Source: Candidatus Woesebacteria bacterium (GTDB lineage: Bacteria > Patescibacteriota > Microgenomatia > UBA1400 > MFAQ01). Taken from it: a stretch of DNA of 64,000 bases. Position numbers and translations under genes: made by a program. Positions 1 to 64,000 of the stretch are shown piece after piece. The stretch covers positions 829,881 through 893,880 of the forward strand of contig DAOORK010000001.1 in NCBI GenBank assembly GCA_035389185.1, read 5' to 3'. Within the stretch, counting starts at the first letter, position 1. Every line of letters starts with the position of its first letter. A model generated the notes under the pieces. That model was given only the letters and a program-made list of their open reading frames with translations. It made no database searches and had not been told where the DNA came from.

Positions 1-77
1 CAATTTTTTCTCCTTGAATTTGAAGGTACGGTTTGTTTGAAGGATATTATCTCACATGTTTACGGGTGAGGTGGGGA

Positions 78-104
78 AGAAAATGCCCTCCGTGAGGAGG
101 GCTT
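78..104 (-). terminator. Rho-independent terminator of CDS 109..921
   Basis: Hairpin GCCCTCC-GTGA-GGAGGGC preceded on + by an A-tract, which is a T-tract on the minus strand. Confidence 0.55.
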
Positions 105-108
105 GAAC

Positions 109-921
109 TTAAAGACCGATTTCTGACGTGGTGACGTTGACTTTGATGTTTGGATCAAAGTTGTTGATCATTTTGACAATCAAGTCGATCTCTTCCTGGG
201 TGGCAGCGTGAGGGTAAACATCTACCCTGGGATTTTTTTCACTGATGCCCCAATCGGGAGTGTAGATGACTAAGAGTCTCTTGGTTCCCTTGGTATTCCG
301 ATAGATATCGAGACGAGCGCAACGGGCATCATCTTGGCTACCGATGATGATCCAAGAACGAGTGGTATCTTTTTCCGAAAGATACTTTTTGAGTTTGGTG
401 AGGTCGATGGGGAACTTTTTTGATTCTTTGGCAATCAGGTGAGAGATTTGAATGAAGGCGGTATCTCTGACACTGATACCGGTTTGGGGACTAGTGTAGA
501 CATTGAACCAGTCTTCAAGAGTACCGATTTTGGTCATCTTTGATAATCCAGCGGTAGTGACGACGGTTTTGCGACAGAGGTCGATAATCTTACTAACCTG
601 ATCAAAGCTTTTGGCTACTTCGATAGCGATGAGACACATATCCTCGAATGCATGAGGTGAACGATCTTTGATGATGGGGAGGAGGACGAGATATTCGTCA
701 ATGTTTTTGTCTTCACTGGCCTGCTTGCACATCATTTCGTAGGCTCTTTGTTGGGCCTCGTATCTGGCATTTTCATCAAGAAATTTTTCTTTGTATTTGA
801 TGAAATTGGGGGATAGATTTTCAGATTGATTGGGGAGAGCGATTTGAAGCTTTTCACAGATAGCCGAAGCGAGGGCCCTACTGTCGTGGCAGAAATAGAG
901 AACTAGATGATAGTGATCCAT
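109..921 (-). CDS. Hypothetical protein, paralog A of a three-gene 'IGTLEDW' family
   Basis: 270-aa ORF. The N-terminus (MDHYHLVLYFCHD...CEKLQIALP...SPNF) and the IGTLEDWFNVY motif are shared with CDS 1003..1917 and 2004..2540. It has its own promoter-leader cassette (GGGGTATAAT-N13-ACCTTAAAGGAG) and its own terminator. Confidence 0.8.
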   Translation of the reverse strand: MDHYHLVLYFCHDSRALASAICEKLQIALPNQSENLSPNFIKYKEKFLDENARYEAQQRAYEMMCKQASEDKNIDEYLVLLPIIKDRSPHAFEDMCLIAIEVAKSFDQVSKIIDLCRKTVVTTAGLSKMTKIGTLEDWFNVYTSPQTGISVRDTAFIQISHLIAKESKKFPIDLTKLKKYLSEKDTTRSWIIIGSQDDARCARLDIYRNTKGTKRLLVIYTPDWGISEKNPRVDVYPHAATQEEIDLIVKMINNFDPNIKVNVTTSEIGL

Positions 922-968
922 AGTTTTCTCCTTTAAGGTGCGATTTGTGGCTATTATACCCCAAAAAG

Positions 969-995
969 CAAAAAACCGCCCTGGATGGGGCGGTT
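969..995 (-). terminator. Rho-independent terminator (CCGCCC-TGGATG-GGGCGG plus T-tract on the minus strand); identical copy at 2603..2628
   Basis: Perfect 6-bp GC stem followed by TTTTTT on the minus strand, between the stop of gene 1003..1917 and the promoter of gene 109..921. Confidence 0.6.
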
Positions 996-1002
996 GAAGT
1001 AT

Positions 1003-1917
1003 TTAGAATGGATGACTTTGGAGATCCCTTTCCTTGAGGGTAAAAAGACAGTTGTTGGGGACGTCGATCGAATGATAGTTTTCTTTGATAGTTTTGACCA
1101 AGGAAATGACAATGTTGGAAAACATATCTTCGGCAACAATGGTAAGGCCAAAACAAGTGAATCTATCGTCGTTGGTTTCGAAAATCATGGCGACAGGTTT
1201 GTCGTTGTCTTTGGTACTGACACGAATGAAATGATGATGGTCATTTACTTTGACGTCGAGTTTCCACTTGGGGCAGATGGTTACTGTGAGAAGATAGGCG
1301 ATTCTTTCGAGATAGGATTTAATCTCCGAGGAGATTTTGGTGATGATGTTTTTCTCGATAAGGGTGATGATTTGCCTTTTGGCGAACTTGATGAAATCAT
1401 ACAGCTCAATATTGTTGAGCAAATCACTCTCGTTTATTAGCATGTCGTACCAATCTTTGAGAGTACCGATAGAGACAAGTACGTCAAGTGATTGACTATC
1501 AAGATTACCGTTGTACGGATGCGATCTTAGTACCGCGATATAGAACTTTTCTTGGAAAGTGACGGCTTTTTTGAATGCCCGTTCATATAGCTGAAATCTC
1601 TTGGTAAGATCATATATATGTGGGGCAAGAACGAGACATTCATCAATAGAGCTGGCAATTCTGAACATTTTACTGCAGACACCTTTGCCGATATTATCTT
1701 TTTTGTTGAGCTCTTCAAGCTGGGTTTTTAGCTCAAGAAACTTGGCCGAGAAGATAGGGGTTCTGGGTTCGACTTTTTTGATGTTACTGAGTGTAAGAAG
1801 CTGATTTATCAACTCTTTATATTCCGGTGAGATTCCGACATGGCGATTAGAAATACCCATGTCCTGACATACGGCTTCGATAATTTCAGCATTAAGATCC
1901 TGAATCTTGATTTTCAA
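1003..1917 (-). CDS. Hypothetical protein, paralog B of the IGTLEDW family (TTG start)
   Basis: 304-aa ORF with the IGTLKDWYDML motif and an N-terminal C..M/L..I..SP.Y block aligned to paralogs A and C. Its C-terminal domain aligns with paralog A. The RBS is AAAGGAGA 5 nt before TTG, and the upstream cassette is TGGTACAAT-N13-ACCTTAAAG. Confidence 0.75.
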   Translation of the reverse strand: MKIKIQDLNAEIIEAVCQDMGISNRHVGISPEYKELINQLLTLSNIKKVEPRTPIFSAKFLELKTQLEELNKKDNIGKGVCSKMFRIASSIDECLVLAPHIYDLTKRFQLYERAFKKAVTFQEKFYIAVLRSHPYNGNLDSQSLDVLVSIGTLKDWYDMLINESDLLNNIELYDFIKFAKRQIITLIEKNIITKISSEIKSYLERIAYLLTVTICPKWKLDVKVNDHHHFIRVSTKDNDKPVAMIFETNDDRFTCFGLTIVAEDMFSNIVISLVKTIKENYHSIDVPNNCLFTLKERDLQSHPF

Positions 1918-1972
1918 ATTGGTCTCCTTTGAACTTTAAGGTGCGTTTGGGGGATATTGTACCACTTAGGCA

Positions 1973-1998
1973 TAAAAAACCCTCCGAGTTGGAGGGTT
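1973..1998 (-). terminator. Rho-independent terminator of CDS 2004..2540
   Basis: CCCTCC-GAGTT-GGAGGG hairpin followed by TTTTTTAT on the minus strand. Confidence 0.55.
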
Positions 1999-2003
1999 TG
2001 AGT

Positions 2004-2540
2004 TTATTGAACGGATTTGGCTGACTTTTTGATTTCTTCGGCGATGAGACGAGTAATTTGTTCCAAGGCAAGATTGATCATTTCCTTGTCATTTAATTCG
2101 TCAAAATAGATATTGAGCCAGTTTTCCAAGGTACCGATAGCGATCATTTTGTTTTTGATGGTGGTTAACAAAATCTGTTTTTGGACGTTTTCGGAGCGAT
2201 GATTGGTGGCGTAATAATTGATACGTTCGAGCTTAAGAAATGAATCAGCACATTCTACAGCCTTGTTGAAGATTTCTGGAACTTTATCCTGAATGGAAGA
2301 TGGAGAAAGATAACAGAATGTGACGAGAAACTCCCAGTCGTAATAATTGGTGGCTGATTGGTACAGCAGTAGAAGGAGGGGGGAAGTATTCGTACCTTTT
2401 TCTTCATTATCAATGATTTCTTGAAATTTGGGTGAAAAACGACTAGTTTGGGAAGCAGCAATTTTAAGCTTATGGCAGACTTCGTTGATAAGTCTGTCAT
2501 TGTAGCGACAAAGAAGACGAACACGATCGTATTTGTCCAT
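2004..2540 (-). CDS. Hypothetical protein, paralog C of the IGTLEDW family; truncated, lacks the C-terminal domain
   Basis: The start is moved to the ATG at 2540 (MDKYDRVRLLCRYNDRLINEVCHKLKIAASQ...SPKF) with the RBS AAAGGAGTCATT upstream. The N-terminus aligns with paralog A, and the protein ends just after the IGTLENWLNIYFD motif. Confidence 0.7.
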   Translation of the reverse strand: MDKYDRVRLLCRYNDRLINEVCHKLKIAASQTSRFSPKFQEIIDNEEKGTNTSPLLLLLYQSATNYYDWEFLVTFCYLSPSSIQDKVPEIFNKAVECADSFLKLERINYYATNHRSENVQKQILLTTIKNKMIAIGTLENWLNIYFDELNDKEMINLALEQITRLIAEEIKKSAKSVQ

Positions 2541-2602
2541 AATGACTCCTTTGGAGAGAATTAAAGTACAGGAGGGATTATACCCTATATTCATTAAAAT
2601 GC

Positions 2603-2628
2603 AAAAAACCGCCCTGGATGGGGCGGTT
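2603..2628 (-). terminator. Rho-independent terminator of CDS 2636..2953
   Basis: Same CCGCCC-TGGATG-GGGCGG hairpin as 969..995, followed by a T-tract on the minus strand. Confidence 0.55.
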
Positions 2629-2635
2629 GGGTTGA

Positions 2636-2953
2636 TTATGAGAGATAAACAGAAAGGTCAGTTTCTCGATTAAGATAATATTCAAGGAGATGTTTATAAA
2701 TATCACATCCTTGTGTTCGATTATATCCTTCGTCGTAGCTTACGAGGAGACATTGGTTTGCATCGTCTACTGTAACTGAAGCAAACGGTTCTGTTGAATC
2801 CAAAACAGCAATACGAATGGTGATGACAAGCCTGTTATCGACAAATTCTTTGGTGACGACCCAGTTTCGGTCGGCCCTTTTAAGGATGTCGATAATTTTG
2901 ATCTGATCGAGATTTGGTTCTGACCGAGTGTTGGTTGGCTTTTGACTTTCCAT
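2636..2953 (-). CDS. Small hypothetical protein (106 aa), co-transcribed downstream of CDS 2964..3566
   Basis: The internal ATG at 2953 is preferred because AAGGAG lies 6 nt upstream. It sits 10 nt after the stop of the upstream gene. No recognisable motif. Confidence 0.6.
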   Translation of the reverse strand: MESQKPTNTRSEPNLDQIKIIDILKRADRNWVVTKEFVDNRLVITIRIAVLDSTEPFASVTVDDANQCLLVSYDEGYNRTQGCDIYKHLLEYYLNRETDLSVYLS

Positions 2954-2963
2954 ATCAAGCTCC

Positions 2964-3566
2964 TTATTCGTAGAAGGGGAAAGCTTTGGGGCAAGTTTCA
3001 CAGCAAAGTGGGCACTCGGTGAGAGTGATACAGCATTTTTGGAACTGCTTCACGGATTGAGTGATCTTTTTTAGCCGATCGATGACTGTGTTCGCGTAGG
3101 GCGATGAAACGGTTGGCGCAAAAACAGTGATTCTTGCTGGCTCAGTGCGAATAAGACAGGTGAACTTTGGTTTGCCGGGAGGCGGTGTTTCGATAAGGAC
3201 TAGCCGGAGACGCCCTTGGCAGGTTGTCTGATTTACAATACCAACCACCCATTCTTGAGGTAGATGATCAGAAAGAGAAGCTCTGAGCTTTGTAAGACTA
3301 CAAGTTTCCAGAGTGTGTCTGATAATGCTCCCGATCCAGTTCTTAGTCTTTTTGGGAACATAATAGCGATAAAAAGCATCTACTTTTGTATCGGATCGGA
3401 TAAGCAGATGGGCGATCTCGGCAAAGAAAAGACCTCGGCGATAGATTCTGATTGAGCCATCGTAGTCGACGTAGAGCTTGGGTGCGAACTTGGAAAAGCG
3501 TAAAGCTAACTCATCGCAAAGAATCTCGTCTATTCGGCGATTGGCAGGAAAAGGTGTTTGAATCAC
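2964..3566 (-). CDS. Hypothetical Cys-rich protein with a C-terminal CC-x5-C-x2-CC-x2-C cluster (possible zinc ribbon); GTG start
   Basis: 200-aa ORF. The RBS AAAAGGAGG precedes GTG, and the upstream cassette is AGGGTATAAT-N13-ACCTTAAAAGGAGG, the same as on the paralog array. Confidence 0.7.
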   Translation of the reverse strand: MIQTPFPANRRIDEILCDELALRFSKFAPKLYVDYDGSIRIYRRGLFFAEIAHLLIRSDTKVDAFYRYYVPKKTKNWIGSIIRHTLETCSLTKLRASLSDHLPQEWVVGIVNQTTCQGRLRLVLIETPPPGKPKFTCLIRTEPARITVFAPTVSSPYANTVIDRLKKITQSVKQFQKCCITLTECPLCCETCPKAFPFYE

Positions 3567-3628
3567 AGGAAACCTCCTTTTAAGGTGCGTTTTGGAGATA
3601 TTATACCCTATAAAGCAAGAGATAAAGA

Positions 3629-4897
3629 CTATTTATCTTGGAATAGAAAGTCGTTGGAAAGACTTGTGGAGTAGGTTTTTTGGTTGAACTGGATGGTTTG
3701 GGGAGAGGAAATCAGGCCATGTTGTTTGAGGATAGTGAGAGAGTATTTGACTTGAGAAACAGGAAGAGTATAAGAAAGATTGAGTTGGGACTGATTTTGG
3801 GCGGGAGTTGTAAGCCAAAAGCCAATCTCGGTAAAATTGTATTTTTGGGTGATGACGGGGCTGAGAGTGCCGGAGCTGGAAGCGAGATGAATGTTTTGAG
3901 CGGATTGGGGAATGTAAAAACGGAGATAGGTGATGTAGTCACCGCCATAGTGGAAAGGAGGATTGGGGTTGGATTCCGGAGAAGTATTGAAGAGATTGAT
4001 ACTGACATGGTGGGATATTTGATTATTGACGATCGAAATGGTGTGAGTTGTGTTGCGGGTGATGTAGGCGTTGGCTTTGTTGGCCCCAAGATTGGTTTCG
4101 ACTAGAAGATAAGTGTCGGGAGTGTTTGATTCCAGTTTGCCGGCGAAGTTTTGACTTTCGAGGAGATTTTGAAAGTCTTTGTTGGTGGAGTTTATGAGGA
4201 TGTTTTGGTTTGTTAGATCTTGATAAACAATTTGGACAAGGTGCATTTTTTTGGAGACGGGCAGGGATTGGATTTTTTTGACGAGAGCCGAGCCGACGGC
4301 AGTAAGGGCGTCTTTTTTTTGGGTGGAACCGGGGAAAAAATTGACTTCGGCTTTGCCTTGAAGAAATAAATAGAGATTGTCCGGGGTGAGGGTGGCTTGG
4401 TACTCGGGGACTTCGATACTGCCGACGGTGTTGAGAATTTTTTTGATAGTGGTGAGGTTAAGTAGAACAAGATTGTCGGGATTGATTTCACCTCCTTTTT
4501 CGAAAAACCAACGGAGAGTGATGGCGCAGGTGGGAAAGTCCGGTTCCCAATCGGCGTTGGATAACTGCCAAGTGCCATGCTGAAAGGCCTCTTGAATCGG
4601 GACGGGTGGAGTGACGAAGCCTCCTAGCTGACCGTCGGGAACATAGATATCTTGGAAGGAGACATCGAAACTGGGATAGTTGAGGATAATTTTGGCGTAC
4701 GAACCGACAAAGCCGCCATTGGCGCGCATCTCGGTGTCGTTGCCTAGAAGAACGAGGTAGGAGGTGGGCTGATTTTGACCTAAAAGATAGGGGGCAAAGG
4801 GCAAGAAGGGTTTGACGAAAAGAACCAGAGGAATAAGGCTAATAACGAATAGACTTAAAATGATAGACAAAACAGCATAGAGGCGGGAGTGCTTCAC
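3629..4897 (-). CDS. Membrane-anchored DUF4012-like protein
   Basis: 422-aa ORF with an N-terminal basic region plus a TM helix. The motif LLVLLGNDTEMRANGGFVGSYAKI resembles the conserved ELR(P/A)xGGFxGSYA block of DUF4012 proteins. The family name is from memory. Confidence 0.6.
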   Translation of the reverse strand: MKHSRLYAVLSIILSLFVISLIPLVLFVKPFLPFAPYLLGQNQPTSYLVLLGNDTEMRANGGFVGSYAKIILNYPSFDVSFQDIYVPDGQLGGFVTPPVPIQEAFQHGTWQLSNADWEPDFPTCAITLRWFFEKGGEINPDNLVLLNLTTIKKILNTVGSIEVPEYQATLTPDNLYLFLQGKAEVNFFPGSTQKKDALTAVGSALVKKIQSLPVSKKMHLVQIVYQDLTNQNILINSTNKDFQNLLESQNFAGKLESNTPDTYLLVETNLGANKANAYITRNTTHTISIVNNQISHHVSINLFNTSPESNPNPPFHYGGDYITYLRFYIPQSAQNIHLASSSGTLSPVITQKYNFTEIGFWLTTPAQNQSQLNLSYTLPVSQVKYSLTILKQHGLISSPQTIQFNQKTYSTSLSNDFLFQDK

Positions 4898-4918
4898 AAA
4901 ATAATTGTAAACTATAGT

Positions 4919-5590
4919 ATGGGGTTAAAAGAAAAATTACTATTGTCACCGCTTTATGACTGGTTTGGGAAGCGGTCATATGCCCAGTCTGGGGAAGACA
5001 TCATAGCTGATGTACTTTTGGGAAAGAAAAACAAAGGATATTATGTGGAGGTAGGTGCTTTTCATCCAAAGTTGTTTTCCAATACCTATTTGTTTTACAA
5101 AAGAGGATGGAGCGGCGTGTGTGTTGAGCCAAGACCAGAGGTGAAAGAGGAGTTTACCAAGGTGCGTCCACGGGACAGATTTGTGAGTATGGGAGTGGCA
5201 GAGAAAAAGGATGTTTTGGAGTACTGGGAGTTTGATGATGCGGCGGCGAATACCTTTTTGCCGGAGCAGGCAGAGAGAAATATAAAAGAGGCGGGGAGAA
5301 AATTGAAACGGAAAATAAATGCGGCGGTAATGCCCCTAAAAGACATTTTGGCAACGAGCGTGCCTGAAGAGGTAAAGATTGATCTGCTGTCGGTGGATGT
5401 TGAGGGAATGGATCTTGAGGTTTTGCGTTCGAATGATTGGAAAAAGTATCGGCCGAAGGTAGTGATTGGCGAGGACTTGGAGTTTGATTTTTTGAACCCC
5501 AAAAAATCTGAGGTAGTGAAGTATCTTTTGGGTTTGGGGTACAGACTGGCTGGGGTGACGCCATATAGTTTGGTATTTGTGGACAAATAA
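4919..5590 (+). CDS. FkbM-family SAM-dependent methyltransferase
   Basis: YAQSGEDIIADVLLG...GYYVEVGAFHP...SNTYLFYKRGWSGVCVEP is typical of Methyltransf_21 (FkbM). The ATG at 4919 is chosen to avoid overlap with the upstream gene; GTG at 4889 is an alternative. Confidence 0.75.
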   Translation: MGLKEKLLLSPLYDWFGKRSYAQSGEDIIADVLLGKKNKGYYVEVGAFHPKLFSNTYLFYKRGWSGVCVEPRPEVKEEFTKVRPRDRFVSMGVAEKKDVLEYWEFDDAAANTFLPEQAERNIKEAGRKLKRKINAAVMPLKDILATSVPEEVKIDLLSVDVEGMDLEVLRSNDWKKYRPKVVIGEDLEFDFLNPKKSEVVKYLLGLGYRLAGVTPYSLVFVDK

Positions 5591-5595
5591 ATTTT

Positions 5596-5852
5596 TCGTT
5601 CGCCATTATCCTTATATTGGCGACCGACTCATTCCGCGTCTCCTGCGGACGCGGCTGGTCTGCCTACTCACCCCGAAAATCCTGCCTTTCAGGCATGAAC
5701 CGTGCTTTTCGGGGTTCCGTAAGCTCGCATAAAGGATAAATGTCTCACAAATATTTATTTGTATGTCATTGGTGTTCGTTTTGCACGGCTTCCTCATAAG
5801 TTTTTTAAGTGAGGAGAAGGGGATGGAGTGGTAAAATAGACACACTAACTCA
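5596..5852 (+). ncRNA. Candidate structured 5' leader / cis-regulatory RNA upstream of the LysM-M23 peptidase gene
   Basis: A ~250-nt non-coding gap carries several strong local hairpins: TCGCCA..TGGCGA, CCGCGTC-TCCTGCG-GACGCGG, CCCCGAAAA[..TGCCTTTCAGGCA..]TTTTCGGGG, and a hairpin just before the RBS. The only ORF here (5612..5845, minus strand) looks spurious. Confidence 0.3.
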
Positions 5853-7013
5853 ATGGATAGACTAAAGTTATTTTTTTACGAGTGGGTTGCGGATTTTTTC
5901 AAATATTTGAGAATGTTGTTGTCGCATTTTGTTAAGAACTATTTATCTCCCAAGTTTGCAGTTTTTGAGATGTTTAAGTCCAATATGGTGGGCAAGATGT
6001 ATCAGCAAAGAGGCAAAAACGCGCAGCTTTTTGTGAATGCCACGATGGTAACAGTGATGGTTTTGGGAGTAGCTTTGGGTCCGTCTTTGGTAACCAATGA
6101 CTCGCAAACGCAGGCTGTGCTGGCAACAGGTTTTAGAAGTAAGTTTGCGTTCGCCGAAGAGGGTGTTGTGGCCGATGGAAGCAGAGTTTTGGGATTGTCA
6201 ACGGATACGCAAATGGTGGTAGACACCCTTACTCAGGTATCGGACAAACCAAGAGCAGATATTTTGGAGTACACAGTGATATCAGGAGATACACTAGCCT
6301 CGATTGCCAAGATGTTTGGAGTGGATATTGATTCAATAAAATGGCTTAACAAGGATGTAAGTGAAAAGAAATTGAAAGCCGGAACGGTGCTGAAGATTCC
6401 TCCAGTAACAGGAGTAATCCATGTGGTGAAGAGCGGTGAAACAATTTACTCGATTGCCAAAAAATACAACGTGTCAGCACAGGCAATTGTTGATTATCCG
6501 TTTAATGAATTTACCAATGATGAGACTTTTGCCCTAGCAATTGGTCAGCAATTGATTGTGCCTGACGGTGAGATGCCTGATGAGGTGATTAGTTCACCAA
6601 GAACCTACTTGGCAAACCAACTGACGCCAAATGCAGGAGCAGTCTCGGCTACAGGCAACTGGATCTGGCCGACTCAGGGAACGATCACTCAGTACTACAA
6701 GGCATGGCATAAGGGATTGGATATCGCCAATCATAGTGCGCCTTCTATCTTGGCGGCAGACTCAGGAACGGTAGTTGTGGCAGGCTGGACGGATAACACC
6801 GGATATGGAAATAGAGTGATGATTGACCATGGAAATGGTTACAAGACTTTGTATGCCCACATGAGTAAGATTGCCGTGGTGGTTGGGCAAACTGTGAGGC
6901 GCGGAGATGTAATTGGACAGATGGGATCTACCGGACGTTCAACGGGAACACACTTGCATTTTGAGGTTAGAACAACGGCAGGGAATAGAGATCCCTTGAG
7001 TCTTTTGAAATAA
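5853..7013 (+). CDS. LysM (x2)-M23 family metallopeptidase, murein DD-endopeptidase-like
   Basis: Two LysM motifs (YTVISGDTLASIAKMFGV..., HVVKSGETIYSIAKKYNV...) and an M23 core (GLDIANHSAPSILAADSGTVVVAGW...GYGNRVMIDHGNGYKTLYAHMS...GSTGRSTGTHLHFEV). An N-terminal TM segment is present. The exact start is uncertain. Confidence 0.85.
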   Translation: MDRLKLFFYEWVADFFKYLRMLLSHFVKNYLSPKFAVFEMFKSNMVGKMYQQRGKNAQLFVNATMVTVMVLGVALGPSLVTNDSQTQAVLATGFRSKFAFAEEGVVADGSRVLGLSTDTQMVVDTLTQVSDKPRADILEYTVISGDTLASIAKMFGVDIDSIKWLNKDVSEKKLKAGTVLKIPPVTGVIHVVKSGETIYSIAKKYNVSAQAIVDYPFNEFTNDETFALAIGQQLIVPDGEMPDEVISSPRTYLANQLTPNAGAVSATGNWIWPTQGTITQYYKAWHKGLDIANHSAPSILAADSGTVVVAGWTDNTGYGNRVMIDHGNGYKTLYAHMSKIAVVVGQTVRRGDVIGQMGSTGRSTGTHLHFEVRTTAGNRDPLSLLK

Positions 7014-7053
7014 TAATACTGGGGTTTGGTAAAGAAACCTGTGTCCTATATGA

Positions 7054-7082
7054 TTGACTTTAGTGATGTTTTGGGATAGAAT
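7054..7082 (+). promoter_or_regulatory. Sigma70-like promoter of lipoprotein paralog 1 (TTGACT-17-TAGAAT)
   Basis: TTGACT at 7054, a 17-nt spacer, TAGAAT at 7077. The same architecture repeats before each of the four lipoprotein genes. Confidence 0.5.
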
Positions 7083-7128
7083 ACCGTTTGTAATTTGACA
7101 TTCAATTTCTTTTTCAAAAGGAGTGAAA

Positions 7129-8013
7129 ATGAATAAAAAGTTGTTTCTGATTGTTGCTGTTCTAGTCGTCCTGACATTGGCTTTGTCTACCTGTGAGCTT
7201 CCTGATTCCAACCAGCCCCAAGGAATAACCTTGGAAACCCTTCTTGGTGAAGTAATCGGTTATTCTCACCCCGTCAAATTTTCTATGGTGAGCTATAACG
7301 GCGATAACCACACAATGGAGGTACTGGTTGATGGAAACCCATACACTTTGGTCGAGGGCAAGAACGAAGGTGTTTGGGATACTGATCAAGTGGATTTTGC
7401 TTGGGATGATTATGGCTTGACGAAATTTGGTCAGCTGCGTGATCTTTTTTCCGAGGAAACTGTCCGATCGATAGAGGAAAAGGGGAACGACTTCTGGGCA
7501 TTTTCTGATGGTGGTGCTTATAACCGGACGGTGGTTTTGGTGCCAGTTGATGTCATGCCTAAGATGATCTCGGATGTCTCAACATGGGACATGACCGAAG
7601 CTGTGATATCTGTTTGGAGCGTCTCGCCTTTTCCAGCTAGTCGGATATACGAAAACGTGACAACCAATGAAGTAGTTTTTGGTGACTATCTTTATGTTAT
7701 GACCTACGACGATCAACACAATGCGCGACCACTTCTTTCTAATGGTTTTCTCTGGGGATATGTCCATGTTGAGAAAGAAGACTCTCACGGGGATTACACA
7801 GTATATCTTAGTCAGTCAGAACCAGATTTCTCCAAGTATCCGGAAGCTGTTGAGCTGATGCAGCTGGCTTACCCGGAAAGTGCAAATCCGATTACGGTTG
7901 ATTCGTATTCTGGTCTGGGTCAGGTGTGTGATGCCTTGAGTTCAGCAATATATTACGATCGAGCCAACCGAGAAGAAGTGAAACAAGTTTGCGGAGTGTA
8001 TTACATTCCGTAG
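7129..8013 (+). CDS. Lipoprotein, paralog 1 of a four-gene tandem family
   Basis: Signal peptide plus lipobox (LALSTC). AGGAG lies 6 nt before the ATG at 7129. The motifs MPKMISDVSTWDMT, ENVTTNEVVF and a C-terminal QVCGVYYIP are shared with paralog 2. Confidence 0.8.
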   Translation: MNKKLFLIVAVLVVLTLALSTCELPDSNQPQGITLETLLGEVIGYSHPVKFSMVSYNGDNHTMEVLVDGNPYTLVEGKNEGVWDTDQVDFAWDDYGLTKFGQLRDLFSEETVRSIEEKGNDFWAFSDGGAYNRTVVLVPVDVMPKMISDVSTWDMTEAVISVWSVSPFPASRIYENVTTNEVVFGDYLYVMTYDDQHNARPLLSNGFLWGYVHVEKEDSHGDYTVYLSQSEPDFSKYPEAVELMQLAYPESANPITVDSYSGLGQVCDALSSAIYYDRANREEVKQVCGVYYIP

Positions 8014-8015
8014 AA

Positions 8016-8044
8016 GTGAAGTACGTCCCCCGTGTAAAAGCGGG
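8016..8044 (+). terminator. Rho-independent terminator (CCCCCG-TGTAAAAG-CGGGGG plus T-tract)
   Basis: GC stem followed by TTTTTTG. Members of the same hairpin family follow each lipoprotein gene and occur again at 48978. Confidence 0.6.
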
Positions 8045-8066
8045 GGATTTTTTGTATCTAGTTATG

Positions 8067-8095
8067 GCCTATATGATTGACTTTTGGGGTTATTG
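8067..8095 (+). promoter_or_regulatory. Promoter of lipoprotein paralog 2 (TTGACT-17-TAGAAT)
   Basis: Same cassette as 7054..7082. Confidence 0.5.
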
Positions 8096-8148
8096 GGAGT
8101 AGAATACAGCTATTCGTAAATTGAAAATTTAATCTATTGGAGGAGCTA

Positions 8149-9042
8149 ATGAAACGTGTATGGAATTTAGTTTTCGTTGTTTTGGTGGTTGCCTTGACTC
8201 TAACCGCCTGTACGCCAATGACCAATCGTACACAAAAGAATCTACACTCTAAAGGACAAACACTTCAGGAGTATTCCGAGGCTGTTGGTTTTCACTTTGC
8301 CTCGATGCAGGTGCTGTCTTTTGATGAGAGTGAACAAACTCTGCAGACGGTAATTGATGGTCAGCCGGTTACTTTGAGGTCGTATGGTACCCAGGATTGC
8401 GAATACTACTATCCTTGTAATAATCTTGAGGTTGTTTATATTGGCGATAATCACTTTGTTGAACATATGGGTATGATTGATTTTTATAAAGAGTCCTTGT
8501 TCACTGACGAATTCGTCATTGAAACCAAAGGAGTGGACTGGGTGGTGATGGATTTAGGAGATTATCCTGTCTATGGTCTGGTTATGGTGCCAGCTGATAT
8601 CATGCCCGAGGTGGTTGATGATATTTCGGAATGGAATGACACCAGTACAACATTGTATATCTGGCGATATTCCATGGGTCCGGATAGCATAATTCAAAAT
8701 ATGACAACGGGAGAAATTTTTTACGGAGAAGTGTCTCTGTCAACTTTTGACGATCTCGGGCGTATGGATGTGATCCATCCTGGAACTACCGCGTGGGGTT
8801 ATCTCCATGTTGAAACATATGATGGAGCGAATGGTGAGCCGGAGACACAGTTGTATCTGAGTCAATCGGCTCCTGATCTGCAGACAATGCAAAAGGCTGT
8901 AGATTATTACGTTTCAGAGTATGGATCAACTGCAAACTATGGCCCCGGCTTTGTTTGCTTCTTGTTGCAGTACTATGCCAGGTCTGACTACGACACCGCA
9001 GTTGCCAAACAGTATTGTGGTGTGTATTACGTTGGAAAATAA
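8149..9042 (+). CDS. Lipoprotein, paralog 2
   Basis: GGAGG lies 5 nt before the ATG at 8149, and there is a lipobox LTAC. The motifs MPEVVDDISEWNDT, QNMTTGEIFYG, WGYLHVE and a C-terminal QYCGVYYVGK are conserved. Confidence 0.8.
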   Translation: MKRVWNLVFVVLVVALTLTACTPMTNRTQKNLHSKGQTLQEYSEAVGFHFASMQVLSFDESEQTLQTVIDGQPVTLRSYGTQDCEYYYPCNNLEVVYIGDNHFVEHMGMIDFYKESLFTDEFVIETKGVDWVVMDLGDYPVYGLVMVPADIMPEVVDDISEWNDTSTTLYIWRYSMGPDSIIQNMTTGEIFYGEVSLSTFDDLGRMDVIHPGTTAWGYLHVETYDGANGEPETQLYLSQSAPDLQTMQKAVDYYVSEYGSTANYGPGFVCFLLQYYARSDYDTAVAKQYCGVYYVGK

Positions 9043-9047
9043 TAAAT

Positions 9048-9075
9048 ATCCCCTGGGAAACCGGGGGATTTTTTG
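9048..9075 (+). terminator. Rho-independent terminator (CCCCTGGGAAACCGGGGG plus T-tract)
   Basis: Hairpin plus TTTTTTG. Confidence 0.6.
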
Positions 9076-9107
9076 TATCTAGTTATGTCCTATATGTTTG
9101 ACTTTTG

Positions 9108-9126
9108 GGACTACTTGGAGTAGAAT
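9108..9126 (+). promoter_or_regulatory. Promoter of lipoprotein paralog 3 (TTGACT ... TAGAAT)
   Basis: TTGACTTTTGGGACTACTTGGAGTAGAAT. Confidence 0.45.
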
Positions 9127-9168
9127 ACGGCTATTCGCAAGTTGAAAATTTAATCTATTGGAGGAAAA

Positions 9169-9849
9169 GTGAAGAAAATTTTTGTTGTCGTATTTGCTTT
9201 GATTGTAGCCGTGATGGTCATGACCGCTTGTACCAACAAGACTTCTCAGGAAAACGTCGTTGATATTCCTCAAAAAAATATCATTAGTATGTTTTCAGCT
9301 CAAGCCGTTCTGTATTATCCTGAAGGACGCAACGCCTGGTTCATGGAGTATAACAAGGATTATTTCGAAGTTATAGTTGACGGGGAGCTTATTCACCTGA
9401 TCGATCCTGAAGAAAATTCGTATGTGATCTTGGGTAAGAAAGCGCCTGATGGAATGATTCAGTTTGATTCTCCGATACCACTGCTAGATTTTAGAGATGT
9501 GACTGTCAGAGATGGTATATCTGGGCATCGAGTGTTTTATAGCGGATATGATACCCTGCACGAAGAGAATATGACTTTGGGTATGGTGATAATTGATGGT
9601 GAAGACATGCCAGATTTCGTTTCTGCTCGTTTGTGGGACGCTACTGTAACCAAACTTTGTGTCTGGCAGTACCCTCAAGAATCCTTGGTTATACAGAATC
9701 TTGTTACCGATGAAGTCACCCACGTCTATGATGAAGTGGATATACTAGCCGGTGATGGCACAGTACTTGATCGAGTTGAACAAGGGGAATGTGTCTCAGG
9801 GCTTGTGATTGCTGAAGATGATCGTAAGATCAGTATTGTTGTAGAATAA
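9169..9849 (+). CDS. Lipoprotein, paralog 3 (GTG start)
   Basis: GGAGG RBS and a lipobox MTAC. The motifs MPDFVSARLWDATVTKLCVW and QNLVTDEVT align with paralogs 1, 2 and 4. Confidence 0.75.
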   Translation: MKKIFVVVFALIVAVMVMTACTNKTSQENVVDIPQKNIISMFSAQAVLYYPEGRNAWFMEYNKDYFEVIVDGELIHLIDPEENSYVILGKKAPDGMIQFDSPIPLLDFRDVTVRDGISGHRVFYSGYDTLHEENMTLGMVIIDGEDMPDFVSARLWDATVTKLCVWQYPQESLVIQNLVTDEVTHVYDEVDILAGDGTVLDRVEQGECVSGLVIAEDDRKISIVVE

Positions 9850-9863
9850 CCTACAAGTTTGAA

Positions 9864-9890
9864 TCCCTCGGGAAACCGGGGGATTTTTTG
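9864..9890 (+). terminator. Rho-independent terminator (CCCTCGGGAAACCGGGGGA plus T-tract)
   Basis: Hairpin plus TTTTTTG. Confidence 0.6.
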
Positions 9891-9912
9891 TATCTAGTTA
9901 TGGCCTATATGA

Positions 9913-9941
9913 TTGACTTTTGGGGTGAAATCAGGTATACT
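9913..9941 (+). promoter_or_regulatory. Promoter of lipoprotein paralog 4 (TTGACT-17-TATACT)
   Basis: TTGACT at 9913 and TATACT at 9936. Confidence 0.45.
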
Positions 9942-9989
9942 ATGGCTGTTCGCAGAAATTTAAAATTCTATTGATTCAAGGAGAAAATT

Positions 9990-10688
9990 GTGAAAAAGAG
10001 GTTGGTTGTGTTGTCTGTAATGATCTTGGTTTGTCTGGCCTTATTCGCTTGCAGAAACACGAATGTAATATCAGATGATCAGCCGTTTCCCGAAATGAGC
10101 GTGTATGACATGTTTCAGAAGTATGGCAGAGCGGACGATCTGAACAAAATTCAGTTCGTGAGCGAACCATACAATGAGGCAAATAACTCAGTTCGGGTGT
10201 ATTTTAACGGCCATCCGGTGACCATGAAAGTCAGTCGTGATGCGAGTTATATCGACATGGGCACAGGGATGAGAAGTGATATGGGGAACAGAACATTGGA
10301 TGCAAGAAGTTATACCCTGGGTTTTGAAAATCAACCCGAAGGTACGACGTACTATGTGTTCCTAGGATACGCGGAATATTCGTCCTTCATTTTCATCAAC
10401 TCCAGGGACAATTTGCTGGTTATCGACACGAAGAAGATGCCGGACATTGTGAACCCCAATACTTGGGATGGTACCTGCGCCGAGATTGAGATCTGGACTC
10501 TTCCTGAAAACATCAATATCGTTGAGAATCTGTCTACTAATGAAGTAGTAATTGATGTCAACGTTTTCACCCACAACTCTTCGAGTAATGATGAAGATGA
10601 CGACATGATGGCTCTTGGGAGCATTAACATTGGAAAAATCGATTACGAGAGGGCAGAAGATCGCATTACGATCTACGTACGTAAATAA
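9990..10688 (+). CDS. Lipoprotein, paralog 4 (GTG start)
   Basis: AAGGAG RBS and a lipobox LFAC. The motifs MPDIVNPNTWDGT and ENLSTNEVV are conserved. Confidence 0.75.
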   Translation: MKKRLVVLSVMILVCLALFACRNTNVISDDQPFPEMSVYDMFQKYGRADDLNKIQFVSEPYNEANNSVRVYFNGHPVTMKVSRDASYIDMGTGMRSDMGNRTLDARSYTLGFENQPEGTTYYVFLGYAEYSSFIFINSRDNLLVIDTKKMPDIVNPNTWDGTCAEIEIWTLPENINIVENLSTNEVVIDVNVFTHNSSSNDEDDDMMALGSINIGKIDYERAEDRITIYVRK

Positions 10689-10721
10689 CAACACACCTCG
10701 TCGATATAGACGTTTGAAGTT

Positions 10722-10750
10722 TCCCCCGGGTAAAACCGGGGGATTTTTTG
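10722..10750 (+). terminator. Rho-independent terminator (CCCCCGGGTAAAACCGGGGG plus T-tract)
   Basis: Hairpin plus TTTTTTG after the fourth lipoprotein gene. Confidence 0.6.
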
Positions 10751-10795
10751 GACGAAAAAGTAGCTATACAAGGCTTAAAATGGTACAATGCAGGC

Positions 10796-11866
10796 ATGGT
10801 TGATCAAGTAAAAATTATGGTACGCGGGGGAAACGGCGGAGCAGGAGCTGTATCTTTTCGACGTGAGAAATTTATTCCTAAAGGCGGTCCGGATGGCGGC
10901 GATGGCGGAAAAGGTGGTAACGTTTATCTTGTTACCGACCCCAATTTGTCGACTTTGCAGGATTTTGCCCACAATAAAAAATATGCTGCGGGAGATGGAG
11001 GCAAAGGTCATGGCAAAAAAATGTCCGGACCAAAAGGTGACGACATTATTATCAAAGTTCCGGTGGGTACCTCTATAAAAATGACCCGTTTGGCTTTGGA
11101 AACCGATGAAGAAAAAGATGTCCGTGTTCGTGGAATGAAACTAGGAGTTTTGGGAAAATTATTTCGCCAAGGACATATAGAAGGAGAAACTTGGCAATAT
11201 ATTGATTTGGATAAACCCGATATGAACTTGCGTATTGCTCGAGGGGGTAAAGGAGGACGAGGCAATGTACACTTTAAGGGTTCGAGCAGAACCACACCAA
11301 TGATCGCCGAGGATGGTCAGTTGGGAGAGTCTTTTGAAGTGGAGCTGGAACTGAAACTTTTGGCTGATGTGGGTTTGGTAGGTTTACCAAATGCGGGGAA
11401 ATCAACACTTTTGTCTGTGCTTTCCAATGCCAGACCAAAAGTGGCGGACTATGAATTTACGACCTTGGAACCCAATTTGGGAGTTTTGAAAGAAGGCGAT
11501 AAACATGTGGTAATTGCCGATATTCCCGGACTAATTGAAGGAGCCAGTGAAGGAAAAGGGCTGGGAATTAAATTTCTCAAACACATTGAAAGAACGAAGT
11601 TGTTGGTACATTTGGTGCCAGCAGGAGCTGAGGAACCGACGGGTATTTATTCGAAGTACCAGGCAATAAGAAAAGAGTTGAAGGAGTTTGGTGCCGGTTT
11701 GGAGGATAAAAAAGAAATTGTGATTTTGAGTAAGATTGACCTGATAGAAGAAAAAAAAGTGGCAGAAATTGTAAAGTTTTTTGCCAAGAAGAAAGTGAAA
11801 GTTTTGCCGATATCAGCGGCAACAGGTGAGGGGATAAAACAACTAAAAGGAATGATTATTAGCTAG
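10796..11866 (+). CDS. obg: GTPase Obg/CgtA
   Basis: N-terminal glycine-rich Obg fold (VDQVKIMVRGGNGGAGAVSFRREKFIPKGGPDGGDGGKGGNVYL) followed by a G domain (GLVGLPNAGKSTLL, DIPGLIEGA, NKID-like SKID). The ATG at 10796 lies 6 nt after a TGGTACAAT -10 box, so the mRNA is probably leaderless. Confidence 0.9.
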   Translation: MVDQVKIMVRGGNGGAGAVSFRREKFIPKGGPDGGDGGKGGNVYLVTDPNLSTLQDFAHNKKYAAGDGGKGHGKKMSGPKGDDIIIKVPVGTSIKMTRLALETDEEKDVRVRGMKLGVLGKLFRQGHIEGETWQYIDLDKPDMNLRIARGGKGGRGNVHFKGSSRTTPMIAEDGQLGESFEVELELKLLADVGLVGLPNAGKSTLLSVLSNARPKVADYEFTTLEPNLGVLKEGDKHVVIADIPGLIEGASEGKGLGIKFLKHIERTKLLVHLVPAGAEEPTGIYSKYQAIRKELKEFGAGLEDKKEIVILSKIDLIEEKKVAEIVKFFAKKKVKVLPISAATGEGIKQLKGMIIS

Positions 11867-11867
11867 T

Positions 11868-12545
11868 TTATTGGCAAGCGTTGGCAGGTAGGGAACACCA
11901 AGATGAAGCTTCGGCGGCACTATTTCGGCCGCAATTCACGGTGTCGTAATTGGGAGCACAGCTGCCCGCTTGAATGGGTTTACAAGCGCTGTCAACACAA
12001 CCATAAAATTTGGTGGCCAAACCAAGACCCGAACAACCCTCGATAATTTCTGCGTCGGTCATGTCGGGAGAGCTGACAATAAATAGTCCGGGACAGTAGG
12101 GATTTGAAGTTGATTCGGAAATATATTCATTGTCAGTTGATTGGGAGTCAAAAAAGGAGTCGCTTTCGGCGATGATGGCATATTTGCTGGGACTGGTTGA
12201 ACCTTTGGGAATGAGCCAGATGGTGTACGACCGTTTGGTGGTTGGGTCGCAGGGCATGGATTCGACATATGGACTAAGAACGTCGGAACCACAGGGATAG
12301 GTAAAGTGATCATCGGCGTCTTTGATGGGAAAGCTGGGATAGTTTTCGTGGTCGGCGTAATAACTTTCCATACCTTTTTGAATACGGGAGATATCGGCTT
12401 TGCGGCGAGCATCGTAGGCTTTATGAATTTGGGCGAGAGGATTGACGCCAATTAAAATCATGAGGCCGATGATGACGAGAATGCTGATGACAACAAGGAG
12501 TTCAACAAGTGTGAAACCGGAAAGATGATGTTGTTTTTTAATCAT
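11868..12545 (-). CDS. Type IV pilin / pseudopilin with a prepilin N-methylation signal
   Basis: Class III signal MIKKQHHLSG|FTLVELLVVISILVI, with Gly-1, Phe+1 and Glu+5. The C-terminal region is Cys-rich. Confidence 0.85.
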   Translation of the reverse strand: MIKKQHHLSGFTLVELLVVISILVIIGLMILIGVNPLAQIHKAYDARRKADISRIQKGMESYYADHENYPSFPIKDADDHFTYPCGSDVLSPYVESMPCDPTTKRSYTIWLIPKGSTSPSKYAIIAESDSFFDSQSTDNEYISESTSNPYCPGLFIVSSPDMTDAEIIEGCSGLGLATKFYGCVDSACKPIQAGSCAPNYDTVNCGRNSAAEASSWCSLPANACQ

Positions 12546-12573
12546 TGCTGATTTTATTTTAGCGCTTTTTTGA

Positions 12574-15500
12574 TTAATTGATTTTTACACCTTCCATTTT
12601 TAGACTATCGAAATACAGTGAGCCTGTGCTGGTGTTGGAAGGAGAAGTTGTACACCAGCTAGAGTAGAGAGTGTTGGCTCCGTCAAAGCGGAGAGCACGA
12701 ATAAGGTAGATATAGGTATTGTTTGAAGAAATGGGAGAGTCGACGTACTGGGCGGTGTCGGCGGAAAGTGTCTCTACTAGAGTAGCAAGGTCTCCGTTAA
12801 CAGAACTCCAAATTTGGTAATTATCTTCGTTGGTAGCGTTTTCTGTCCAGTTAATAGTTATGCTGGAGTTATCGGAGGCCTTAACGGTAGTACAAGAAGT
12901 AGGGGCCGAAGGATTTCCTTTGGTGGTGAAGGTTTGGGGCGAAGATTGGGCAGTACTCCAAGTGTTGGTGCCAGCCGGGTCGATGGCATAGGCACGCCAG
13001 TAATAGAGGGTGCCGGGGACGAGGTTGGTTTGAACAGTGTAGGTGGCTTGCGTTCCGGAAGTGTAGGCCGTGGATGACTCGGCATTTTGACTGGTCCAGC
13101 CTGTTTGGGAACTGGTTTGATCAAAGGTTTGACAGTTGACAGTCATAAAGACATTAGTACAAAGATGAATTTTGTAGCGGAGATAATCACTATCGACATC
13201 GGTGGTAGTAATTTGGAAAATAGTTGTCAAAGTGATTTCGGTGGCTGAATTGGCAGGAGCGTCTTGAGTGACAACGTTAGGAGCCTGATTTGTGGTGAAG
13301 GAATATGGTGTTGTTTGGGTGGAACTCCAAGTATTTGATCCGGCCGGATCGATAGCATAGGATTTCCAGTAATAAACGGTGCCAAGATTCAAGGCAGTTT
13401 GTATGGTATAGACTCCCTGAACACCTGATGCGTAGGAGACAGCCGACCAACCGGTGGCGGATACTGTTTGGTCGTATGTTTGACAGTTTGTGGTCATGCC
13501 GGGGTCGGTGCAGATTTTGATTTTGTATTTTATATCGTCACCATCGTTGTCTGTGGCAGTGGTTTTGATGGTGGCGATTAAGGGAACACTGGTCGCAGTA
13601 TCACTGGGGAAATCTAAAGTAGGTATGTTGGGAATCTCGCTGGTGGTAAAGGAGTAGGGTGTTGTTTGAGTAGACGACCAGTTATTGGAACCGGCCGGAT
13701 CGATGGCATATGACCTCCAGTAATAGTCTGTATGGGGATCAAGGGGAGTCTGAAGAGTGTAGACTCCTTGAACACCGGATGCATAAGAGGCGGCGGTCCA
13801 ACCGGTAGCGGAGACCGTTTGATCAAAAGTTTTACAACCGATACTCATAGCTGCATCAGTACAAATAATGATTTTGTATTTGAGAGAATCGGATTCAGTG
13901 TCTGTGGCGGTGGTTTTGAGAACCGCGAGTCGGGTGACATGTGTTGCTGTATCTGCAGGAAAATCGAGAGTAGGGGTATTGGGAGGAACGTTTAAGGTGA
14001 CGCCCCAGTCGTAAAGGGATGGAGCACCAGCGGAGTCGGAGAGATTAGACTTAACATAAAGTATGGGATAAGTCGTAGGATTAAGACCGATCAAACTGAC
14101 GGGAGACGAAGTGAATCCAGTAGAATTACCGGGTAATGCCGAATCGGGGATAATGGTAGGGACGCCGGTTACGTCGTAATAAATTTGATAAGTAATATCG
14201 GTACCAGCCTCATCTGTAAACTCCAATGCGTTCCAGACGGCATTGGTATCAATATTCGCGATGGTGATAGGGGTAGAAGTAATGGTTCCCGTGGCAAATG
14301 GTGTGGCGGTGAAGTTATCAATATAAAAAGTATTGTCAGCGTCAGCATTGACGATGGTAATAATGATTTGGTCGATGGCGTCTTTGTTGGCGTTTGCGAC
14401 CCCGGAAATATCCCAAGTGACAGTTTGAAATGCATTCGCGGACAAAATATTTGGAGTGATTTCGGAAGTAGTACCACCTGAGTCATGGATACTTATCTTG
14501 ATATTACTTCCGGTTCTGGTAGATCTTAAATCGAAACTGATTGAAGAAGAGCCAGAAAGATTTATAGCTGATGAAGGGGTACTAATAAGGTTTTGGTTTA
14601 GTGAGGCAGAAGCAGAGGCGATTCCTTTGAGTGAATAGCTGCCTTGAGTTTTGATCGTGGATTCGGAAAAACTTTGAAGAGCATTTCTAACATATCTAAC
14701 AACGACGATACCTGAACCACCCTGGAAATTGGCACTTGTCTGGCTACCACCTCCACCCATACCGGTATTTGCAGTGCCAGCTCCATTTGGTGAAAGTGAA
14801 CTGCTAGTACCACCAACACTGTAGGTAACAGAGGTTCCGGATACTGAGTAATTAAGGCCAGCACCACCCGTTCCGCTGCCAGCTGATGTACCGACACCTC
14901 CAGCACCTCCACCACCCCCAGCGTACCATCCGGAACCGGCTCCTCCTGCGTTTCCCTGTCCAGTTGTGCCACTACCCCCAGCGAGCCCAGTACCGTTTGC
15001 ACTACCACCTCCACCAGAACCCCCATCTTTTCCGGTTCCACCCGGTGATCCACCTCCACCTCCGCCTATGGCGGATAGGGTATTGAAAACTGAATTACCA
15101 CCGTTGGCACTTGCTGTTTGACCTCCATTACCGACAGTGATGGAGTATCCCGTGGCTGTCACGGCGTGAGATGAGTCGTATATTAGACCTCCGCCACCTC
15201 CACCTCCTGAGTTTGTACCGACACCTCCAGCACCTCCTCCAGCGACAACGAGAGCTTCAACATTTCCAACAAATGCAGGAGTAAAAGTACCGTCAGTAGT
15301 AAAGGAATGAACTTTGTAAACACCGACATTGGAAATCGTACCTCCCGTTCCGGTGATTTCGCTAGCAAGATATGCAGATTGAGCTGAAGAATTTGATGAA
15401 TATTCCATAAGATCAACATTGGATGGTGTAACAGAAACGGTAACGGCATCGGTTACAGCCGAGGAAGTGGCGTTGCCGGTATAAGTGTCGGTCGCAAATT

Positions 15501-18453
15501 GATCGGCCATGGTTTCGAACCATCGGTTGGTGGTAAGGGACGTATCAATAGTAAAAGAGCGGGTTGTTGACCATCCAGAGTAAAGATTGGACCCAGACGG
15601 ATCGATGGCTCTGGTGCGATAGTAGTATGTGGTTCCGTTGGACAAGGCACTTTGAAAGGTATAGGAAACGGTGTCTTCGGAAGCAAAAGGGGAGGTGTCT
15701 GCAGGGTTGGTGATGTCGGCAAAACCAGCATCGGTGTCGGAAGATTTGGTGGTAGCACCAGTAAAGGCGGAAGTAGTGTCCCAGCTTATTTGATAAACGA
15801 TGTCATCACTTTCTGGGTCGGTGGCGGAGAACTGAATTTGAGGGGTGGTATTTGCCGTTTTAAGTTTGTCGTGAAGGTAGCTTGAAGAAATCGTGGGTGC
15901 ATTTGGTGGGGAATTGGCGACAATATCGTCAAAATAAAAGGTTGCCCCGGAAGTATCGCTTGTAAACTGAAAGGCAAATTGAGTGACCGCGTCTCTGTCT
16001 GCGGACGAGATACCGGAGATAGTCCAGGTTTTCTTCTCCCAGGTATCGGCAGAGTTTATAGTAATATCGTAGGTTTGTTCATCACTTGCGATTTCCCCAA
16101 ATTGGAATCTGGCGAAGCTCCCAGTATGATCTGACCTGACCCAGAATGTAAGATTGTTGTATGAAGAGATGTTGGTAGCTGTTTTGGTAAGAGTAACGGT
16201 ATCGTCAAGTGAGCCATATATACCGATAAAATTATCAATATAGAAGGTGTTATCAGCATCGGCATTCACAACAGTGATGATAATTTGATCAATGGCATCT
16301 TTATCGGCAGTACTGACTCCGGAGAGATCGATTGTGGCAGTCTGAAAAGTATTGGCAGAAGTAATATTGGGAGTGATTTCGGTTGTTGTGCCACCTGAGT
16401 CATGAAGCCCTACTTTTATGTTGCTACCGGTTCTGGTGGAACGAATGTCGAAGGTGACAGTATTAGAATTTGACAAATCAGCTGGGGAACCGATGGTACG
16501 AGTGAGTGTTTGATTCAGAGAACTGGTAGCTTGAGCAAATCCTTTAAGTGAATATGAACCTTGCGTTTTAATACTAGATTCAGAATATGACTGGAGAGTG
16601 TTATATGGGTATCTGACGATGATAATACCCGAACCACCTGCGGCACCGATTCCATATGAAGCATTATATCCAGCACCGCCTCCACCACCACTGCCGCGGT
16701 TGTCGGCTCCGGCAGTTGGAACCGAGCTGGCTGCACCACCTCCACCGTTTCCACCTCCACATTGTCCAGTTCCTGGTTCTCCATATAAGTTTCTTTGGGC
16801 GCCTCCACCACCACCACCGGCATAACAGACTGATGAACCACTTATGCTATAGGTGACACCTGTTCCTCCATTTGTACCGTGTGCTGTTGCATATGTATTT
16901 ACACCAGCACTTCCCATTCCACCTCCACCAGCACCACCATAATAACTTGTGACGGAATTTCCTCCATTGTATCCTTGGCTACCGGTACCACCTGTGTGAA
17001 CCTGTGATCCAGCACCACCTCCACAACCACCAGCCGCACCGTTTCCATTTCTTCCGCCAGCGCCTCCACCAGTGCCAGTGATTGAAGAAAAGACTGAGTT
17101 ATCGCCGTTGGTTGCCACAGCACCACCTCCACCAACAGTTGCTGTGATATTGCCTGCAGATATGGCAAAGGAGGAGTTATAGACGGCACCTCCAGCTCCA
17201 CCACCACCACCGGCATAGTTTATAGCGTAATATGAGTTTCCACCTCCGCCTCCGCCAACTACCAGCACTTGAACATTACCCGAGTTGGTAACTGCAAGGG
17301 TTCCGCTTGTTGTAAAGGTATGGATAATGTCTGTTCCTGAATAGGTAATGGTGCCACCGGTAGCGGAAAGGGCGTTGGTTGTGTAGGCTGTTTGTGCAGA
17401 TCCGTTAGTAGAGTATTCCATGAGGTCGATAGCGATACTACTTTGGGAGGTTGTCTTGACTTTGACTGAACTTGAGCCCTCTTCTTTAATAGTGGTTTCT
17501 TGAGAAACAACTGTATTGGTAGGATCAGAACTGACCCAGTCAGTAGACGTATCGGCGTTATCAATGACGAGGTCGATGACAACTGGATAGACACGGTTCT
17601 TGTCATTTAGCCAGGCAACACCTTCCGGGGTAAGGACTTTTGAAATTGTCAGTTGATTGCCTTTGGTTTGAACCTCATATTTGATACCGTTTGATGTCCT
17701 TGTTTTGTCGTGAAGTTCATAAAGAACCGGCGCGGGAATACTAAAGACGGTATGGTTTTTGGTATCAGTAAAAGTAAGGCTACCATCGGCGTTTTTTTGG
17801 TATTTTTGGTTGGTTTTAGCAATTTGGTCGATTTTTGTAACGAGATTGGCGGTGGATTTATCGTTGATAACAAATTCTTCAAGTAATCTCGAAGGAGAGA
17901 TGGTGTAGCGGAGATCCATTTGGGGAAAGATATTGGGGTAGGTGAGAGTGCTACCGTTAGCTACTGGCTGGTTGAAGGTGTTGAGCTCGCCAAAAGACTG
18001 GGTTTTTAGAGTGTAAAAAGAAATTTTCCCCAGATTGTTGGAAAAGACGATACTGCCTGAGTCGGTCGGTTTGTTTTTGAAATGGGTGGAAAACTCGTTG
18101 GTGACATTTTTGTAAGAGTAGGTACCAATGTCTTTGACAATGACGGTGTTGGGGGGAAAAGTAACAGGCTTGGTGATGGTGCGATTTAAGAGGAGGAATA
18201 GGATGGTTGATAAAATGGCACAAAACGTGAAAGAAACTAGTATTAATAGTACCACTTTAAGAAAATGAGGCTGGAAATGTCGTTTGAAATGGCTATTTAT
18301 TGGAAAGGTATTTCCAGAAGCCGTTTTAGGGGCATTGTAGAGACGAGCGTTTTTGAGGGTAGCCGGAATAAATTTGAGTCTTTTGGAAATAAGAGAGACC
18401 ACCGGAAAAGTGGAGACGCGCGAGAGTTTGATGGTGTGTCTCTTTTTAAACAC
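12574..18453 (-). CDS. Giant membrane-anchored surface protein (1959 aa) with Gly-rich domains and FN3-like repeats
   Basis: Single uninterrupted ORF with a GTG start and an N-terminal TM helix. It contains two ~400-aa internally duplicated units with (G)n-rich cores, three tandem ~107-aa FN3-like repeats and a terminal FN3-like domain. It lies directly upstream of the pilin gene on the same strand. Confidence 0.85.
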   Translation of the reverse strand: MFKKRHTIKLSRVSTFPVVSLISKRLKFIPATLKNARLYNAPKTASGNTFPINSHFKRHFQPHFLKVVLLILVSFTFCAILSTILFLLLNRTITKPVTFPPNTVIVKDIGTYSYKNVTNEFSTHFKNKPTDSGSIVFSNNLGKISFYTLKTQSFGELNTFNQPVANGSTLTYPNIFPQMDLRYTISPSRLLEEFVINDKSTANLVTKIDQIAKTNQKYQKNADGSLTFTDTKNHTVFSIPAPVLYELHDKTRTSNGIKYEVQTKGNQLTISKVLTPEGVAWLNDKNRVYPVVIDLVIDNADTSTDWVSSDPTNTVVSQETTIKEEGSSSVKVKTTSQSSIAIDLMEYSTNGSAQTAYTTNALSATGGTITYSGTDIIHTFTTSGTLAVTNSGNVQVLVVGGGGGGNSYYAINYAGGGGGAGGAVYNSSFAISAGNITATVGGGGAVATNGDNSVFSSITGTGGGAGGRNGNGAAGGCGGGAGSQVHTGGTGSQGYNGGNSVTSYYGGAGGGGMGSAGVNTYATAHGTNGGTGVTYSISGSSVCYAGGGGGGAQRNLYGEPGTGQCGGGNGGGGAASSVPTAGADNRGSGGGGGAGYNASYGIGAAGGSGIIIVRYPYNTLQSYSESSIKTQGSYSLKGFAQATSSLNQTLTRTIGSPADLSNSNTVTFDIRSTRTGSNIKVGLHDSGGTTTEITPNITSANTFQTATIDLSGVSTADKDAIDQIIITVVNADADNTFYIDNFIGIYGSLDDTVTLTKTATNISSYNNLTFWVRSDHTGSFARFQFGEIASDEQTYDITINSADTWEKKTWTISGISSADRDAVTQFAFQFTSDTSGATFYFDDIVANSPPNAPTISSSYLHDKLKTANTTPQIQFSATDPESDDIVYQISWDTTSAFTGATTKSSDTDAGFADITNPADTSPFASEDTVSYTFQSALSNGTTYYYRTRAIDPSGSNLYSGWSTTRSFTIDTSLTTNRWFETMADQFATDTYTGNATSSAVTDAVTVSVTPSNVDLMEYSSNSSAQSAYLASEITGTGGTISNVGVYKVHSFTTDGTFTPAFVGNVEALVVAGGGAGGVGTNSGGGGGGGLIYDSSHAVTATGYSITVGNGGQTASANGGNSVFNTLSAIGGGGGGSPGGTGKDGGSGGGGSANGTGLAGGSGTTGQGNAGGAGSGWYAGGGGGAGGVGTSAGSGTGGAGLNYSVSGTSVTYSVGGTSSSLSPNGAGTANTGMGGGGSQTSANFQGGSGIVVVRYVRNALQSFSESTIKTQGSYSLKGIASASASLNQNLISTPSSAINLSGSSSISFDLRSTRTGSNIKISIHDSGGTTSEITPNILSANAFQTVTWDISGVANANKDAIDQIIITIVNADADNTFYIDNFTATPFATGTITSTPITIANIDTNAVWNALEFTDEAGTDITYQIYYDVTGVPTIIPDSALPGNSTGFTSSPVSLIGLNPTTYPILYVKSNLSDSAGAPSLYDWGVTLNVPPNTPTLDFPADTATHVTRLAVLKTTATDTESDSLKYKIIICTDAAMSIGCKTFDQTVSATGWTAASYASGVQGVYTLQTPLDPHTDYYWRSYAIDPAGSNNWSSTQTTPYSFTTSEIPNIPTLDFPSDTATSVPLIATIKTTATDNDGDDIKYKIKICTDPGMTTNCQTYDQTVSATGWSAVSYASGVQGVYTIQTALNLGTVYYWKSYAIDPAGSNTWSSTQTTPYSFTTNQAPNVVTQDAPANSATEITLTTIFQITTTDVDSDYLRYKIHLCTNVFMTVNCQTFDQTSSQTGWTSQNAESSTAYTSGTQATYTVQTNLVPGTLYYWRAYAIDPAGTNTWSTAQSSPQTFTTKGNPSAPTSCTTVKASDNSSITINWTENATNEDNYQIWSSVNGDLATLVETLSADTAQYVDSPISSNNTYIYLIRALRFDGANTLYSSWCTTSPSNTSTGSLYFDSLKMEGVKIN
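12890..13980. repeat. Three tandem ~360-nt repeats encoding FN3-like modules inside the giant gene 12574..18453
   Basis: Protein repeats PNTPTLDFPADTAT...SFTT, PNIPTLDFPSDTAT...SFTT and PNVVTQDAPANSAT...TFTT. The DNA segments ~12960-13140, ~13320-13500 and ~13680-13860 are visibly similar. Confidence 0.6.
14320..15410. repeat. Internal duplication unit 2 of the giant gene (paralogous to 16235..17425)
   Basis: Protein DLMEYSSNSSAQSAY...GSGIVVVRYVRNALQSFSESTIKTQGSYSLKG...ADADNTFYIDNF parallels unit 1. The DNA is ~80% similar by eye. Confidence 0.55.
16235..17425. repeat. Internal duplication unit 1 of the giant gene
   Basis: Protein DLMEYSTNGSAQTAY...GSGIIIVRYPYNTLQSYSESSIKTQGSYSLKG...ADADNTFYIDNF. 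Confidence 0.55.
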
Positions 18454-18621
18454 TTTGGTTATTTTGATTGATTTTGAAGAGTTTTCAAGACTTGTGTAAT
18501 TAGTAATTTTGTGATTGTCACTTTTGATATTTATCTTTATAGATTCCCGTCTGCTAATTGTGTGAGATTGCCACGGTTCGGAGTACCGAAACTCGCAATG
18601 ACGATGTATGCCGACGGTACA

Positions 18622-21600
18622 TCATTTTGTTTCGACTAACCAGTAATTAAAGGAGATATCATAACCATTGTTGCCGGTGCCGGCGAGGGAAACAGTGAAA
18701 CCAATACCGTCTGTTTTTGATTTAACGTAAAGTACTTTTCCTTTGGTATCTGAGGTTGGAGTGACATAAATTAGAGTTGTTGGAGTAACTTTGGTGTTCA
18801 AGATGGAAATCTCGGTTGTGCCTGCGATAATAGTTGAAGTGCCGATGGTGGCATTGGAATTTGTTTGACCGGAAACAGTAGCAAGAGGGTCATTACCCGA
18901 AGCAATCACCAAACCATTGGTAGTAAGTTGGGCAAAATTGGCCGATTGTGAGGCTATAGTGGAAGAACCAACTGCAAGAGAGCCAGAAACAGAGGCCGTC
19001 TTTGTATCTAAACCTTGAGCAAAGATTGTACCCGTTATTAGGAGGTCGCCGTTGATTAATACTTTTCCGTCTGGATAGAGAGTCATGAGATTGGCAAGTA
19101 GGTGGACTGGTTTGTCGCCTTGGGGTTGGATAAAGAGTTCGTTATCAAAGCTGGAGAGAGCGTTAGTGAAGATGGCGCCGTTGGTCATGAGGTCGTTGGC
19201 AATTAGAGTATGGACACTTAGAGAATTGAGAGCGAGATCCGAAGGAATGACGGCCGAAGTGGTGGCCAAAGGCGAAAGAGACAGGGGATCGGCAGAAGCA
19301 CTGGCGTCTGCGGAGTAGTTTAGGAGAGAGTTGTAACTGCCGTATCTGGCTTGAAGGTTGGCAAGAATGGCAGATGCGGTGGAGTATTTGTCGTTGAGGA
19401 GATTGATTTGGGAATGAAGGGCGTCGATGGTTTGACCTTGGATGTTGTCGGCGTAAAGAGTGCCGGAAATGGTGGCGTTGATCACTTTGAGCTCATCAAT
19501 ATTGGCAATTGGGGAAATAAGAGTGTCGCGGACTGTAAGATTGTCGACGGTTAGTTCTTTGATGACACCGACACCGGCTTGGAAGTTGGCGGCTAAAATA
19601 TTGCTGAAGATGCCGATGTTTTCGATTGCCTCACCGGCGGCGTTGGTAATTTCGTAACTGGCGTTTTGGGCCGCGACTTTGGCAGTGAGAGTATAAGCGT
19701 TGAGATCGGCGATAGCCGGAGTGAGGAATCCTCCGGTACCGACCAAGATGAGAACGGTGTCTTTGCCATTTCCTGGACTCCATGATTCAAGGGCAGTACC
19801 GATGGTTTTTTCACCGATGGTAGCCTTTTTGGCCTTGCCGGGTTCGTTGGAGGAAGTGAGGTAGTCGCCATATTTGATGGCGGCTGAGTCGCTAGCGATT
19901 TTGACGGGGACTCTTCCCGCTAAGGCTAGGAGACGGCGGTCATCGGCTTCGATACCGAGGGTTTGGCCAGCATTGGTGGAGATGACACCGAGGAGACCAG
20001 AGTCATTTTTGGAGTTTGATTTACGGAGGATTGGAACTTTGTAAGAATCAAGTTCTCCGGTGACAGCAACGACATCGCCTGGACCAATACTCTGATCATT
20101 GACACCATAGTACTCAGCAAGGTCAGCACCAAAAACAATGACGTCGAGTCTGAGTTGCTGAGCTAGGCCAGTGTAGTTGTAGAGCTGGACACTGTTTGAG
20201 TCGTCGACGTGTGAAATCTTGTAACCGTCGTTGTAGTCGATGGTGACATTGTTGAGTTTTGGCTGGAAGGCGGTATTGATAGTTGTAAATATCGCCCGAT
20301 ATTGAATGTAGTTGTTGGGTGTGGAAGTGATGTTTGAACCTGAACTGGTGGTATAGACTTTTTCTACTTTGATATTATCAAAATGAATTGTGTTCCAAGG
20401 ATTGGTAAGGTTGGTTATTCTTAACTTAGTAATAGCATCTTTACTTGTGGAGGCAATGTCTGAAAGATCCCAGTATATTTTTTGCCAGGTATTGGTAGCA
20501 TCTATGGTTATAGTTTCTTCCTGTTCTGTTGCCGCAGACTCTCCAAATCCGATTTTTACAGTATTACCTGAAGCAGTAGCATAGACCCAAGCTGTTAGAT
20601 AGTCATATGCAGAGATATCGGTTGCATTTATGGTAGCTTCGGCATAACCTGAAGCGGGTACCGTATTAACAAACTGGGTTGTATTTCCGGCTGTTGCTTC
20701 ATCTTCATCTTCGAACTGGTTGACATTTCGAGTGACTGAACCATCGGATACTGTGGCATTTGTACCAGTCCAGTCGGTATGGGTGTCGGCAGTTTGAAGG
20801 GACAGATAATTGGTTCCATCGACTGCAGGTTTCCAAGCTTCCCACGTTCCGTCGGTCGGATCGGTAGAATTACCTGTTCTTGTTTGGAAAGTAATTTTGC
20901 CGTAGGCTGATGTAGTAGCTTCCCATCTGATTTTGTCTAGAGTAACAGCGTTGGGAGTTTCAATAGGTGCGGAGTGGTAAATACCATATGGATAGTAAGG
21001 TTGTTGGGTATAAGTAGCGGTGGGGGATGATGTTGATCCTGTGTAGGAGGAAGTGTAGTAAATTGCAGTACGTCCGTTACCTCCATTTCCGCCACTTCCT
21101 AATGTTGCAGAACCACCGGTTCCTCCTGTGGCGGATACTAAATTTGACCCAAGGGTGAGAGTACCTGCATTGAGAAGTACAGAGCCTCCAGCACCACCAC
21201 CACCACCACCCTGATTGCTTCCTCCTGCGGTGCCGTTATTGCCGTTTGCACTAATTGTACCGGATACAGTTATACTGTTTGCCGATATTGCAATTATTCC
21301 ACCACCATTAGCACCTGCTTTCGGAGGATAAGTGCTGGTATAGAAACCACCTCCTGCTCCGCCTCCAGATCCAAAAAATAGTGTTGTTAAATTGGTATTG
21401 CCATATGTTCCTCCACCTCCACCACCAGCACCGCTGACGGATCCTGAGGCTAATCCTCCGTCACCGGAGGCATTTGTACTGCCGTTTCCACCAGAGGTGA
21501 CTCCGCTACCTCCGTAACCAAAAGAACCGTAACCACCACCACCACCACCACCACCATACCAGGTGTTAGTGGATCCACTCATATCTCCACCTCCACCACC

Positions 21601-24600
21601 AGCCCCTCCCGCGGTTGCAGATCCTGTTCCTGGGGCAGCATTGTGAGCACCTCCACCGCCACCACCACAAACACCATTGGTTCCTGGGCGATCTGCACCT
21701 GTAAGGTAAGATGCTCCAGTTCCACCGCCACTTTGAGAACAAAAAGCCTCACCTCCGTATGGATAACTTACAGCAATAGGACCTCCCACAAACCCGATTC
21801 CGTTTGCATTTATTGTGCCCGATACTGAAACTGTACCATTTGCTCTAAAGAATAAAACTCCACCCTTAACTCCATCCCAGGCACTGGGGGTAAAATTTTG
21901 ACTTGCATTTACAGTTACATTTGTATAATTGGGAACTCTTTGAAGCATAACTCTTTGTGTTCCGTCAAGGATTCCAAGGTTTGAATCATCGGAAGAGTTG
22001 TCCCCGTAATTTTTAGTTTTAGAAGTTGTAAAGGTAATTGTGTTTGTAGATATTGATGCAATCCTTAACGTCTCGTAATTACCAGTGTTAATGGATGCAG
22101 TGCTGGTTCCTTGAAGATTTATGAGTAATATTTCGTCACCAGCAACCAGACAGCCTGTAGAAGGGGTAGTGGAAAGAACAGCTGTATTGGTAGTTAGGGT
22201 CGTAACTGAATAATTAACAGCATCGCCACCATCGGCACAGGAACGTCCATTTATTAGGCTAGTGGTGTTGATGTTGGTGCTTGATGAAACCGTAATGGCT
22301 CCGTCTGCTCCGGTACCCGTATCAACCGATGGGGAGAGTTCGACATCGGTGAGTCTTGATTGAGTTCTGGTTTTGGAGTTGCCAATGGCATCGAACTGGT
22401 TTTGTAGGCTCTGAATAATGTTGTGGGTGAAATTGCTGATATTATCCCAAGCACTTGTGAGGGTGTTGTAGACCCAGCCGGTGACGGAGATGTCATTATT
22501 GGTACCTCCGCCGTAGGCGCTGTTGTAGGCCAAAGTGAGGGATGCAGCATTGGCTACACTGGCTGATGAGGAAGAGTATTTGGTCATGTCGAGAGCGAGA
22601 CGGTGGAAAGCACTGGTGCCATCGGTGTTCAGATAGAGATCGTTGTAGGTGTTGTCGTAGTAAAGAGTACCTCGAGTGGTGGCAGTTGGAGCGGCTGTTT
22701 GAGGAGTAAAAACGGCGGCAATACCAATGTTTAGGGTGGCTGAAACACTGGCATCACCGACAACTTCAAGCTTGTTACTGCCACTGAGGTTGGTGATACT
22801 GCCGACCTTGAGACCGCCTGAAGTGTGCCAGTCGCCATTGGCTAGGATATTATTGGCTATAGAGATTGATTCTGTACCCGTGCCTCCTTGATAGATACCT
22901 TCGGTGAGATAGAGATCTTTCCAGGCATGGCCTGAGGATCCAAGATGGTCTACGTTGGTTGTTTGGGGGAGGATACCGCCATTTGTTTCTAAAGCGAAAG
23001 TGTAGCCGCCGACGGGTTGGTCTATGGCTGTGTTGAAGCCGATGGCGATGGGATTCATGAAGAAAGTGTTGTAGACGGAATCACCTGAGAGACGAATTTT
23101 TGCTGAGGAAGTGGCACCGTCGTTGGTGGAAGCAAAAAGATTGATAGAGTCAGACCAGTTATTTTTTGTGTAGATAATGCCTTCAGAAGTTCTGTTGAAG
23201 TAACCTCCAAAGCTTTGCCATGCTGAACCATCATAATAGAGAGGGGCATTCGCGGTAGTACTATATATAAGGGAACCTGATCCGAGGGCTACCGGTTGAC
23301 TGGTATCAGCGAAATTTCCGAGAATAAGTTGGCCGCTTATGGTGGCGTTGAGGAGATTTTTGAGACTATCTCCGGAGAAGTCGATGAAACCTGAAGCGGC
23401 GTTGAATGTAAGATCACCGGTACTATTGCTAATAAGAGAGTTGGTACCAGCAATTTCTAATTTTGCTGAAGGAGTAGCCGTACCAATACCAACATTACCT
23501 GTACCAGAAAAAGTGAAGTTAAAGCCGTCGAGAGCAACATCAGTATTAGAGGTAAGTGTTCCCCCAAGTGAAACTGTGTTGCCGAGACGGGTTAAGCCAT
23601 TGGTAAAAGTAAGAGCTGCTTCAAAAGAATTTTGATCGTAGGAAGTTGAGACGATTGATGACCCATCATAAGCGAGAAATTTTCCGGAAGTAAAAGTGGT
23701 ATTGTTTGTGCCTCCATTTAGAATTGGAAGAGTGCCGGTGACATCTGAGTTTGCCAGATTAACCGCTGATGAAGAAAGGTTGCCGAAAGAGTCAGAGTGA
23801 ACAATGCCAGTACTAAGAGACGAAAAACGAACTGAACCTGAAACAGAAGCACTGCCAAGAACATCGAGGGTTGCAAGTGGTGTAGTAAGACCAATTCCAA
23901 TTTGTCCGGCAGAATCAATGGTCATGGCCACACTAGAACCAAGGTCGTTTATGGAGGCGTCACCTATTGAGTTGGTATCCGTAAACTTTGCGAGGCGATT
24001 GGTGGTGCCATTGATGTTGGATAGAGGTGCAAAATATGAAGCATGTTGGCCATCGAGAAGATCGGCATTGAGGTTTTCGTTTAAGGTTGTTGAAGTGATT
24101 ACAAAAGGAGACGAACCTGTAGCGAGGGTCGATGTAAGCTGACCACTCATATTTATGGTAGTGATGCCGGAAACGGCTCCTGAAGTAGAGATGTCCCATG
24201 ATGAAGAATCAATAGCAACTGTGTTTGAGCCGCCGCCTATAGAGACTGCTCCGGTTGAGGTGCCGGTGTTGATATTGGTTGTGTAATTTGAAGAAGCATT
24301 TAAATCTATATTTCCACCAGATGAGGTGATGATGCCTGTGTTGGTAATACCGGCTACTGCGGCTATAGCTCCGGAAGAGTTTACTTGGAAAAGATCTCCA
24401 TCACCAACAGTAAATAACGATGCGGGGGTTGTGTCACCGATACCAAAATTGCCGGTGTTAATCCAAGAATTTTCACCGGCAGTGCCAGCAAGATGTACCA
24501 AAGCAGAAGAAGTGGCTGTGGCTCCGAGATTAAGAGAGTCGGTGATGTAAAGGGGAGCTATCGAGCCAGAGGTTCTTTGCCAGTTACTTCCTCCTCCGGT

Positions 24601-27600
24601 GCCTGTCGGTGCATCGATCCATTGGACTCCAGTGCCTGTTGTAGAAAGAACTTGTCCCGAGGTACCGGCACTACCATTGTCATACAAAGCGCCAGTAAGA
24701 TTGATGTCACCGACAACATCAAGATCATAGGCGGGATTGGCAAGTCCAATACCAACTTGGGTGTTGGCTTCGTTTGCTGCATTAAAAGCGATATCTCCAG
24801 TGTTGGTGTAAATGGCATAGTTGTTGGTAGCCGCGCCGGAAATACTTCCAAGATAGATACCATATTTTGAAGTACCGACAGCACTGGTCATGGCGGCAGT
24901 CTTGATACCATACATAGTTGTAGGGGAGTTATAGGCACCCAAATCGGCAATACTCAAACCAGTTAAATTAGCAAAGGTTCCGGTACTTGAGCCATAGGTG
25001 CTGAGATTGGCAATGACGCCATTGGTGGTACCACCGGTGCCGATGATACCGATACCATAGTCGAGACCTCTTAAATTGGTGACTGTACCACTACCGGATT
25101 GATATGCTCTACCACCAACGCCAGCAACATTATTTGTGTAGTTTTGGGTTCCAGCAGCATAAATGTAGGTGAGGTTGCCAAAGCTTTGATCGCCATCACT
25201 TGTGGCTGAGTTTACGGTATAGGTTGTTTTCAAACCGGCATTTGTGGCACCAGCGTTGACAGCTCTGGTTGGGACACTGACGATTCTACCAACACCATCA
25301 ATAGAAACAAGAGTACCTCCGCTACTATTTTGCCATTCTTGGAGATTAGCTGATTGGCCAGTGGTACCTTTGACTGTGAGGGGAATGTTTGTGGCTAGGG
25401 AGGCGGACATAGTGGAAGCTCCAAGTGTTTTAAGACCTCCGGCGATGTCTAACTTAACAGTGGGGTTGACAGTGCCGATACCAAAATTGCCAGAGTTATT
25501 GATCCAAGAATTCTCTCCAATCGTACCGGCTAGGTGTACCAAGGCAGAAGAAGTGGCAGTTGAACCTAGATTAAGGGAGTCGGTGATGTTTTTTGGTGCT
25601 AGGGAACCAGAAGTTCGTTGCCAGTTACCAACAGTCGAAGTATCTACCCATGAGACTCCTGTTCCAGTCGAGGTTAAAACTTGAGTGGCTGTACCCGCAC
25701 TCCCTGAGGTACGTAAAGCACCAGTGAGGTTAATGTCTCCAGTGACATCTAGGGCATATGAGGGAGTAGTGTCTCCAATACCAAAGTAACCAGTGTTAAT
25801 CCAGGAGTTTTCTGCAGCAGTGCCTGCAAGGTGCACTAGAGCTGAGGCTGTAGCTGTGGCTCCGAGGTTAAGAGAGTCGGTAATGTTAAGAGGAGCGAGT
25901 GAACCATCTGTACGTTGCCAGAGGTTACCGGAAGCGGCTGAAATATCAACACAGGTGAGAGTGTCGCCAACTGCTTGGATAGCTTGTCCGGCAGGACAAG
26001 CTGAAGGATAGTTTTGGAGTTTTGTCCAGTCGAGTTCACTGATCTCGGTATTGTTGATCTCGCCACTCGGGAGAGAAACTGTGCCAGAGGAAACAGTGAG
26101 GCCGGTGAGGCCGCTTAATGCGCCCGTGGCAAGTAAATCTCCATTACTGGCAATGGTGAATCTGGTGATTCCGGCTGAAGATGCGGAAAAAATGGAGTCC
26201 GTGCCACCATTAGTATTAATAAGGGTACGTCCATTGACACCAACAATAAAACGGTCAGTTTCGGTTGATCCTGAGGTGAGAGCGAGAAGATTACCCGTGG
26301 CCGTGTCGTTGCCGACATAGCCGGAAATTAGAGAACCGGAAGTGAGATTGGCATTTTCGATTCGGAAAGTGTCTGTTGTTGTGGTTGCGCCGAGAATCTG
26401 CACTTGTCCTCCTCCAATTGCATCTGGCTGAAGAATAATATCGCCACCGGAGTTGGCGGTAGTAGAAATGGTAATTGCTTGACCATTTAGGGTAAAAGTT
26501 CCGGAAGTAGAGTTTATGGTAGGGGAAGCAGCGGCAATATTGATGTCTCCATTTTCATCGACTACAGGAATAGTGTTAAGAGTAGCGGCGGCGGATGCCG
26601 GATACCCCTGGAGGGTTTCGGAGTTTAGGGCGTAACCAACAGTGGCGATTTGCTGGCGGGGGGTAAGGGTTTCGGATCCAACAGTGACCTCTAAGAAAAC
26701 GTCACGATTTTCCGTGAAAACTGTACTAGCGATTTCTTGACCGCAAGTGCCGTTTCCGATGAGAGTATTAAAGATACCATTGGAGTCTGGAGTGATCGAA
26801 CAAGTGTTGGAGGTGTAGAGCTGAGTACCACTGGTAGCTGCGTTCCAGAGTTTGAAGATAACGTTTACGGCAGTAACGATTGGAGTACCTGAAGAGTCTG
26901 TGAGTCGGCCTTGAAATGAAAGCTGTCTTCTGGGTACAGTGGGCACGGCAGCGGAGGACGAGGGGGCTTGCTTGATGATTTGGTTGTAGCCAAAGATAAC
27001 CATGGCTGAGGTGGCTAGAGCAAGTATGGCCAGATGAATATAGGGAGTAAAAGGAAGGGAGTTATAGCGATGGTAAAGAAGAACAAGAGGGTGTCTGGAA
27101 GCCTTTTTTGGGGTATTTCTTTTATCTCTGAGCCTTTCCATCCAAGAAAGAGGAGCTAGATGGGGAACTTCAATCTTGATTTCAAAAGGGTTAGCGGGGA
27201 GATATTTTTGAGAAAAACAATACTTGGCGAACTTTTTGATTGAAGATTGACGACGATTTATGACAGATGTACTAGTGTGACTAAGTTTGAGATAGGTAAT
27301 GTAGGTATTTAGATGAGATTCACTTAAAATATTCTCTAATCTTTGATCTAAGAAGGGGGTTTCGTTAGCACTCCACGCAAAGAAGTGATTGAGGTCAGAA
27401 ATGTAGTTTTTGATTGTTGAATAGGTCTTTTTTTCTCTAGCCAAAGAAAGCTTAAAATGCTCAAGAATCTTACTGAGTATAGGTAGGGCATTAGAGACAG
27501 GAGCAGAGTCGGTGTTTTCAAAAGAAAAATGTGGTTTTGGGGAATGGTTTAGATTAGAAACAGAACTTTGAAGGCCAAACTTTGAGGAAAGAAAGGTAGA

Positions 27601-34322: not shown

Positions 34323-35051
34323 TTATAATTCCATTTTATCGGATGATTCTTCAATTGACTTTTCGAGAATACCGGCAGAAACATAAAGACTAATTAAGTT
34401 GTTTTGAACATTCTTTAGTTTATCGATAAGCGCCTTGGGAAGATTGTGTTTTTGGCCTTTGCTGTTGAAATAAATGATAATGTCGGTTATGGAGTTGAGA
34501 ACACCGGCCAGTGATGGTTTAGCGGTGGTAGATATCCAAAGAAGGCTATCAACCTGTTCATCTTTGATGGCTTCTTTAAGGATCTGAACCTTGCCTTCGG
34601 ATTGAAGATTTTTAAGATATGTTTTACCAAAAATGACTGCTAAGGGAGTAATTAGAACCAAGGAGGCTAGGTTCACAATTACGGGAGTGTTGAGGAGTTG
34701 CAGATTTTGCCAGAGAAAGATGGAAACCAGAGTCAATGAAGCAATTACTGCCTGGTAAGGAGAAATCAAAAGAGCCGTGGCAAAAGCTAGGAAGTCTAAG
34801 ATAAAGAAAAGGGGTGAGTTGATCCCGCCAGTCGAAAATACAAGCAGCAGGGTAATAGAAACGAGAATAAGGGCGGTGAAATAGAAACCATGACTAGTTC
34901 TTCGAAAAATATATTTAGAGGCAAAATAGAGCAGTATAAGAGCTCCGGTAAGCTGAAGATTGTATGAGTTTAGGCTTGGAGTAGAGGTCCAGAAAGAAAT
35001 TAAAATAATTGATACAGCCAAAACAATAGAGCGAACAAGTTTGGAACGCAT
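34323..35051 (-). CDS. Polytopic membrane protein, hypothetical
   Basis: 242 aa with ~6 hydrophobic helices. No recognisable motif. Confidence 0.65.
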   Translation of the reverse strand: MRSKLVRSIVLAVSIILISFWTSTPSLNSYNLQLTGALILLYFASKYIFRRTSHGFYFTALILVSITLLLVFSTGGINSPLFFILDFLAFATALLISPYQAVIASLTLVSIFLWQNLQLLNTPVIVNLASLVLITPLAVIFGKTYLKNLQSEGKVQILKEAIKDEQVDSLLWISTTAKPSLAGVLNSITDIIIYFNSKGQKHNLPKALIDKLKNVQNNLISLYVSAGILEKSIEESSDKMEL

Positions 35052-35310
35052 ACATTAATAATACCAGTATTGAATAAAGGAATCTATTTGGATATTAATG
35101 CGGAAATTAGTAAAAAACTTTGCGTTAATTACTGATATATTTAGTTCTATATTTGGCAGTCTACTTTATATTCTGCTTAATTATATGAACTTGATTATCT
35201 TGTGAAATTGTAAAATATTGCAGGTTGTTTAAAGGAAATATTATAGAGAATATTTGCGGAAAATATTCATTAATGGAACGTAGTTGTTGGGTTGATGATA
35301 TATTTTATTT

Positions 35311-35916
35311 GTGGAGATAAAAACAATATGGGGATACTTGAAAAATTCAACCGGTCTGGATCGGTTTTTGCTCGGAGTAATCATTGTTGGACTAGTAGTT
35401 TGTTCAATTAGCGTTTTTAGAGGCATTCTAATAAGCCGTCAGGTTCAAGTTGAGTATTTGAGTAACGGAGATGTGTCTTCCGGGAGTATAACGAAGGTAT
35501 ACGTGGATATTGAAGGGGCGGTAGTTTATCCGGGAGTCTATGAATTGAACCTCGGATCAAGAATTAAAGATGTTTTGGTGTTAGCGGGTGGTTTATCTGA
35601 AAGTGCTGATAGAGATTTTTGTGAAAAGAATATTAATATGGCAGAACAAATTAAAGATGGACAGAAGATTTATATCCCTTCTGGGGGAAATAGTGATGCC
35701 GATAGGGGGTATTTTGAGGCTAGTATTCAAAGTAAAAAGATTAGTATAAACACTGCAAGTATCAGTGAGTTGGATACCCTTTGGGGTATAGGTGAGTCTC
35801 GCGCCGAAAGTATTGTGAAAAATAGACCGTATCAATCGGTTGATGATTTGGTTACAAAAGGAGTATTGCCAAGTAGTATTCTGGAAAGAAATAGAGAGCT
35901 GTTGTCAGTTTTTTAA
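35311..35916 (+). CDS. comEA: Competence protein ComEA (DNA-binding helix-hairpin-helix)
   Basis: A TM anchor plus a C-terminal tandem HhH (SINTASISELDTLWGIGESRAESIVKNRPYQSVDDL). It lies immediately upstream of comEC. The start is uncertain: GTG at 35311 or TTG at 35338. Confidence 0.8.
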   Translation: MEIKTIWGYLKNSTGLDRFLLGVIIVGLVVCSISVFRGILISRQVQVEYLSNGDVSSGSITKVYVDIEGAVVYPGVYELNLGSRIKDVLVLAGGLSESADRDFCEKNINMAEQIKDGQKIYIPSGGNSDADRGYFEASIQSKKISINTASISELDTLWGIGESRAESIVKNRPYQSVDDLVTKGVLPSSILERNRELLSVF

Positions 35917-35918
35917 AT

Positions 35919-37034
35919 ATGAGAAGGAGAGTATTTTTTCTCCTGGTGATACTAATCTTTAGATTTATTCTAGGGTGGTTGGAGAGTACCAAGTATAGCC
36001 AAAATGCAGTTATAAAAGTTACGGGAAATATATACAAGATAGATCATAATGATACAAAATGTGTCATTAGAATAGGTGACATTTTTGTTGATCCCCGCAA
36101 AGACTGTTTCTTTTCACAAGGGGATAAGGTAGAGATAATTGGCAGAGTGAGGAGGGGTGTGATAGACAATATTTTGGGAAGAATATGGCTTGACAGCGCG
36201 GAAATAGTGGTTTTTGATAAAGAGGAAGATAAGCCAGATGAACCAGGGGTAATTGAAGCAGTACTGATTAAGTTTCGTGAAAAGATGCTGTCTCGCTACC
36301 GTATGCATTTACCTGAGCCTGAGTCGAGCCTGGTTGCGGGAATAATTTTGGGATACAAAAAAGATATAGGGCGAGAATTTTACGACAAAATGATAAAGAG
36401 CGGTACGATACACATCGCTGTTGCTTCAGGATACAACATTATGTTGGTAGGGGGAACGACATTATCTATTTGTCTGTGGTTTTTGAAGAGAAAAAAGGCA
36501 ACGATAGTCTCGATTTTTTTAATGGCTGTTTATGCTTTGGAAGCTGGAGGTGAGCCTCCTGTGGTAAGGGCGGTGATTATGGGGATAGTGGTCTTTTTGG
36601 CTGCCTGTATCGGCAGAAAAGTAATCTCTTGGTGGATTCTTTTGGTTACTGGCTGGTTGATGGTGATTATTGAACCCTTGTTATTGCTTGACGTAAGTTT
36701 TCAGCTATCTATGGCGGCAAGCGTGGGTTTGATGATAGTTGAGCCATGTTTGAGAAAGAAGATAGAGAATTGGGATCGGAGATTGTCTGAGTTGGTGTCT
36801 GGTTCGGGGATCTTGAGTTCAGTATCGACTATGGCAATGACAGTGCCAATTATTTGGTACCAGTTTGGGAGAATGAGTCTGATTGGTATATTAAGTAATA
36901 CTTTGATATTACCGTTTGTGCCATTGTTGATGATCTTGGGGGCGGGTATGCAGATTCTTCCGAGATTGTTTTTTTGGCCAACCTACATAATGGCGCACTG
37001 GATTGTGGGGGTGATTGAGTTTTTTGGAATGTAA
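35919..37034 (+). CDS. comEC: ComEC/Rec2 N-terminal part (DUF4131 plus competence membrane domain)
   Basis: The polytopic competence domain (LVAGIILGYKKDIG...TIHIAVASGYNIMLVGG...) ends at a TAA 8 nt before the MBL-domain ORF. Confidence 0.8.
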   Translation: MRRRVFFLLVILIFRFILGWLESTKYSQNAVIKVTGNIYKIDHNDTKCVIRIGDIFVDPRKDCFFSQGDKVEIIGRVRRGVIDNILGRIWLDSAEIVVFDKEEDKPDEPGVIEAVLIKFREKMLSRYRMHLPEPESSLVAGIILGYKKDIGREFYDKMIKSGTIHIAVASGYNIMLVGGTTLSICLWFLKRKKATIVSIFLMAVYALEAGGEPPVVRAVIMGIVVFLAACIGRKVISWWILLVTGWLMVIIEPLLLLDVSFQLSMAASVGLMIVEPCLRKKIENWDRRLSELVSGSGILSSVSTMAMTVPIIWYQFGRMSLIGILSNTLILPFVPLLMILGAGMQILPRLFFWPTYIMAHWIVGVIEFFGM

Positions 37035-37042
37035 GATGAAGT

Positions 37043-37819
37043 GTGAGCTGGAAAAAATGGGGAGTTATATTGATTTTGCTAAGCTTGCTGTGGCTCTGGC
37101 AACAGTGGCCTGACGGGAAGCTACACGTAGCTTTTTGCGACGTGGGCCAGGGAGATGGAGCACTGGTCGCTTTGGGAGCATTTCAAGCCTTGATAGACAC
37201 CGGCCCCAGCGAGGAGAAACTGTGGCAGTGTTTAACAAAAGAGATGCCCTTTTGGGATAGAAAGATTGACCTAGTTTTTATTAGCCACCAACAATCAGAC
37301 CACAGTGGGGCGCTTGCCGATCTTTTAAAAAGATATCAAGTATCTAAGTTGATCCAAAATGCAGAACAAAATGATGTCTATCGATATGGTGATTTGTATT
37401 TCGATATATTAAGTGAGGTGCAGAAAGATAAGATTGGGGAAACGAGTACCTCAAAAGAAGAGAATGAGTTGGCCATGGTGATAAGACTAGAATATCGAGA
37501 GTTTTCGGCGTTGTTTACGGCAGACATTGGGGAAAAGACAGAATCAGCACTGTTGGCAGATGGAGTGCTAAAAAAGGTGACACTATTAAAAGTTCCGCAT
37601 CACGGGTCAAAATACAGTTCGACGTTATCATTTTTAGAAGCTTTGAGCCCAAGGGTGGCGGTTATTTCGGTTGGAGCCAAAAACAGTTATGGTCATCCTC
37701 ATGGAGATACTTTGATGCGTTTAGATTCTATTGGAGCAGAAGTATTGCGGACGGACCAAGTGGGGACTGTGGAGATAGTTACGGATGGATATAGGTTTGA
37801 TATTTACAATGAGAGGTAA
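37043..37819 (+). CDS. comEC: ComEC C-terminal metallo-beta-lactamase domain, as a separate ORF (GTG start, different frame)
   Basis: VAFCDVGQGDGALV ... FISHQQSDHSGAL ... KVPHHGSKYSS are MBL-fold motifs. It begins with the last TM helix expected for ComEC. This is either a split gene or a frameshift. Confidence 0.75.
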   Translation: MSWKKWGVILILLSLLWLWQQWPDGKLHVAFCDVGQGDGALVALGAFQALIDTGPSEEKLWQCLTKEMPFWDRKIDLVFISHQQSDHSGALADLLKRYQVSKLIQNAEQNDVYRYGDLYFDILSEVQKDKIGETSTSKEENELAMVIRLEYREFSALFTADIGEKTESALLADGVLKKVTLLKVPHHGSKYSSTLSFLEALSPRVAVISVGAKNSYGHPHGDTLMRLDSIGAEVLRTDQVGTVEIVTDGYRFDIYNER

Positions 37820-38019
37820 TTAGATTTGCCGTGGAATATATCGACGGAAAGTAGGGTATTGCACTTTGTGAAAAAAATGTTTAGTATGGATATGGACTCC
37901 TAAAAAGTGTCTGTAGATTGCAAAACGGTTTTTTGATTAATAGACGATTGTAGACGTACGATTGGTCGTTAGTCATTCCTGATCAGGAAACGTTTGCAGT
38001 TACTGTTTGCACATTGTAG

Positions 38020-38085
38020 TCCTCGTAAGCGCGTAAGGCTTCTTCGTGTTAGTTGGTTAGTTGTTAGTTTTAGTGTTAGTGTTCG
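38020..38085. repeat. Short imperfect tandem repeat (GTTAGT)n in an intergenic region
   Basis: tgttagttggttagttgttagttttagtgttagtgttcg. Confidence 0.4.
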
Positions 38086-38360
38086 TAAAAGAGACAAGGG
38101 GCGAGGTGAGGAACCAAGCCCCTTTTCTTTATTTAAAAATAATTTACGTTTCTTCCGTACTAATCCATTGGAAAAACCGAACGCTCTTTCGCCTGCGCGA
38201 AAGCCGTTCTTTCTATCAGCAAAATTTTCTTGAGTACAAGAAACCAGGCAATTTTACTTTGCGCGATATTTTTCCAATTGGACTAGTACTCCAAAACAAT
38301 TATTTTTATATATTTCACCAAGCTGTCGCAAAGGGGTTTTGTAGGCAGTACAATTGACAC

Positions 38361-39635
38361 ATGAGATTTTCACCAAAAACATACAAGTTGGGTAAGTTGC
38401 GGATAATTTTGGTTCCGGAAGAAAGGGAATCGGTGACTGTGCGAGTAATGGTGGGCACAGGATCACGGGAGGAAATGGATAAAGAAGCAGGATCGGCCCA
38501 TTTTTTGGAGCATTTCGTTTTCAAAGGGACGCGAAAATTCCCAAAAATGTTTGATATCACCGAAGCAGTCGAAAAGGTTGGCGGAGCATATAACGCCTAT
38601 ACGGGTCAAAACGAGATGGGGTTTTGGGTAAAAATGGACAAAGGGAATATCGCTTTGGCCACCGAGATTGTTGGGCAGTTGGTGACAGAACCGGTGTTAC
38701 CCAAAGAGCATTTTAATAAAGAGCGAGGCACCATTTTGGAAGAGTTACATATGTACGAGGACATGCCAAACAGTAAGGCGGCTGAAGAGTGTGAAAAATT
38801 AGTATATGGCAAAACAAACATGGGTAGGCCGATTATCGGTACCATTAATAGTTTGGAATCGATGACTGTGGAAGAACTGCGAAAGTATTTTGATAAATGG
38901 TTTGTGGCAGAGAATATTGTGGTTGGCGTAGTGGGAGATTATGGATCCGATGAAAAGATGTTATCGCTTATCAAGAAAGAATTCGCTGTATTGATTGATG
39001 ACCAGAGAACACTTCCGGAGAAAGATAAATTTAACTGGGATAAACAAGAAAATGCCCGAGTGAAATTGATTAACCGTAAGGTGGAGCAAGCAGCCGTTCG
39101 TATGGCATTTAGGGGCATTAAGATGACCGACGAAAGACGTTTTGCTCTGGAACTACTTAACATAATTTACGGTGATGGGACGATGTCTAGATTGATGAGG
39201 GAAGTGCGTGAAGAAAGGGGCTGGGCTTATGCAATTCGATCTGGAGTAGATCAGTTTACCGATGCTGGCAGTGTGATGATGGGGGCCGGTTTGCCAAAAA
39301 ATAAATTGAATGAAGCGGTAGAGTTGATCGTAGAAATCAGCTTGGGATTGTCAGGCGGGAACAAATGGGCGATAAAAAAAGAAGAGGTAGAAGTGGCCAA
39401 AGATTGTTTCCGTGGCCGTTTGGCTTTGGACTTTGATAGACCGGAGGAAGTCTTGGGATCTGCACTGGAAGACTCCTTATTTAGAGAAAAGATATATTCG
39501 CCTGAAGAAATAATTGAAAAAGTAGAAAAGGTGAGTCTAGAAGAAGTCAAAAGTTTGGCGGCGGAGATTTTCCAAAAGGAAAACATGTCAATAGCCGTAG
39601 TTGGGAATTACAAAAAATTAGATTTCAAGATCTAA
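38361..39635 (+). CDS. M16-family (pitrilysin/insulinase-like) zinc peptidase
   Basis: Inverted zinc motif HFLEHFVFKGT, with a downstream Glu in the EL/EE region. The ATG lies 6 nt after a TACAAT box, so the mRNA is probably leaderless. Confidence 0.8.
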   Translation: MRFSPKTYKLGKLRIILVPEERESVTVRVMVGTGSREEMDKEAGSAHFLEHFVFKGTRKFPKMFDITEAVEKVGGAYNAYTGQNEMGFWVKMDKGNIALATEIVGQLVTEPVLPKEHFNKERGTILEELHMYEDMPNSKAAEECEKLVYGKTNMGRPIIGTINSLESMTVEELRKYFDKWFVAENIVVGVVGDYGSDEKMLSLIKKEFAVLIDDQRTLPEKDKFNWDKQENARVKLINRKVEQAAVRMAFRGIKMTDERRFALELLNIIYGDGTMSRLMREVREERGWAYAIRSGVDQFTDAGSVMMGAGLPKNKLNEAVELIVEISLGLSGGNKWAIKKEEVEVAKDCFRGRLALDFDRPEEVLGSALEDSLFREKIYSPEEIIEKVEKVSLEEVKSLAAEIFQKENMSIAVVGNYKKLDFKI

Positions 39636-39832
39636 GACTGAAGTCCTCTGTTTGGTTTGGGCGGGTGTTTGGCCTCACTTTGTTTGATGGCGGAACAAAT
39701 GGGACAGTAGAGAGGCGCTGTCTTGTTTTCTCTTACGTCTTTTTGTTGTTCAAAATCGGAATAAACGAAAGGGTTATGACAGTTTTGACAGATGAGAACT
39801 TTATCAGGCATAAGAATATTTTACACTGTGTA

Positions 39833-39862
39833 AAAAAAGCCAAGATTATCTTGGCTTTTGGG
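39833..39862. terminator. Bidirectional rho-independent terminator (GCCAAGAT-TATC-TTGGC flanked by A- and T-tracts)
   Basis: Sits between convergent genes 38361..39635 (+) and 39867..40322 (-). Confidence 0.55.
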
Positions 39863-39866
39863 TACT

Positions 39867-40322
39867 TTATAGATCGGGTAGAAGGATAGTAAGAGCGATT
39901 TGAATGGCTTGGTCAAGGTCACTAACGACGAATCCGGCAGCTCCTCGTAGCATCTTGTGAAAGTGAATATTGTTGTCTTCCATAACGATGATAGTTGGTT
40001 TACGCAGGATATCTGCCCAGGCAACTTCCATAACGGTACCAATGGAGACTTCTTTGGCGCCAAGAAAATTGACGAAGATCAGATCCGAGCGGGAAACGTC
40101 GTTACGATCTCGGCAGTCAATGCCTTGCGGGGTACTGAGCGGATGATAATCGTAGTTGCCGCCAATATTGGTTTCATCGACAAGATACTTTTTACCCCTC
40201 AAGGGATTTAAGCCAATGACATTTGGGGGAAATTTACCGGTAACGTACTCACGCCAGCCAAGACAGTCCTTATATGAGAGTCCAGTAATGGGACCAGCCA
40301 GGTACACAAGATAATCATTCAC
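39867..40322 (-). CDS. Nucleoside 2-deoxyribosyltransferase-like protein
   Basis: N-terminal VYLAGPITG motif and a later SIGTVMEVAWA...KPTIIV block, characteristic of the Nuc_deoxyrib_tr fold. The start is GTG, preceded by GAGGAGG. Upstream is the leader cassette TATTAT-N15-ACTTTAACAGAGGAGG. Confidence 0.65.
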   Translation of the reverse strand: MNDYLVYLAGPITGLSYKDCLGWREYVTGKFPPNVIGLNPLRGKKYLVDETNIGGNYDYHPLSTPQGIDCRDRNDVSRSDLIFVNFLGAKEVSIGTVMEVAWADILRKPTIIVMEDNNIHFHKMLRGAAGFVVSDLDQAIQIALTILLPDL

Positions 40323-40396
40323 TTTTAACCTCCTCTGTTAAAGTTCAAACTTGGAGTTGATAATAACATAGGAATAGGGTATTTACGAAATTGTTG

Positions 40397-40469
40397 TGGA
40401 CCTGAGGGGAATCGAACCCCTTACCTCCGCAATGCGAATGCGGCGCTCTACCAGGTGAGCTACAGGCCC
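40397..40469 (-). tRNA. tRNA-Ala (anticodon CGC)
   Basis: Cloverleaf by eye: acceptor GGGCCUG/CAGGUCC with G3:U70, D-arm GCUCACCUGGUAGAGC, anticodon stem-loop CCGCA-UUCGCAU-UGCGG, T-arm GGGGUUCGAUUCCCC. CCA is not encoded. Confidence 0.8.
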
Positions 40470-40547
40470 ATTAGGTATATTTTATCAATAATAAGTTCGT
40501 TTTGATTGTGTCATTCACATAGGGGAGTTCTATGGTACGATTGAAAT

Positions 40548-41243
40548 ATGAAAATATATTCTAAAATAATAAAGTCCGAGGCGAAAAAGTTAAGAGAGAA
40601 AGGGAAAACGAGCCGAGAAATAAATTCCATACTGAACCAACATATCCCCAAAAGCACATTTACCGGTTGGTTTAGAGGTATTAGGCTGACTTATGAACAA
40701 AAGAAAAGGATATCGTTATTAAACGCGAGAAAATTGGATTTGGCAAGAGTAAGGGCCGTGAAGGCGAATAAGGTGATACGAAATAGATTTTTAGTGTCTC
40801 TTGACGAAATAAATAGACCTATTAGTAAAAAAATAAGAGGTACACAGACAGCAAAGATCGCCTTGGCGATGCTTTGTTTTGGCGAGGCGTCAAAATACGG
40901 GAGTGGATCTGTATTTTCTCTTGGAAATACAAATCACAAGATAATTACGCTTTTTATTAAATTACTTAAGGTTTGTTTTGACATAGATAACAGTAAATTT
41001 AGATGTACAGTAATGTGTCGAGCGGACCAAAACACCAACGAATTGGAAAAATATTGGCGAGAGATAACAAATATTCCAAAGAATCAGTTTTACAAAACAA
41101 GAATTGATCCTCGGTCGATAGGAAAGCCGACAAAGAAGCCGGGATACAAAGGTGTATTGAAGGTCGACTATTTGGATACAAAAATTCAGCTGGAGCTGGA
41201 ATCTCTGGCTAATTTGCTTTATAATCAAGCAGTTAGTTTATAG
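40548..41243 (+). CDS. Hypothetical protein with an N-terminal HTH-like region and a degenerate LAGLIDADG-like segment; possible homing-endonuclease relic
   Basis: 231 aa. The N-terminus (KKLREKGKTSREINSILNQHIPKSTFTGWFRG) is HTH-like. The central IALAMLCFGEASKYGSGSVFSL resembles a LAGLIDADG block with substitutions. It is flanked by tRNA-Ala genes in inverted orientation. Confidence 0.55.
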   Translation: MKIYSKIIKSEAKKLREKGKTSREINSILNQHIPKSTFTGWFRGIRLTYEQKKRISLLNARKLDLARVRAVKANKVIRNRFLVSLDEINRPISKKIRGTQTAKIALAMLCFGEASKYGSGSVFSLGNTNHKIITLFIKLLKVCFDIDNSKFRCTVMCRADQNTNELEKYWREITNIPKNQFYKTRIDPRSIGKPTKKPGYKGVLKVDYLDTKIQLELESLANLLYNQAVSL

Positions 41244-41245
41244 AA

Positions 41246-41318
41246 GGGCCCGTAGCTCACCTGGTAGAGCGTTCGCATGGCATGCGAAAGGTAGTCGGTC
41301 CGAGTCCGATCGGGTCCA
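41246..41318 (+). tRNA. tRNA-Ala (anticodon GGC)
   Basis: Acceptor GGGCCCG/CGGGUCC with G3:U70, anticodon loop AUGGCAU, and an atypical T-loop UCCGAGU. It starts 2 nt after the stop of CDS 40548..41243. Confidence 0.65.
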
Positions 41319-41321
41319 CAA

Positions 41322-41678
41322 ATGGAAAAAAGTATTGAGAAACCAGAGGAGTTGAATAGACTTGAGGAATTACAAGAGGCAATTAAGAGTGCACCACAGA
41401 AAGTTCAGGCTGAATTTGACAAAAATTTAAATCCTTGGCTGTCTTGTCTGATTAGTAGTGTTGAGGTGATTGATATTTATTTAAACAGTTCGAAACTAAA
41501 GACTTTATTGCCGGAAGAAAAAATTGAGTCTGCAGCCGAAAAGTTGAACTGTCTGAAGAAGAAAATTTCATTATTGAAGGAGCAATATCCTAATAGGGAA
41601 ACGATATTACTAGAAGAATTGCAGAACGAATTACTGCGAGAATTAGATGTTCTTCGAGACGAAGAGACAGAAAAATAG
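41322..41678 (+). CDS. Hypothetical coiled-coil protein
   Basis: 118 aa, rich in E/K/L heptads, sitting between two tRNA genes. Confidence 0.5.
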   Translation: MEKSIEKPEELNRLEELQEAIKSAPQKVQAEFDKNLNPWLSCLISSVEVIDIYLNSSKLKTLLPEEKIESAAEKLNCLKKKISLLKEQYPNRETILLEELQNELLRELDVLRDEETEK

Positions 41679-41718
41679 ACGTTTTGTTTTCATCAAAATT
41701 GAGATAAAATTACTAGAA

Positions 41719-41791
41719 GGGCCCGTAGCTCACCTGGTAGAGCGCCGCATTCGCATTGCGGAGGTAAGGGGTCCGAGTCCCCTCAAGTCCA
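41719..41791 (+). tRNA. tRNA-Ala(CGC)-like second copy, degenerate or chimeric (possible pseudogene)
   Basis: The D and anticodon arms are identical to 40397..40469. The first 30 nt, including the upstream TAGAAG, are identical to the tRNA-Ala(GGC) context at 41241. The T-loop is UCCGAGU, and there are two C:A mismatches in the acceptor stem (5' GGGCCCG, 3' CAAGUCC). Confidence 0.5.
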
Positions 41792-41796
41792 CATTA

Positions 41797-43761
41797 TTAT
41801 TCAGAGGTAGCTGATTCAGTTGCAGCTTGAACCGGGACGAGTTTCTCTAAGTTTTGGATCTCATCTTGGATCGTTTTGTAGTCGGAGCCGGTTAGTTCGG
41901 TGTATTGAAGTCCAACTTGAGCATACTGAAGTGCTTTACTATATTCTTTATTGGCTTTGTAGATAGTGGAGAGGTTGATATAAGGGATATTCCAGTCTTG
42001 TTTTAGTTCACTAGCTCTTTCGATGTACTTGATGGAGTTGTCCGCGTCTCCTAGGTTGTAGATCAGGGTGCCAAGTTGGAGATACAAGCTTGAGTCGGTA
42101 GGATCAAGAGAGATTGCCTGCAGACCGTGAGATAAAGCCAGATCAGCAGAACCTTCAGCATAAGGAATCAGAGTTTTGTAAATAGTGAAGAGGTTTTCCC
42201 AGGCAGTGACATTAAGAGGGTCGACTTTGGCGGCTAGTTTTCCGGCGTCTAGGGCATTTTGGGCGAAGTTTGTACCGTTGGTTTTTTCGTCGGCGGTGGC
42301 ATTATCTTTGGAAAGATAGGCGACGGAGACGGCCAGGTAGATCTGAGACATTTTTTGTTGGTAATAGGTGTTGAAGGTGTCGGTCTGAGCCGCTTTTTGG
42401 TACATCAGGAACGATTGATAGGGATCTTCTTTTACTAGTGCAGCGGCGTTTTTGTAGTAGACAGAGCCAAGATACATTTGACTGGCAAAGAACCAGTACC
42501 CAGAAAGAATGGCGACGGAGATAAAAGTGACAATCCAGGGAAGAAAAGATGAAGAGACAGAGCGAGAAACTGAGTCCGGAAGGTCATGATAGATGGAAGT
42601 CGAGACAGTGTCGGCGGCAAGACTGTAGCTGATGTCTTTGGTAAATTTGGAGTTGTTTAGTTTAAGTTCAATAGTGAGAAGAATAAGTAGAACTAGGGCC
42701 AACGTAAGTGAAACAACACCGACTGGAACAGCGAAAAAGGAAATAATAACAGCGATCAAGGCAGAAACAATAAAGTTGAAAGAATTTTTTTCTTCAATGT
42801 GACCCTTTTGTTTGAGAGTTGAGACAAGGGGAGTTAAAAAGGAAAAAAGGAAGGCGAGAGTACCTATTAATCCGGTGGTCGTTAAAAGAGTAAAAATGTA
42901 GTTGCTGGACTCGGAAAAACGAATATTCCAGATGTTTTTGTCGAGGTTAAGGTAGGCGGGGCGAAGGCGGGTGAAAGCAGAGAAATAAGTTTCCGGTCCG
43001 GTACCGAGGAGGGCACTTTTCCAACTCTTGAGAACATCGATGGCAATAGACCAGCCGGCAGAGAAAGGAAGAATATAGATGCCCAAAGTACCGTTTTGAG
43101 GAAGAACCAGACTAACATTAAGAACTGATCCGGCGATCATTAAAAGTATTGAACAAAAAAGGAGAGACTGCAGAATACGGTTTTTGATGCCGATGGTATA
43201 GACAATGGTAGCGACGAGAATTGGGAGAGTGAAGGTAAGAGCAGGGAGAACACTGCCGGTAGGATTAAAGTAACGACTAGAAAGAGATGTTGCCGGGATA
43301 ATTTTACTGACAAGACCGAAGTAGTGCAGAAGAGTGAAAATACTTAGAATTGTTGCCGAAGAAATGAGGCCGTACAAAGCAAGATTGATGGTTTGATAAT
43401 TTTTTTGTGAGGAAGTGACAGTAACGAAAATAATTAGCATGAAGAAGAAAAGAGATGTTTGACCAAAAAGACTGTTGTGGGGGGTGGAGCTGAGCCAGAT
43501 AGAGGAGACGATGTTGGCGATAACAAGAATAACGAGAGGTAAGAGAGCCGGTGAGGCTGTAAAACTAAGCTTTCCGCGAACCAAACTGCGGACGCACCAA
43601 GCAAGAAGGGATAAAGTACCGATAATGGCGACCAGGTAGTACTTGTTGAGAGCAAAATAGTCGACAGTGGTTGGAAGAAAGAACAGGGGAACTAAAAACC
43701 CCAGGATAAAAGGGATTAAGCGTAAAAATTTGGTGGAGATTTTGTCTAAAGCTTGAAGCAT
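41797..43761 (-). CDS. O-antigen ligase (Wzy_C/PglL-like) domain membrane protein with C-terminal TPR repeats
   Basis: ~12 TM helices with a central periplasmic loop (GTGPETYFSAFTRLRPAY...LLTTTGLIGTLAFLF), then a C-terminal region with TPR-like repeats. Confidence 0.65.
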   Translation of the reverse strand: MLQALDKISTKFLRLIPFILGFLVPLFFLPTTVDYFALNKYYLVAIIGTLSLLAWCVRSLVRGKLSFTASPALLPLVILVIANIVSSIWLSSTPHNSLFGQTSLFFFMLIIFVTVTSSQKNYQTINLALYGLISSATILSIFTLLHYFGLVSKIIPATSLSSRYFNPTGSVLPALTFTLPILVATIVYTIGIKNRILQSLLFCSILLMIAGSVLNVSLVLPQNGTLGIYILPFSAGWSIAIDVLKSWKSALLGTGPETYFSAFTRLRPAYLNLDKNIWNIRFSESSNYIFTLLTTTGLIGTLAFLFSFLTPLVSTLKQKGHIEEKNSFNFIVSALIAVIISFFAVPVGVVSLTLALVLLILLTIELKLNNSKFTKDISYSLAADTVSTSIYHDLPDSVSRSVSSSFLPWIVTFISVAILSGYWFFASQMYLGSVYYKNAAALVKEDPYQSFLMYQKAAQTDTFNTYYQQKMSQIYLAVSVAYLSKDNATADEKTNGTNFAQNALDAGKLAAKVDPLNVTAWENLFTIYKTLIPYAEGSADLALSHGLQAISLDPTDSSLYLQLGTLIYNLGDADNSIKYIERASELKQDWNIPYINLSTIYKANKEYSKALQYAQVGLQYTELTGSDYKTIQDEIQNLEKLVPVQAATESATSE

Positions 43762-43770
43762 ATAGACATT

Positions 43771-44289
43771 TTAGGGATTGACGATGTGGTAGTCAATATA
43801 ACGGATTGTGTCAGATGGCTCTTGAGCCATGATGGTGAAACTGCCATTTGTTTTGGATAGGAGCGAGTAGACAGATTTATCTCCCGGCCGAGGTGAAAGG
43901 TATATTTGACTCGACTCGGATACGTCGGTGTCGGAGATCATAATTTCGGTGGCGCCGGCTTCGATGACAGCTACTTTGTCGACGATGTTACTTCCTGGAG
44001 TTGAAGATATTTCTGAATTTGCAGACTGGGTTGCGTCGTTGGGGGCGGCGATTATGGCTTGGTTGTTTACTTCTTCAGGGTTGGTAGTAGGCGTGGGTGT
44101 CGGAGCGGTTTGGCTAAGCGTTCCTTGGGGAAGCGGAGAGATGAGACTGCCGGTGGGTTGGGAAGAGTAATAGCCAAGAATAATAAGAGTTGTGGGGATG
44201 AAGAAGAGGGCGCTGGCTGTGATCACAATAGCCGTAGCCACGGAAGAGTGGTTTTTGGGAGTGCTGGCGTTTGAAAATTCAATAATCAC
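43771..44289 (-). CDS. Membrane-anchored hypothetical protein (GTG start, leaderless-like TATACT box 7 nt upstream)
   Basis: 172 aa with an N-terminal TM helix and a Thr/Pro-rich linker. Confidence 0.6.
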   Translation of the reverse strand: MIIEFSNASTPKNHSSVATAIVITASALFFIPTTLIILGYYSSQPTGSLISPLPQGTLSQTAPTPTPTTNPEEVNNQAIIAAPNDATQSANSEISSTPGSNIVDKVAVIEAGATEIMISDTDVSESSQIYLSPRPGDKSVYSLLSKTNGSFTIMAQEPSDTIRYIDYHIVNP

Positions 44290-44347
44290 TAATAGTAGTA
44301 TATTCCATTTGGAGTATTTTTTCCAAAAATTGTCAATATTTTTTTCT

Positions 44348-44523
44348 ATTCCTTGGTCTTGTTGTTTTTGAGATGACTTATCACCCCGGTTCTTTGTTGG
44401 CCACCGATAATTTATCGCTTCCAGCGAGCGATAATTATCTCGATACTCGACACGAAATCCGCACTAGGCGGACCAAGCATTTCGTGTCTGCGTAGCGTGG
44501 CACAAAGTACCAGGGTTCACGTC
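44348..44523 (+). ncRNA. Candidate structured RNA, copy A (paralog of 49396..49571), upstream of dprA
   Basis: The conserved ends GACTTATCACCC...TCTTTGTTGGCCA and AGCGTGGCACAAAG.ACCA.GGGTTCACGTC enclose two long hairpins (P2 GATAATTTATCGC/GCGATAATTATC; P3 CGACACGAAAT[CCGC-ACTAG-GCGG]ACCAAGCATTTCGTGTC). In copy B both hairpins have different sequence but keep their pairing (covariation). Confidence 0.5.
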
Positions 44524-44550
44524 ATGTGACAAAACAATTATTATTATTTT

Positions 44551-45396
44551 ATGGAATTGCCCAAGGAAAAGTGGAGCGAGAATTTGAAACTCATTAAGCC
44601 AAAGTTGGAGAGGGTTTTGTATAAGGGGAATATCGATTTGCTTTTGGATCAGGCGCCGAAGCTCGCTATTGTGGGTAGCAGAAGGATGACGGATTATGGC
44701 CAAAGGGTAATTGAAAAATGGATGAGTCTGTTGGTGCAAAAAGGAATTACGATTGTGTCGGGATTTATGTACGGGGTAGATCAGGCGGCACATCAGGCCT
44801 GTTTGGAAAATGGCGGTAAAACAATTGCGGTGCTGGGCTGGGGAATTGATGCAAAAGTGTCGTCTGATGACGAAAAACTGTACCAGAAAATATTAGAAGT
44901 TGGTAGTTTGATAGTGTCAGAATACGAAGGAACATATCCGGCAGACAAGTGGACATTTCCCGCAAGAAACAGAATTGTGGCCGGAATAGCGGACGCTGTC
45001 TTGGTAGTGGAAGCGGCGGAAAGATCGGGAAGTTTGATTACTGCCAGATTAGCCAAGAAGTTCGGAAAAACGTTGATGGCTGTACCGGGATGGGTGACGA
45101 GCGGAGCGGCGGAAGGAACAAATAATTTAATAAAAAACGGCAAGGCAGTGATGGTAACTTCGGCGGAAGATGTTCTTGAAGTAATGGGACTCGGTAGAGG
45201 TCAGATGAAAATAAGTTTTTCTAATAGATCTTCGAACTGTCCGATATTGGAAGTACTGGAAGGGGGAGAAAAAAGCGCCGATGAACTGGCACGGATATTA
45301 AAAATGCCGATATCGAAGCTCATGGAGGAGATTTTGATGATGGAATTAGAGGGTCTTGTAGAGGAAAAATCGGGAAAGTATTTTCAAAGGAAATAA
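44551..45396 (+). CDS. dprA: DNA processing protein A (DprA/Smf)
   Basis: Rossmann-like DprA core: LAIVGSRRMTDYGQRV...IVSGFMYGVDQAAHQACL...GGKTIAVLGWGID...RNRIVAGIADAVLVVEAAERSGSLITA. Confidence 0.85.
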   Translation: MELPKEKWSENLKLIKPKLERVLYKGNIDLLLDQAPKLAIVGSRRMTDYGQRVIEKWMSLLVQKGITIVSGFMYGVDQAAHQACLENGGKTIAVLGWGIDAKVSSDDEKLYQKILEVGSLIVSEYEGTYPADKWTFPARNRIVAGIADAVLVVEAAERSGSLITARLAKKFGKTLMAVPGWVTSGAAEGTNNLIKNGKAVMVTSAEDVLEVMGLGRGQMKISFSNRSSNCPILEVLEGGEKSADELARILKMPISKLMEEILMMELEGLVEEKSGKYFQRK

Positions 45397-45425
45397 AAAA
45401 CCCGGCTTGCGGCCGGGTGATGGGT
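45397..45425. terminator. Bidirectional terminator hairpin CCCGGC-TTGC-GGCCGGG; identical copy at 45912..45940
   Basis: AAAAACCCGGCTTGCGGCCGGGTG is flanked by A- and T-tracts. It serves convergent dprA (+) and 45425..45868 (-). Confidence 0.55.
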
Positions 45426-45868
45426 TATTCTTCGATGAACTTGATGCTTTTGATGACGATGATATTGGTGTAGAGAATCCTTTTATTGGTATCGAGGAAC
45501 TGAATTTCGATAATGTCTAGAGGTTTCAGGGTGCAGATTTTGCTGGGAGGATACTCATAACGGAAGCTGACGCCGTTGATAAAGACACGAAGGATATCGA
45601 TGGGACGACCATCAAGAAAAGTGAAGAATTCGGTGCTGTCTTCTGTTCGAACATCCAGTTTGACAAAATGGGCGATATTTTTTATGACGACGCGATCGTT
45701 GACAATGTATTCCGAGTCTCCCTTGAGGCTGATGGAAGAAACATCAAAACGATGATTTTTATCATAAGTGGTAGGAAGGGTGGCTCCTTTATGGTCAGGA
45801 TCTCCTTCTTTGGTGATGTTGGAGTAGTTTACGAAATTGACACATGCAATTGTTTTATCCATATCCAT
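45425..45868 (-). CDS. Hypothetical protein
   Basis: 147 aa. Its upstream leader is TATAAT-N12-ACCTTAAACC...GAAAGG, almost identical to the cassettes at 922-960, 1925-1960 and 3567-3600. Confidence 0.6.
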   Translation of the reverse strand: MDMDKTIACVNFVNYSNITKEGDPDHKGATLPTTYDKNHRFDVSSISLKGDSEYIVNDRVVIKNIAHFVKLDVRTEDSTEFFTFLDGRPIDILRVFINGVSFRYEYPPSKICTLKPLDIIEIQFLDTNKRILYTNIIVIKSIKFIEE

Positions 45869-45911
45869 CCTTTCTCGTGGTTTAAGGTGCTTTGGGGGGA
45901 ATTATATCAAA

Positions 45912-45940
45912 AAACCCGGCTTGCGGCCGGGTGTGAGCTT
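45912..45940 (-). terminator. Second copy of the CCCGGCTTGCGGCCGGG terminator hairpin
   Basis: Identical 26-nt sequence to the hairpin at 45397..45425. It lies downstream of the stop of CDS 45944..46402 (minus strand). Confidence 0.5.
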
Positions 45941-45943
45941 AGG

Positions 45944-46402
45944 CTATTTGAGTTTACTGGTTAGTTCGTTCAGAACAGAGAGAATTCCACCATTGTCAGT
46001 ATTCGTGTCAGCTTGGTAATCGAGATGTTTGGTAATGGCTTTAATGAGCCGTTTTTCTTCTTTATCATCGACCATATTTACTAATGACGTAATGGCGAGA
46101 TAATAAGAATGCTCATCAAGTGCCATGTCGGTACTGATGTCATCAGTCGCAATTCTAAAGAGAAAATCTTTGATTTGTGGCGGGATCGGTTTGACAGTGA
46201 GTTTTCCTAACAATTCGATGACGTTGTCAAAGTTTTCTTTGGACATCTCGTAAAAATCGGTATTTTCCATCACGTCTTTTAGGATATGAAGATAGTTTTC
46301 GATTTTTAATTGGTTTAGCTGTTCGGAAAAGAACTTCACTAGTTCAGGTTGGACGGTGATGGCGGTATTGGATACTGTAGTAGAGTTGTTGGCCTTTGCC
46401 AT
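45944..46402 (-). CDS. Hypothetical protein
   Basis: 152 aa. Its leader is TAGAAT-N12-TCTTTAATTTCGTTCCCAAAGGAG upstream of the ATG. Its promoter is divergent to that of comM. Confidence 0.6.
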   Translation of the reverse strand: MAKANNSTTVSNTAITVQPELVKFFSEQLNQLKIENYLHILKDVMENTDFYEMSKENFDNVIELLGKLTVKPIPPQIKDFLFRIATDDISTDMALDEHSYYLAITSLVNMVDDKEEKRLIKAITKHLDYQADTNTDNGGILSVLNELTSKLK

Positions 46403-46482
46403 TATTTCTCCTTTGGGAACGAAATTAAAGAACTTGGCTCTGTATTCTACAACACTAAAGTAAGATAGTATACTTTTTCTAT

Positions 46483-48003
46483 ATGCTTGCCTGTATAAGA
46501 AGTGCGGCCTGTGTGGGACTTCAGAGTTTCTCGGTGGATGTGGAGGTAGACGTGGCGGATAAAGGGTTTCCCGGGTTTAGTATCGTAGGTCTGCCGGACA
46601 AGGCGGTCGGCGAGGCTCGAGAAAGAGTCAGGACGGCCTTAGTGAATAGCAGTTTTGCTTTTCCGCAAAAGAAAATTACGGTTAATTTGGCGCCGGCTGA
46701 CTTACCCAAAGAGGGCTCGGCTTTTGATTTGCCGATTGCCTTGGGAATACTGTTGGCAAATGGAGATATGGAGACAAATGAAGATGGTCTATTTTTTGGG
46801 GAGTTGTCTTTAGATGGGACACTGCGTCACACCAAGGGGGCACTTCTTTTGGCTTTGTTTGCCAAAGAACAAGGAGTTGAAAAAATATTTGTACCGATTG
46901 AGTCGGCCAATGAGGCCGCGGTAGTCAACGGTGTGCAAGTGATACCGGTTCGATGTTTAAAAGATTTGGTGAGTCATTTGGCGGGAATGAAGATGATTCC
47001 ACCATTAAAAGAAATTGCAATAAAAGCCTTGGTGGAGAAGGCAGCACCAGAATTTGAGTGGTCGGAGATTGTGGGGCAGGAGACGGCCAAGAGGGCTCTA
47101 ACTATCGCCGCGGCTGGAGGACACAATATCTTGATGTCTGGTCCACCAGGATCGGGAAAGACGATGTTGTCACGAGCTTTGCCAGGAATAATGCCGGAGA
47201 TGACTGAAGAAGAAACGATGGAAGTGACAAAGATTTACTCAGCGGCAGGATTATTGGAAGCTGGAGAGGCGATTGTGAGACGTCGACCATTTCGCTCACC
47301 CCATCACTCAACCAGTTTGGCTGGGTTAATTGGGGGAGGAAGTCATCCAACACCGGGGGAAGTGAGTCTGGCCCACCTGGGAGTGCTGTTTTTGGACGAG
47401 ATGGCAGAGTTTCCGAGATTTGTGCTTGAAGGTATGAGACAGCCAATGGAGGATGGGAAGGTGGAGATTTCTCGAGCCTTGGGGAGAATAACTTATCCTG
47501 CCTCATTTCAATTGGTAGCCGCGGTGAACCCTTGTCAGTGTGGTTATTTGGGTCACCCAACTCACGAATGCAAGTGCACGGTAAGGGATATAGAGAGGTA
47601 TAAAAGACGGATAAGCGGGCCAATTTTGGATCGGATAGACTTGCATATAAATGTGCCGGCGGTAGAGATGGAGAAGATCGTTGGGGTGGTACCCAAGGGA
47701 GAAAACTCATTTGTAATAAGAGAAAGGGTAGAGAAAGCGAGAAAAATCCAGAGTGAAAGATTGTTAAAGTTTGGGATTTTTTGTAACGCTCAGATGAAAA
47801 ATAAACAAGTAAAGGAGTACTGCCGGCTTGATCCTGGAGGAGTACGGGTATTAAGGATGGCGATGGAGAAGTTTGATCTGTCTGCCAGATCGTATTTCAG
47901 AGTTTTGAAAGTGGCTCGAACGATTGCGGATTTGGAGGGTAGTAAGGATATTTTGTCGGTGCATTTGGCCGAGGCATTGCAGTACAGGGAGAGAGTATTT
48001 TGA
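46483..48003 (+). CDS. comM: YifB/ComM-family Mg-chelatase-like AAA+ ATPase (competence protein ComM)
   Basis: N-terminal Lon-like/ChlI domain (FSVDVEVDV...GFPGFSIVGLPDKAVGEARERV), Walker A SGPPGSGKTM, and a C-terminal Mg-chelatase-like helical domain. Confidence 0.85.
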   Translation: MLACIRSAACVGLQSFSVDVEVDVADKGFPGFSIVGLPDKAVGEARERVRTALVNSSFAFPQKKITVNLAPADLPKEGSAFDLPIALGILLANGDMETNEDGLFFGELSLDGTLRHTKGALLLALFAKEQGVEKIFVPIESANEAAVVNGVQVIPVRCLKDLVSHLAGMKMIPPLKEIAIKALVEKAAPEFEWSEIVGQETAKRALTIAAAGGHNILMSGPPGSGKTMLSRALPGIMPEMTEEETMEVTKIYSAAGLLEAGEAIVRRRPFRSPHHSTSLAGLIGGGSHPTPGEVSLAHLGVLFLDEMAEFPRFVLEGMRQPMEDGKVEISRALGRITYPASFQLVAAVNPCQCGYLGHPTHECKCTVRDIERYKRRISGPILDRIDLHINVPAVEMEKIVGVVPKGENSFVIRERVEKARKIQSERLLKFGIFCNAQMKNKQVKEYCRLDPGGVRVLRMAMEKFDLSARSYFRVLKVARTIADLEGSKDILSVHLAEALQYRERVF

Positions 48004-48087
48004 ATGTTGTCCTATATTGTGGTAGAATAGCGCACAAAAGAACCTTAATACTATAGATATTGGACTAAGTCCAAAGAAGGAGAATAA

Positions 48088-48969
48088 ATGTCAACTGGTT
48101 TAGGTTTGGTGACGATTCAGGGTTGTTTGAATGAGGGAGAAAAAATTGCCGGACTGAGTGCAAAAAAATGGTCGAGTGACGAGAACAGTTTGCAGTATTT
48201 TGCAGAAAAGTTTGTTCCCGATCGTTCTGCCCTTGATCTTATTGATAAGGAAAGTCTGCGCTCGTTTGCTACCTGTCTTCACCCCGAGATTATTGCCAAG
48301 ATGAAGGAATGGGAGATGCGTCTAGACCAGATTCCCGATGGCGGTTCGGCATCAATCTACATGATTTCCCAGCTCAGGGAAATGATGAAATGGATGGAAA
48401 CCGGGAAAAGAGTCGATAATCGTCGTCAGTGGCCGGAGTTTATTTTGAAGAATGTGGAGTTTCTGGGTACTGGCCAGGATCCTTTTACCGGAGTTGTGGT
48501 CAAAGTGCCGGTTGAAGGTGGTGACACAGTCTATCTTTACCGATGCCCTCAGAGCGTTGATGATGAACTTGATCTACTGCAGTTTGTTGTTGAGGGTATT
48601 GAGTCGGAGATGTTTGATATTGTGCCTCCTTTGGATTACAAAGGGGTACAGATTCCCTGTATCTATGCAGATCTCGAGTCGAAACTGGAATGGATCTTGG
48701 GTATGAAGAACGGCGATTATTTTATTTCTTACGCCCAACAGAAGATTCTTTTTGGTATGAATCAGATTGGTTTTGCGGTGCGAGAAGAAACGGCAATGGC
48801 CATGACAAGAGGCATTCACGTTGAGTCGCCGCCATACATCTTGTCACCAAATGGGGAGTCGTTTTTGTTTTGGAGACGGCGACCGGGAGTATTTAGCCCG
48901 ATCTCTATCTTCCAGTTTACTAAGGATGATTTCAAAGACCCTGGTGACTTGAACAAAATTGTTGAATAG
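48088..48969 (+). CDS. Hypothetical protein
   Basis: 293 aa with a strong RBS AAGGAG. The leader cassette is TAGAAT-N13-ACCTTAATAC. It is followed by a CCCTCGGGAAACCGGGGG terminator. Confidence 0.65.
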   Translation: MSTGLGLVTIQGCLNEGEKIAGLSAKKWSSDENSLQYFAEKFVPDRSALDLIDKESLRSFATCLHPEIIAKMKEWEMRLDQIPDGGSASIYMISQLREMMKWMETGKRVDNRRQWPEFILKNVEFLGTGQDPFTGVVVKVPVEGGDTVYLYRCPQSVDDELDLLQFVVEGIESEMFDIVPPLDYKGVQIPCIYADLESKLEWILGMKNGDYFISYAQQKILFGMNQIGFAVREETAMAMTRGIHVESPPYILSPNGESFLFWRRRPGVFSPISIFQFTKDDFKDPGDLNKIVE

Positions 48970-48977
48970 ATCTTTGC

Positions 48978-49006
48978 CCTCGGGAAACCGGGGGCTTTTT
49001 TGTGGG
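48978..49006 (+). terminator. Rho-independent terminator (CCCTCGGGAAACCGGGGGC plus T-tract)
   Basis: Same hairpin family as the lipoprotein-gene terminators. Confidence 0.55.
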
Positions 49007-49018
49007 ATACTGAAATTA

Positions 49019-49378
49019 GTGAAAAGTCAAAATAAAATCACCGGAAATATAGGGGAGGAACTGGCGACAGAGTACCTAGAGAAAAAAGGTTACAAGATAA
49101 AAGAGCGCAACTTCCGTACTCGTTTTGGGGAGATAGATATTATTTGTTGGGACGGGAAAATATTGGTATTTGTGGAAGTAAAAACAAAAATTGGGCATGA
49201 TTTTGGAGAGCCGGAGGAAATGGTCAATAAAAGTAAGATTGGTAAGGTCAAAAAGATGGGGGAAGTATATTTACAGGACAAGGGCTTGGACGTTCTTTGT
49301 CGGGTTGACGTGGTGGCAATTGTGATGCAAAATAGCGAGTCGGTTGAGCGAATAGAACATTACCAAGCATTGTACTAA
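49019..49378 (+). CDS. yraN: YraN-family (UPF0102) endonuclease
   Basis: GNIGEELATEYLEKKGYKIKERNFRTRFGEIDIICWDG..LVFVEVKTK matches the UPF0102 signature. A GTG start at 49019 is assumed, because the ORF's 5' extension runs through the terminator. Confidence 0.7.
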   Translation: MKSQNKITGNIGEELATEYLEKKGYKIKERNFRTRFGEIDIICWDGKILVFVEVKTKIGHDFGEPEEMVNKSKIGKVKKMGEVYLQDKGLDVLCRVDVVAIVMQNSESVERIEHYQALY

Positions 49379-49395
49379 CTGTCGGAAACAATTTT

Positions 49396-49571
49396 CCTAA
49401 TTCCTGTCGTCTCTGTATTGGACTTATCACCCTATTTCTTTGTTGGCCAGCGATAATTCAGATTCTCCTGCGGAATCTGATTATCTCGATTCTCGACTTA
49501 AATTCCGCCTCAAAGGCGGACCAAGCAATTTAAGTCTGCGAAGCGTGGCACAAAGAACAAGGGTTCACGTC
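49396..49571 (+). ncRNA. Candidate structured RNA, copy B, upstream of ndk
   Basis: The ends and junctions match copy A. P2 is GATAATTCAGATTC/GAATCTGATTATC and P3 is CGACTTAAATT[CCGCC-TCAAA-GGCGG]ACCAAGCAATTTAAGTC, with compensatory changes that preserve pairing. Confidence 0.5.
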
Positions 49572-49652
49572 CAAACGAGAAAGGACTACGGACTTTATGT
49601 TTCGGGAAACTAATCCATAATTATTTACGTCAATACAGTAAAATAAGGAGAT

Positions 49653-50126
49653 ATGATGCAAAAAACTGTTGTTCTGGTTAAACCAGACGGGTTACAAAGA
49701 GGTCTGGTTGGGGAGATTATCTCTCGATTTGAGCGAAAAGGTTTGAAACTTGCCGCCATTAAAATGGTGCAGATGTCCGATGAAATTATCGATAGCTGGT
49801 ATGCCCATCTTAAAGATAAAAGCTTTTTTGGAGAAATAAAGTCATATATTTCTTGGACTCCCATTGTCGCGATGGTTTGGGAAGGTTTAGATGCTGTAGA
49901 TGCTGTGCGGAAAATTGTGGGTATTACTAAAGCTAGAGAAGCCGAAGCTGGATCGATTAGAGGGGATCTGGGAATGAGTCAGCAGAACAACCTGATTCAT
50001 GCTTCTGATAGTCCGGAAGCTGCTGAGAAAGAAATGGGTCTAATCTTTAACAAAGATGAAATATTTATCTACCAAAGTGGTATGGACTGCCTAGTTTACG
50101 GTAAAAACGACCTAGAAATTAAGTAA
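49653..50126 (+). CDS. ndk: Nucleoside diphosphate kinase
   Basis: TVVLVKPDG..RGLVGEIISRFE..G...IHASDS with an active-site His. The RBS AAGGAG is present. Confidence 0.9.
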   Translation: MMQKTVVLVKPDGLQRGLVGEIISRFERKGLKLAAIKMVQMSDEIIDSWYAHLKDKSFFGEIKSYISWTPIVAMVWEGLDAVDAVRKIVGITKAREAEAGSIRGDLGMSQQNNLIHASDSPEAAEKEMGLIFNKDEIFIYQSGMDCLVYGKNDLEIK

Positions 50127-50191
50127 AATTGTTTATAGCCCTCCAGAAATGGGGGGCTTTTTGATGTTTTTCAGGGTAAAATAGGAGTGTT

Positions 50192-50241
50192 CGGGGTGTA
50201 GTGAATCGGTATCATGGTCGCCTAAGGCGACAGACATAGGC
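50192..50241 (+). pseudogene. tRNA-like fragment 1: 5' half of tRNA-Pro with a palindrome at the anticodon-arm position
   Basis: CGGGGTGTAGTGAATCGGTATCA is identical to the 5' half of the tRNA-Pro at 50320, then comes GGTCGCCTAAGGCGAC (a 6-bp stem with a 3-nt loop). There is no T-arm or 3' acceptor. Confidence 0.45.
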
Positions 50242-50253
50242 AAAAATAAATAT

Positions 50254-50303
50254 CGGGGTATAGCGCAGATGGTATCACGGTCGCCTAAGGCGATAGGCCT
50301 CAA
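50254..50303 (+). pseudogene. tRNA-like fragment 2: a different tRNA 5' half (CGGGGTATAGCGCAGATGGTA) fused to the same palindrome
   Basis: ...GGTATCACGGTCGCCTAAGGCGAT...; no complete cloverleaf. Confidence 0.4.
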
Positions 50304-50319
50304 GTTATAATATTTATAC

Positions 50320-50391
50320 CGGGGTGTAGTGAATCGGTATCACGCTTCGTTCGGGACGAAGAGACAGGCGGTCCAATTCCGCCCACCCCGA
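50320..50391 (+). tRNA. tRNA-Pro (anticodon CGG)
   Basis: Acceptor CGGGGUG/CACCCCG, D-arm GUGAAUCGGUAUCAC, anticodon arm CUUCG-UUCGGGA-CGAAG (identical to the E. coli tRNA-Pro CGG arm), and T-arm GGCGG-UCCAAUU-CCGCC, which is an atypical T-loop. Confidence 0.7.
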
Positions 50392-50393
50392 CA

Positions 50394-50645
50394 ATGTATA
50401 CGACTTATGTGTTACAAAGTCTAAAAAACGGAAGACTGTATATTGGATCAACAAATAATCTTTCCAGAAGACTGAGTGAACACAATTCAGGTCAATCAAC
50501 TTATACTAAGTCAACAAGACCTTATGTTTTGGTGTATTCAGAAGAATTTTTAACTCGAACTGAAGCGGTAAGAAGGGAACTTGCTTTAAAAACTGGTCAA
50601 GGAAGGCTTTGGTTAAAAAACAATATTAGTATCACGGTCGCCTGA
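50394..50645 (+). CDS. GIY-YIG domain endonuclease (small, homing-endonuclease-like)
   Basis: YVLQSLKNGRLYIGSTNNLSRRLSEHNSG carries the GIY...YIG...R...E..N motifs. It begins 2 nt after tRNA-Pro, and its stop codon lies inside the palindrome of tRNA-like fragment 3. Confidence 0.75.
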   Translation: MYTTYVLQSLKNGRLYIGSTNNLSRRLSEHNSGQSTYTKSTRPYVLVYSEEFLTRTEAVRRELALKTGQGRLWLKNNISITVA

Positions 50646-50681
50646 GGCGACAGACAGGCGGTCCAATTCCGCCCACCCCGA
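50629..50681 (+). pseudogene. tRNA-like fragment 3: the 3' two-thirds of tRNA-Pro with the palindrome in place of the anticodon arm
   Basis: GTATCACGGTCGCCTGAGGCGACAGACAGGCGGTCCAATTCCGCCCACCCCGA. The 3' 31 nt are identical to the tRNA-Pro at 50320, and it is followed by a T-tract. Confidence 0.45.
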
Positions 50682-50763
50682 CTTTTTGGTTAGCGGTTGT
50701 GGTATGAGAGCTTGGGTATGATAGAATCCTCATACAAGATCGTTGACAATCAAAGGAGGCAGA

Positions 50764-51279
50764 ATGGAATTTTCCTTAAAAGTTGTTGAACACGAAGCAG
50801 AAAAGTATTTCCAGACAGGAAATATCTTGGTTAATGTGTTGGATTGTCTGTATGAATTCCTTGGTGGTTCTTTAAAAATCATGCGTGGTGGCATGTTGAT
50901 TGATGAGGCTTCCATTCGGATGTATGGAACTCATGGAGAGATGCCTGTCTTCCATACCAAGTTGAGTTCGAAATGGATGAAGGATAAGTTTGGGTTAATT
51001 TCCTATGAGTATCTTCGTCTCGAAGCTGATTGCTTTGAGGTTGGTGACATTCTTTTGCTGACAGTGCTTGACGAAAAGAAAGGCTTTGACCTTGAACGCG
51101 CACTTGATTGTTGCCGAGAGCTGACCGACGAAGAAAAAAGAGAGATTTGGTTGTTTGGAAAAAGTATCGGCGATACAGACAAACAAATTATTGATTCAAT
51201 CAAAGATAGCAGACAGCCTCGTGATGGAACTACCTATGAAGAATCAGATGGTCTGAAAATATATCATCGTCAGTTGTAA
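50764..51279 (+). CDS. Hypothetical protein
   Basis: Start placed at the ATG at 50764, which follows AAAGGAGG. 171 aa. A terminator hairpin follows. Confidence 0.6.
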   Translation: MEFSLKVVEHEAEKYFQTGNILVNVLDCLYEFLGGSLKIMRGGMLIDEASIRMYGTHGEMPVFHTKLSSKWMKDKFGLISYEYLRLEADCFEVGDILLLTVLDEKKGFDLERALDCCRELTDEEKREIWLFGKSIGDTDKQIIDSIKDSRQPRDGTTYEESDGLKIYHRQL

Positions 51280-51292
51280 AAAAATCCCCGCT

Positions 51293-51502
51293 TTAGGCGG
51301 GGTTTTGTTTTTTAAGAAGATAATTGATACTATCTTCACGGTCAAGTATCCCTTGAACATAATTTAGACAACGATGACATGTTGATGCTGGATACCCGTG
51401 ATGGTCTTCTTTGATATGAAAAGCAAGATCCTCTTTAAATTTGAGGAGATCCGATCTGTATTCAGCGAGCAGATCGTTGATGGTTTCTGTTTTTTCTGTC
51501 AT
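51293..51502 (-). CDS. Small hypothetical protein
   Basis: 70 aa from the ATG at 51502, with AAGGA 7 nt upstream. It has HxxxxH and CxxC motifs (HHGYPASTCHRC). Confidence 0.45.
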   Translation of the reverse strand: MTEKTETINDLLAEYRSDLLKFKEDLAFHIKEDHHGYPASTCHRCLNYVQGILDREDSINYLLKKQNPA

Positions 51503-51529
51503 TTTATCGTCCTTGGATATCAAATTTGT

Positions 51530-51596
51530 GCTCGAGTGCTCTGGGCAGAGTCGAACTGCCGACCTGTCGCCTAAGGCGACTGCTCTATCAATTTAT
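51530..51596 (-). pseudogene. Truncated tRNA-Arg-like copy with the GTCGCCTAAGGCGAC palindrome replacing the anticodon arm
   Basis: It shares GATAGAGCAG and CAGGTCGGCAGTTCGACTCTGCCCA with the adjacent tRNA-Arg. The 5' acceptor and D-stem are missing. Confidence 0.45.
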
Positions 51597-51673
51597 TGGT
51601 GAGGTTGGGCAGAGTCGAACTGCCGACCTGCTCGTTAGGAGTGAGCTGCTCTATCCATCTGAGCTACAACCTC
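51597..51673 (-). tRNA. tRNA-Arg (anticodon CCU), CCA encoded
   Basis: Acceptor GAGGUUG/CAACCUC-A-CCA, D-arm GCUCAGAUGGAUAGAGC, anticodon loop CUCCUAA, T-arm GGCAG-UUCGACU-CUGCC. Confidence 0.75.
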
Positions 51674-51716
51674 AATCAGTATATTTTACATCGGAGCTTG
51701 TGATATTATTGCCCAA

Positions 51717-52391
51717 ATGAGGAAGGAGTACGATCTGATCAACGAGCTCGGGCCAAGGAATTGGCTGGATACTGTGGCCGGAGAGGCAGTTTTTTTGGGT
51801 TATCAGTTGAGGACGCCTGAGCTGTCGGCAAAAGGTACCGCTTTGGCAAAGCTGATTAGGGAGATCCGGTTTGATGATGATGCCTTTTTTGTTGTGCAGT
51901 GCACAGGGATTGCTTTGCAGGAGGAGATTGCCCAGGTGAAGAAAAAAGTAAAAGAAACAGTATTTATAGATGATATCTATACCGGAAAAGAGAAAAAAGA
52001 GGCCTTATTGGATTGGGAGTATGACTTGATAATGGTTGACGGAAGATATCAGATACAGATGATACTGCCGGTTTATTATGACAAAGCGATATTAAATGAC
52101 GAAAGGAAACAGAGATCAGAGAAATGGGTGAGATCGAAGTTGGGAGAGATATGTCTTGAGAACTGTCGAGTAGAAGAAGTTCTAACGCAGTACGAATCAC
52201 AGATCTTCACATATACTAAGTATTTCGACGAGAAGGAAAACATGCGGTACGAAACAGTCGATTTTAATCACGAGGGTAGTCCCGCTCGGGGATGGATGGA
52301 GTATTTTTTCTTCGACGATTGGAACCAAGCTTGTGAGGCTTGGTCGGGGATTAAAGAAGTTTATTTTAGATCGAAGGAGATCAGATTGTAG
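51717..52391 (+). CDS. Hypothetical protein (probably a leaderless mRNA)
   Basis: 224 aa. A TATTAT box lies 7 nt upstream of the ATG. The 3' end overlaps the convergent gene 52361..53680. Confidence 0.6.
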   Translation: MRKEYDLINELGPRNWLDTVAGEAVFLGYQLRTPELSAKGTALAKLIREIRFDDDAFFVVQCTGIALQEEIAQVKKKVKETVFIDDIYTGKEKKEALLDWEYDLIMVDGRYQIQMILPVYYDKAILNDERKQRSEKWVRSKLGEICLENCRVEEVLTQYESQIFTYTKYFDEKENMRYETVDFNHEGSPARGWMEYFFFDDWNQACEAWSGIKEVYFRSKEIRL

Positions 52392-53680
52392 GTGTCGACT
52401 TTTTGATTGATGTTGGTGAGGATGATGAGGCGATTACCATCCGGACTGCTGACCGCAAAACCTTCTTTGGGTTGAACGTAGGTGATGTTAGTCATGTTGA
52501 GACCGTCGTAGTCGGCAATATTGACACCGTCCGCGTTAGTGACGATGATCTGGGTAGAGTTACTATACCAAGAGAGGTTTCCGACGAGGTAACTTTCTGA
52601 CTGGGCCTTGAGCTGTTTGAGGGTAGTGATGTCGGCTGATGGAGTAGCTTCGGCGACGGTGATGAGAGTCTTTTGAAGGGTAGCGGAGCCGGAAGCGAAG
52701 TGTAGCTGGTAGTTGGTACCTTCTTTGGTATCAAAGAGATAGGTGACATCTTTCTTGAGATTGCGGGTTTCCGGAGTAGAGTTGATGTTGGGTAAGGTTT
52801 TGCCAATCTCGTTTTCAGGAAGTGTGGCATCGATAGTGGCCGTGTAAAAAACCTTTTCCTTGTCGGGAGAGAAGTAAACGTTTTTGGCTTTTTCAGTGAG
52901 GATATCAACCATATAGCTGGGATAAAGAGTGAGGATTGGCTTGTTTATTTTGGCGTACTGATCTTGCCAAGTATTAATAATTGAAGGCAGACGAAGAGTT
53001 ACATCGCTAATCGACTTGATATTGTTCATGTTTTTGGCGGAAAGAAGCATGGCCGAGACAATTTTCTCGGTATTTTTTGTTTTTTCAGTGAAAACAGCCA
53101 AGATTTGGGAGCTGTCTGGTGACCAAATGAGAAGGGCTTTGGTGAAGTCTTTGGTGGTGTTGTCGGTGATCTGGGTGGTTTGAGAAGAGTTTAGAAGACT
53201 ACCGGAGAAAGAGTGAACATAAATACCGTTGGCAGTGTCTACAGGGGAGTCTGTCAGGACATAGGCCATCTTGGAACCATCGGCGTTAATAGCGGCGTTG
53301 CCTGCTTGGTAGAAAGTGAGAGGATAAGTGGCAGTAATAATGGGGAAAAGACGAGCGTTGGCGTTGCTGACTAACTCAGACTTGACGGGGACGACCTTGG
53401 TCCATGGATGAAAGCCGTCTTTTTCGATCTTTATGGTGTAGTTTGAGGGATAAAGATATAGTTTGTCATCGGTAACGGTGGTTAGTTTGCCATCGATCAT
53501 GACTCGAGCTGATTGAGGATAAGAAGTGACATTGAGAAGTCCTGACCCTTGTAGAGATCCCTCTTTGATGTTTGGGCGGTAACCTTTGGCGTAGAGAATA
53601 CCGGCAGTGGTACCTATGGCAAGGAAAAGGACAATGAGAATGTTAATAATTATGCGTTTAGCTTTGGGGTGTTTGGTCAT
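52361..53680 (-). CDS. Membrane-anchored PEGA-domain / beta-propeller-like protein
   Basis: N-terminal TM helix, a PEGA-like segment (SYPQSARVMIDGKLTTVTDDKLYLYPSNYTIKIEKDGFHPW), then a long beta-rich region. The start is set to the ATG at 53680. Confidence 0.65.
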   Translation of the reverse strand: MTKHPKAKRIIINILIVLFLAIGTTAGILYAKGYRPNIKEGSLQGSGLLNVTSYPQSARVMIDGKLTTVTDDKLYLYPSNYTIKIEKDGFHPWTKVVPVKSELVSNANARLFPIITATYPLTFYQAGNAAINADGSKMAYVLTDSPVDTANGIYVHSFSGSLLNSSQTTQITDNTTKDFTKALLIWSPDSSQILAVFTEKTKNTEKIVSAMLLSAKNMNNIKSISDVTLRLPSIINTWQDQYAKINKPILTLYPSYMVDILTEKAKNVYFSPDKEKVFYTATIDATLPENEIGKTLPNINSTPETRNLKKDVTYLFDTKEGTNYQLHFASGSATLQKTLITVAEATPSADITTLKQLKAQSESYLVGNLSWYSNSTQIIVTNADGVNIADYDGLNMTNITYVQPKEGFAVSSPDGNRLIILTNINQKVDTYNLISFDLK

Positions 53681-53762
53681 CAATTATCTATTTTACCAGC
53701 AAAAAGTCAGCAGTTCCATTTAAGGACACTATATATATGGAACTCTGGTACAATTTGACCAA

Positions 53763-54770
53763 ATGTCATTTTCGTTTTCGAAAAAAATTGCAATTGATCT
53801 GGGAACAGCCAACAGTTTAGTTTATGTTGTGGGTGAGGGAGTAGTGTTGGAAGAGCCGACCGTGGTCGCGGTATCTTTGACGGATGGAAAGGTTCTGGCT
53901 GTCGGAAAAGATGCTCAAAGTATGTTGGGGAGGACGCCAGGAAACATAAAGGCGAGTAAACCGATGAGGGAAGGTGTGATAGCCGATTATGCGGTGACTG
54001 AAGCCATGTTGAAATACTTTTTGCGTAAAGTCGGGGCATATGGATTGGTGAAGCCGGAAGTAATGATATGTGTACCTGCAGGAGTAACTCAAGTAGAACG
54101 AAGAGCGGTATTAGGTGCGGCGATGGAAGCCGGAGCTCGAAATGCATATCTTATTGAAGAACCATTAGCAGCGGCGATTGGTGCAGGAATACCAATATCC
54201 GAACCATCTGGAAACATGATTTTAGATATGGGTGGCGGTGCTGCCGAGGCAGCAGTGATTTCATTAGGCGGAGTGGTTACCTTTAAGAGTGTGAGAGTGG
54301 CAGGTAATAAAATTGATGAAGCCATTATGAGATGGGCCAGAAGAAAACACAATTTAGTGATCGGCGACCAAACTGCAGAACAGATCAAAATAAAGATTGG
54401 TTCAGCAATGCCTGTGTCCAAGGAGGAAATAATGGAGGTAACAGGACGGGATAGTATTGCCGGTTTGCCACGACAGGTCACAATCTCATCAACAGACGTT
54501 TTTGAGGCCATGAGAGAGCCTTTGGGAAAAATAATTCAGATGCTGAAATCGGTAATGGAAGAAGTACCTCCAGAGCTGTCAAGCGATATTATTGACAAAG
54601 GGATCGTAATGAGTGGGGGAACGGCTATGCTTCGAGGATTTGACCGTTTGATTACTACTGAAACAGGCGTTCCGGCCTTTGTGGCAGAAGATCCGCAAAG
54701 GTGTGTAATAAAAGGTATAGGGATAGCAATTGAGAATATAGATGTTTATAGGGGTAGCCTACGACGTTAA
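53763..54770 (+). CDS. mreB: Rod shape-determining protein MreB
   Basis: IAIDLGTANSLVYV...EPTVVAV, plus the actin-fold phosphate 2 and adenosine motifs (DMGGGAAEAAVISLGG; VMSGGTAMLRGFDRL). A TGGTACAAT box lies 9 nt upstream of the ATG. Confidence 0.9.
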   Translation: MSFSFSKKIAIDLGTANSLVYVVGEGVVLEEPTVVAVSLTDGKVLAVGKDAQSMLGRTPGNIKASKPMREGVIADYAVTEAMLKYFLRKVGAYGLVKPEVMICVPAGVTQVERRAVLGAAMEAGARNAYLIEEPLAAAIGAGIPISEPSGNMILDMGGGAAEAAVISLGGVVTFKSVRVAGNKIDEAIMRWARRKHNLVIGDQTAEQIKIKIGSAMPVSKEEIMEVTGRDSIAGLPRQVTISSTDVFEAMREPLGKIIQMLKSVMEEVPPELSSDIIDKGIVMSGGTAMLRGFDRLITTETGVPAFVAEDPQRCVIKGIGIAIENIDVYRGSLRR

Positions 54771-56193
54771 TATCTAAATTACTTCTGCATCAATCCTTTT
54801 TATTTATCTTGTCAGATTTTGATTTAGAGTGCTAATTTTGTATTTAGGTTCAATAACTAGTTTTGGAATATTATTTGTATAGGGTAATCACGATTGATGA
54901 TACATGTATATAGTATAAAAATAGAGGAAGTCAAAAAAAAATAATTTTTTGGAAAATATTGATGGAGATATGAGACATTGTTTGTTGTTAGAAACAGATA
55001 TATAAAATAATGAATTTACTTTATTTTGTTTTCGACATAGGAAATGTCAGTTGTTTGGTCTTTTGCTATTTTTCACAAAGATATCGATACCCCCTAGATA
55101 TTATCTATTTATAAAAATATTTCTTTTGGATATACCCATAGGTAGGGGTATCTGTGCATTGAGATTTTTAAATAGTTCTCTATCGTGTACCCGGGGTGGG
55201 GTATGGTTTGAAATGAGAAATGTTCGTTTGTGATTGCTAGTTTTTAACAATGGTTATTTTGTCAGGGGGTATGGGGGTATACCATTTCGATGGTAGAGGT
55301 TAATGAAAGATATCGTTGATTTTTTAAAATAATCAATATATTAGCTTTCATATGTAATATATGATACAAAATAAGGTCTTTGATATTTGTATTTAAGGCT
55401 TGACAAGTGTTTTTAGAGCGCTATCTAGTTCTATTTGGGCCAGTAAATATTGGGTTTGCGTTCATAACGGTCTTTTGACTTTTAAACAATGTCGACGGCT
55501 GTTTGCTTTGATACTTTGACAATAAAAGGCTTTGTCTTTGAAATGTAATTTTGGCCAATAGAGAAGATCATCTTAATAGTTATGAAGATAAGGGATCAAG
55601 TCAGAAAGTGATTGACTTTATATATTTTTCCGGATTTGAATATATTGTGAAAAACGAGATTTTTATATATTTTTAGGTTGAACAAACTATATCAAGCGAT
55701 TTGGATATATAAGTCTAAATATGATTATTTTTGTCTAAAAAAACAAGAGTTTATATAAATATTTGAGAGGATTAGAATAAGTTAATATAAGACATAATTA
55801 TTTATATCATATATTTGATACATTCATTTATTTGAGCATAAAAATAGAGGTGAAAAAGTATACAATAATTTACGAAAGGAATCACCTATGACCGATTTGA
55901 ATAGAGCCAAATAACTATTAATATGATAAAAATTGACCGTATAACATATAAGATAAGAGAAGATACCTTATATATATTCAATTTTTTATGAATTCCGATA
56001 AAATTTTCAAGTTTGATGTTTTCACTGAGCATTTTTTTGACCGAAATTTACTCAATTTAACATCATGAAGGCATAGAAAGGGTTGATACAGAGGCCCAAA
56101 ATAAAAAAACTGCCTGTTTGGCAGTCTACTTTTCTAAGTGATAACGTTTTATGGATTTAGGCACGATTTTGAGGAAGCATTTTTGAATGAATC
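54771..56193. other. 1.4-kb AT-rich gene-free region with iteron-like GGGGTAT / ATACCCC repeats
   Basis: No ORF of 60 aa or more. The motif recurs at 55085 (ATACCCCC), 55132-55155 (ATACCCATAGGTAGGGGTAT, inverted pair), 55196 (GGGGTATGG) and 55268-55285 (GGGGGTATGGGGGTATACC). There is a terminator-like hairpin at ~56108-56135. Confidence 0.5.
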
Positions 56194-56235
56194 TTGTATG
56201 GTTTATTTTTACTGTGTGCCTGCTACAATACTATC

Positions 56236-57036
56236 ATGAGATCTGACGTTTTGGGCCTTCCGGTGGACGTTTTAAATAGACGGGATGTGAGTGAAAAAAT
56301 AAGTAAATGGATTGAGAATGACAATGATTTGAAGTTACTTATTACTGCGTATAGTGAATTTTTTGTAAAAGCTCAAAGTGATAAGGAGTTTTTTGAAGTC
56401 ATGAAGTCGGCTGATATGGTGACGCCTGATGGTGTGTCAGTTTTGGCGGCAGTGAGTTATCTTCGCCAAGCAAAAGGAAGAACGTTATTGGGCAGATTGG
56501 CTTGGGGATTGAAAACCGGCGGAGATATCTTGTCTGGGAAGGTGGGAGAAACAGTAACCGGGGTATGGTTATTTGAAGAACTTACAAAAATGGCGGCTGA
56601 AAGAGACTGGAAGGTATTTCTGCTTGGTGGATGGGGTGGAGTGAGCGAGAGAGTGGCTAAAAGGCTTCTAAAACGGTTTCCAGGACTAAAAGTGGCCTAT
56701 GACTCAGGCGAAGAGAGAGTTGGGACGGATGAGAAGAAAAACAGAGAGGTAATAGACAAGATAAATAAATTTCGTCCAGATATTTTGTTTGTGTCTTACA
56801 ACCCGATTAAACAAGAGAAATGGTTAGCTAAGCACCGCCACGAATTGAAAGTAAAAATAGGTATTGGAGTTGGTGGGACTTATAACGAATATATGGGGGA
56901 GTTCAAGAAGGCTCCACGATGGATGGAAAAGATGGGTTTGAAGTGGTTGTGGAGGGTATGGGTCGAACCAAAGAGGTTTGGTCGGATAATGAAGGCAGTG
57001 TTTGTTTTCCCTTGGTTGGTGTTTCGAAATTCATGA
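56236..57036 (+). CDS. WecB/TagA/CpsF-family glycosyltransferase
   Basis: MVTPDGVSVLAAV...FLLGGWGGVSERVAKRL...LFVSYNPIKQEKWLAKH...IGIGVGGTYNEYMGE matches Glyco_tran_WecB. The start is the ATG at 56236, 7 nt after a TACAAT box (leaderless-like). Confidence 0.75.
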   Translation: MRSDVLGLPVDVLNRRDVSEKISKWIENDNDLKLLITAYSEFFVKAQSDKEFFEVMKSADMVTPDGVSVLAAVSYLRQAKGRTLLGRLAWGLKTGGDILSGKVGETVTGVWLFEELTKMAAERDWKVFLLGGWGGVSERVAKRLLKRFPGLKVAYDSGEERVGTDEKKNREVIDKINKFRPDILFVSYNPIKQEKWLAKHRHELKVKIGIGVGGTYNEYMGEFKKAPRWMEKMGLKWLWRVWVEPKRFGRIMKAVFVFPWLVFRNS

Positions 57037-57045
57037 GGGTAATTG

Positions 57046-57074
57046 ACTTGCAAAACTTATAGTGATAAAATCCG
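57046..57074 (+). promoter_or_regulatory. Sigma70-like promoter TTGACT-17-TAAAAT; its 15-nt block TTGACTTGCAAAACT is shared with 63553
   Basis: TTGACTTGCAAAACTTATAGTGATAAAAT lies upstream of CDS 57153. Confidence 0.4.
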
Positions 57075-57152
57075 CGTTACTTTGACCTTTCTTCTGGGAA
57101 AATCCCAGGTTGGGGTCATAGGACTTTGACAAACCCTATGTAGGAGGTAAAG

Positions 57153-58553
57153 TTGAAAGGAACGTTGAGAACAGTAAGTGCTGTCTTGATGATCGTGGCA
57201 GTGTTGTTTGTATCAATTAACGCCACGATGGCTCAAGCAAAACCGGTCGGATGTCACGAGACGCCTAGTGCTGATTGTGACGGCTGGTCTATTGATCTGA
57301 CGGGTCCCGGAGACGGCTGGACTGTACAGTCTGTCGTTGGTTCCTTGTCTGGAAGCTGGGCACCGGGTGAGACATATCATTCCTATTCGTTGACAGTTAC
57401 TTGGGAGAAAGTTTTCCCTAGTTACACCGAGACGATTAATCGTGGTCACCAAGGGAATGTTTGGTTTGACTGTCCGGAAGGCTACACCGTTGGGTCAAAC
57501 ACGACAAAATGTGTTAGGACGGTTCCCGAAAGGACCGAGACTCAGGTCTCGAACTTCTCTGGATCAATCGACAAACCAAGTGATTGTGTGGTGACACCGG
57601 TGTGCGGTAACAGTGTTGTTGAAGCTCCTGAAGCTTGCGACGATGGTAATACTGTCGATGGTGATGGTTGTAGCGCCACTTGTACCGTGGAAGCCAGAAA
57701 GGTCTACGTATGCAAATACGTAGGCACTCCACACTTTGACGAACGCTTGCAGGACGGGCAAAACCCGATCGAAGTGTCCGTCAATGCTATCCCGGGCGAC
57801 GCAACGGTAGGTTCATATTTTAACGATGCTCATGGACAGAGTTTTGTGCTTGGGTTCGTCCCAATGGTGCCAGAGCCAACTCGAGCTGACTGTCCTTCTC
57901 CCGATGAACCTGATCTTTGTGATGTGACTACACGTGCTTATGGCACTTGGTCAGACTGGGTTGTAAACCCGGCAAATACTGATCAGGAGATGCGGACTCA
58001 GCCGTATACAGACTATGATGCGACTGAAACAGAGCATGTTTGTGGTGCCGGTATTAGTACTGAGTATCGTGAGCGGACAAAATGTGTCTACCAGACTCCG
58101 GTGTATGGAGATTGGTCAGAGTGGGTCTTGGACGAGACGACTGGAATTGAATCCAGAAGCCAGTTGATGACTATCTTTGACTCGATCGACATGACTACAG
58201 TTTGTTCTACAGACACAAACACCGAAACTCGCGAAGTCGACAAACTGCCATACTGTTATGAAGGGAAAACAGAATACTACTACCCCGGAACTCAGCCCGC
58301 AGAAGCCACCGAAGGTGAATGTCCTGTGATCGAAAACGTCACGATCTGTTACAAGGGCACTACCATGACGGTTCCTGAAAATACTCTGGATAAATATCCT
58401 GGGTATGATAAGGGCGCCTGTCCGGTGATCGAAAAAACTCCCGAACCGCCCGCCCAGAATACTGGAGCAGGTGGCTTCCCCTTGAGGGAACTGGGCTATG
58501 CCCTGGCGGCAGTTGCTTTGATTATTTTTGGGTTATCGTTCTTGAAGCGGTAA
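57153..58553 (+). CDS. Secreted Cys-rich repeat protein with a C-terminal TM anchor (TTG start)
   Basis: Signal peptide. It contains CGNSVVEAPEACDDGNTVDGDGCSATC (a Myxococcus-type cysteine-rich repeat). The C-terminus is ...TPEPPAQNTGAGGFPLRELGYALAAVALIIFGLSFLKR, a PEP-like motif followed by a TM helix and a basic tail. Confidence 0.65.
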   Translation: MKGTLRTVSAVLMIVAVLFVSINATMAQAKPVGCHETPSADCDGWSIDLTGPGDGWTVQSVVGSLSGSWAPGETYHSYSLTVTWEKVFPSYTETINRGHQGNVWFDCPEGYTVGSNTTKCVRTVPERTETQVSNFSGSIDKPSDCVVTPVCGNSVVEAPEACDDGNTVDGDGCSATCTVEARKVYVCKYVGTPHFDERLQDGQNPIEVSVNAIPGDATVGSYFNDAHGQSFVLGFVPMVPEPTRADCPSPDEPDLCDVTTRAYGTWSDWVVNPANTDQEMRTQPYTDYDATETEHVCGAGISTEYRERTKCVYQTPVYGDWSEWVLDETTGIESRSQLMTIFDSIDMTTVCSTDTNTETREVDKLPYCYEGKTEYYYPGTQPAEATEGECPVIENVTICYKGTTMTVPENTLDKYPGYDKGACPVIEKTPEPPAQNTGAGGFPLRELGYALAAVALIIFGLSFLKR

Positions 58554-58620
58554 CTTACATTTGAAACTGGGTTGGGGTAAAACCCAACCCTTTTTTTATT
58601 TTTATTTAGGAGGTTGAAGC

Positions 58621-59547
58621 GTGAAAAAGACGTTAGGGGTCGTGTTTGTTGTTTTGGGTTTGGCGATTTTGTTTTATCTATTATTTTCATTGAGTTCTCA
58701 GTACGGAGGAGAGATAGCAGTAGTCCAGACATACAAGACGCTCATGTCTATTTCCTCAAACACAGAGGGAGTTCGCGATTTACCAGTTGTGACTACACCA
58801 GTGCAAACTGTAATACCAACGGTCGAACCAACCCCGGAAAGAGTGATGGTTGTCACCAATGGATTGAACTTTGCCAACACCATCGATTTGTCTTCGGGTG
58901 ATCCGGTGGCTTTGATATTGGAATTGCCAAATGGAAATCTACTCAAAACCAACTGGGCAGAAACTAAAAAGTACGAGTCAGATGATCCTGAAGGAGTGTT
59001 TTCTCCTCTAGCGGGTACGATCTATTCGTATGAAAGTGATGTGGCTACAACTTGGGCTCATTCGGGAGTTATCAGCGGGGATATATTGCTGAACATCCCC
59101 GACAAGACCTTTTTTGCAACTGATCTTGATTTGTTTGTGAGAAAAGACGAAAACAATCGAGTGGTAACACTGGCGGATGCCGAGGCTCAAGCAAATACTC
59201 TAGTTGGCAGTACGGCATATCTTTGCCAGATGCCGAGTGGTGAAGTAAAAAATCTAGCAGACTTTGAGGGTGACGAGTGCCTGGGACAGAAACTGGAACT
59301 TGAGATAGTAGCCTTTGCCATTGTGCCTCATGAGATGATCTTGGAGTACGATGAGGCGAATATGTATATCAATCAGTGGATGAAAGAAAAGTTTCCTGGT
59401 ACCGGTTTTGAACAGCTTACCAAAGAAAACGGCTGGATTTTACGTTTTTGTGTGGGTAAGTTTGCCGATCAAACCTCTGATGGTACTCCTTCGTATCTAT
59501 ATAACAGGGGAGTGATTGGGTTTCGCGTTAAGGATAGGAGTAGCTAA
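58621..59547 (+). CDS. Membrane-anchored hypothetical protein (GTG start)
   Basis: The RBS AGGAGG precedes GTG. N-terminal signal anchor; 308 aa; no recognisable catalytic motif. Confidence 0.6.
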   Translation: MKKTLGVVFVVLGLAILFYLLFSLSSQYGGEIAVVQTYKTLMSISSNTEGVRDLPVVTTPVQTVIPTVEPTPERVMVVTNGLNFANTIDLSSGDPVALILELPNGNLLKTNWAETKKYESDDPEGVFSPLAGTIYSYESDVATTWAHSGVISGDILLNIPDKTFFATDLDLFVRKDENNRVVTLADAEAQANTLVGSTAYLCQMPSGEVKNLADFEGDECLGQKLELEIVAFAIVPHEMILEYDEANMYINQWMKEKFPGTGFEQLTKENGWILRFCVGKFADQTSDGTPSYLYNRGVIGFRVKDRSS

Positions 59548-59625
59548 TAACTACTCCTTTTTTTTATGTCAAAATTGATCTTTCTGATACAATACAGGCA
59601 AAGAACTTTAATATTAGGAGGATGA

Positions 59626-60072
59626 ATGGTAAATCGACCGTTTCAAATGGAAGACGAACTAGCAAGATTGATCTCCGGTTTGAAACCGGAGACAGAGATC
59701 ATGTCATTTGCCAGCGAAGACAAGTGGTTTCAGCAGATACTGGGAATGGCGGCGACTCAAGGTTTGCTCTCCGAGGTGGAAAAGATAACCTTTGAAGTTC
59801 AGACTCACTATGAGTTCGACAGCCTCAAAAATTTCTCCCGGGGTGGCTTTGTAGCAGTATTTCTACCACGGTTTTATATTATCCTCATTGAAGATGGGAA
59901 ACGAAATGATTTTACGGTACGCAATCCACGTTACTACAATGATTTGGTAGAAATTACCGAGAAGCCGATCGTAGAAACCGATATCCCCGACGTTGAGGAA
60001 GTGGGTGTTTGTACTCTTGATTTTTTTTGCAATACGCTTGAAAAGGGCAAGATCTGGAGACTAAGTAAATAG
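59626..60072 (+). CDS. Hypothetical protein, paralog of 60148..60606
   Basis: 148 aa. SRLISGLKP and GGFVAVFLPRFY align with SRLILGLLWP and GGWKAVFVPYIQ in the next gene. Leader TACAAT-N11-ACTTTAATATTAGGAGG. Confidence 0.6.
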   Translation: MVNRPFQMEDELARLISGLKPETEIMSFASEDKWFQQILGMAATQGLLSEVEKITFEVQTHYEFDSLKNFSRGGFVAVFLPRFYIILIEDGKRNDFTVRNPRYYNDLVEITEKPIVETDIPDVEEVGVCTLDFFCNTLEKGKIWRLSK

Positions 60073-60147
60073 TCTGTTTAGACCTCGAGGAATCGGGGTC
60101 TTTTTTGGTATACAATACTGGTTTAAGAACCTTAAAAAGGAGGAACG

Positions 60148-60606
60148 ATGAGTGAGTTAAATATGGAGATTCGTCTTTCACGACTGATTCTAGGCTTGTT
60201 GTGGCCATGTACAGTAGATAAGAAAGTTTTCAAAAATGATCAAGAGTATTCTCTACTTGCCGCAGAAGCCAAGGAAGAGAATAATGAGCCGAAGTGCGGT
60301 GCGGCCTATTTTTACCTCCGAATGGGATATTGTCTGAAAGGTTTTGAGGCTAAAAACGGTGGCTGGAAAGCGGTGTTTGTGCCATATATTCAAACCTGCA
60401 GACTGTATGACGGTTGTAAAACGGTTAACTTGGATAGTCATATCTCAGAGGACGCGGTGTCAGCACTAATACCTCTTCTTGGTATGGAAACTGAGACGTG
60501 TATGGACATTCCCAGAGTTGAACAGCTACCACTGTCACACATAGACTCCCAAGGTTATGTCATTGAGGAAGAAGAAAAATACTGGAGAATAGCTGACACA
60601 AGATAA
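60148..60606 (+). CDS. Hypothetical protein, paralog of 59626..60072
   Basis: 152 aa. Leader TACAAT-N12-ACCTTAAAAAGGAGG. A matching CCTCGAGGAATCGGGGTC(T)n terminator follows each of the two paralogs. Confidence 0.6.
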   Translation: MSELNMEIRLSRLILGLLWPCTVDKKVFKNDQEYSLLAAEAKEENNEPKCGAAYFYLRMGYCLKGFEAKNGGWKAVFVPYIQTCRLYDGCKTVNLDSHISEDAVSALIPLLGMETETCMDIPRVEQLPLSHIDSQGYVIEEEEKYWRIADTR

Positions 60607-60654
60607 ATTGTGACCCTGAGGAATCGGGGTCTTTTTTTGGAGAAAATAGGGGAC

Positions 60655-60903
60655 TTAGGAGTTATTGGGGCTGGGGTTCATGCCAAGCATCCAAAGAACC
60701 TGTTCTTTTTTGTAGCGGCGGTCTCCTCGGGAATTGATGCGGATAGCCGGGAGTTTGCCGCGTTTGCCCCAGCGTTTGAGGGTAAGAGTGGAGACACGGA
60801 GGATTTCGGCGACTTCGGAGACAGTCAGAAGGTCGGGAAGATCGTTGAGATTTAATTCTCTCTTGGTTGGTTTAACGATTGGGTTTTGGTCTTGATTGTC
60901 CAT
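60655..60903 (-). CDS. Excisionase-family / MerR-like HTH DNA-binding protein (HTH_17-like)
   Basis: LLTVSEVAEILRVSTLTLKRWGKRGKLPAIRINSRGDRRYKKEQV matches the excisionase/Xis-type helix-turn-helix pattern. Confidence 0.65.
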   Translation of the reverse strand: MDNQDQNPIVKPTKRELNLNDLPDLLTVSEVAEILRVSTLTLKRWGKRGKLPAIRINSRGDRRYKKEQVLWMLGMNPSPNNS

Positions 60904-61444
60904 GTCTGATACACAAGTTAACAGATAGTTTTAGTAACGTCAAGGGGAAGTTTTGCACATCCCATTGACATTTATATCTTTGTGTGGTATATTATAAGTC
61001 TTCCCAATGGGAATGCACCTTGATCGTAATCCAAACAGTTCCCCAAATTAACCTGCGCCGGGGAGAAAGGGAATCGATGTTCACCTGACTTTAGGGATGG
61101 GGTGACGCCCCGTACACTAGTCAACTGAAAAAAATAAGTGAAGAAGATCCCTGTTTTTGGCCAACCGGAGGGCACAGATCGCCCTAAGGCCAAAAAAAAT
61201 AAAGCAGAAACCGCTTTATGGCTGGGTAAGGTATATTCCTGCCAGGCCACACACTCTAAAATAAAGGAGTTCTAAGTGCGAAGATTTCTTCTGCTTTTCC
61301 TTCGGCGCTCATTGCGCCCAGTTTAACCTTAAGTACAGCGCATACACAGAGATTACGAAAAAACAAATTGTTGCATCAGGCCCCCGAAAGGGGGCTTTCG
61401 TTTGGCAAAAAACCCACCCTTTTGGGGTGGGTTTGACGTTTGAT

Positions 61445-62263
61445 TTACATCTTTGCTGAGGGTGTAATGTCCATGACGTTTTGATAGGCTTTGTTGACGG
61501 CCTCGAAATCAAACTTTTCTTTACTGGTGGGAACATTGAGGGCTTCAGAGACTTCCTTTTTTGCAGTGTTGAAGTGCGTGAGCTTGTTGAGGGGATTTTG
61601 ACGAACAAAGTGAAGGAAGTTTCCGATAATACGATTGCCCATATCAACGTTCTCTCGAATATTTTCGTTGATGGCAAGAGCCTGTTCCGTGGCTTTCTCG
61701 ACCAACTCAATTGCTTGACGGCAGGTTTTGAGACGTTTGGTTTTCTCCCAGGGAGAGATGGTCAAGCTGAGCGGGGAGATGAACTCCAGACGTTTTTTTG
61801 CCTCGACCATTTCACGACGATATCTGTAGGGTACTTTCTCATCGATGAGCTTGATTCCATTTTTGATGAGAGAACGGAGCTCTTCTTCGGTTTTCCAGAT
61901 GACGTAGTTGGTGACGTAAGGGGAAATATCCTTCTCGGTGAAGTCCAATTTCGAATCGATCTCGATGGCGGAAGCATAAATATCCTTGGTGAGGCTCAGC
62001 CATGACTGGAAGTTGAGAAGGTCTTCGAGTGGCTTGGTGGCACAGTAGATGGCCACAAGAAGAACTTTCCCAGCTTCTTGCTCGTCATAGCCGGCATATG
62101 GCCTGGCGCTGATTTGGGTAGGCCCTTCGGATTCAAGCTTGACAACATGATCTTGGAAACGATCGTTTCTGAGAATATCATAGACTTTTTCCTCGAGCTC
62201 TCGAGGCAAAACAGTCTGCCAAATATTGCAGAAGAGTTTAACAGCGGGTTTGAAATCTGACAT
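61445..62263 (-). CDS. Hypothetical protein
   Basis: 272 aa. Upstream is AGTACGTTAAAAGGAG, a leader-motif variant. Downstream are two tandem terminator hairpins (CCCACCC..GGGTGGG plus T-tract; GCCCCC-TTTC-GGGGGC). Confidence 0.6.
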   Translation of the reverse strand: MSDFKPAVKLFCNIWQTVLPRELEEKVYDILRNDRFQDHVVKLESEGPTQISARPYAGYDEQEAGKVLLVAIYCATKPLEDLLNFQSWLSLTKDIYASAIEIDSKLDFTEKDISPYVTNYVIWKTEEELRSLIKNGIKLIDEKVPYRYRREMVEAKKRLEFISPLSLTISPWEKTKRLKTCRQAIELVEKATEQALAINENIRENVDMGNRIIGNFLHFVRQNPLNKLTHFNTAKKEVSEALNVPTSKEKFDFEAVNKAYQNVMDITPSAKM

Positions 62264-62458
62264 TTATTACTCCTTTTAACGTACTGGGTATGGTTTCCTG
62301 CCTGGTGGGCAGGTTGGACGCCTTTTCCGGCGATTGGGGGTATTGTATCCTATAACGAAAGATGTGTCAAGAAACTTGTCAACAAAAAACCCGCTCAAGC
62401 GAGCGGGTTCTTTGGTTGCGGATTCAATCCGCCTAAGGCGGATTTCGTTAAAGATAGA

Positions 62459-62836
62459 TTACTTTAACTCAACTTTGGCACCGGCCTCTTCAAGCTTAGC
62501 TTTGGCGGCTTCGGCGTCTTCTTTTTTGGCACCTTCAAGAACAGTTGCGGGAGCTTTTTCGACCAAGTTTTTGGCTTCAACCAAACCGAGGTCGGTTTTG
62601 ATCTCACGAACGGCTTTGATAACGGCGATTTTGTTAGCACCGGCTTCGGCGATAACAACGTCAAATTCGGTCTTTTCCTCTGCAGGAGCAGCGGCAGCAG
62701 CTACGGCGGCGCCAGCTACGGCGACGGGAGCAGCGGTAACACCGAATTTTTCTTCTAACGCTTTGACGAGTTCAGCAACTTCCAAAACGGAGAGTTCACT
62801 GATCTGGTCGACGAGTTTTTGAACTTTGTCGGACAT
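62459..62836 (-). CDS. rplL: 50S ribosomal protein L7/L12
   Basis: [33 protein letters not shown], an Ala-rich hinge, and a C-terminal [25 protein letters not shown]. Confidence 0.95.
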
Positions 62837-62870
62837 TTTTGTTTTTGTTATTTATAATTTACGAGACTAA

Positions 62871-63395
62871 TTAAACAGACAATTTGGTTTTTAGGGCATC
62901 CAAACCATAGACGAGATTTTGCATAGGAGCGGAAAGTTGGCGAACCAGTCCTTGAGCGGGAGCTTGTAGCTGAGCCATAAGTTTCCCAAGGAGCTCTTCG
63001 TAGGAAGGAAGTTTGGAAAGAGCAGAGATGTCGGCGATGGTGATAACTTTGTCATCCATAATACCAGTTTTGATCTTGAGCTTATCGTGATCTTCCTGGA
63101 ACTTGGTAAGGGTCTTAGCGGCGGAAACAGCATCGGCACCAAAGAGGACGGCGGTTGGGCCATTGAGAAAAGAGTCGAGAGTGTCGGCGAGTTCCTTGGA
63201 CTTGTCTTTGAGAGCGAGACGAAGAAGGTTGTTTTTGGTGACAAAGAAACTGGAGTTGGTTTTCTCGGCTTCAGCACGGAGAATATTTTGTTCCGCGACA
63301 GTTAGACCGGCGTACTCGGTGAGAATAACAGCTTTGGATTCAGCTAGAGATTTGGTGATCTCAGCCAGCTGATGGACATTTTTTTGACTAGGCAT
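62871..63395 (-). CDS. rplJ: 50S ribosomal protein L10
   Basis: The start is set to the ATG at 63395 (MPSQKNVHQLAEITKSLAESKAVILTEYAGLTVAEQNILR...). It lies immediately upstream of rplL. Confidence 0.85.
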   Translation of the reverse strand: MPSQKNVHQLAEITKSLAESKAVILTEYAGLTVAEQNILRAEAEKTNSSFFVTKNNLLRLALKDKSKELADTLDSFLNGPTAVLFGADAVSAAKTLTKFQEDHDKLKIKTGIMDDKVITIADISALSKLPSYEELLGKLMAQLQAPAQGLVRQLSAPMQNLVYGLDALKTKLSV

Positions 63396-63651
63396 GTTGT
63401 TTATTTTATTTGATTTAATTACGAAAAAGGCTCCATTCCAAGAAGAGCCAGTGAGTCGGTTCTGCAAGGGGCTTAGTGATCGCCCTTGGTCTTGGAACTA
63501 TCAGTATTATACATGAGAAGTCGGGAAGTGCAAGGACTTGATGTGAACTGAGGAAATCCATAGTTGACTTGCAAAACTGTTATAGGTTTGCTAGAATACG
63601 GCCATTAAAGGTAAAGCGAAAGCGAACCTTAATATATTATCGTTACGGAGG

Positions 63652-63903
63652 ATGATCTTGAGTAGCAAAGGCTCAAACCCAGTTGTCGAAAGTCCCGATA
63701 TCGTGGAGGTTCTAAGCCACGACCAAAACACAGTTTTAAACTGGATCTCGGTTCAGGGGTCAGGTGTCACTTATATTCGGGATAAAGCAAAAAGGTTAGG
63801 GGTGGAAAAGCCGTTGTCTGTAATAAAAGAACTGATCGATCTTGGTCTTGTTGGGAAGACGAAAGACAGGGAGGGGATTGATATTTTAGAAAGATTAAGG
63901 TAG
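63652..63903 (+). CDS. Small hypothetical protein
   Basis: 83 aa. GGAGG is adjacent to the ATG, and an in-frame TTG at 63658 is an alternative start. A GTGCCCTCGGCAATGCCGAGGGC(T)n terminator follows. There is an upstream promoter TTGCAA-17-TAGAAT. Confidence 0.5.
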   Translation: MILSSKGSNPVVESPDIVEVLSHDQNTVLNWISVQGSGVTYIRDKAKRLGVEKPLSVIKELIDLGLVGKTKDREGIDILERLR

Positions 63904-64000
63904 AAGAGTGCCCTCGGCAATGCCGAGGGCTTTTTTAATGGCAAGAGTTGCAAAATAAAGCTATTTGTGATATATTATGGGTTTAAGATTCACGAAAGCT

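Follow-up and report, generated by a model that had tools for sequence, protein, structure and literature searches.

A slot of exchangeable, possibly immunity-like gene cassettes encoding two orphan protein families in Candidatus Woesebacteria

What use does a Candidatus Woesebacteria host, with a genome of only ~0.9 Mb, have for a row of paralogous genes that each carry their own promoter and terminator? The array fills positions 1–3612 of the window, by which we mean the whole 64,000-nucleotide stretch analyzed, with all of its genes on the minus strand, and lies in a variable slot bordered by a DUF4012 gene on one side and an NYN-domain gene on the other. On our best reading, the slot holds an accessory array whose members are co-regulated and exchangeable and encode binding proteins, possibly of an immunity-like kind. 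The description as a cassette array of two protein families that is not of phage origin is held with high confidence; the complete statement, in which an exchangeable cassette slot with two orphan families encodes immunity-like binders, falls slightly short of an even chance. In the order of transcription, the features are as follows.

3629–4897, minus strand: DUF4012 membrane-protein gene, a conserved border on the upstream side of the variable slot
3567–3612, minus strand: promoter-leader of the 200/105-aa operon (repeat D1), with -10 box TATAAT at 3600–3605, CGCACCTTAAA at 3579–3589 and ribosome-binding site AGGAGG at 3573–3578
2964–3566, minus strand: 200-aa gene, GTG start; B1-type domain, then 'LPQEW' B-type domain, then Cys-rich tail CCITLTECPLCCETCP
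2636–2953, minus strand: 105-aa gene, family B (B2); second in the operon; has a ribosome-binding site but lacks a promoter of its own
2596–2629, minus strand: intrinsic terminator 3' of the 105-aa gene, stem-loop CCGCCCCATCCAGGGCGG and T-tract (D3)
2541–2589, minus strand: promoter-leader of the 178-aa gene, -10 box TATAAT at 2577–2582, leader TGTACTTTAAT, ribosome-binding site AAGGAG
2004–2540, minus strand: 178-aa gene, family A, predicted full-length alpha-solenoid domain, motif IGTLENW (match P0005)
1977–1999, minus strand: intrinsic terminator of the 178-aa gene, CCCTCCAACTCGGAGGG and T-tract
971–1973, minus strand: 304-aa cassette, the laterally exchanged block, -10 box TACAAT at 1956–1961, leader box at 1935–1945, ORF at 1003–1917, terminator at 974–995
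1003–1917, minus strand: 304-aa gene, TTG start; family A and a C-terminal domain
922–971, minus strand: promoter-leader of the 270-aa gene, -10 box TATAAT at 953–958, leader box at 932–942, ribosome-binding site AAGGAG
109–921, minus strand: 270-aa gene, predicted family A solenoid at residues 1–168, motif IGTLEDW
85–102, minus strand: intrinsic terminator of the 270-aa gene, GCCCTCCTCACGGAGGGC
1–51, minus strand: promoter-leader and start of the 198-aa gene, TGAGATAAT with -10 box at 46–51, CGTACCTTCAA at 20–30, TTG at 3–1
From base 3 off the left edge, minus strand: 198-aa gene, fourth family A paralog, TTG start, motif TGTFEDW, tail EYHVSP
~0.6 kb past the left window edge: NYN-domain gene, the other border of the slot

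Apart from the 200/105-aa unit, which has two ORFs, the units are monocistronic, and each runs from a promoter through a 5' leader and a strong ribosome-binding site (AAGGAGG) to the ORF(s) and a GC-rich hairpin terminator. The promoters are of a -10-driven sigma-70 type, with the -35 region overlapping the T-tract of the preceding terminator; the T-tract at 2596–2629, for example, provides the -35-like TTTGCA for the 178-aa gene. The leader is ~25–35 nt long, unstructured and G-poor, with a box CGYACYTTAA, and no stable leader fold was found (z-scores of -1.6 to +1.0). The initial annotation had given each unit its own near-identical promoter and a conserved leader. The promoter GGTATAAT is found at just three sites in the 64-kb window, upstream of the 200-, 178- and 270-aa genes, but the 304-aa gene uses TGGTACAAT; the 198-aa gene, next after the 270-aa gene, has TGAGATAAT. 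Likewise, the 200-, 304- and 270-aa genes are preceded by an exact leader box CGCACCTTAAA, which is replaced by the variant TGTACTTTAAT before the 178-aa gene, and by CGTACCTTCAA before the 198-aa gene. Terminators lie at 2607–2628, 1977–1999, 974–995 and 85–102, and the two that had been called identical indeed have the same 18-nt stem-loop, with 97% identity over 34 nt (2596–2629 vs 963–996). The comparison of nucleotide identity among units that the annotation had recommended gave 85% and 68% for the 40-nt promoter-leader repeat, which also precedes the 200-aa gene even though the 200-aa protein is no family A paralog. The two-gene operon was rightly placed under the same cassette (GGTATAAT and CGCACCTTAAA upstream); its second protein has 105 residues and not 106. 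Scanning 447 kb, comprising the window and related loci, with a composite pattern of -10 box, leader box and ribosome-binding site returned 10 matches against 0.1 in shuffles, nine of them upstream of slot genes (families A, B1, B2, B3 and BC) in five genomes. Because the promoter-leader is shared by unrelated protein families, we infer common regulation of the cassettes, or at least expression of equal strength; judged from their sequence, the promoters look constitutive and strong.

The paralogy of the family A genes was borne out. The 270- and 178-aa proteins match in BLASTP with E=4e-15 (29% identity over 182 aa), and the 304-aa protein is a divergent paralog (BLASTP E=2e-3 and 4e-4; family A HMM 4e-46). 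The N-terminal block and the IGTLE(D/N)W motif, previously assigned to all three, apply to the 270- and 178-aa proteins, but the 304-aa protein reads IGTLKDW and lacks the first Cys of the block. Nor are there only three paralogs, as the 198-aa gene starting at base 3 brings the locus to four family A copies, with 20–32% pairwise identity. The 178-aa protein, earlier regarded as truncated, spans the whole domain (~170–200 aa; relatives of 167–199 aa), and it is the 270- and 304-aa proteins that carry an added domain; a longer 196-aa reading of this ORF would swallow its own -10 box. In the 270-aa protein the C-terminal addition is a four-strand/helix domain (residues ~185–265), and neither it nor the added C-terminal domain of the 304-aa protein could be linked by sequence to family B.

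AlphaFold2 modeling (mean pLDDT of 84.7) predicts family A to be an alpha-solenoid of 9–10 helices with a GT[LF]xDW hairpin, preceded by an N-terminal two-helix block with two semi-conserved Cys. The only near-invariant columns are W138, G133, F106 and A155, and the alignment has no conserved catalytic residues; as the near-invariant residues are structural only, family A would have a binding or scaffolding role, not an enzymatic one. Searching 1.84 billion representatives returned only 14 family A matches at E≤1e-3, in about 10 clusters. The array proteins had no match in Pfam, PHROGs, PADLOC, NCBIfam or a PDB profile search and none to a known immunity family, and Rfam had no match in the array. 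On these searches both families are orphans outside known families, in agreement with the earlier failure to place any member. No signal peptide or transmembrane segment was found in any A or B protein.

Family B is a small family with a domain of ~90–105 aa; sequence comparison assigns to it the 105-aa protein and the 200-aa protein in both its halves. The 105-aa protein matches L004_99 (BLASTP E=2e-4), and the B2–B3 profile comparison gave 96.9% (E=2e-10); the placement of B1 and BC relies on moderate profile scores from small alignments, namely 61.3% for B1–B3 and 72.5% in hhalign for the second half of the 200-aa protein (BC) against B3. Jackhmmer linked residues 2–86 of the 200-aa protein to the small proteins L006_97/89 and L004_94, L036_126 and L040_115 are homologs of its second half and tail alone, and its ortholog P0004 is 55–57% identical. 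The Cys tail, C-x5-C-x3-C-x2-C and in one homolog only C-x3-C-x2-C, is not the two-knuckle arrangement of a zinc ribbon, to which the protein had been likened. Family B is present in 10 of the 11 loci carrying family A, the exception being L007 with four A genes and no B detected; B precedes A across an 11-nt gap in L009 and L013, and one protein (L006_249) is a fusion of A and B2. This co-occurrence, occasional adjacency and single fusion point to joint action of A and B, which we consider an even call, and to a complex that the two families probably form.

Across related genomes the slot contains between 0 and 8 genes, being fullest in L006 (up to eight), restricted to family B in L036, L042, L051/L053 and L054, and empty in L016, L045, L047–L049, L052 and L057. 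The array content is identical in three sampled populations of the host species, indicating no strain-level variation. Array genes have dN values of 0.29–0.74 vs 0.09–0.13 for NYN, Rho and sortase. The 304-aa cassette is 94.4% identical to that of locus L043 over 1003 nt, compared with 70–78% for flanks and flanking genes, and its dS is 0.117 vs 1.19–1.70 for flanking genes. Since the cassette is far closer to L043 than its neighbors are, and the edges of the block coincide with the -10 box and the terminator T-tract, the comparison shows a recent lateral swap between species, from promoter to terminator. In L043, small hairpin repeats that are absent elsewhere in the fetched loci flank the cassette. 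The array changes in three ways: tandem duplication with divergence, giving the four A copies; accretion and fusion of domains; and the gain, loss or lateral exchange between species of complete cassettes, promoter to terminator, the exchange being shown for the 304-aa cassette.

What these proteins do can be addressed only tentatively. They would be stoichiometric binding or neutralizing proteins in a conflict or interaction setting, forming an array similar to a polyimmunity locus in which each paralog covers a different partner. Such an immunity-like role is possible but doubtful; an accessory, immunity-like nature is compatible with the presence or absence of genes at the slot and with the lateral swap. 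No toxin, protease, secretion or defence genes were found in or beside the slot in ~25 syntenic loci. The monocistronic cassettes with their own terminators, unlike polyimmunity loci, speak against this role.

An unlikely alternative is a lineage-specific, essentially housekeeping module, with A and B as adaptor or chaperone-like subunits that serve neighbors in RNA metabolism (NYN nuclease, Rho) or envelope biogenesis (DUF4012, LysM-M23, sortase) and with the extra copies as ordinary subfunctionalised duplicates. In L001, L004, L009 and L039, conserved synteny joins DUF4012, small B genes, a single A gene of the 198-aa type, NYN and Rho, which fits this, as do purifying selection on the array genes (dN much lower than dS), the keeping of the module in so small a genome and the constitutive, strong appearance of the promoters. 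However, at least seven related genomes, with NYN proteins 64–77% identical, have nothing at all in the slot, implying that the module is dispensable; one cassette was exchanged laterally, the array genes evolve 3–8 times faster than the flanks, and family A is confined to its few clusters. The 198-aa-type A gene, kept beside NYN in the same four loci and under purifying selection, could indicate a stable cellular role instead.

Toxin-antitoxin-like modules commonly duplicate and move between genomes, and the B–A pairs could be of this two-gene kind, B (~100 aa) being the small antitoxin-like partner upstream and A (~195 aa) the larger one downstream, as arranged across the 11-nt gap in L009 and L013; the modules are also accessory, laterally exchanged, multi-copy and fast evolving. 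We judge this quite improbable, as family A has a predicted alpha-solenoid fold without conserved polar or catalytic residues, Pfam and PADLOC contain no toxin or antitoxin domain match, and each A gene in the window is a separate unit with a promoter and a terminator of its own, only one of these four genes having an adjacent B. Furthermore, B is widespread without A, and the exchanged 304-aa cassette has A alone.

Of equally low probability are host- or neighbor-directed effectors with an unrecognized export route, diversifying with the host, for which a portable C-terminal tail, Y-E-E-x-L-[IV]-S-P, would serve as an export or docking tag. This 8-residue tail occurs on three unrelated slot domain types (198-aa-type A proteins, proteins of 138 aa in L036 and L051, and one of 115 aa in L054), lipoproteins also gather at the slot in other genomes, and arrays of tandem paralogs coding for helical-repeat proteins are a typical trait of symbiont effectors; yet no A or B protein has a signal peptide or transmembrane segment, the three A proteins in the window lack the tail, and no secretion genes lie nearby. 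P0014 also carries the 198-aa-type tail.

The origin that the initial annotation favored, a phage- or mobile-element-derived accessory or anti-defence array, is very improbable: orphan genes with strong individual promoters, one laterally exchanged cassette and the hairpin repeats of L043 agree with it, but there is no sequence or fold likeness to any phage or viral protein (no match by tblastn against 50,697 phage records, in two scans of IMG/VR or, at E≤1e-3, in a BFVD fold search) and no PADLOC match, the slot borders carry neither integrase nor transposase and no tRNA, the nearest one being 36 kb off, the G+C content of 42% equals that of the remaining window, and the position between DUF4012 and NYN/Rho is constant in >10 related genomes.

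The preferred reading, an exchangeable array of binding proteins, can be set beside several known systems. Unlike TPR/HEAT/HAT-type solenoids, including designed helical repeats, family A matches no Pfam repeat family, has a single hairpin that fits the GTFxDW repeat profile and begins with the two-helix Cys block. With integron cassette arrays the slot has in common a fixed site and a variable one-orientation row of single-gene cassettes exchangeable between genomes. Integron cassettes are mostly promoterless, whereas those of the array bring their own promoter and terminator; no integrase gene adjoins the array, no attC-like site was recognized, and the exchanged block is bounded by a -10 box and a terminator. 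The strings of T7SS immunity genes (esaG/tsaI) are non-identical and evolve by recombination between tandem paralogs (PMC9484751). They resemble the array in that diverged tandem paralogs occupy a fixed chromosomal site, repeats are available as recombination substrate and the copy number varies, but they adjoin a known secretion system and toxin, and their protein families are unrelated; in the array, the conserved repeat is not coding sequence but the non-coding promoter-leader and terminator.

Polyimmunity loci have closely spaced, probably polycistronic genes (Zhang et al. 2012, PMC3482391), in contrast to the promoter and terminator of each gene or pair here. None of the array genes matches an Imm family described so far, none of the genomes has a known toxin partner, no recombinase adjoins the array, and its variation is between species and not between the three sampled populations; extended polyimmunity loci are unreported from Patescibacteria, the lineage of the host (PMC3482391). 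Among polyimmunity proteins are all-alpha repeats (HEAT, ankyrin) as well as small alpha+beta domains (PMC3482391), and, as in the array, distantly related paralogs of non-enzymatic binders form tandem same-orientation rows, families are mixed in one locus, two such domains may be fused in one polypeptide, gene number and type vary between related genomes, and the toxin gene is often absent (PMC3482391).

The array occupies the left end of the window and runs on the minus strand throughout; a fourth paralog came to light by fetching the contig past the left edge. Its genes are as follows.

2964-3566, minus strand, 200-aa gene, GTG start
2636-2953, minus strand, 105-aa gene
2004-2540, minus strand, 178-aa gene
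1003-1917, minus strand, 304-aa gene, TTG start
109-921, minus strand, 270-aa gene
3-1 (TTG start codon), minus strand, 198-aa gene, the fourth paralog

The 198-aa product has the N-terminal block common to the paralogs, here called family A, together with a TGTFEDW motif, so there are four tandem family-A copies at this site, not the three seen in the initial annotation. Paralogy itself was confirmed: the 270- and 178-aa proteins align over 182 residues with 29% identity (E=4e-15), and the 304-aa protein is a divergent member that gives pairwise E values of 2e-3 and 4e-4 and matches the family HMM at 4e-46. In place of the proposed IGTLE(D/N)W motif, the 304-aa protein reads IGTLKDW. The 178-aa protein, taken earlier to be truncated, is complete, as relatives of 167-199 aa align with it end to end; it is the 270- and 304-aa proteins that carry an extra C-terminal domain. 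The first 10.9 kb of the window are identical to ENA contig L002, and JGI contig L001 differs from the window at one base. The 270-aa protein is identical to PLI45_04735, annotated as 'MAG TPA: hypothetical protein' [Candidatus Woesebacteria bacterium].

None of the five array proteins matched Pfam, PHROGs, PADLOC or NCBIfam, in line with the earlier statement that no member could be placed in a known family; for the PADLOC-DB 2.0 defence-protein models this holds at E<=0.1. Pfam likewise gave no match for 13 family-A members, and among its repeat families (TPR/Sel1/HEAT) none reached E<=1. A word-indexed search of 5.8 billion proteins returned only the proteins themselves and one 55% ortholog of the 200-aa protein, and no ortholog of family A or the 200-aa protein came out of direct pattern searches in GTDB genomes, JGI metagenomes and IMG/VR. 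Searching 1.84 billion representatives exhaustively with a HMMER profile gave 14 matches. Three were queries (P0001, P0002, P0005), and eight were true relatives of 167-268 aa with a Y..VL..C.....L....C..L.I..P......SPEF block and GT[LF]xDW. Two were orphan proteins built of ~32-residue 'ELGTFxDWxxVY' repeats. A match to P0008 (2825 aa, 10 matched stretches), an RCC1-type beta-propeller whose 'SPVQIGTLxxWSKV' strands mimic IGTLxDW, was rejected as motif coincidence because family A is all-helical. A literature search turned up no relevant earlier account of tandem paralogs in Woesebacteria.

Only W138, G133, F106 and A155 are invariant or nearly so in the 13 family-A members, giving no sign of a catalytic site; an alignment of 11 sequences adds S37. 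The AlphaFold2 model built from these 11 sequences predicts an alpha-solenoid, which resembles repeat families at the fold level only. It replaced a first model from three sequences that was poor (pLDDT 62) and gave non-specific Foldseek matches. Reading family A as three GTFxDW repeats, as in P0011 and P0016, was also tried; the repeat profile matches the IGTLxDW hairpin only, which leaves internal repetition unsupported. The family-A paralogs probably differ in binding specificity.

The two remaining array genes may be related to each other. The 105-aa protein (subgroup B2) resembles small proteins of syntenic loci in other genomes (E about 1e-4), jackhmmer joins the N-terminal half of the 200-aa protein (B1) to other ~90-aa proteins, and the second half with its Cys tail (BC) exists elsewhere as a stand-alone protein of 115-126 aa. 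Profile-profile comparison with 4-7 sequences per subgroup linked each of them to a further subgroup, B3 (B2-B3 96.9%, E=2e-10; BC-B3 72.5%; B1-B3 61.3%); smaller alignments gave no significant link at all. By these scores the 105-aa protein is a member of a family B, whose domains have ~90-105 residues, and there is moderate support for placing both halves of the 200-aa protein in it. The extra C-terminal domains found in the 270- and 304-aa proteins were considered as family B too, but stayed unlinked to it (<3% probability even with larger alignments). The 200-aa protein had been called zinc-ribbon-like, a description that does not hold: its Cys tail is spaced C-x5-C-x3-C-x2-C, lacks the two CxxC/CPxC knuckles, with a beta-hairpin between them, that mark a zinc ribbon, and has no Pfam match, and in the 126-aa protein of L036 it is reduced to C-x3-C-x2-C.

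Families A and B travel together. B is present in 10 of the 11 loci that have A, a B gene lies 11 nt upstream of the A gene in L009 and L013, and a single 249-aa protein of L006 is an A-B2 fusion; B is also found without A. By Rosetta-stone reasoning, A and B may bind each other or a common partner. The close pairs can also be read as toxin-antitoxin-like, a reading set against the type II systems below.

Every unit is equipped with a -10 promoter and a hairpin/T-tract terminator of its own, and the intergenic gaps measure 81-107 nt. The near-identity of these elements, pointed out earlier from the bare sequence, is borne out by three copies of GGTATAAT in 64 kb, all upstream of array genes, by exact occurrences of CGCACCTTAAA upstream of the 200-, 304- and 270-aa genes, and by two terminators that match at 33/34 nt. 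Over a promoter-leader block of 40 nt, the 270-aa gene is 85% identical to the 200-aa gene, whose product lies outside family A. The T-tract of each terminator sits at the expected -35 position of the next promoter, e.g. TTTGCA-17-TATAAT. We defined a composite pattern consisting of a -10 box, 4-18 nt, G[CT][AT]C[CT]TT[ATC]A, up to 25 nt and [AG]GGAG, which matched 10 times in 447 kb (the window plus the fetched loci) compared with 0.1 times in shuffled sequences. Nine of the ten matches lie directly upstream of genes in the chromosomal slot described below, covering all families in five genomes, and the tenth lies upstream of an orphan gene adjoining the array in L007. Judged by these matches, the promoter-leader is slot-specific.

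The leaders contain little G and are no more stably folded than shuffled sequences, and no leader matched Rfam, which at gathering score recovered only five tRNAs in the window. A riboswitch or a structure sequestering the ribosome-binding site was rejected, as there is no stable or shared fold and no Rfam match; the element therefore acts at the sequence level, and could be an operator just past the start site or a leader aiding translation or stability. Because the promoter-leader is better conserved than the proteins behind it and is common to unrelated proteins, we infer common regulation, with cassettes that are co-regulated and strongly expressed. A looser copy of the pattern was seen elsewhere in the window, in a unit of like design (45425-45905, minus strand), where it precedes an unrelated 147-aa orphan (gene 45425-45868) without Pfam match; the unit comprises GATATAAT, the leader TCCCCCCAAAGCACCTTAAA and a ribosome-binding site, and one and the same terminator, CCCGGCCGCAAGCCGGG, stands at either end.

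Wherever a contig is long enough to tell, a DUF4012 membrane-protein gene borders the array on one side and a convergent NYN-domain gene on the other; past DUF4012 follow genes for an FkbM methyltransferase and a LysM-M23 peptidase, and past NYN lies Rho. Using the NYN protein as anchor, we gathered another 51 loci out of GTDB genomes and JGI metagenomes and called their architecture with HMMs for A, B, NYN and DUF4012. The number of genes in the slot ranges from 0 to 8 across about 25 syntenic loci, and no slot gene of any locus contains a Pfam domain.

Content of the slot between DUF4012 and NYN, counted among genomes retaining that neighbourhood
Empty: L016, L045, L047, L048, L049, L052, L057 (n=7)
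One lipoprotein gene: L015
B-type genes only: L036, L042, L051/L053, L054
Four paralogs of another small family: L056, 10709-12486
B plus one A gene: L009, L013, L039
Expanded mixtures: L004, L043, L006 (eight genes) and the present genome

Three populations of the present species have identical arrays. Compared with L004, the array proteins of the present genome are 36-59% identical (dN 0.29-0.74), versus 81-86% for NYN, Rho and sortase (dN 0.09-0.13), indicating fast evolution, which proceeds under purifying selection. A less likely reading would make the slot content a dispensable lineage-specific adaptor module. A third small slot family of about 120-140 aa, starting with 'M..I.L.L.IET...', was seen in L056 (10709-12486, four tandem paralogs), L006 (9788-10450) and L036 (11237-11653), and it forms the N-terminal half of the 220-aa protein of L006; different families are amplified at the same site in different lineages.

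Three unrelated slot domain types end in similar C-terminal tails: EEYHVSP, EEIHVSP, EEIYVSP, YEEVLMSP, YEEHLISP and YYEEILISP. The carriers are L001 10919-11515, L004 3173-3769, L036 11237-11653, L051 6006-6422, L054 8479-8826 and the database proteins P0013 and P0014. The portable tail, absent from all three family-A proteins in the window, resembles a short docking, degradation or export tag. One alternative reading takes the slot products to be exported effectors that use a common C-terminal YEExL[IV]SP tail.

Two features were observed on the far side of NYN. A Bro-N-like gene lies between NYN and Rho (L001 13596-14262; L016 9132-9992; L043 3613-3995), encoding 286 aa in L016 and apparently split into 95 + 119 aa in the present genome. 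It gives a weak PF02498 match on a 57-kb contig and 89% nucleotide identity against a background of about 75%, and it may be a regulator or another element that moves laterally. The second feature lies between Rho and a 110-aa gene, ~6 kb past the left edge of the window (L001 16994-17288): ~300 nt that appear non-coding are 82-92% identical in nearly all pairs of related genomes, whose genes are only 72-78% identical. With no Rfam match at gathering score, this stretch may be an undescribed structured RNA.

One cassette is shared with JGI contig L043 (Ga0209373_10003841), which comes from another species. Nucleotide identity to the present genome is 70-78% for the NYN, DUF4012, LysM-M23, FkbM and Rho genes of that contig, compared with 94.4% for window 971-1973 (1003 nt). 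This shared block extends from the -10 box of the 304-aa gene to its terminator T-tract and is flanked by unrelated sequence on both sides. Between the two genomes dS is 0.117 for the 304-aa gene versus 1.70 for NYN and 1.19 for DUF4012. The neighbours of the cassette differ as well, as in L043 it directly adjoins NYN. This single metagenomic contig provides direct evidence, at the level of sequence, that the 304-aa cassette was exchanged between species, although contamination or chimerism could also account for a lone case. The edges of the block and the contrast in dS imply, for this one contig, that the unit of gain or exchange is the whole promoter-to-terminator cassette. Short hairpin repeats, CCGCCTATGGCGG and CAGCCTMTGGCTG, flank the cassette in L043 (4868-4906 and 5921-5957); they are pairs of ~25-nt units, GTACTCA..CCGCCTATGGCGGAT and ..CAGCCTMTGGCTGAT, in an order reversed between the two sides. 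Among the 66 fetched loci the units were confined to these two places; the core of the first hairpin recurs once, as an exact copy, at window 15062-15074.

A phage origin of the array, suggested initially, found no backing: the 270-aa protein had no tblastn match among 50,697 phage records, IMG/VR scans with alignments of the 198- and 200-aa proteins returned nothing, no PHROGs match fell below E=0.02, a fold search against viral structures had no match at E<=1e-3, the array has the same G+C (42%) as the remaining window, no integrase flanks it, and the nearest tRNA is 36 kb away.

Further observations concern the window at large. The 1.4 kb at 40396-41792 contain three tRNA-Ala genes, two with CGC anticodons on opposite strands and one with GGC. 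The plus-strand GC skew, (G-C)/(G+C), is positive in almost every 2-kb bin from 1 to 64000, mostly +0.1 to +0.36, and the cumulative skew rises nearly unbroken (a single bin is at -0.01) regardless of gene orientation; all of it seems to belong to a single replichore, in a genome whose strand asymmetry is unusually strong, and the array genes are on the C-rich strand. Four consecutive plus-strand ORFs at 7123-10688 (296, 301, 226 and 232 aa), with no Pfam match on record, may form another tandem orphan array; self-BLAST places 54-nt repeats of 98% identity at about 8037-8090 and 9873-9926. Two giant ORFs occupy the minus strand at 18622-27873 (3083 aa) and 12574-18453 (1959 aa). The sole domain of the former product is an N-terminal phage-integrase SAM-like domain (PF02899, E=3e-12), odd at the head of a 3000-residue protein; the latter contains a Gly_rich_2 domain. 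As toxin partners both were rejected, having no toxin domain and lying 9-24 kb from the array.

Taken together, the array consists of insulated monocistronic cassettes with a common promoter-leader, carrying two orphan families without catalytic signature. An extended version of this description would make the DUF4012|NYN slot a dedicated cassette-exchange site of candidate-phyla bacteria, an integrase-free functional analogue of the integron. Every cassette would come with a standardised promoter, leader and terminator, and these conserved ends outside the coding sequence would double as a shared regulatory input and as homology handles for between-species swaps, e.g. after DNA uptake. A and B would make up a two-component immunity or defence system, not described before, in these episymbionts. 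We consider this extended version improbable.

Genomes of Patescibacteria (candidate-phyla bacteria) are tiny and contain many genes without known relatives, and to our knowledge the gain, regulation and exchange of their accessory genes are poorly understood. The locus offers a concrete, testable example, with a fixed slot, standardised cassettes, two co-travelling orphan families and one cassette moved between species. Its notable features are the slot-specific promoter-leader-terminator standard, the near absence of public relatives for both families and the between-species swap. If the products are immunity-like or host-interaction binders, the slot gives a handle on inter-cell conflict in organisms not yet culturable alone; if they are not, it still displays clean lineage-specific birth-and-death gene evolution. 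The promoter-leader is in addition a candidate strong, portable element for the phylum.

Among known systems, the locus differs from integrons in having no IntI-type integrase beside the array, in its neighbours (DUF4012, FkbM methyltransferase, LysM-M23, NYN and Rho) and in its cassette ends, which are ordinary terminators rather than an attC site after each cassette. It is also unlike type II toxin-antitoxin systems, as W, G, F and A are the sole residues conserved in family A, which is predicted to be an alpha-solenoid and shows no toxin-antitoxin domain. In polymorphic-toxin systems, polyimmunity loci combine non-enzymatic paralogs that are distantly related and made of helical-repeat and small alpha+beta domains, with domain fusions, between-genome variation and often no toxin gene (PMC3482391). 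Their small intergenic distances imply one polycistronic message (PMC3482391). Like them, the present locus is a tandem, one-orientation array of distantly related paralogs (four A genes at 20-32% identity, plus B) whose gene number and type vary among related genomes (0 to 8), three populations of the same species being identical. Unlike them, it contains no gene of a recognised immunity family (SUKH, SuFu, Imm1-Imm7x, Imm-ank, HEAT and others), and its units, 81-107 nt apart with their own promoters and terminators, are not polycistronic. No recognisable toxin domain was detected by Pfam in or beside the slot of the examined loci (flanks <=10 kb). Membership in the polyimmunity class is therefore not established, given the missing immunity-family match, the separate transcription units, the lack of an adjacent recombinase and of a toxin partner. 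The locus is a variant of a familiar, fast-evolving accessory gene array; its overall pattern fits genes engaged in conflict or interaction, and the nearest likeness is to polyimmunity loci.

Follow-up and report, generated by a model that had tools for sequence, protein, structure and literature searches.

A clade-specific GMACYTTAA box beside the -10 box of Shine-Dalgarno leaders in a Collierbacteria-like bacterium, most likely acting on the transcript start

[quoted passage not shown] For epsilon, a model of pairing with 16S has been refuted in E. coli, according to the study of O'Connor and Dahlberg (2001) as it is cited in that paper. Regulon operators, such as LexA boxes or the RDRM/DdrO sites of Deinococcus, are likewise short conserved motifs, located at the start site of many non-homologous genes or just after it and retained in related species. 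The putative mobile promoters of Matus-Garcia et al. (2012; PMC3488235) place similar promoter sequence before non-homologous genes in one genome, and the sigma-70 promoters studied by Kuo et al. (2025; PMC12641261) show a lineage-dependent sequence preference downstream of the -10 box. For the Candidate Phyla Radiation (CPR), almost nothing is known about gene-expression signals, and our literature search found no description of the leader motif reported here, or of a comparable one.

The DNA analysed (the window, 64,000 nucleotides) belongs to an uncultured, Microgenomates/Collierbacteria-like CPR bacterium. A first-pass annotation had described a common leader, consisting of a -10 box, a short motif, an SD and a start codon, before eleven genes; all eleven cassettes could be located in the sequence at those genes and their exact coordinates checked. 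A twelfth, which that list lacked, precedes gene 2004..2540 (TATAAT-N9-ACTTTAA). The twelve cassettes are as follows.

919..958, minus strand: gene 109..921; -10 box TATAAT at 953-958, GCACCTTAA at 933-941, then A, GGAG and ATG at 921.
1915..1961, minus strand: gene 1003..1917; -10 box TACAAT at 1956-1961, GCACCTTAA at 1936-1944, SD AAAGGAG, TTG at 1917.
2538..2582, minus strand: gene 2004..2540; -10 box TATAAT at 2577-2582, N9, GTACTTTAA at 2561-2569, SD AAAGGAG, ATG at 2540.
3564..3605, minus strand: gene 2964..3566; -10 box TATAAT at 3600-3605, GCACCTTAA at 3580-3588, SD AAGGAGG, GTG at 3566.
40320..40365, minus strand: gene 39867..40322; -10 box TATTAT at 40360-40365, N15, GAACTTTAA at 40338-40346, SD GAGGAGG.
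45866..45906, minus strand: gene 45425..45868; -10 box TATAAT at 45901-45906, N12, GCACCTTAA at 45882-45890.
46400..46449, minus strand: gene 45944..46402; -10 box TAGAAT at 46444-46449, variant GTTCTTTAA at 46425-46433, SD AAAGGAG.
48023..48090, plus strand: gene 48088..48969; -10 box TAGAAT at 48023-48028, N13, GAACCTTAA at 48040-48048, a small hairpin, SD 30 nt downstream.
59588..59628, plus strand: gene 59626..60072; -10 box TACAAT at 59588-59593, N11, GAACTTTAA at 59603-59611, SD AGGAGG.
60111..60150, plus strand: gene 60148..60606; -10 box TACAAT at 60111-60116, N12, GAACCTTAA at 60127-60135, AAA, GGAGG, ATG.
62261..62347, minus strand: gene 61445..62263, an outlier; -10 box TACAAT at 62342-62347, a long leader, variant GTACGTTAA at 62276-62284 directly before AAGGAG.
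63592..63654, plus strand: gene 63652..63903; -10 box TAGAAT at 63592-63597, N28, GAACCTTAA at 63624-63632, the motif being the 3' arm of an inverted repeat, ATTAAAGGT-N14-ACCTTAAT (63604-63635).

The claim that these leaders share a recurrent, promoter-anchored element is borne out by its enrichment over shuffles, decoy motifs and upstream k-mer expectation. On both strands of the window, TANAAT-N9-15-ACYTTAA occurs 8 times, as against 0.32 ± 0.52 (maximum 2) in 200 dinucleotide-preserving shuffles. The ACYTTAA heptamer alone is not in excess in the window (22 copies, 25.9 expected), and 11 of its 22 copies lie in the intergenic DNA, which amounts to 7.5 kb or 11.7% of the window. When k-mers were counted without bias in the 70 nt upstream of 55 ORFs, the top 7-mer was ACCTTAA (7 regions versus 0.36 expected, p = 7e-8) and the top 6-mer CCTTAA, both ranking above the SD and -10 words. 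The full cassette, defined as a -10 box, N6-17, ACYTTAA, at most 35 nt, GGAG or GAGG, and a start codon, was found 10 times in 82 kb of the genome; 150 permuted motifs of the same base composition, used as decoys, gave a mean of 0.34 (maximum 6). By virtue of flanking bases that were no part of the search pattern, namely G at -2 (16 of 19 sites, and 12 of 12 in the window) and A or C at -1 (16 of 19), the motif extends to nine bases, GMACYTTAA. Counted by the reading frame of the start codon, its TAA is spread 8/5/5, with no preference that would mark it as a stop codon.

Over all sites the motif is placed 7–17 nt after the -10 box (mode 12–13; 28 nt at one site) and 1–30 nt before the SD, so its distance to the -10 box is much the tighter of the two. 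The fixed spacing from the -10 box that had been proposed is not what we find: ten window sites have intervals of N9-15, but 63652 has N28, and at 61445..62263, a weak member that also has one mismatch (ACGTTAA), the interval is about 59 nt. Where leaders are longer (48088, with 30 nt to the SD; L120 and L113 among the relatives, with 19–23 nt), the motif stays beside the promoter and not the SD. Because leaderless genes of the same genome set the transcription start 7–9 nt after the -10 box, the motif would fall in the transcripts' first 15 nt or so, and hence be transcribed. Every promoter-associated copy (12 in the window, at least 4 in its flanks and about 10 in relatives) has the same orientation relative to its gene. 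Common descent of promoter modules could partly account for this bias, since the subgroup at 921, 1917, 3566 and 45868 also shares its spacer.

The motif is specific to the clade, occurring in Collierbacteria and more weakly in other Microgenomates, and it is lacking from non-CPR controls totalling 665 kb. Strict searches for TANAAT-N9-15-ACYTTAA returned 0 matches in the ten closest genome representatives, in which no k-mer was enriched beyond -10 and SD words. A species-specific motif was overturned by metagenome relatives and orthologue alignments, where the motif is found at N7-N14 spacing. Other contigs of the species are 99.99–100% identical, and a strain at 97% identity (L173) has too few SNPs to inform on the motif. 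At orthologous promoters in other Collierbacteria the motif is kept, with proteins that are only 28–93% identical. It is present before the orthologues of 39867..40322 in L174, L176, L177, L094 and L120; the L120 homologue of 45425..45868 keeps GCACCTTAAACC at 31% protein identity; the L095 homologue of 45944..46402 has GCACCTTAA where the window has a variant; and the L093 orthologue of 48088..48969 keeps TAGAATAGC.CAC.AAAGAACGTTTAA. Between gene 59626..60072 and its L093 orthologue, 44 of 45 nt are identical over the stretch that begins with the -35 region and closes with the motif's last A, beyond which the two diverge. Indeed, in these phylogenetic footprints conservation reaches precisely to the motif's 3' end and no further; both the spacer between motif and SD and the protein diverge, and 4-nt indels shift the spacing to the -10 box between orthologues. 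As read from these alignments, the 9-nt box is evidently maintained by selection at orthologous sites. Its sole freely varying core position, C/T, varies within one orthologous series: AACCTTAA is found in L176, and AACTTTAA in L177, L094 and the window.

Several DNA-level readings have to be weighed against these data. One is that a clade-specific transcription factor, namely a repressor seated between the -10 box and about +15, binds the motif and co-regulates a set of fast-evolving accessory genes, which is possible but unlikely. Conservation at orthologous promoters of a single clade is what such an operator would show, and its position, overlapping or directly following the start site, is typical of repressors; the leader of g63652, a putative HTH gene, has two inverted copies as an autoregulated repressor would, and upstream bases complete short palindromes at 60148 (TTTAAG-AAC-CTTAAA) and 40322 (AAGTT-TG-AACTT). 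Yet the motif is asymmetric, its roughly 25 copies all point one way, and most sites lack a second half-site, an inverted pair being found at 63604-63635 only. LexA and RDRM/DdrO sites, by contrast, are palindromes that are found in both orientations and answer to a known regulator, whereas the motif here is orientation-locked and not confined to a narrow gene set. Hand curation of 82 kb gave some 30 leadered promoters with an SD, of which 14 bear the core exactly and about 6 others a variant with one mismatch in the corresponding position, which makes the motif look like a feature of leadered mRNAs in general and not like a narrow-regulon operator. Nor was a cognate factor identified: the small gene g63652 has a weak HTH match (E = 0.003, short of the Pfam cut-off), and its protein is a species-specific orphan, set against a clade-wide motif. 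Like g63652, a second candidate, the MerR/HTH_17 gene at 60655-60903, could not be linked to the motif.

On the other hand, RNA polymerase holoenzyme itself might read the motif, at about +5 to +14, as a core-promoter or initial-transcribed-sequence element that tunes escape, pausing or start choice. The anchoring to the -10 box rather than the SD, the unbroken conservation of the window-L093 pair and the lineage-specific discriminator and ITR composition documented across bacteria (PMC12641261) all suit this proposal, but we think it quite improbable, as spacings of 7–17 nt (28 once) that change by indels are hard to square with a fixed polymerase contact, and the genome's own leaderless promoters function without the motif. 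A rigid conserved initiating transcribed sequence, which had been one of the earlier suggestions, fits poorly with a spacing that indels, also between orthologues, spread over N7 to N17. The motif is also not -10-like, and so not a sigma-dependent pause element: its hexamers (CTTAAA, TTAAAG, TAAAGG and TAATAC among them) lack the A2/T6 combination at most sites, with TAATAT at 59626 and 63652 the only exceptions. Kuo et al. describe compositional biases and a 3-bp start element, whereas here one finds a discrete 9-nt word at variable spacing. The whole block from -35 to motif that is kept in the closest orthologue pair nevertheless also fits a DNA-level promoter or operator element. Very unlikely, and largely refuted by the footprints, is the proposal that the motif has no separate function and is the remnant of a promoter module copied before different genes or brought in with genes from one donor. 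Promoter reuse before non-homologous genes is documented (PMC3488235), and the four cassettes at 921, 1917, 3566 and 45868 do share 67–85% spacer identity. Mobile promoters, however, are long, highly similar stretches, and here only the -10 box and the 9-nt box are shared: flanks are at random identity (27–35%; pairwise means of 0.35 before the -10 box, 0.33 within the spacer and 0.27 past the motif), orthologous promoters whose proteins share 28–50% identity retain the motif amid scrambled adjacent bases, GC and GC3 of the tagged genes equal those of the rest of the window, counter to a foreign composition, and no link to phage contigs was found.

Taken as RNA, the motif could act by pairing, its CCUU folding onto the AAGG of the SD and masking it, or extending the pairing of SD and anti-SD with the 16S tail. 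We consider this highly improbable. CCUU:AAGG pairs do appear in some minimum-free-energy folds (1917, 45868, 60148), and the motif resembles the anti-SD (CACCU-CCUU), but the leaders are predicted to be unstructured, with fold energies no different from shuffles (z-scores -1.6 to +0.7), no consensus base pairs are predicted in six orthologous leaders, and at no fewer than four sites the SD is 1–3 nt away, too close for a hairpin. The enriched SD words AAAGGAG and AGGAGG and the SD consensus AAAGGAGG imply the usual CCUCC tail, CCUCCUUU; rRNA was absent from the roughly 180 loci examined. With the tail so deduced, ACCUUAA has the same sense as the tail rather than its complement and would not extend SD pairing, which tells against the extended 16S complementarity that had been suggested. 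Of the earlier interpretation, then, the real, promoter-anchored recurrent element stands, the 16S complementarity is not supported and the rigid initiating sequence fits poorly. An antisense small RNA was also considered and rejected: a single free-standing anti-motif exists, TTAAGGTTAAAC at 61332 (minus strand, between terminators), but its predicted folding does not surpass that of shuffles (z = -0.5), it has no Rfam match, and its CUCCUUU box is in the wrong order for colinear pairing. Rfam 15 covariance models run over the window bring only 5 tRNAs to the gathering score.

The motif most likely acts on the start of the transcript. Our tentative preference, held at a little under an even chance, is that GMACYTTAA is a single-stranded element, peculiar to the clade and close to the leader's 5' end, which works at the level of the transcript as an enhancer of translation, a standby site or a tag to which a factor binds. 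Four observations lead us to it: the copies are all oriented alike, C and U interchange at position 3 of the motif, the leaders are unstructured, and half or more of all leadered promoters have the motif. The C/T change is one that pairing to G in RNA would tolerate, and with flexible spacing on both sides a location near the 5' end and upstream of the SD fits better than a rigid RNA polymerase contact. Such a cis-element, lying in the first 15 nt or so of short, unstructured leaders, would be read as single-stranded RNA, either as a translation-initiation enhancer or ribosome standby site or as the docking site of a clade-specific RNA-binding factor; a standby site for a ribosome or RNA-binding protein, as first suggested, is thus possible. 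Either way, expression of leadered mRNAs would be boosted or co-regulated, core genes being largely leaderless or without an SD. Two features sit less well with particular versions of this transcript-level reading: in the long leaders the motif hugs the promoter, which is not what a purely SD-assisting enhancer needs, and, with its strongly conserved G at -2 and its C at +1, the motif is less A/U-rich than a classical S1-type enhancer.

The closest known sequence analogue is the T7 gene 10 enhancer. Its sequence is present at 59626, 40322 and L082 18698, and also in L093, L094, L177 and L114; at 59626 and 40322, and in L093, L094 and L177, the motif takes the form GAACTTTAA followed by 3–5 nt and GGAGG. 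Both elements are unstructured and lie upstream of the SD, and an A/U-rich element of about 9 nt (UUAACUUUA) is found in that place in the leaders, which the ACC form GCACCTTAA matches only partly. The motif-to-SD distance of 1–30 nt, a sequence-based figure, is compatible with the variable-distance action of the T7 element. The differences are that T7 has just one such site, in a phage and remote from its promoter, whereas the motif stands near the -10 box of at least a dozen cellular promoters, and that the G at -2 and the ACC form have no T7 counterpart. Should the motif be a true enhancer related in action to that of gene 10, it would be a natural cellular example of a widely used, mechanistically unresolved element. 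More generally, a discrete 9-nt element under selection offers a way into the expression or co-regulation of variable genes in such reduced genomes; it is a concrete sequence for cell-free or heterologous systems, and could improve start-site and promoter annotation in CPR metagenome-assembled genomes.

The motif marks about half of the SD-dependent transcripts, in contrast to core genes that are apparently leaderless, as many of those neighbouring the tagged genes look. One may speculate, though we think it rather unlikely, that this bacterium has two classes of mRNA, with core genes leaderless or without an SD and fast-evolving accessory or orphan genes bearing a strong SD and a clade-specific 5' tag, GMACYUUAA. 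A trans-acting factor dedicated to the tag, be it a small RNA, an RNA-binding protein or some ribosome feature found in Collierbacteria alone, would then read it, so that the variable gene pool would form a post-transcriptional regulon. Most tagged genes are accessory or orphan genes, monocistronic and dependent on an SD; 109..921 and 2004..2540 are the only paralogues among them, and several of the orphans are set between conserved core genes; g109 and g63652 have no homologues outside their own species among 5.8 billion proteins. A phage origin was rejected, as no viral relative of g48088 was found, and six viral matches to TAYAAT-N10-CGCACCTTAAA are single, context-free and due to chance. 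Searches of the tagged genes against Pfam, PHROGs and PADLOC gave a single lead as to function, a nucleoside 2-deoxyribosyltransferase-like fold for the product of 39867..40322.

Unrelated genes of the window share a promoter-leader cassette that reads, on the gene strand, as a -10 hexamer (TATAAT, TACAAT, TAGAAT or TATTAT at motif sites), a C-rich stretch ending in CAAA, the motif G-(A/C)-A-C-(C/T)-T-T-A-A, an A-rich run, a strong Shine-Dalgarno sequence (SD; AAGGAGG) and the start codon. All of the instances listed in the first-pass annotation were found, and their coordinates verified, in the window sequence. The fixed distance from the -10 box that it had also proposed holds only loosely: most sites do lie near the -10 box, but the distance ranges from 7 to 17 nt, with two outliers listed below. 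The distance from motif to SD is 1–30 nt, the orientation relative to the gene is identical in all copies, and the TAA inside the motif keeps no particular reading frame with respect to the start codon. Sites are named by one or both end coordinates of their gene; L082 and L084 are loci giving flanking sequence of the same genome, for which identical 462 kb contigs extended the window leftward by 10 kb and rightward by 8 kb, for a total of 82 kb.

Additional and atypical motif sites
Upstream of gene 2004..2540: TATAAT-N9-GTACTTTAA, absent from the first-pass list
63652: atypical, 28 nt between motif and -10 box
61445..62263: atypical, ACGTTAA with a single mismatch, some 59 nt away from the -10 box
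L082 17598: flank site, TATACT-N17-ACCTTAA
L082 18698: flank site, TACAAT-N11-ACTTTAA
Composite coordinate -6401: flank site, TATAAT-N7-ACTTTAA
L084 1732, minus strand: flank site, TATTAT-N13-ACCTTAA

The leader of orphan gene 63652, whose 83-aa product has a weak HTH match, opens with a 9-bp inverted repeat (window 63604-63635; ATTAAAGGT-N14-ACCTTAAT), the 3' arm of which is the motif. The repeat is invariant in a 97%-identical strain (L173); it may serve as a palindromic operator or fold into a 5' stem-loop.

That the motif is more frequent than in shuffled sequence is borne out once it is taken together with the -10 box: TANAAT-N9-15-ACYTTAA occurs 8 times, as against 0.32 +/- 0.52 in 200 dinucleotide-preserving shuffles. 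The heptamer ACYTTAA by itself is not over-represented (22 vs 25.9 expected), and half of its copies fall in the intergenic DNA that makes up 11.7% of the window. An unbiased k-mer test covering 70 nt ahead of each of 55 ORFs places ACCTTAA first among enriched 7-mers (7 vs 0.36, p = 7e-8) and CCTTAA first among enriched 6-mers, both outranking SD and -10 words. Full cassettes number 10 in the 82 kb, compared with a mean of 0.34 (maximum 6) for 150 decoys, these being same-base permutations of the core within an unchanged grammar (-10, N6-17, core, up to 35 nt, GGAG or GAGG, start). Because two positions that formed no part of the search are also conserved (G at -2 and A/C at -1, each in 16/19 sites), we take the element to be GMACYTTAA. 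Its instances are largely independent of one another: 109..921 and 2004..2540 are the only paralogous pair among the tagged genes, and identity around the two boxes is 27–35%, the exception to random flanks being a subgroup (921, 1917, 3566 and 45868) with a similar spacer.

Our curation of the 82 kb gives about 30 leadered promoters with an SD, 14 of which carry the exact core and about 6 more a near variant; one-mismatch variants at the equivalent place are ACTCTAA, ATCTTAA and ACCTT(G/C)AA. A longer related box, ACCTT(G/C)AAATT(G/C), stands 18–28 nt past the -10 box in three other leaders (L084 6197(+) and 8199(-), L082 10919(+)), perhaps as an insertion variant of the element.

NCBI labels the genome 'Candidatus Woesebacteria'. 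Its ComM homologue (46483..48003) is 74–85% identical to those of Collierbacteria MAGs, as opposed to 59–68% for other Microgenomates. Samples rich in this organism are JGI 3300009782 and 3300010355, and SRR4244858. A strict pattern scan gave no hit in any of the ten nearest genome representatives. In a wider metagenome set of relatives, Collierbacteria-like contigs hold 10 complete cassettes in 391 kb, and over all Collierbacteria loci 10 were counted where decoys averaged 1.1; in other Microgenomates there is a trend that does not reach significance, and the non-CPR controls (665 kb) contain no cassettes. Among candidate leadered promoters, TTAA at 11–16 nt past the -10 hexamer is enriched three-fold in Collierbacteria and two-fold in other Microgenomates, with no such enrichment in non-CPR loci.

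The most telling evidence for conservation comes from orthologous promoters. Gene 59626 and its orthologue in the relative L093 encode proteins that share about 45% identity across the 33 residues that can be compared, and 44/45 nt match from the -35 region through the last A of GAACTTTAA; past this point, the match falls to 6/16 nt. For 48088, the L093 counterpart retains the stretch from -10 box to motif and is otherwise divergent, homologues of 45425 at 31% protein identity retain GCACCTTAAACC, and at 45944 the window has GTTCTTTAA where the homologue in locus L095 has GCACCTTAA. A graded series of six promoters is available for 39867..40322 (protein identity 93, 86, 79, 48 and 46%), all retaining the -35 box, -10 box, C-rich-CAA, CG-AAC(C/T)TTAA and SD; motif position 3 alternates between C and T, and the spacers vary, including a 4-nt indel between -10 box and motif. 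The motif is absent from more distant 39867..40322 homologues in other genomic contexts. Since it is kept at orthologous promoters while spacers and proteins diverge, the motif is under selection in the Collierbacteria clade.

Many core genes of the genome, including ComEA, M16 peptidase, DprA, ComM and MreB, present a different arrangement, with a -10 hexamer ending 6–8 nt before the start codon (10, 4 and 6 cases at offsets 6, 7 and 8, a histogram peak over a background of about 2.8). Such an offset is the signature of leaderless mRNA, and so calibrates the transcription start at 7–9 nt after the -10 box. On this calibration, the motif would begin between +1 and +9 of the transcript.

Leaderless-looking genes and ribosomal loci
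4897, 35051, 43761, 44289, 53683, minus strand: -10-like hexamer 6–8 nt off the start, without SD
10796, 35311, 38361, 40548, 44551, 46483, 51717, 53763, 56236, plus strand: -10-like hexamer, without SD
L084 4440-4865, 8869-9393, 9428-9805, 605-1219: L11, L10, L7/L12 and NusG genes
Window 62459-63395: L7/L12 and L10 genes

The genes for L11, L10, L7/L12 and NusG have an A-rich stretch upstream without an SD, and strong GGAGG SDs are found mainly on accessory or orphan genes. In our view the more interesting lead is this division, with leaderless core genes on one side and, on the other, accessory genes that carry the tag and an SD.

GMACYTTAA belongs to a known class, that of shared cis-regulatory leader or promoter-proximal motifs. 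Literature searches on CPR/Patescibacteria promoters and leaders turned up no comparable motif; the nearest general work concerns how the composition of discriminator, start and ITR differs between lineages (PMC12641261) and the reuse of promoters (PMC3488235). We tentatively favor a role at the RNA level, in which the motif would act as a single-stranded element near the 5' end, as a translation enhancer or standby site or else as a factor-docking tag. This preference follows from the single orientation, the flexible spacing, the tolerance of C or U, the lack of a TAA frame relation, the commonness of the motif (half or more of all leadered promoters) and the unstructured leaders: individual leaders are predicted to lack structure (z between -1.6 and +0.7), and the orthologous leader set has zero consensus pairs. 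The nearest known analogue in sequence is the T7 gene 10 enhancer. Its Enh element stimulates translation whatever the exact spacing from the SD (PMC8748333). A purely SD-assisting role is at odds with the long leaders, which keep the motif by the promoter and not by the SD.

Pairing with the 3' tail of 16S rRNA, another proposal of the first-pass annotation, is not supported, as the motif resembles the tail rather than complementing it, the tail being deduced here from the SD consensus; for the T7 element, a proposed 16S pairing was later refuted (PMC8748333). Variable spacing and a motif that is not -10-like are hard to square with a rigid contact to the polymerase or with a sigma-dependent pause element, and a palindromic operator fits poorly with an asymmetric motif found in a single orientation. 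A DNA-binding regulator is nonetheless in play, since 63652, a small putative HTH gene, has the inverted pair in its leader and since a few short palindromes occur among the motif sites.

The tagged genes each have their own promoter, and several their own terminator as well. Above the curated cut-off, Pfam matches none except one deoxyribosyltransferase-like protein; PHROG gives no match of significant stretch, PADLOC matches none, and a search for a phage link found none. The products of the two genes checked, 109..921 and 63652, have no homologue outside the species among 5.8 billion proteins. GC content is ordinary, and several tagged genes lie amid conserved competence/core genes (DprA, ComM, YraN, MreB), a neighborhood that is syntenic in relatives without them. 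The deoxyribosyltransferase-like gene lies directly downstream of a tRNA, both here and in Collierbacteria orthologues, and window 40396-41792 holds three tRNA-Ala genes in 1.4 kb (anticodons CGC, GGC, CGC; the first on the opposite strand). On the minus strand of 109-3566 runs a series of four to five small orphan genes, four of which have a tagged promoter each and three or more of which are followed by a terminator; a 27-nt terminator, AAAAAACCGCCCTGGATGGGGCGGTTG, has exact copies at about 970-996 and 2604-2630.

Window 60856-61444 comprises 589 nt without a called gene, carrying on the minus strand two terminator-like hairpins and another terminator at 61199-61219, together with the anti-motif TTAAGGTTAAAC (about 61321-61332) and a CUCCUUU that resembles an anti-SD. 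Rfam gives no match for this stretch, and shuffled sequences fold just as well (z = -0.5). Adjoining it is a gene for a small MerR/HTH_17 (excisionase-like) DNA-binding protein (60655-60903, minus strand), a possible sign that a mobile or integrated element is present; the window showed no integrase.

The lipoprotein genes at 7129-10688, four paralogues in tandem, each carry a near-identical promoter block, TTGACTTT-N17-TAGAATAC...AATTGAAAATTTAATCTATTGGAGG, with terminator CCCCCGG..CCGGGGGATTTTTT. In these promoters, which form a second, duplication-derived family, an ATTTAAT box stands at a greater distance from the -10 box. Two giant ORFs of 1959 and 3083 aa (12574-27873) are adjoined by a pilin-like gene with an N-terminal methylation motif (11868-12545) and by a paralogous gene cluster (28484-34210). 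The competence genes ComEA, DprA, ComM and YraN lie at 35311-49378, with orphan genes interspersed.

Follow-up and report, generated by a model that had tools for sequence, protein, structure and literature searches.

A giant fibre protein at a Microgenomates pilus locus carries two predicted recombinase-derived core-binding domains on the cytoplasmic side of its membrane anchor

Results

A 3083-residue protein with tandem core-binding domains, one transmembrane helix and a long extracellular part

Why would a giant surface protein of an ultra-small (CPR, Microgenomates) bacterium carry domains of the kind with which Xer-type recombinases grip DNA? The question arose from an initial annotation of a 64,000-nucleotide stretch of a Candidatus Woesebacteria genome (GCA_035389185.1, contig DAOORK010000001.1, positions 829,881–893,880; hereafter the window), which described a 3083-aa surface protein with two tandem XerC/XerD-like SAM/core-binding-like domains in a cytoplasmic N-terminus and no catalytic recombinase domain, and suggested a pilus-associated or host-attachment apparatus. 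To define the architecture, the open reading frame and its translation were examined first. The ORF (18622..27873, minus strand) starts with ATG and encodes 3083 aa. Profile searches with Pfam gave significant SAM-like hits above the gathering threshold (Phage_int_SAM_1 family). Core-binding (CB) domain 1 comprises aa 6–99 (27577..27858, minus strand) and CB domain 2 aa 129–221 (27211..27489, minus strand; SAM_4/SAM_5 at aa 137–233), and the AF2 model predicted the four-helix CB fold with confidence. The two domains are separated by a disordered linker (aa 100–128, 27490..27576, minus strand; pLDDT below 50 for aa 106–128) whose length varies among homologues. In contrast, no hit to the catalytic domain with its R-K-H-R-H/W-Y active site (PF00589) was obtained at E ≤ 1, and the Xer equivalog models were matched only at profile positions 8–94 of 290, at 52–61 bits against cut-offs of about 330. 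Searches of PDB sequences with the whole N-terminus or with the N-terminal family alignment gave nothing; only a single-domain profile, made by pooling the two domains, reached Xer and Cre. The top PDB hit, 9i5v ('RaiA'), is a P. gingivalis Xer-like-RaiA fusion of which only 34 RaiA residues were modelled, and says nothing about CB function.

We next asked on which side of the membrane the CB domains lie. CB domain 2 is followed by a basic juxtamembrane segment (aa 222–274, 27052..27210, minus strand; net charge +6 and pI 10.6 for aa 233–274) with conserved PL(S/A)W..R and Y..Y motifs, and then by a single TM helix (aa 275–299, 26977..27051, minus strand; hydropathy peak at aa 275–297, AF2 helix at aa 276–299), the position of which is conserved in about 45 family representatives. 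There is no N-terminal signal peptide, and the net charge is +14 for aa 1–274 and –89 for aa 300–3083. Together with the split relatives described below, these results support an N-in, C-out (type-II) topology, in agreement with the initial annotation.

The part beyond the membrane begins with a conserved stalk base (aa 315–411, 26641..26931, minus strand; 'LSFQGRLTD...'), predicted by AF2 to be an Ig-like beta-sandwich (aa 318–411, pLDDT above 90), in which R316, L318, F320, Q321, G322 and R323 are invariant in the family. It matched NCBIfam Bdello_MAT_N (NF053851) at aa 315–379 with E = 1.3e-6, but at 28.3 bits, below the cut-off of 60, and a Foldseek search against BFVD gave only generic Ig-like (Big-1) and weak minor-tail hits. 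A repeat-rich shaft follows (aa ~550–1550, 23224..26226, minus strand), with repeats of roughly 100 aa (about 50% identical, around aa 620–840 and 1068–1188). The protein contains six G[IV]G[TLD]xxPxxxL[DE][VI] motifs, which resemble the capping-loop consensus V-G-G/N-pi-x-x-P-x-x-x-L of the Bdellovibrio MAT (mosaic adhesive trimer) fibres (PMC10769870). A glycine-rich region (aa ~1852–2330, 20884..22320, minus strand; 36% Gly in aa 2001–2200) gave a hit to NCBIfam AgmC_N (aa 1852–2111, E = 8e-18) that was again below cut-off. The C-terminal ~350 aa (aa 2730–3083, 18625..19686, minus strand) are 36–70% identical to the C-termini of seven family members, whereas the middle ~1900 aa are mosaic between orthologues. 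Pfam and PHROGs searches of five extracellular segments found no family, and no S74 domain was found. The 'tail-fibre-like' label of the initial annotation rests on motifs and the sub-threshold Bdello_MAT_N hit only. Similarly, its statement that poly-Gly domains are shared with the neighbouring 1959-aa protein was not confirmed: BLASTP found only one shared 89-aa stretch, located elsewhere (aa 2432–2519 against 1311–1395, 35% identity), and Pfam Gly_rich_2 hit the neighbour but not this protein.

The architecture defines a conserved family, with CB domain 2 split in several lineages

To examine whether the protein is an isolated fusion, its homologues were collected. Of 716 cluster representatives at E ≤ 1e-3, about 45 are 600–6346 aa long and share the CB-(CB)-TM-'LSFQGRL' arrangement, and 270 stretches were confirmed in GTDB species genomes; all informatively named ones are Microgenomates. 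Orthologues are 69–74% identical over aa 1–300 and 2173–2524 aa long. We conclude the architecture is not a fusion artefact. When architectures were tabulated for 86 loci, some relatives had only one CB domain. In several lineages (junctions in ten loci) CB domain 2 is split in its helix2–helix3 loop (about aa 172–178) into two translationally coupled ORFs, joined by TAAATG, or by an 11-nt overlap with AAAGGAG 9 nt before the ATG. In these relatives CB1 plus half of CB2 forms a separate ORF with no signal peptide or TM, which places the module in the cytoplasm and suggests that the two halves reassemble. The in-frame stop between the halves might be taken as a hint of readthrough or recoding. 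However, the junctions are TAA-ATG or SD-ATG overlaps, in different frames and with different gaps, sometimes with a whole inserted ORF, and this possibility was rejected. The apparent split in one further locus is a ~50-nt tandem duplication and is probably an assembly or mutational break.

The gene lies in a pam-type pilus locus

The gene is the last large gene of a conserved Microgenomates pam-pilus locus, pam denoting the CPR-specific donor-strand-exchange pilus (Troman et al., bioRxiv 10.64898/2026.03.03.709456). The six-gene pam-type operon upstream (28484..35051, minus strand) encodes a 242-aa polytopic TM protein, a 261-aa PamT-like protein, chaperone-like proteins of 328 and 322 aa, each with a signal peptide, beta domains and a C-terminal TM, a 477-aa Pam-pilin-like protein and a 512-aa Big_13 protein. 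The NCBIfam hits (CPR_pilus_PamT, 1.9e-13; CPR_Pam_pilin_C, 7e-6 and 9e-6) have significant E-values but are below the curated cut-offs. This assignment replaced a WxL/Csc-like reading based on a weak WxLIP_PGBD hit. Synteny was observed in 38–68 loci (47–68 loci for the association with Pam pilins and membrane-anchored PapD-like chaperones). No Pam_pilin_C hit was obtained by profile search of the giant protein itself, which has its own TM anchor. The preprint notes a 'tail fibre-like protein' that co-localises with the pam operon, but gives no domain description and does not mention an integrase-like, CB or cytoplasmic domain.

Downstream lie a second giant surface protein (12574..18453, minus strand; 1959 aa, N-terminal TM at about aa 60–94, Gly_rich_2) and a prepilin-type pilin of 225 aa (11868..12545, minus strand; N_methyl E = 2e-5, GspG 2.6e-8, ComGC 6.8e-5), a homologue of which directly follows the giant gene(s) in at least 7 related loci. 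The comEA (SLBB+HHH_3) and comEC (Competence) genes and a separate MBL-domain ORF (35311..37819, plus strand) are transcribed divergently from the pam-type operon; the same neighbours occur in two related loci and were detected by tblastn in 5–9 loci, although flank length limits what can be seen. The pilus-associated or host-attachment interpretation of the initial annotation is thus supported and can be sharpened to the pam locus.

Candidate DNA-contacting residues and a candidate operator

We asked whether the CB module has kept features expected of DNA binding. Both domains are basic across the family (median pI 9.5–9.6; 87–94% above pI 8). The family profile aligns without gaps to Cre 34–95, so that K28/N29 fall on Cre K43/M44 and T80/N82/R83 on Cre T87/Q89/Q90, positions in helices B and D, which presumably contact the major groove in Cre-loxP. 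N29, T80 and R83 are invariant and K28 and N82 at least 90% conserved in the family alignment, but only R83 stays invariant when the two domains are pooled; XerD has Arg at this position. The conserved residues are largely the canonical CB-fold signature, so they may be kept for folding alone.

Next, the DNA upstream of the gene was examined. A small 44-aa TM ORF (27890..28024, minus strand; MLINDYSQQNW...) lies directly upstream, is conserved in alignment, and was found by tblastn about 140–230 nt upstream of the CB gene in 19 loci. It is preceded by a promoter-like site and leader (28025..28119, minus strand; TTGACT-17-TATATT at 28119..28091, 10 of 12 matches). The ~60-nt leader is near-invariant in 7 orthologous loci although the proteins are only about 70% identical; Rfam found nothing credible in it. 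Further upstream (28160..28390, minus strand) lies an array of five TWCCGCA half-sites, including the palindrome TTACCGCA-ATAAGT-TGCGTTAA (28227–28248), in a region strongly conserved in orthologues. In the 600 nt upstream of the gene in 35 clusters sharing less than 50% identity, TTACCGC/TACCGCA was the top enriched 7-mer (18/35 against 1.5 expected). The density of T[ATC]CCGCA was 2.75/kb upstream, about 6-fold above the 0.46/kb in other non-coding DNA, and 0.32/kb in coding DNA of the same loci. Inverted pairs preferred 6–7-bp spacers and direct repeats a 10-bp spacing. Two further copies (35099 and 35255) lie in the divergent pam/comEA intergenic region (35052..35310). However, 6 of 86 loci have no copy, no covariation between half-site variants and CB residues was seen, and the window palindrome also scores as a weak terminator-like hairpin. 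The element is a candidate operator, but could be the site of an unrelated regulator.

Discussion

CPR bacteria live attached to other microbes, yet how they sense and regulate attachment is almost unknown. Our favoured but tentative reading is that the extracellular part is a MAT/tail-fibre-like attachment fibre, probably multimeric, working alongside the Pam pilus and the GspG/ComGC-like pilin in contact with a host or a surface, and that the cytoplasmic CB module has kept the DNA-binding face of tyrosine recombinases and binds double-stranded DNA at the membrane, although no experiment or direct computation shows such binding. The best candidate target would be the TWCCGCA half-site arrays and 7-6-7 palindromes upstream of its own transcription unit and in the pam/comEA divergent promoter region; the CB module is the only recognised cytoplasmic nucleic-acid-binding-type domain found in the conserved pam-to-pilin cluster. 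The protein would then be a one-component, membrane-tethered regulator coupling the state or abundance of the surface fibre to expression of the pam-fibre(-competence) locus. Where CB domain 2 is split, the soluble CB1+half-CB2 protein is expected to dock on the cytoplasmic tail of the fibre by completing the four-helix bundle. Against this reading, a 3000-aa fibre is an odd sensor for a transcription factor, and neither trimerisation nor MAT membership is established.

Next in standing, though unlikely, is that the CB-like bundles no longer bind DNA and serve as a cytoplasmic anchor or assembly platform, for example to fix the N-in topology of a giant signal-anchored protein, to bundle the chains, or to dock cytoplasmic or membrane partners of the Pam or type-IV-pilus machinery. 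The split variants show that domain 2 can work as a non-covalent docking interface, the 44-aa TM protein and the 242-aa polytopic protein are possible membrane partners, and some relatives manage with one CB domain. However, no partner has been identified, and this explanation does not account for the basic character and the residues at the Cre helix B and D positions being kept across the whole class, nor for the conserved cis-element next to the gene. More doubtful is a non-specific tether, in which clustered CB domains hold chromosomal or newly acquired DNA at the membrane under the attachment/DNA-uptake site, alongside ComEA/ComEC and the ComGC-like pilin, without regulating transcription. 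The adjacent comEA-comEC, the conserved pilin and the basic module are consistent with it. In contrast, ComEC would deliver single-stranded DNA whereas CB domains grip duplex DNA, comEA/comEC adjacency was seen in only a few loci within the limits of the flanks, and a specific conserved motif argues for specific binding.

A recombination-linked role, in which the CB module recruits or competes with a true tyrosine recombinase at core-like sites to drive or control phase or antigenic variation of the mosaic fibre gene, is very unlikely. The gene is mosaic in the middle and conserved at both ends, the 7-6-7 palindrome has the layout of a recombinase core site, and CGCATA(A/T) appears to resemble the inner XerC arm of E. 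coli dif, GCGCATAA. However, that resemblance rests on only 6–7 bases, no recombinase catalytic domain is detectable anywhere in the 64-kb window, and the sites lie upstream of the promoter and do not flank an invertible or exchangeable segment. An inert integrase relic fused by accident, as the database label 'site-specific integrase' on fragments of these proteins might suggest, is effectively refuted by retention of the architecture with invariant residues across a whole bacterial class, even when split into two coupled ORFs; the AF2 fold is also confident.

Recombinase-fold proteins re-used as DNA-binding regulators are already known: MrpR of SPbeta (PMC10516654), SroF of phi3T (bioRxiv 10.1101/2025.11.27.690993), the plant ALOG domain and yeast Ndc10. 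Those proteins are soluble, and MrpR and SroF keep both recombinase domains, whereas the present protein keeps the CB domain only, covalently tethered to the membrane and to a giant surface fibre. Compared with XerC/XerD-type recombinases, it lacks the catalytic domain and catalytic Tyr, and the CB domain is duplicated in tandem, then followed by a TM helix and about 2780 extracellular residues. With ToxR/CadC/TcpP-type regulators it shares an N-terminal cytoplasmic DNA-binding-type domain (inferred here from homology), a single TM, a C-terminal extracytoplasmic domain and candidate repeat operators upstream of a promoter, but the fold is a CB four-helix bundle rather than an OmpR-type winged helix and the outside part is a fibre rather than a small sensor domain; this is an analogy only. 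Possible resemblances to MAT fibres (PMC10769870) are a beta-rich domain next to the membrane or export signal, with only a sub-threshold Bdello_MAT_N hit, and recurring VGxGxxPxxxL-type loop motifs; the composition is also mosaic, and the organism lives on other bacteria. In contrast, MATs have a cleaved signal peptide and variable C-terminal tips, often with an S74 domain, whereas this protein has an uncleaved signal anchor with a cytoplasmic module, a variable middle and a conserved C-terminus.

Four literature searches found no description of a CB-TM-fibre fusion. A stronger form of the favoured reading, unlikely on present evidence but not excluded, is a new class of one-component transmembrane regulator, in which a giant host-contact fibre is coupled through one TM helix to a tandem, sometimes split and reassembled, Xer-derived module that recognises recombinase-core-like TWCCGCA sites and so controls the pam-pilus/fibre/competence locus of Microgenomates. 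It would be the first membrane-tethered use of a tyrosine-recombinase DNA-binding domain and a direct surface-to-DNA signalling route in CPR bacteria, which have few known regulators; the split forms would offer a natural split-domain docking system. On a practical note, the annotation of fragments of these genes as 'site-specific integrase' in MAGs inflates counts of mobile elements in CPR genomes.

Domain organization and predicted topology

The ORF at 18622..27873 on the minus strand starts with ATG and encodes 3083 aa. To test the initial annotation, which had proposed two tandem recombinase-type core-binding (CB) domains ahead of a TM helix, aa 1-270 were searched against Pfam. Phage_int_SAM_1 was matched at E=2.2e-13 (50.7 bits against a gathering cut-off of 22.3) in two separate stretches, together with Phage_int_SAM_4 (E=8.4e-7) and Phage_int_SAM_5 (E=5.5e-5). 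The XerD and XerC equivalogs of NCBIfam were matched at E about 1e-16, but only over profile positions 8-94 of 290, with scores (52-61 bits) far below the whole-protein cut-offs of about 330. No catalytic Phage_integrase domain was found. An AlphaFold2 (AF2) model built on 28 homologues (mean pLDDT 82) showed two four-helix bundles (aa 6-99 and 129-221, pLDDT above 90), a disordered linker (aa 106-128) and a long helix at aa 276-299. Hydropathy analysis detected one TM segment, at aa 275-297. The N-terminal 274 residues carry a net charge of +14 (pI 9.7), whereas residues 300-3083 carry -89 (pI 4.4) and are rich in T, S, G and N. The motif G[IV]G[TLD]xxPxxxL[DE][VI] occurs six times, and roughly 100-aa repeats that are about 50% identical are present. 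The sharing of poly-Gly domains with the neighbouring 1959-aa protein, also proposed in the initial annotation, could not be confirmed.

We hold this anatomy, a cytoplasmic tandem CB module without a catalytic domain, one TM helix and a giant fibre-like region, with high confidence. The protein is not a tyrosine recombinase, because the catalytic domain, a defining feature of that class, was searched for and not found, and the current 'site-specific integrase' labels on its fragments are misannotations. The CB domain and the fibre of the pam neighbourhood are each of a known kind; for their fusion we found no published description.

Conservation of the architecture across Microgenomates

We asked whether the fusion is an isolated accident. 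A phmmer scan, without a profile, of 1.84 billion representative proteins with aa 1-300 as query found 716 proteins at E<=1e-3. About 45 of these are 600-6346 aa long, with the CB region at the N-terminus and a TM segment around residue 230-350, and in most of them an 'LSFQG(R/K)L' motif follows about 45 residues later. A scan of one genome per GTDB species confirmed 270 stretches. Among the 80 loci returned, every informatively named one is Microgenomates (Collier-, Woese-, Shapiro-, Roizman- or Pacebacteria); the rest carry only generic labels (bacterium, Patescibacteria group) or labels such as Pseudomonadales, Gammaproteobacteria, Spirochaetia, Paceibacterota or Melioribacter, which we take to be binning or naming errors. 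The closest relatives (about 71% identity) are Collierbacteria. This fits the GC skew of the window (1-64000), which is strongly positive (+0.05 to +0.36, mostly above 0.15) in nearly every 2-kb bin (one bin about 0) irrespective of gene orientation; the cumulative skew rises almost linearly. This matches the strand G/C disparity already reported for Collierbacteria, Beckwithbacteria and Ch65 of order UBA1400 (PMC7143001).

When 86 loci were tabulated with domain-specific HMMs, most encoded CB-CB-TM-stalk in one ORF, a clade had a single CB domain, and about a dozen had the module split into two ORFs. In L001, a JGI metagenome contig (10289-19959 and 9880-9980), the orthologous giant gene carries Hint/intein-splicing domains, that is, inteins inside a surface fibre gene, and its CB region is broken by a ~50-nt tandem duplication. 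A Beckwithbacteria fragment (P0185) also showed Hint/intein Pfam hits.

Two-gene versions of the CB module

In the split loci (all loci are designated by L numbers), the break always falls in the loop between helices 2 and 3 of CB domain 2. The upstream ORF (160-195 aa, CB1 plus half of CB2) has no signal peptide or TM, and the downstream giant ORF starts with the other half of CB2, followed by the TM and the stalk. The junctions differ between lineages. TAA is immediately followed by ATG in L040 and L058, and the junction is TAA-ctt-ATG in L047. In L005 there is an 11-nt overlap with AAAGGAG 9 nt upstream of the ATG, and the resulting ...KG(E/A)LPNG* C-terminus recurs in four protein clusters; a fused relative of the L005 type also exists (P0170). 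Larger gaps hold a small ORF (L002, L003, L006) or a whole inserted gene (L073, L078). In the last two loci a 700-800-nt segment is inserted between the two halves of CB domain 2 (L073:5326-6027 and L078:2058-2851), which in L073 carries a whole ORF (...VIVDWANVHGWEEKLRW..., possibly NYN/LabA-like), while in L002 and L003 a 50-62-aa ORF with a DPxxEGxPxV motif sits there instead. We conclude that these are real, translationally coupled two-gene versions rather than products of recoding. Accordingly, the CB module must be cytoplasmic. We further infer that the two halves of domain 2 very probably reassemble, docking the soluble subunit onto the tail of the fibre.

Association with a pam-type operon

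The six genes upstream on the same strand (28484-35051, minus strand) form a pam-type operon. The 261-aa protein matched NCBIfam CPR_pilus_PamT (E=1.9e-13) and CPR_Pam_pilin_C, and the 477-aa protein matched CPR_Pam_pilin_C (E=9e-6); both end in ...AAG(T/S)Y(Q/E)N.I.(F/Y).A...F. The 328-aa and 322-aa proteins have a signal peptide, beta-rich domains and a C-terminal TM helix, the architecture described for the membrane-anchored PapD-like chaperones PamC and PamD (Troman et al. 2026 preprint). The 512-aa Big_13 protein has a multi-TM C-terminus. Since all these E-values are significant but below the curated cut-offs of NCBI, we refer to the genes as Pam-like. By tblastn, homologues of these genes were found upstream of the CB gene, on the same strand and at consistent distances, in 38-68 of the loci. 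A 44-aa single-TM ORF (MLINDYSQQNW...LPVIFLLVISAK; 27890-28024, minus strand) lies 16 nt upstream of the giant gene and is conserved at the same place in 19 related loci. The same preprint notes that 'a tail fibre-like protein' consistently co-localises with the pam operon, but does not mention any integrase-like or cytoplasmic domain.

Downstream of the giant gene lie a second giant protein (1959 aa, N-terminal TM, Gly_rich_2) and a prepilin-type pilin (GspG E=2.6e-8, ComGC E=7e-5). A homologous pilin directly follows the giant gene(s) in at least seven loci. Transcribed divergently from the pam operon are comEA and, directly downstream of it, comEC, which is encoded as two ORFs, one with the Competence domain (35919-37034, plus strand) and one with the metallo-beta-lactamase (MBL) domain (37043-37819, plus strand). 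The same neighbours, with the same split of ComEC, appear in L002 and L003.

The extracellular part

Residues 315-379 gave a sub-threshold hit to Bdello_MAT_N. AF2 predicted a confident Ig-like sandwich at aa 318-411, for which only generic Big-1 and minor-tail matches were found among viral models. The GIGTxxPxxKL motif resembles the capping-loop consensus of Bdellovibrio MAT fibres (PMC10769870). In contrast, the pattern of variation is the reverse of the variable-tip pattern of those fibres: among orthologues the first 560-830 aa and the last ~350 aa (18625-19686, minus strand) are conserved (36-70% identity), while the ~1900-aa middle (19687-25400) is mosaic in content and length. Pfam and PHROGs searches found nothing there, and the conserved C-terminus has no family hit. 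We therefore describe the protein as fibre-like or MAT-like, not as a MAT member.

Possible functions of the cytoplasmic module

Three lines of evidence favour retained DNA binding by the CB module. First, both domains are basic throughout the family (median pI 9.5-9.6, with 87-94% above pI 8). Second, a single-domain family profile aligns without gaps to Cre residues 34-95, with alignment endpoints identical to those of the PDB search. K28/N29 fall on Cre K43/M44, and T80/N82/R83 on Cre T87/Q89/Q90, positions within helices B and D, which appear to contact the major groove in Cre-loxP. N29, T80 and R83 are invariant and K28 and N82 are at least 90% conserved among 28 homologues; R83 (R207 in domain 2) remains invariant in the pooled two-domain alignment, and XerD has Arg at the same position. 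However, the conserved residues are largely the canonical CB signature, and MRG domains with the same fold bind proteins. The family profile also matched (E=1e-8) residues 7-100 of a 401-aa P. gingivalis protein deposited as 'RaiA' (PDB 9i5v chain 14), which has a Xer-type CB domain there and appears to be a recombinase-like-RaiA fusion, of which only 34 RaiA residues were modelled in the ribosome (PMC12123416); this says nothing about CB function.

Third, there is a conserved cis-element. In the window, five copies of (A)TTWCCGCA(W)A lie 290-510 nt upstream of the gene, including the palindrome TTACCGCA-ATAAGT-TGCGTTAA. The whole 600-nt region is strongly conserved in seven orthologous loci whose proteins are only about 70% identical. 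Besides the TWCCGCA half-site arrays, the conserved non-coding region (28025-28390, minus strand) includes a promoter-like site (TTGACT-17-TATATT) and a near-invariant ~60-nt leader containing a direct repeat, CGTCTAAT-N2-CGTCTAAT, with no match in Rfam. An unbiased 7-mer count over 35 clusters that share less than 50% N-terminal identity placed TTACCGC/TACCGCA first (18 of 35 against 1.5 expected). The density of T[ATC]CCGCA is 2.75 per kb in the 700 nt upstream, compared with 0.46 per kb in other non-coding DNA and 0.32 per kb in coding DNA of the same loci. Inverted pairs prefer 6-7-bp spacers (7 of 10), and direct repeats recur at 10 bp. Two more copies sit in the pam/comEA divergent intergenic region (35052-35310). 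Two inverted arms around a 6-8-bp centre is the layout of recombinase core sites, and the CB module is the only recognised cytoplasmic nucleic-acid-binding-type domain found in the conserved cluster. None of this proves binding: the palindrome also scores as a weak terminator-like hairpin, six loci lack the motif, and no covariation between site variants and CB residues was found. In L002 and L003, two distant loci with few or no TWCCGCA copies, a PaaX-like regulator gene sits between comEA and the pam genes (L002:4641-5465, L003:4803-5555), which may point to an alternative regulator there.

We tentatively favour, as an inference, a membrane-tethered, Xer-derived DNA-binding module that most likely recognises the TWCCGCA repeats and couples the fibre to expression of the locus. 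A protein-docking adaptor is the closest alternative, somewhat less likely but not far behind. A non-specific DNA tether is unlikely. A recombination-linked role is more doubtful still, as no recombinase is detectable in the window, and an inert relic is only a remote possibility.

Elsewhere in the window, three tRNA-Ala genes lie within 1.4 kb (40396-41792), two with anticodon CGC on opposite strands and one with GGC, interleaved with two small ORFs (40548-41243 and 41322-41678).

Follow-up and report, generated by a model that had tools for sequence, protein, structure and literature searches.

The 64,000-nt stretch of DNA analysed here (the window) carries members of a previously undescribed family of dispersed intergenic palindromic repeats, found in Collierbacteria/Woesebacteria-like CPR bacteria with tiny genomes. 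We tentatively favour, with a probability of about 0.4, the reading that the family is a strand-polar, structure-dependent and probably mobile DNA repeat, which comes near to REPIN- and MITE-like elements while meeting neither definition.

The sequence-only reading had described two paralogous copies of a ~150-nt element on the + strand, 5' of dprA and ndk. Both are where it placed them (copies A and B), and the two are homologous, with 83% identity over the aligned 150 nt plus flanks; their number, however, is at least four in the window. The end motifs ascribed to the pair (GACTTATCACCC, TTCTTTGTTGGCCA, AGCGTGGCACAAAG and GGGTTCACGTC) are all found in A and B and, at zero mismatches, at no other site in the window, and both copies contain the common ACCAAGC (44472-44478 in A, 49520-49526 in B). 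Covariance models R1 and R2, used to find copies in the window and in related CPR contigs, recovered 15 members across seven contigs, including four in the window, where the relevant features are:

5563-5764, + strand: copy F, a divergent member, from the fold; core 5594-5751; R1 58.7 bits (E = 1.8e-13), R2 82.1 bits
38130-38312, + strand: copy M, a divergent member; core 38149-38296; R1 35.6 bits (E = 2.2e-07), R2 71.6 bits
44361-44538, + strand: full hairpin of copy A (outer stem P0 plus core), from the minimum-energy fold; core 44375-44523, from covariance models; R1 160.4 bits, R2 127.9 bits
44406-44439, + strand: hairpin P2 of copy A, from the fold, with outer stem GATAATT/AATTATC, a bulged T and a variable inner stem
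44421-44427, + strand: conserved P2 loop TCCAGCG of copy A, from the fold
44444-44494, + strand: hairpin P3 of copy A, from the fold, with an irregular base helix, the 3'-side internal loop ACCAAGC (44472-44478) and a variable terminal loop
44551-45396, + strand: dprA, downstream of copy A (PF02481, E = 2.9e-63)
49382-49606, + strand: full hairpin of copy B, from the minimum-energy fold; core 49421-49571; R1 172.2 bits
49452-49485, + strand: hairpin P2 of copy B, with the loop TCCTGCG at 49466-49472
49653-50126, + strand: ndk, downstream of copy B (PF00334, E = 2.2e-48)

Copy F is flanked by genes for a methyltransferase (4889-5590) and an M23 peptidase (5853-7013), both assigned by Pfam, and its outer stem extends with the 5' arm over the final codons and the stop codon of the methyltransferase gene. 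Copy M, which R1 detected only with the speed filters off, belongs to a subfamily that also occurs in the related contigs L007 and L016; directly upstream of it, at ~38100-38135, a hairpin followed by a T-rich run looks terminator-like by eye and is not listed by the terminator scan. Rfam gave no match, either for the whole window at the gathering threshold or around copy A at E <= 10, and phage, plasmid and viral searches found nothing.

In all copies, a long closing stem (P0 plus P1) leads to a three-way junction with hairpins P2 and P3. The junction, initially proposed as a possibility, appears in the folds of both A (-57.1 kcal/mol, z = -5.4 against dinucleotide shuffles) and B (-55.6 kcal/mol, z = -6.1), and the reverse strand folds equally well (z ~ -6.25). 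The ~150 nt first given for the element describe the three-way-junction core and not the unit, to which P0 belongs in every copy; across all folds the unit measures 136-236 nt, and the outer ends (P0) show no sequence conservation between subfamilies. A conserved unpaired motif (TTGGCNACCGA) lies at the junction, the P2 loop CC[U/A]GC is invariant in 12 of 12 aligned members, P2 also keeps one bulged base across the family, the internal loop of P3 takes the form [A/U]-C-C-N-N-G-C in 13 of 15 members (condensed alignment), and UGCG is conserved in the strand joining P3 to P1.

As had been noticed for the first pair, the sequences of P2 and P3 differ between A and B with full compensation, and the inner stem of P2 is swapped between copies in the same manner. 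Across 15 sequences, 94.8% of cells are paired versus 32-48% with the partners slid, both sides have changed in 45 of 54 pairs (20 of 54 with four sequences), and both-side-changed cells number 263 versus 81 +/- 7 in shuffles; helices 5 and 6, both in P3, are paired in 96.9% and 95.1% of cells, and none of 500 shuffles reached the observed pairing values. Pairing is thus maintained far beyond chance, in keeping with the original argument for selection on RNA or DNA structure rather than a decaying repeat. The opposite view, an ordinary decaying duplication or a chance likeness of two intergenic stretches, draws on nothing beyond the two copies first seen and is refuted by the excess of both-side changes and by covariance-model E-values of 1e-13 to 1e-46; with 15 members in seven contigs, its probability is negligible.

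The distribution of the family is patchy. In the window genome no element separates the two comEC ORFs, which lie 8 nt apart with a junction that reads TAAGATG; at this position L007 carries a 187-nt insert with TAA on both sides, and L020 a remnant that has an internal deletion and comes from a different subfamily. Between yraN and ndk, three relatives have a spacer of 16-24 nt, versus 274-368 nt with the element, and the region upstream of mreB measures 17 nt in L013 versus ~200 nt in L016; each of these differences may reflect gain or loss. Upstream of dprA, four genomes (DprA 78-80% identical) all have an element, of three types, and no copy occurs in ~45 kb of syntenic DNA at the loci L013-L015 of relatives with 75% identical DprA. 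Element P is nested in a J-like element whose halves lie on either side, a 3' fragment occurs at ~14140-14200 of L016, and foreign DNA is joined within P2 of copy D. Moreover, the stem types of P2 and P3 occur in every combination among copies A, B, C and E, and copies I and P, otherwise nearly identical, are distinguished almost wholly by one compensated 6-bp block of P2. A MITE identity, which the sequence-only reading had offered as grounds for giving up its own view, is partly borne out: site variation, the TAA-flanked insert, nesting, truncated copies and a 12-nt inverted repeat at the ends of two sister copies point towards it, but the ends are unconserved across the family and target-site duplication is inconsistent, with none seen at copies C and D or in front of mreB and TAA in one filled/empty comparison only.

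The G-rich strand carries all copies (GC skew +0.18 to +0.32 on long contigs); if GC skew is read in the standard way, this strand is the lagging-strand template. All 15 also point at the next downstream gene, at ~11 independent loci, and the chance of such co-orientation from strand polarity alone is roughly 0.6^11. The distance from element end to gene start is 19-186 nt in 13 of the 15 copies, the two farther ones lying ~230 nt before obg and ~720 nt before rho; in the window, the cores of A and B end 27 nt and 81 nt before the ATG of dprA and ndk, respectively, and that of M ends 64 nt before the M16 peptidase start (38361). The genes behind the elements (dprA, ndk, those of the M16 and M23 peptidases, the Lactamase_B part of comEC, thrS, mreB, rho and obg) share no functional theme. 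In this genome, a -10-like box precedes the start codon of many genes by 6-8 nt, which points to leaderless mRNAs. Such boxes are seen at the M16 peptidase gene (TACAAT 6 nt before the ATG), at mreB in L016 and at dprA, where the promoter-like TTCACG-17-TATTAT at 44516-44544, a weak consensus match, ends 6 nt before the ATG. Judged by these boxes, the element probably lies upstream of the promoter or transcription start, and hence outside the mRNA, at several genes.

The position of the element bears on whether it functions as a structured RNA, which is possible though in our view somewhat doubtful. The + strand would then be transcribed from an upstream promoter or by read-through and act in cis on the gene or transcript, for example as a leader that binds a protein or a ligand, as a site for RNase III-type processing or as a stabiliser, or it would form a small non-coding RNA. 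The overwhelming covariation with conserved loops and junctions, the co-orientation with nearby genes and the retention of the element before dprA in four related genomes, even though its sequence has strongly diverged, all speak for such a function, and for copies A and B the covariance models favour the + strand (160-172 versus 16-18 bits), an excess that arises because the conserved loops are asymmetric. Some of these observations also weigh against the mobile-repeat reading: retention before dprA could reflect a conserved host function, co-orientation in 15 of 15 copies exceeds strand polarity alone and suits a gene-linked role, and a three-way junction in which nucleotides of the junction and loops are conserved is typical of functional RNAs. 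However, -10-like boxes between element and start codon imply that the element is outside the mRNAs of several genes, and the downstream genes lack a common theme. No expression platform was found: terminator scans gave none after any window copy (the sole terminator-like match is inside copy M), and no stem sequestering the SD was apparent in folds with flanks. The terminator-like hairpin directly upstream of copy M likewise disfavours an RNA, as do the nesting, fragments and presence/absence variation of the family, and the 45 nt upstream of the copies show no conserved promoter, which argues against an independent sRNA gene. Lastly, the core helices are nearly free of wobble pairs, with 735 Watson-Crick, 2 G-U and 10 A-C cells at the 54 consensus pairs (~770 core cells; 9 more G-U cells lie at the position closing the P2 loop), compared with ~5% G-U in folds of the window tRNAs, and G-U and A-C show no strand asymmetry. 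Templated correction of quasi-palindromes could also give this near-absence, whatever the function. The 5'-leader or sRNA role implied at the outset is therefore weakened by the unrelated genes, the -10-like boxes and the near-zero G-U, and RNA is still a live rival.

Near wobble-free Watson-Crick helices are what one would predict if the two strands of the DNA, or a hairpin in it, are important, which also fits an element kept by the host for replication or chromosome organisation rather than a selfish one, in a lineage whose replication may be unidirectional, such as a priming or assembly signal of the lagging-strand template, a site for a structure-specific protein or a promoter-upstream insulator. 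The strict G-rich-strand polarity on all contigs, the spacing of roughly one copy per 15-20 kb in carrier genomes and the location just upstream of promoters agree with this proposal; genome-wide strand disparity has been reported for Collierbacteria and relatives (PMC7143001). We nevertheless regard it as unlikely, since the element is missing from the ~45 kb of syntenic DNA in L013-L015, and nested or truncated copies and coexisting subfamilies are hard to square with an essential signal. To our knowledge, no priming or binding signal has this architecture.

Several known systems resemble the family in part. Similar to REPINs and REP-BIME elements, which RAYT (Y1 HUH) transposases mobilise, it is non-coding, intergenic, palindromic, multi-copy and persistent within its lineage, builds hairpins in single-stranded DNA or RNA from a mosaic of modules, and lacks classical terminal inverted repeats and target-site duplications. 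REPINs, however, are doublets of 20-40-nt REPs rather than 136-236-nt three-way junctions, and neither a GTAG nor a CGTC tag is seen to be conserved in our alignment. No RAYT was found; the only nearby Y1 gene belongs to an ordinary IS200 copy, and this IS also occurs elsewhere without the element. The MITE-like, RNA-folding repeats (Correia/CREE of Neisseria, ERIC/IRU of enterobacteria, RUP and BOX of pneumococci) are likewise imperfect intergenic palindromes of 100-200 nt, promoter-proximal and polymorphic in insertion between relatives, and for some of them compensated arm changes are reported. In contrast to these, our element has ends that are unconserved across the family, target-site duplication in one comparison only, a single strict orientation, a branched tip with conserved loops and no known parent insertion sequence. 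PATEs derived from IS200/IS605 share the dependence on single-stranded-DNA hairpins, the lack of terminal inverted repeats and target-site duplications, and an orientation bias relative to replication. Here, though, the two hairpins differ from each other, the 5' and 3' ends pair together, no conserved cleavage tetranucleotide was identified, and the hairpin-like sequences adjacent to tnpA in L005 do not appear, by eye, to resemble P2 or P3. Integron attC sites and other folded single-stranded-DNA recombination substrates also keep structure rather than sequence, have one active strand, a central region without pairing, bulged bases and a tip that varies and is sometimes branched, but no RYYYAAC/GTTRRRY core sites are seen in our sequences, no integrase appears in the Pfam results for neighbouring genes, and the flanks are syntenic core genes instead of cassettes. 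Rfam-type riboswitch-like and leader motifs resemble the family in their three-way junctions, where nucleotides of the junction and loops are conserved, in their strong covariation and in their co-oriented position 5' of genes; our element differs in its lack of an Rfam match, common gene function and expression platform, in its very long, near-perfect and nearly wobble-free helices, and in its probable location upstream of promoters.

We return to a probably mobile DNA repeat as the preferred reading, against which the unconserved outer ends and the single comparison with a target-site duplication also count; no enzyme partner for the element was found. We propose that the element acts chiefly as DNA, being a non-autonomous repeat that is probably mobile. 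The folded single strand would be the G-rich strand, the lagging-strand template, and a trans-acting protein may recognise the fold by its shape and conserved loops. Copies would then be gained, lost, nested and recombined just upstream of promoters, always in one orientation, and mobility may account for their patchy distribution. Neighbouring genes would be affected only as a side effect, for example through insulation from transcription that starts upstream or through alteration of the -35 or upstream promoter region.

Two related sequences of about 150 nt, which the sequence-only reading had placed upstream of dprA and ndk, are indeed present on the + strand at 44375-44523 (copy A) and 49421-49571 (copy B), and Pfam assigns the genes behind them to DprA and NDK, respectively. 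Aligned over the 150 nt and their flanks, the copies share 83% identity, and in a scan of the window the quoted end motifs match with zero mismatches at these two sites only. Both fold into the proposed three-way junction (-57.1 kcal/mol for A and -55.6 kcal/mol for B; z = -5.4 and -6.1 against dinucleotide shuffles), and their reverse complements fold equally well. In keeping with the earlier failure to recognize a known class, Rfam 15 contains no match for the element: at the gathering threshold, the whole window yields five tRNAs and nothing else, and a search of 44250-44650 at E <= 10 returns noise only (E = 3.5-8.3, with scores far under the gathering scores). Given that we also found no description of this element in the literature, the family appears to be undescribed so far. 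The initial observation is real, and it is striking.

An exact-pattern scan of public metagenome contigs returned three further copies, C and D on locus L005 and E on locus L006, and a covariance model (R1) was built from A, B, C, and E. In the window, R1 detected a third copy, F (5594-5751, 58.7 bits), and, with speed filters switched off, a fourth copy, M (38149-38296, 35.6 bits); the default filters missed divergent members, which appeared only when these filters were disabled. The organism itself is of Collierbacteria/Woesebacteria-like type. Syntenic loci of relatives, fetched through homologues of DprA and of the M23 peptidase, contributed G and K (L007), H (L020), I, J, and N (L016), and O and P (L026), and all 15 members were recovered by a second model, R2, at 64-158 bits. 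No copy was found in L013-L015, which come from relatives with 75% identical DprA, in loci L021, L022, and L028, among phages and plasmids (blastn), or in viral_contigs (pattern scan). An exact-pattern scan of the representative genomes in genome_contigs for the 3' end motif gave two hits only, in MAGs of Proteobacteria and Verrucomicrobiota, both without the rest of the element.

Every member has an additional outer closing stem, P0, which varies in sequence between copies and with which the folded unit measures 136-236 nt.

Window copies at full length with P0, as delimited by their folds
5563-5764, + strand, copy F
38130-38312, + strand, copy M
44361-44538, + strand, copy A
49382-49606, + strand, copy B

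Inward of P0 lies an asymmetric internal loop (5' CUUAUCA and 3' UUCACG in A-like copies), followed by the inner closing helix P1 and then by the three-way junction with its two hairpins. Hairpin P2 has a bulged U and a CC[U/A]GC loop, and hairpin P3 rests on an irregular base helix and has a 3'-side internal loop (ACCNNGC) and a terminal loop that varies.

Since a MAFFT alignment of all 12 members in one set was structurally inconsistent, covariance-model alignments were used instead. In the model-based alignment of 15 sequences, which, being fitted to the model, favors structure, 94.8% of 787 cells (base-pair positions summed over the aligned sequences) hold standard pairs, as against 32-48% in a control with the 3' partners slid by 1-3 columns. 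Both sides have changed in 45 of its 54 pairs, and doubly changed cells number 263, compared with 81 +/- 7 in shuffles (0 of 500 reached the observed value). A MAFFT-based alignment of four sequences has 20 of 54 pairs doubly changed and none changed on one side only. The covariation that had been read from two copies as a sign of conserved secondary structure is also present at the level of 15 sequences.

Covariation alone is not proof that an element acts as RNA, since a DNA hairpin should produce it as well. Across the 54 consensus pairs, we counted 735 Watson-Crick, 2 G-U, and 10 A-C cells, with 9 further G-U cells at the position closing the P2 loop; G-U is not in excess over A-C, so that neither strand is marked as RNA. 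The tRNAs of the window, for comparison, have ~5% G-U in their folds, and in minimum-energy folds the two strands of the element use G-U equally, mostly in the outer stem. Selection on an RNA fold alone would be expected to tolerate G-U pairs, which should hence be commoner. Given their near-absence, we infer one of two things: either both DNA strands, or a DNA hairpin, require complementarity, or templated correction between the arms restores it.

All 15 copies lie on the G-rich strand of their own contig, although L005 is too short for a reliable skew, and the excess of G over C on this strand amounts to a skew of +0.18 to +0.32. In 8-kb windows, GC skew is strong and uniform throughout window positions 1-64000 and all related loci (+0.14 to +0.32), independent of gene strand, in agreement with the genome-wide strand disparity and the possibly unidirectional replication that have been described for Collierbacteria and their relatives (PMC7143001). 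All 15 copies, at about 11 independent loci, also point at the next downstream gene. Given that ~60% of genes are co-oriented with the G-rich strand, strand polarity alone predicts ~0.6^11 for this arrangement, and the proximity to genes therefore seems real. The distance to the gene start is 19-186 nt for 13 of the 15 copies, while P lies ~230 nt before obg and O ~720 nt before rho. The downstream genes (dprA, ndk, M16 peptidase, M23 peptidase, the Lactamase_B part of comEC, thrS, mreB, rho, obg, and small ORFs) have no common function. Genes of a competence-type cluster (comEA, comEC, dprA, comM, and yraN) occupy 35311-37819 (761-3269 in L003, a locus whose coordinates also stand for window DNA), 44551-45396, 46483-48003, and 48959-49378, and comEC is split in this lineage into separate Competence-domain and Lactamase_B ORFs.

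Many genes of this genome have a -10-like box 6-8 nt before the start codon, often preceded by TG; consensus matches at genes behind an element include TACAAT (M16 peptidase), TGgTAGAAT (mreB in L016), and TATTAT (dprA). These boxes suggest that leaderless or near-leaderless transcripts are frequent and start downstream of the element, which would probably lie upstream of the transcription start and outside the mRNAs that follow. No terminator was detected by scans after any of the four window copies, the lone terminator-like match lying inside copy M; a hairpin followed by a T-rich run upstream of M looks terminator-like by eye and is not listed by the terminator scan. Folds with flanks reveal no apparent stem sequestering a Shine-Dalgarno (SD) sequence, and the 45 nt that precede the copies contain no visible conserved promoter. 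The conserved TTCAC(G) was considered as a -35 box and rejected, as it fits copy A only (TTCACG-17-TATTAT) and not the other three window copies.

Such -10-like boxes, often TGnTAnnAT and without a Shine-Dalgarno sequence, occur window-wide (for example at the starts 38361, 53763, 40548, 34323(-), and 52361(-)). Several unrelated genes are preceded, ~10-20 nt before their starts, by the leader motif (A/C)GCACCTTAAA followed by GGAG, with a TATAAT-like box ~30 nt further upstream in each case (~922-966, 1918-1962, 3567-3611, and 45869-45913, all on the - strand, and also within L007 19700-20325); this motif may be a common 5'-UTR element.

Comparison of orthologous sites shows that the element is patchily distributed. 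The two comEC ORFs of the window genome lie 8 nt apart (...GGAATG TAA GATG...) with no element at their junction, whereas L007 carries a 187-nt insert exactly there, with TAA on both sides (L007 3335-3524 versus L003 ~2481), and L020 retains an internally deleted remnant of an F-like element. The yraN-ndk spacer measures 16-24 nt in L007, L020, and L013-L015, but copy B extends it to 274 nt in the window and copy J to 368 nt in L016. The DNA in front of mreB is 17 nt long in both L013 and L015 and corresponds to ~200 nt in L016 (N), and upstream of the M23 peptidase, 263 nt in the window (F) compare with 66-124 nt in L022, L026, and L028. Four genomes carry an element upstream of dprA, and these belong to three subfamilies, one comprising A and H and the other two represented by I and K, respectively. 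The K type also occurs as M in the window and as N in L016, each time before a gene other than dprA. Nested and broken copies also occur: P lies within a J-like element, both halves of which flank it, an isolated 3' fragment lies in L016 (~14140-14200), and copy D has ~135 nt of foreign DNA joined within P2. The stem modules are reshuffled, given that all four combinations of P2 and P3 types are found among A, B, C, and E and that copy O joins a P2 of the H type to a P3 of the C type. Between the near-identical I and P, almost the sole difference is a 6-bp block beside the P2 loop, and it is fully compensated. Together, patchy sites, nested or broken copies, and exchanged modules indicate a dispersed, recombining, and probably mobile repeat. 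The possibility that P0 is an inverted copy of the target was rejected, as both P0 arms lie inside the inserted DNA in L007.

A second conserved stretch of ~60-75 nt, ...ACTCATTGTCAAAA.A.ACTAAATG.CAAACGGAAAGAGAAA..., lies behind I and P in one MAG, at loci that are unrelated to each other (L016 ~9850-9905 and L026 ~11495-11555). Both copies of this stretch also seem to lie within remnants of a J-like element, so the duplicated unit may be composite.

None of the known classes accommodates all of these features. The sequence-only reading had named a match to a MITE as one of the outcomes that would speak against it, and part of that comparison holds: there are several copies with insertion polymorphism between related genomes, and inverted repeats in the form of P0 close every copy, the sister copies C and D ending in TCATTTCAATTT / AAATTGAAATGA. 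However, the ends are not conserved, as A, B, E, G, and the other subfamilies have unlike P0 sequences, and a duplication resembling a target-site duplication was seen once only (TAA at the 187-nt insert of L007 versus L003) and not around C, D, or upstream of mreB. No transposase with matching ends was found in the 64-kb window or in the relatives' loci (<= ~21 kb each), and the element thus resembles a MITE only in part. REPIN/RAYT systems differ in that they consist of an inverted doublet of short REP hairpins, whereas the element is a three-way junction with two unlike hairpins; a conserved GTAG or CGTC tag is not visible in the alignment, and a cognate single-copy Y1 (RAYT) gene flanked by the repeats was not found. 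Integron attC sites are distinguished by R''/R' core sites (RYYYAAC / GTTRRRY), gene cassettes, and an integrase; core sites of this kind are absent from the sequences, and the flanks are syntenic core genes. A riboswitch or leader RNA would be expected to serve a functionally coherent gene set, to have an expression platform (a terminator or an SD-sequestering helix), and to lie in a 5' UTR; neither of the first two was found, and the -10-like consensus matches would place the elements upstream of the likely starts. In at least one of the features tested, the element departs from REPIN/RAYT systems, from attC sites, and from riboswitches alike. Resemblances to hammerhead and twister ribozymes, T-box, and retron ncRNA, and likewise to attC, the ssoA CS-6 motif, and the IncP nick site, were judged by eye against the consensus sequences of these classes and are not family-wide.

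An IS200-type Y1_Tnp gene (PF01797) lies beside C and D in L005. It sits in an independent 607-nt IS-like segment that is 95.7% identical to locus L029, and no element occurs within the fetched flanks (up to 10 kb) of L029, L034, and L035, which encode a 99% identical Y1 protein. As a separate segment that is found in other genomes without the element, this transposase was rejected as a partner. Within the foreign DNA that interrupts P2 in copy D, 68 nt are 92.6% identical to L029 DNA ~250 nt downstream of the transposase gene, which leads us to regard the proximity of transposase and element in L005 as secondary. Read on the - strand (L005 ~255-345 and 60-85), this foreign DNA begins with TAAGAGCTTGCTC, of which an inverted copy lies ~60 nt downstream of D, and it looks like an IS-related rearrangement at the P2 loop.

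The window contains further unusual arrangements, several of them around tRNA genes. An ORF for a GIY-YIG endonuclease (50394-50645, PF01541) is embedded in a mosaic of tRNA fragments at 50190-50690; this mosaic holds one complete tRNA-Pro(CGG) (50320-50392), whose first 23 nt are repeated with 100% identity at 50192-50214 and whose last 31 nt recur at 50652-50682, as well as three copies of an anticodon-arm-like 28-mer. The mosaic has the appearance of a homing-endonuclease cassette that has entered a tRNA gene or duplicates one; group I introns have reportedly been described in tRNA genes of Patescibacteria. On the - strand, at 51545-51673, tRNA-Arg(CCT) is directly followed by a partial second tRNA with the same T-arm, and the orthologous tRNA-Arg in L005 (~985-1150, -) appears to be nested in another tRNA-like gene with the halves GGTTCTGGTAGCTCAGATGG... 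and ...GGTTCGAATCCGCCCCAGAAC, the inner tRNA alone being called by ARAGORN. Adjoining the tRNA-Arg gene is a conserved small ORF of 73-76 aa (51293-51523, -, and L005 542-763, -) with the His/Cys motif H..E(E/D)DH...P.S.CH.C.N, the L005 copy of which has no Pfam match. Elsewhere, two 100% identical 25-nt stretches, AAAAAACCCGGCTTGCGGCCGGGTG (45395-45419 and 45909-45933), each with a GC-rich inverted repeat, bracket a 147-aa ORF (45425-45868, -) without Pfam match; this ORF and its 152-aa neighbor vary between related loci.

We favor, at a probability of roughly 0.4, a strand-polar, structure-dependent, and probably mobile DNA repeat, near to the REPIN and MITE types but a distinct variant. Such a repeat would spread by some mechanism, presumably with a protein partner, and might affect dprA or ndk. 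That the element is instead a structured RNA is less likely but a serious alternative: the fold and its compensation, both claimed by the sequence-only reading, were confirmed repeatedly and the copies are oriented toward genes, but the evidence does not favor a riboswitch-like or sRNA role, and the scarcity of G-U pairs and the -10-like boxes point elsewhere. A DNA signal that serves the host in replication or as part of promoter architecture would be consistent with the G-rich strand and with the position next to genes; set beside the empty orthologous sites and the nested copies, we regard it as improbable.

The element could also represent a novel type of functional, folded nucleic acid that is restricted to UBA1400 (Collierbacteria-like), a proposal that spans RNA and single-stranded DNA and that we consider rather unlikely as a whole. 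As RNA, the conserved three-way-junction core would act on many unrelated genes; as single-stranded DNA, it would be a signal recognized on the lagging-strand template during possibly unidirectional replication of the chromosome. Under both proposals, each copy would owe its individual identity to its stem blocks, which are hypervariable yet always complementary.

Genomes of the CPR (Patescibacteria) are tiny, and the usual description is that they contain few repeats and few regulators. It would therefore be unexpected for one repeat family to occupy perhaps ~1% of such a genome, a figure extrapolated from four copies in 64 kb. Its branched fold has been kept through dozens of compensated changes, in one orientation and just upstream of genes, and the element is strictly aligned with the unusual genome-wide strand asymmetry of the lineage. 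If mobile, the family points to an unrecognized structure-dependent mobilization system; if functional, it would constitute a new RNA or DNA motif in organisms that are not yet culturable.
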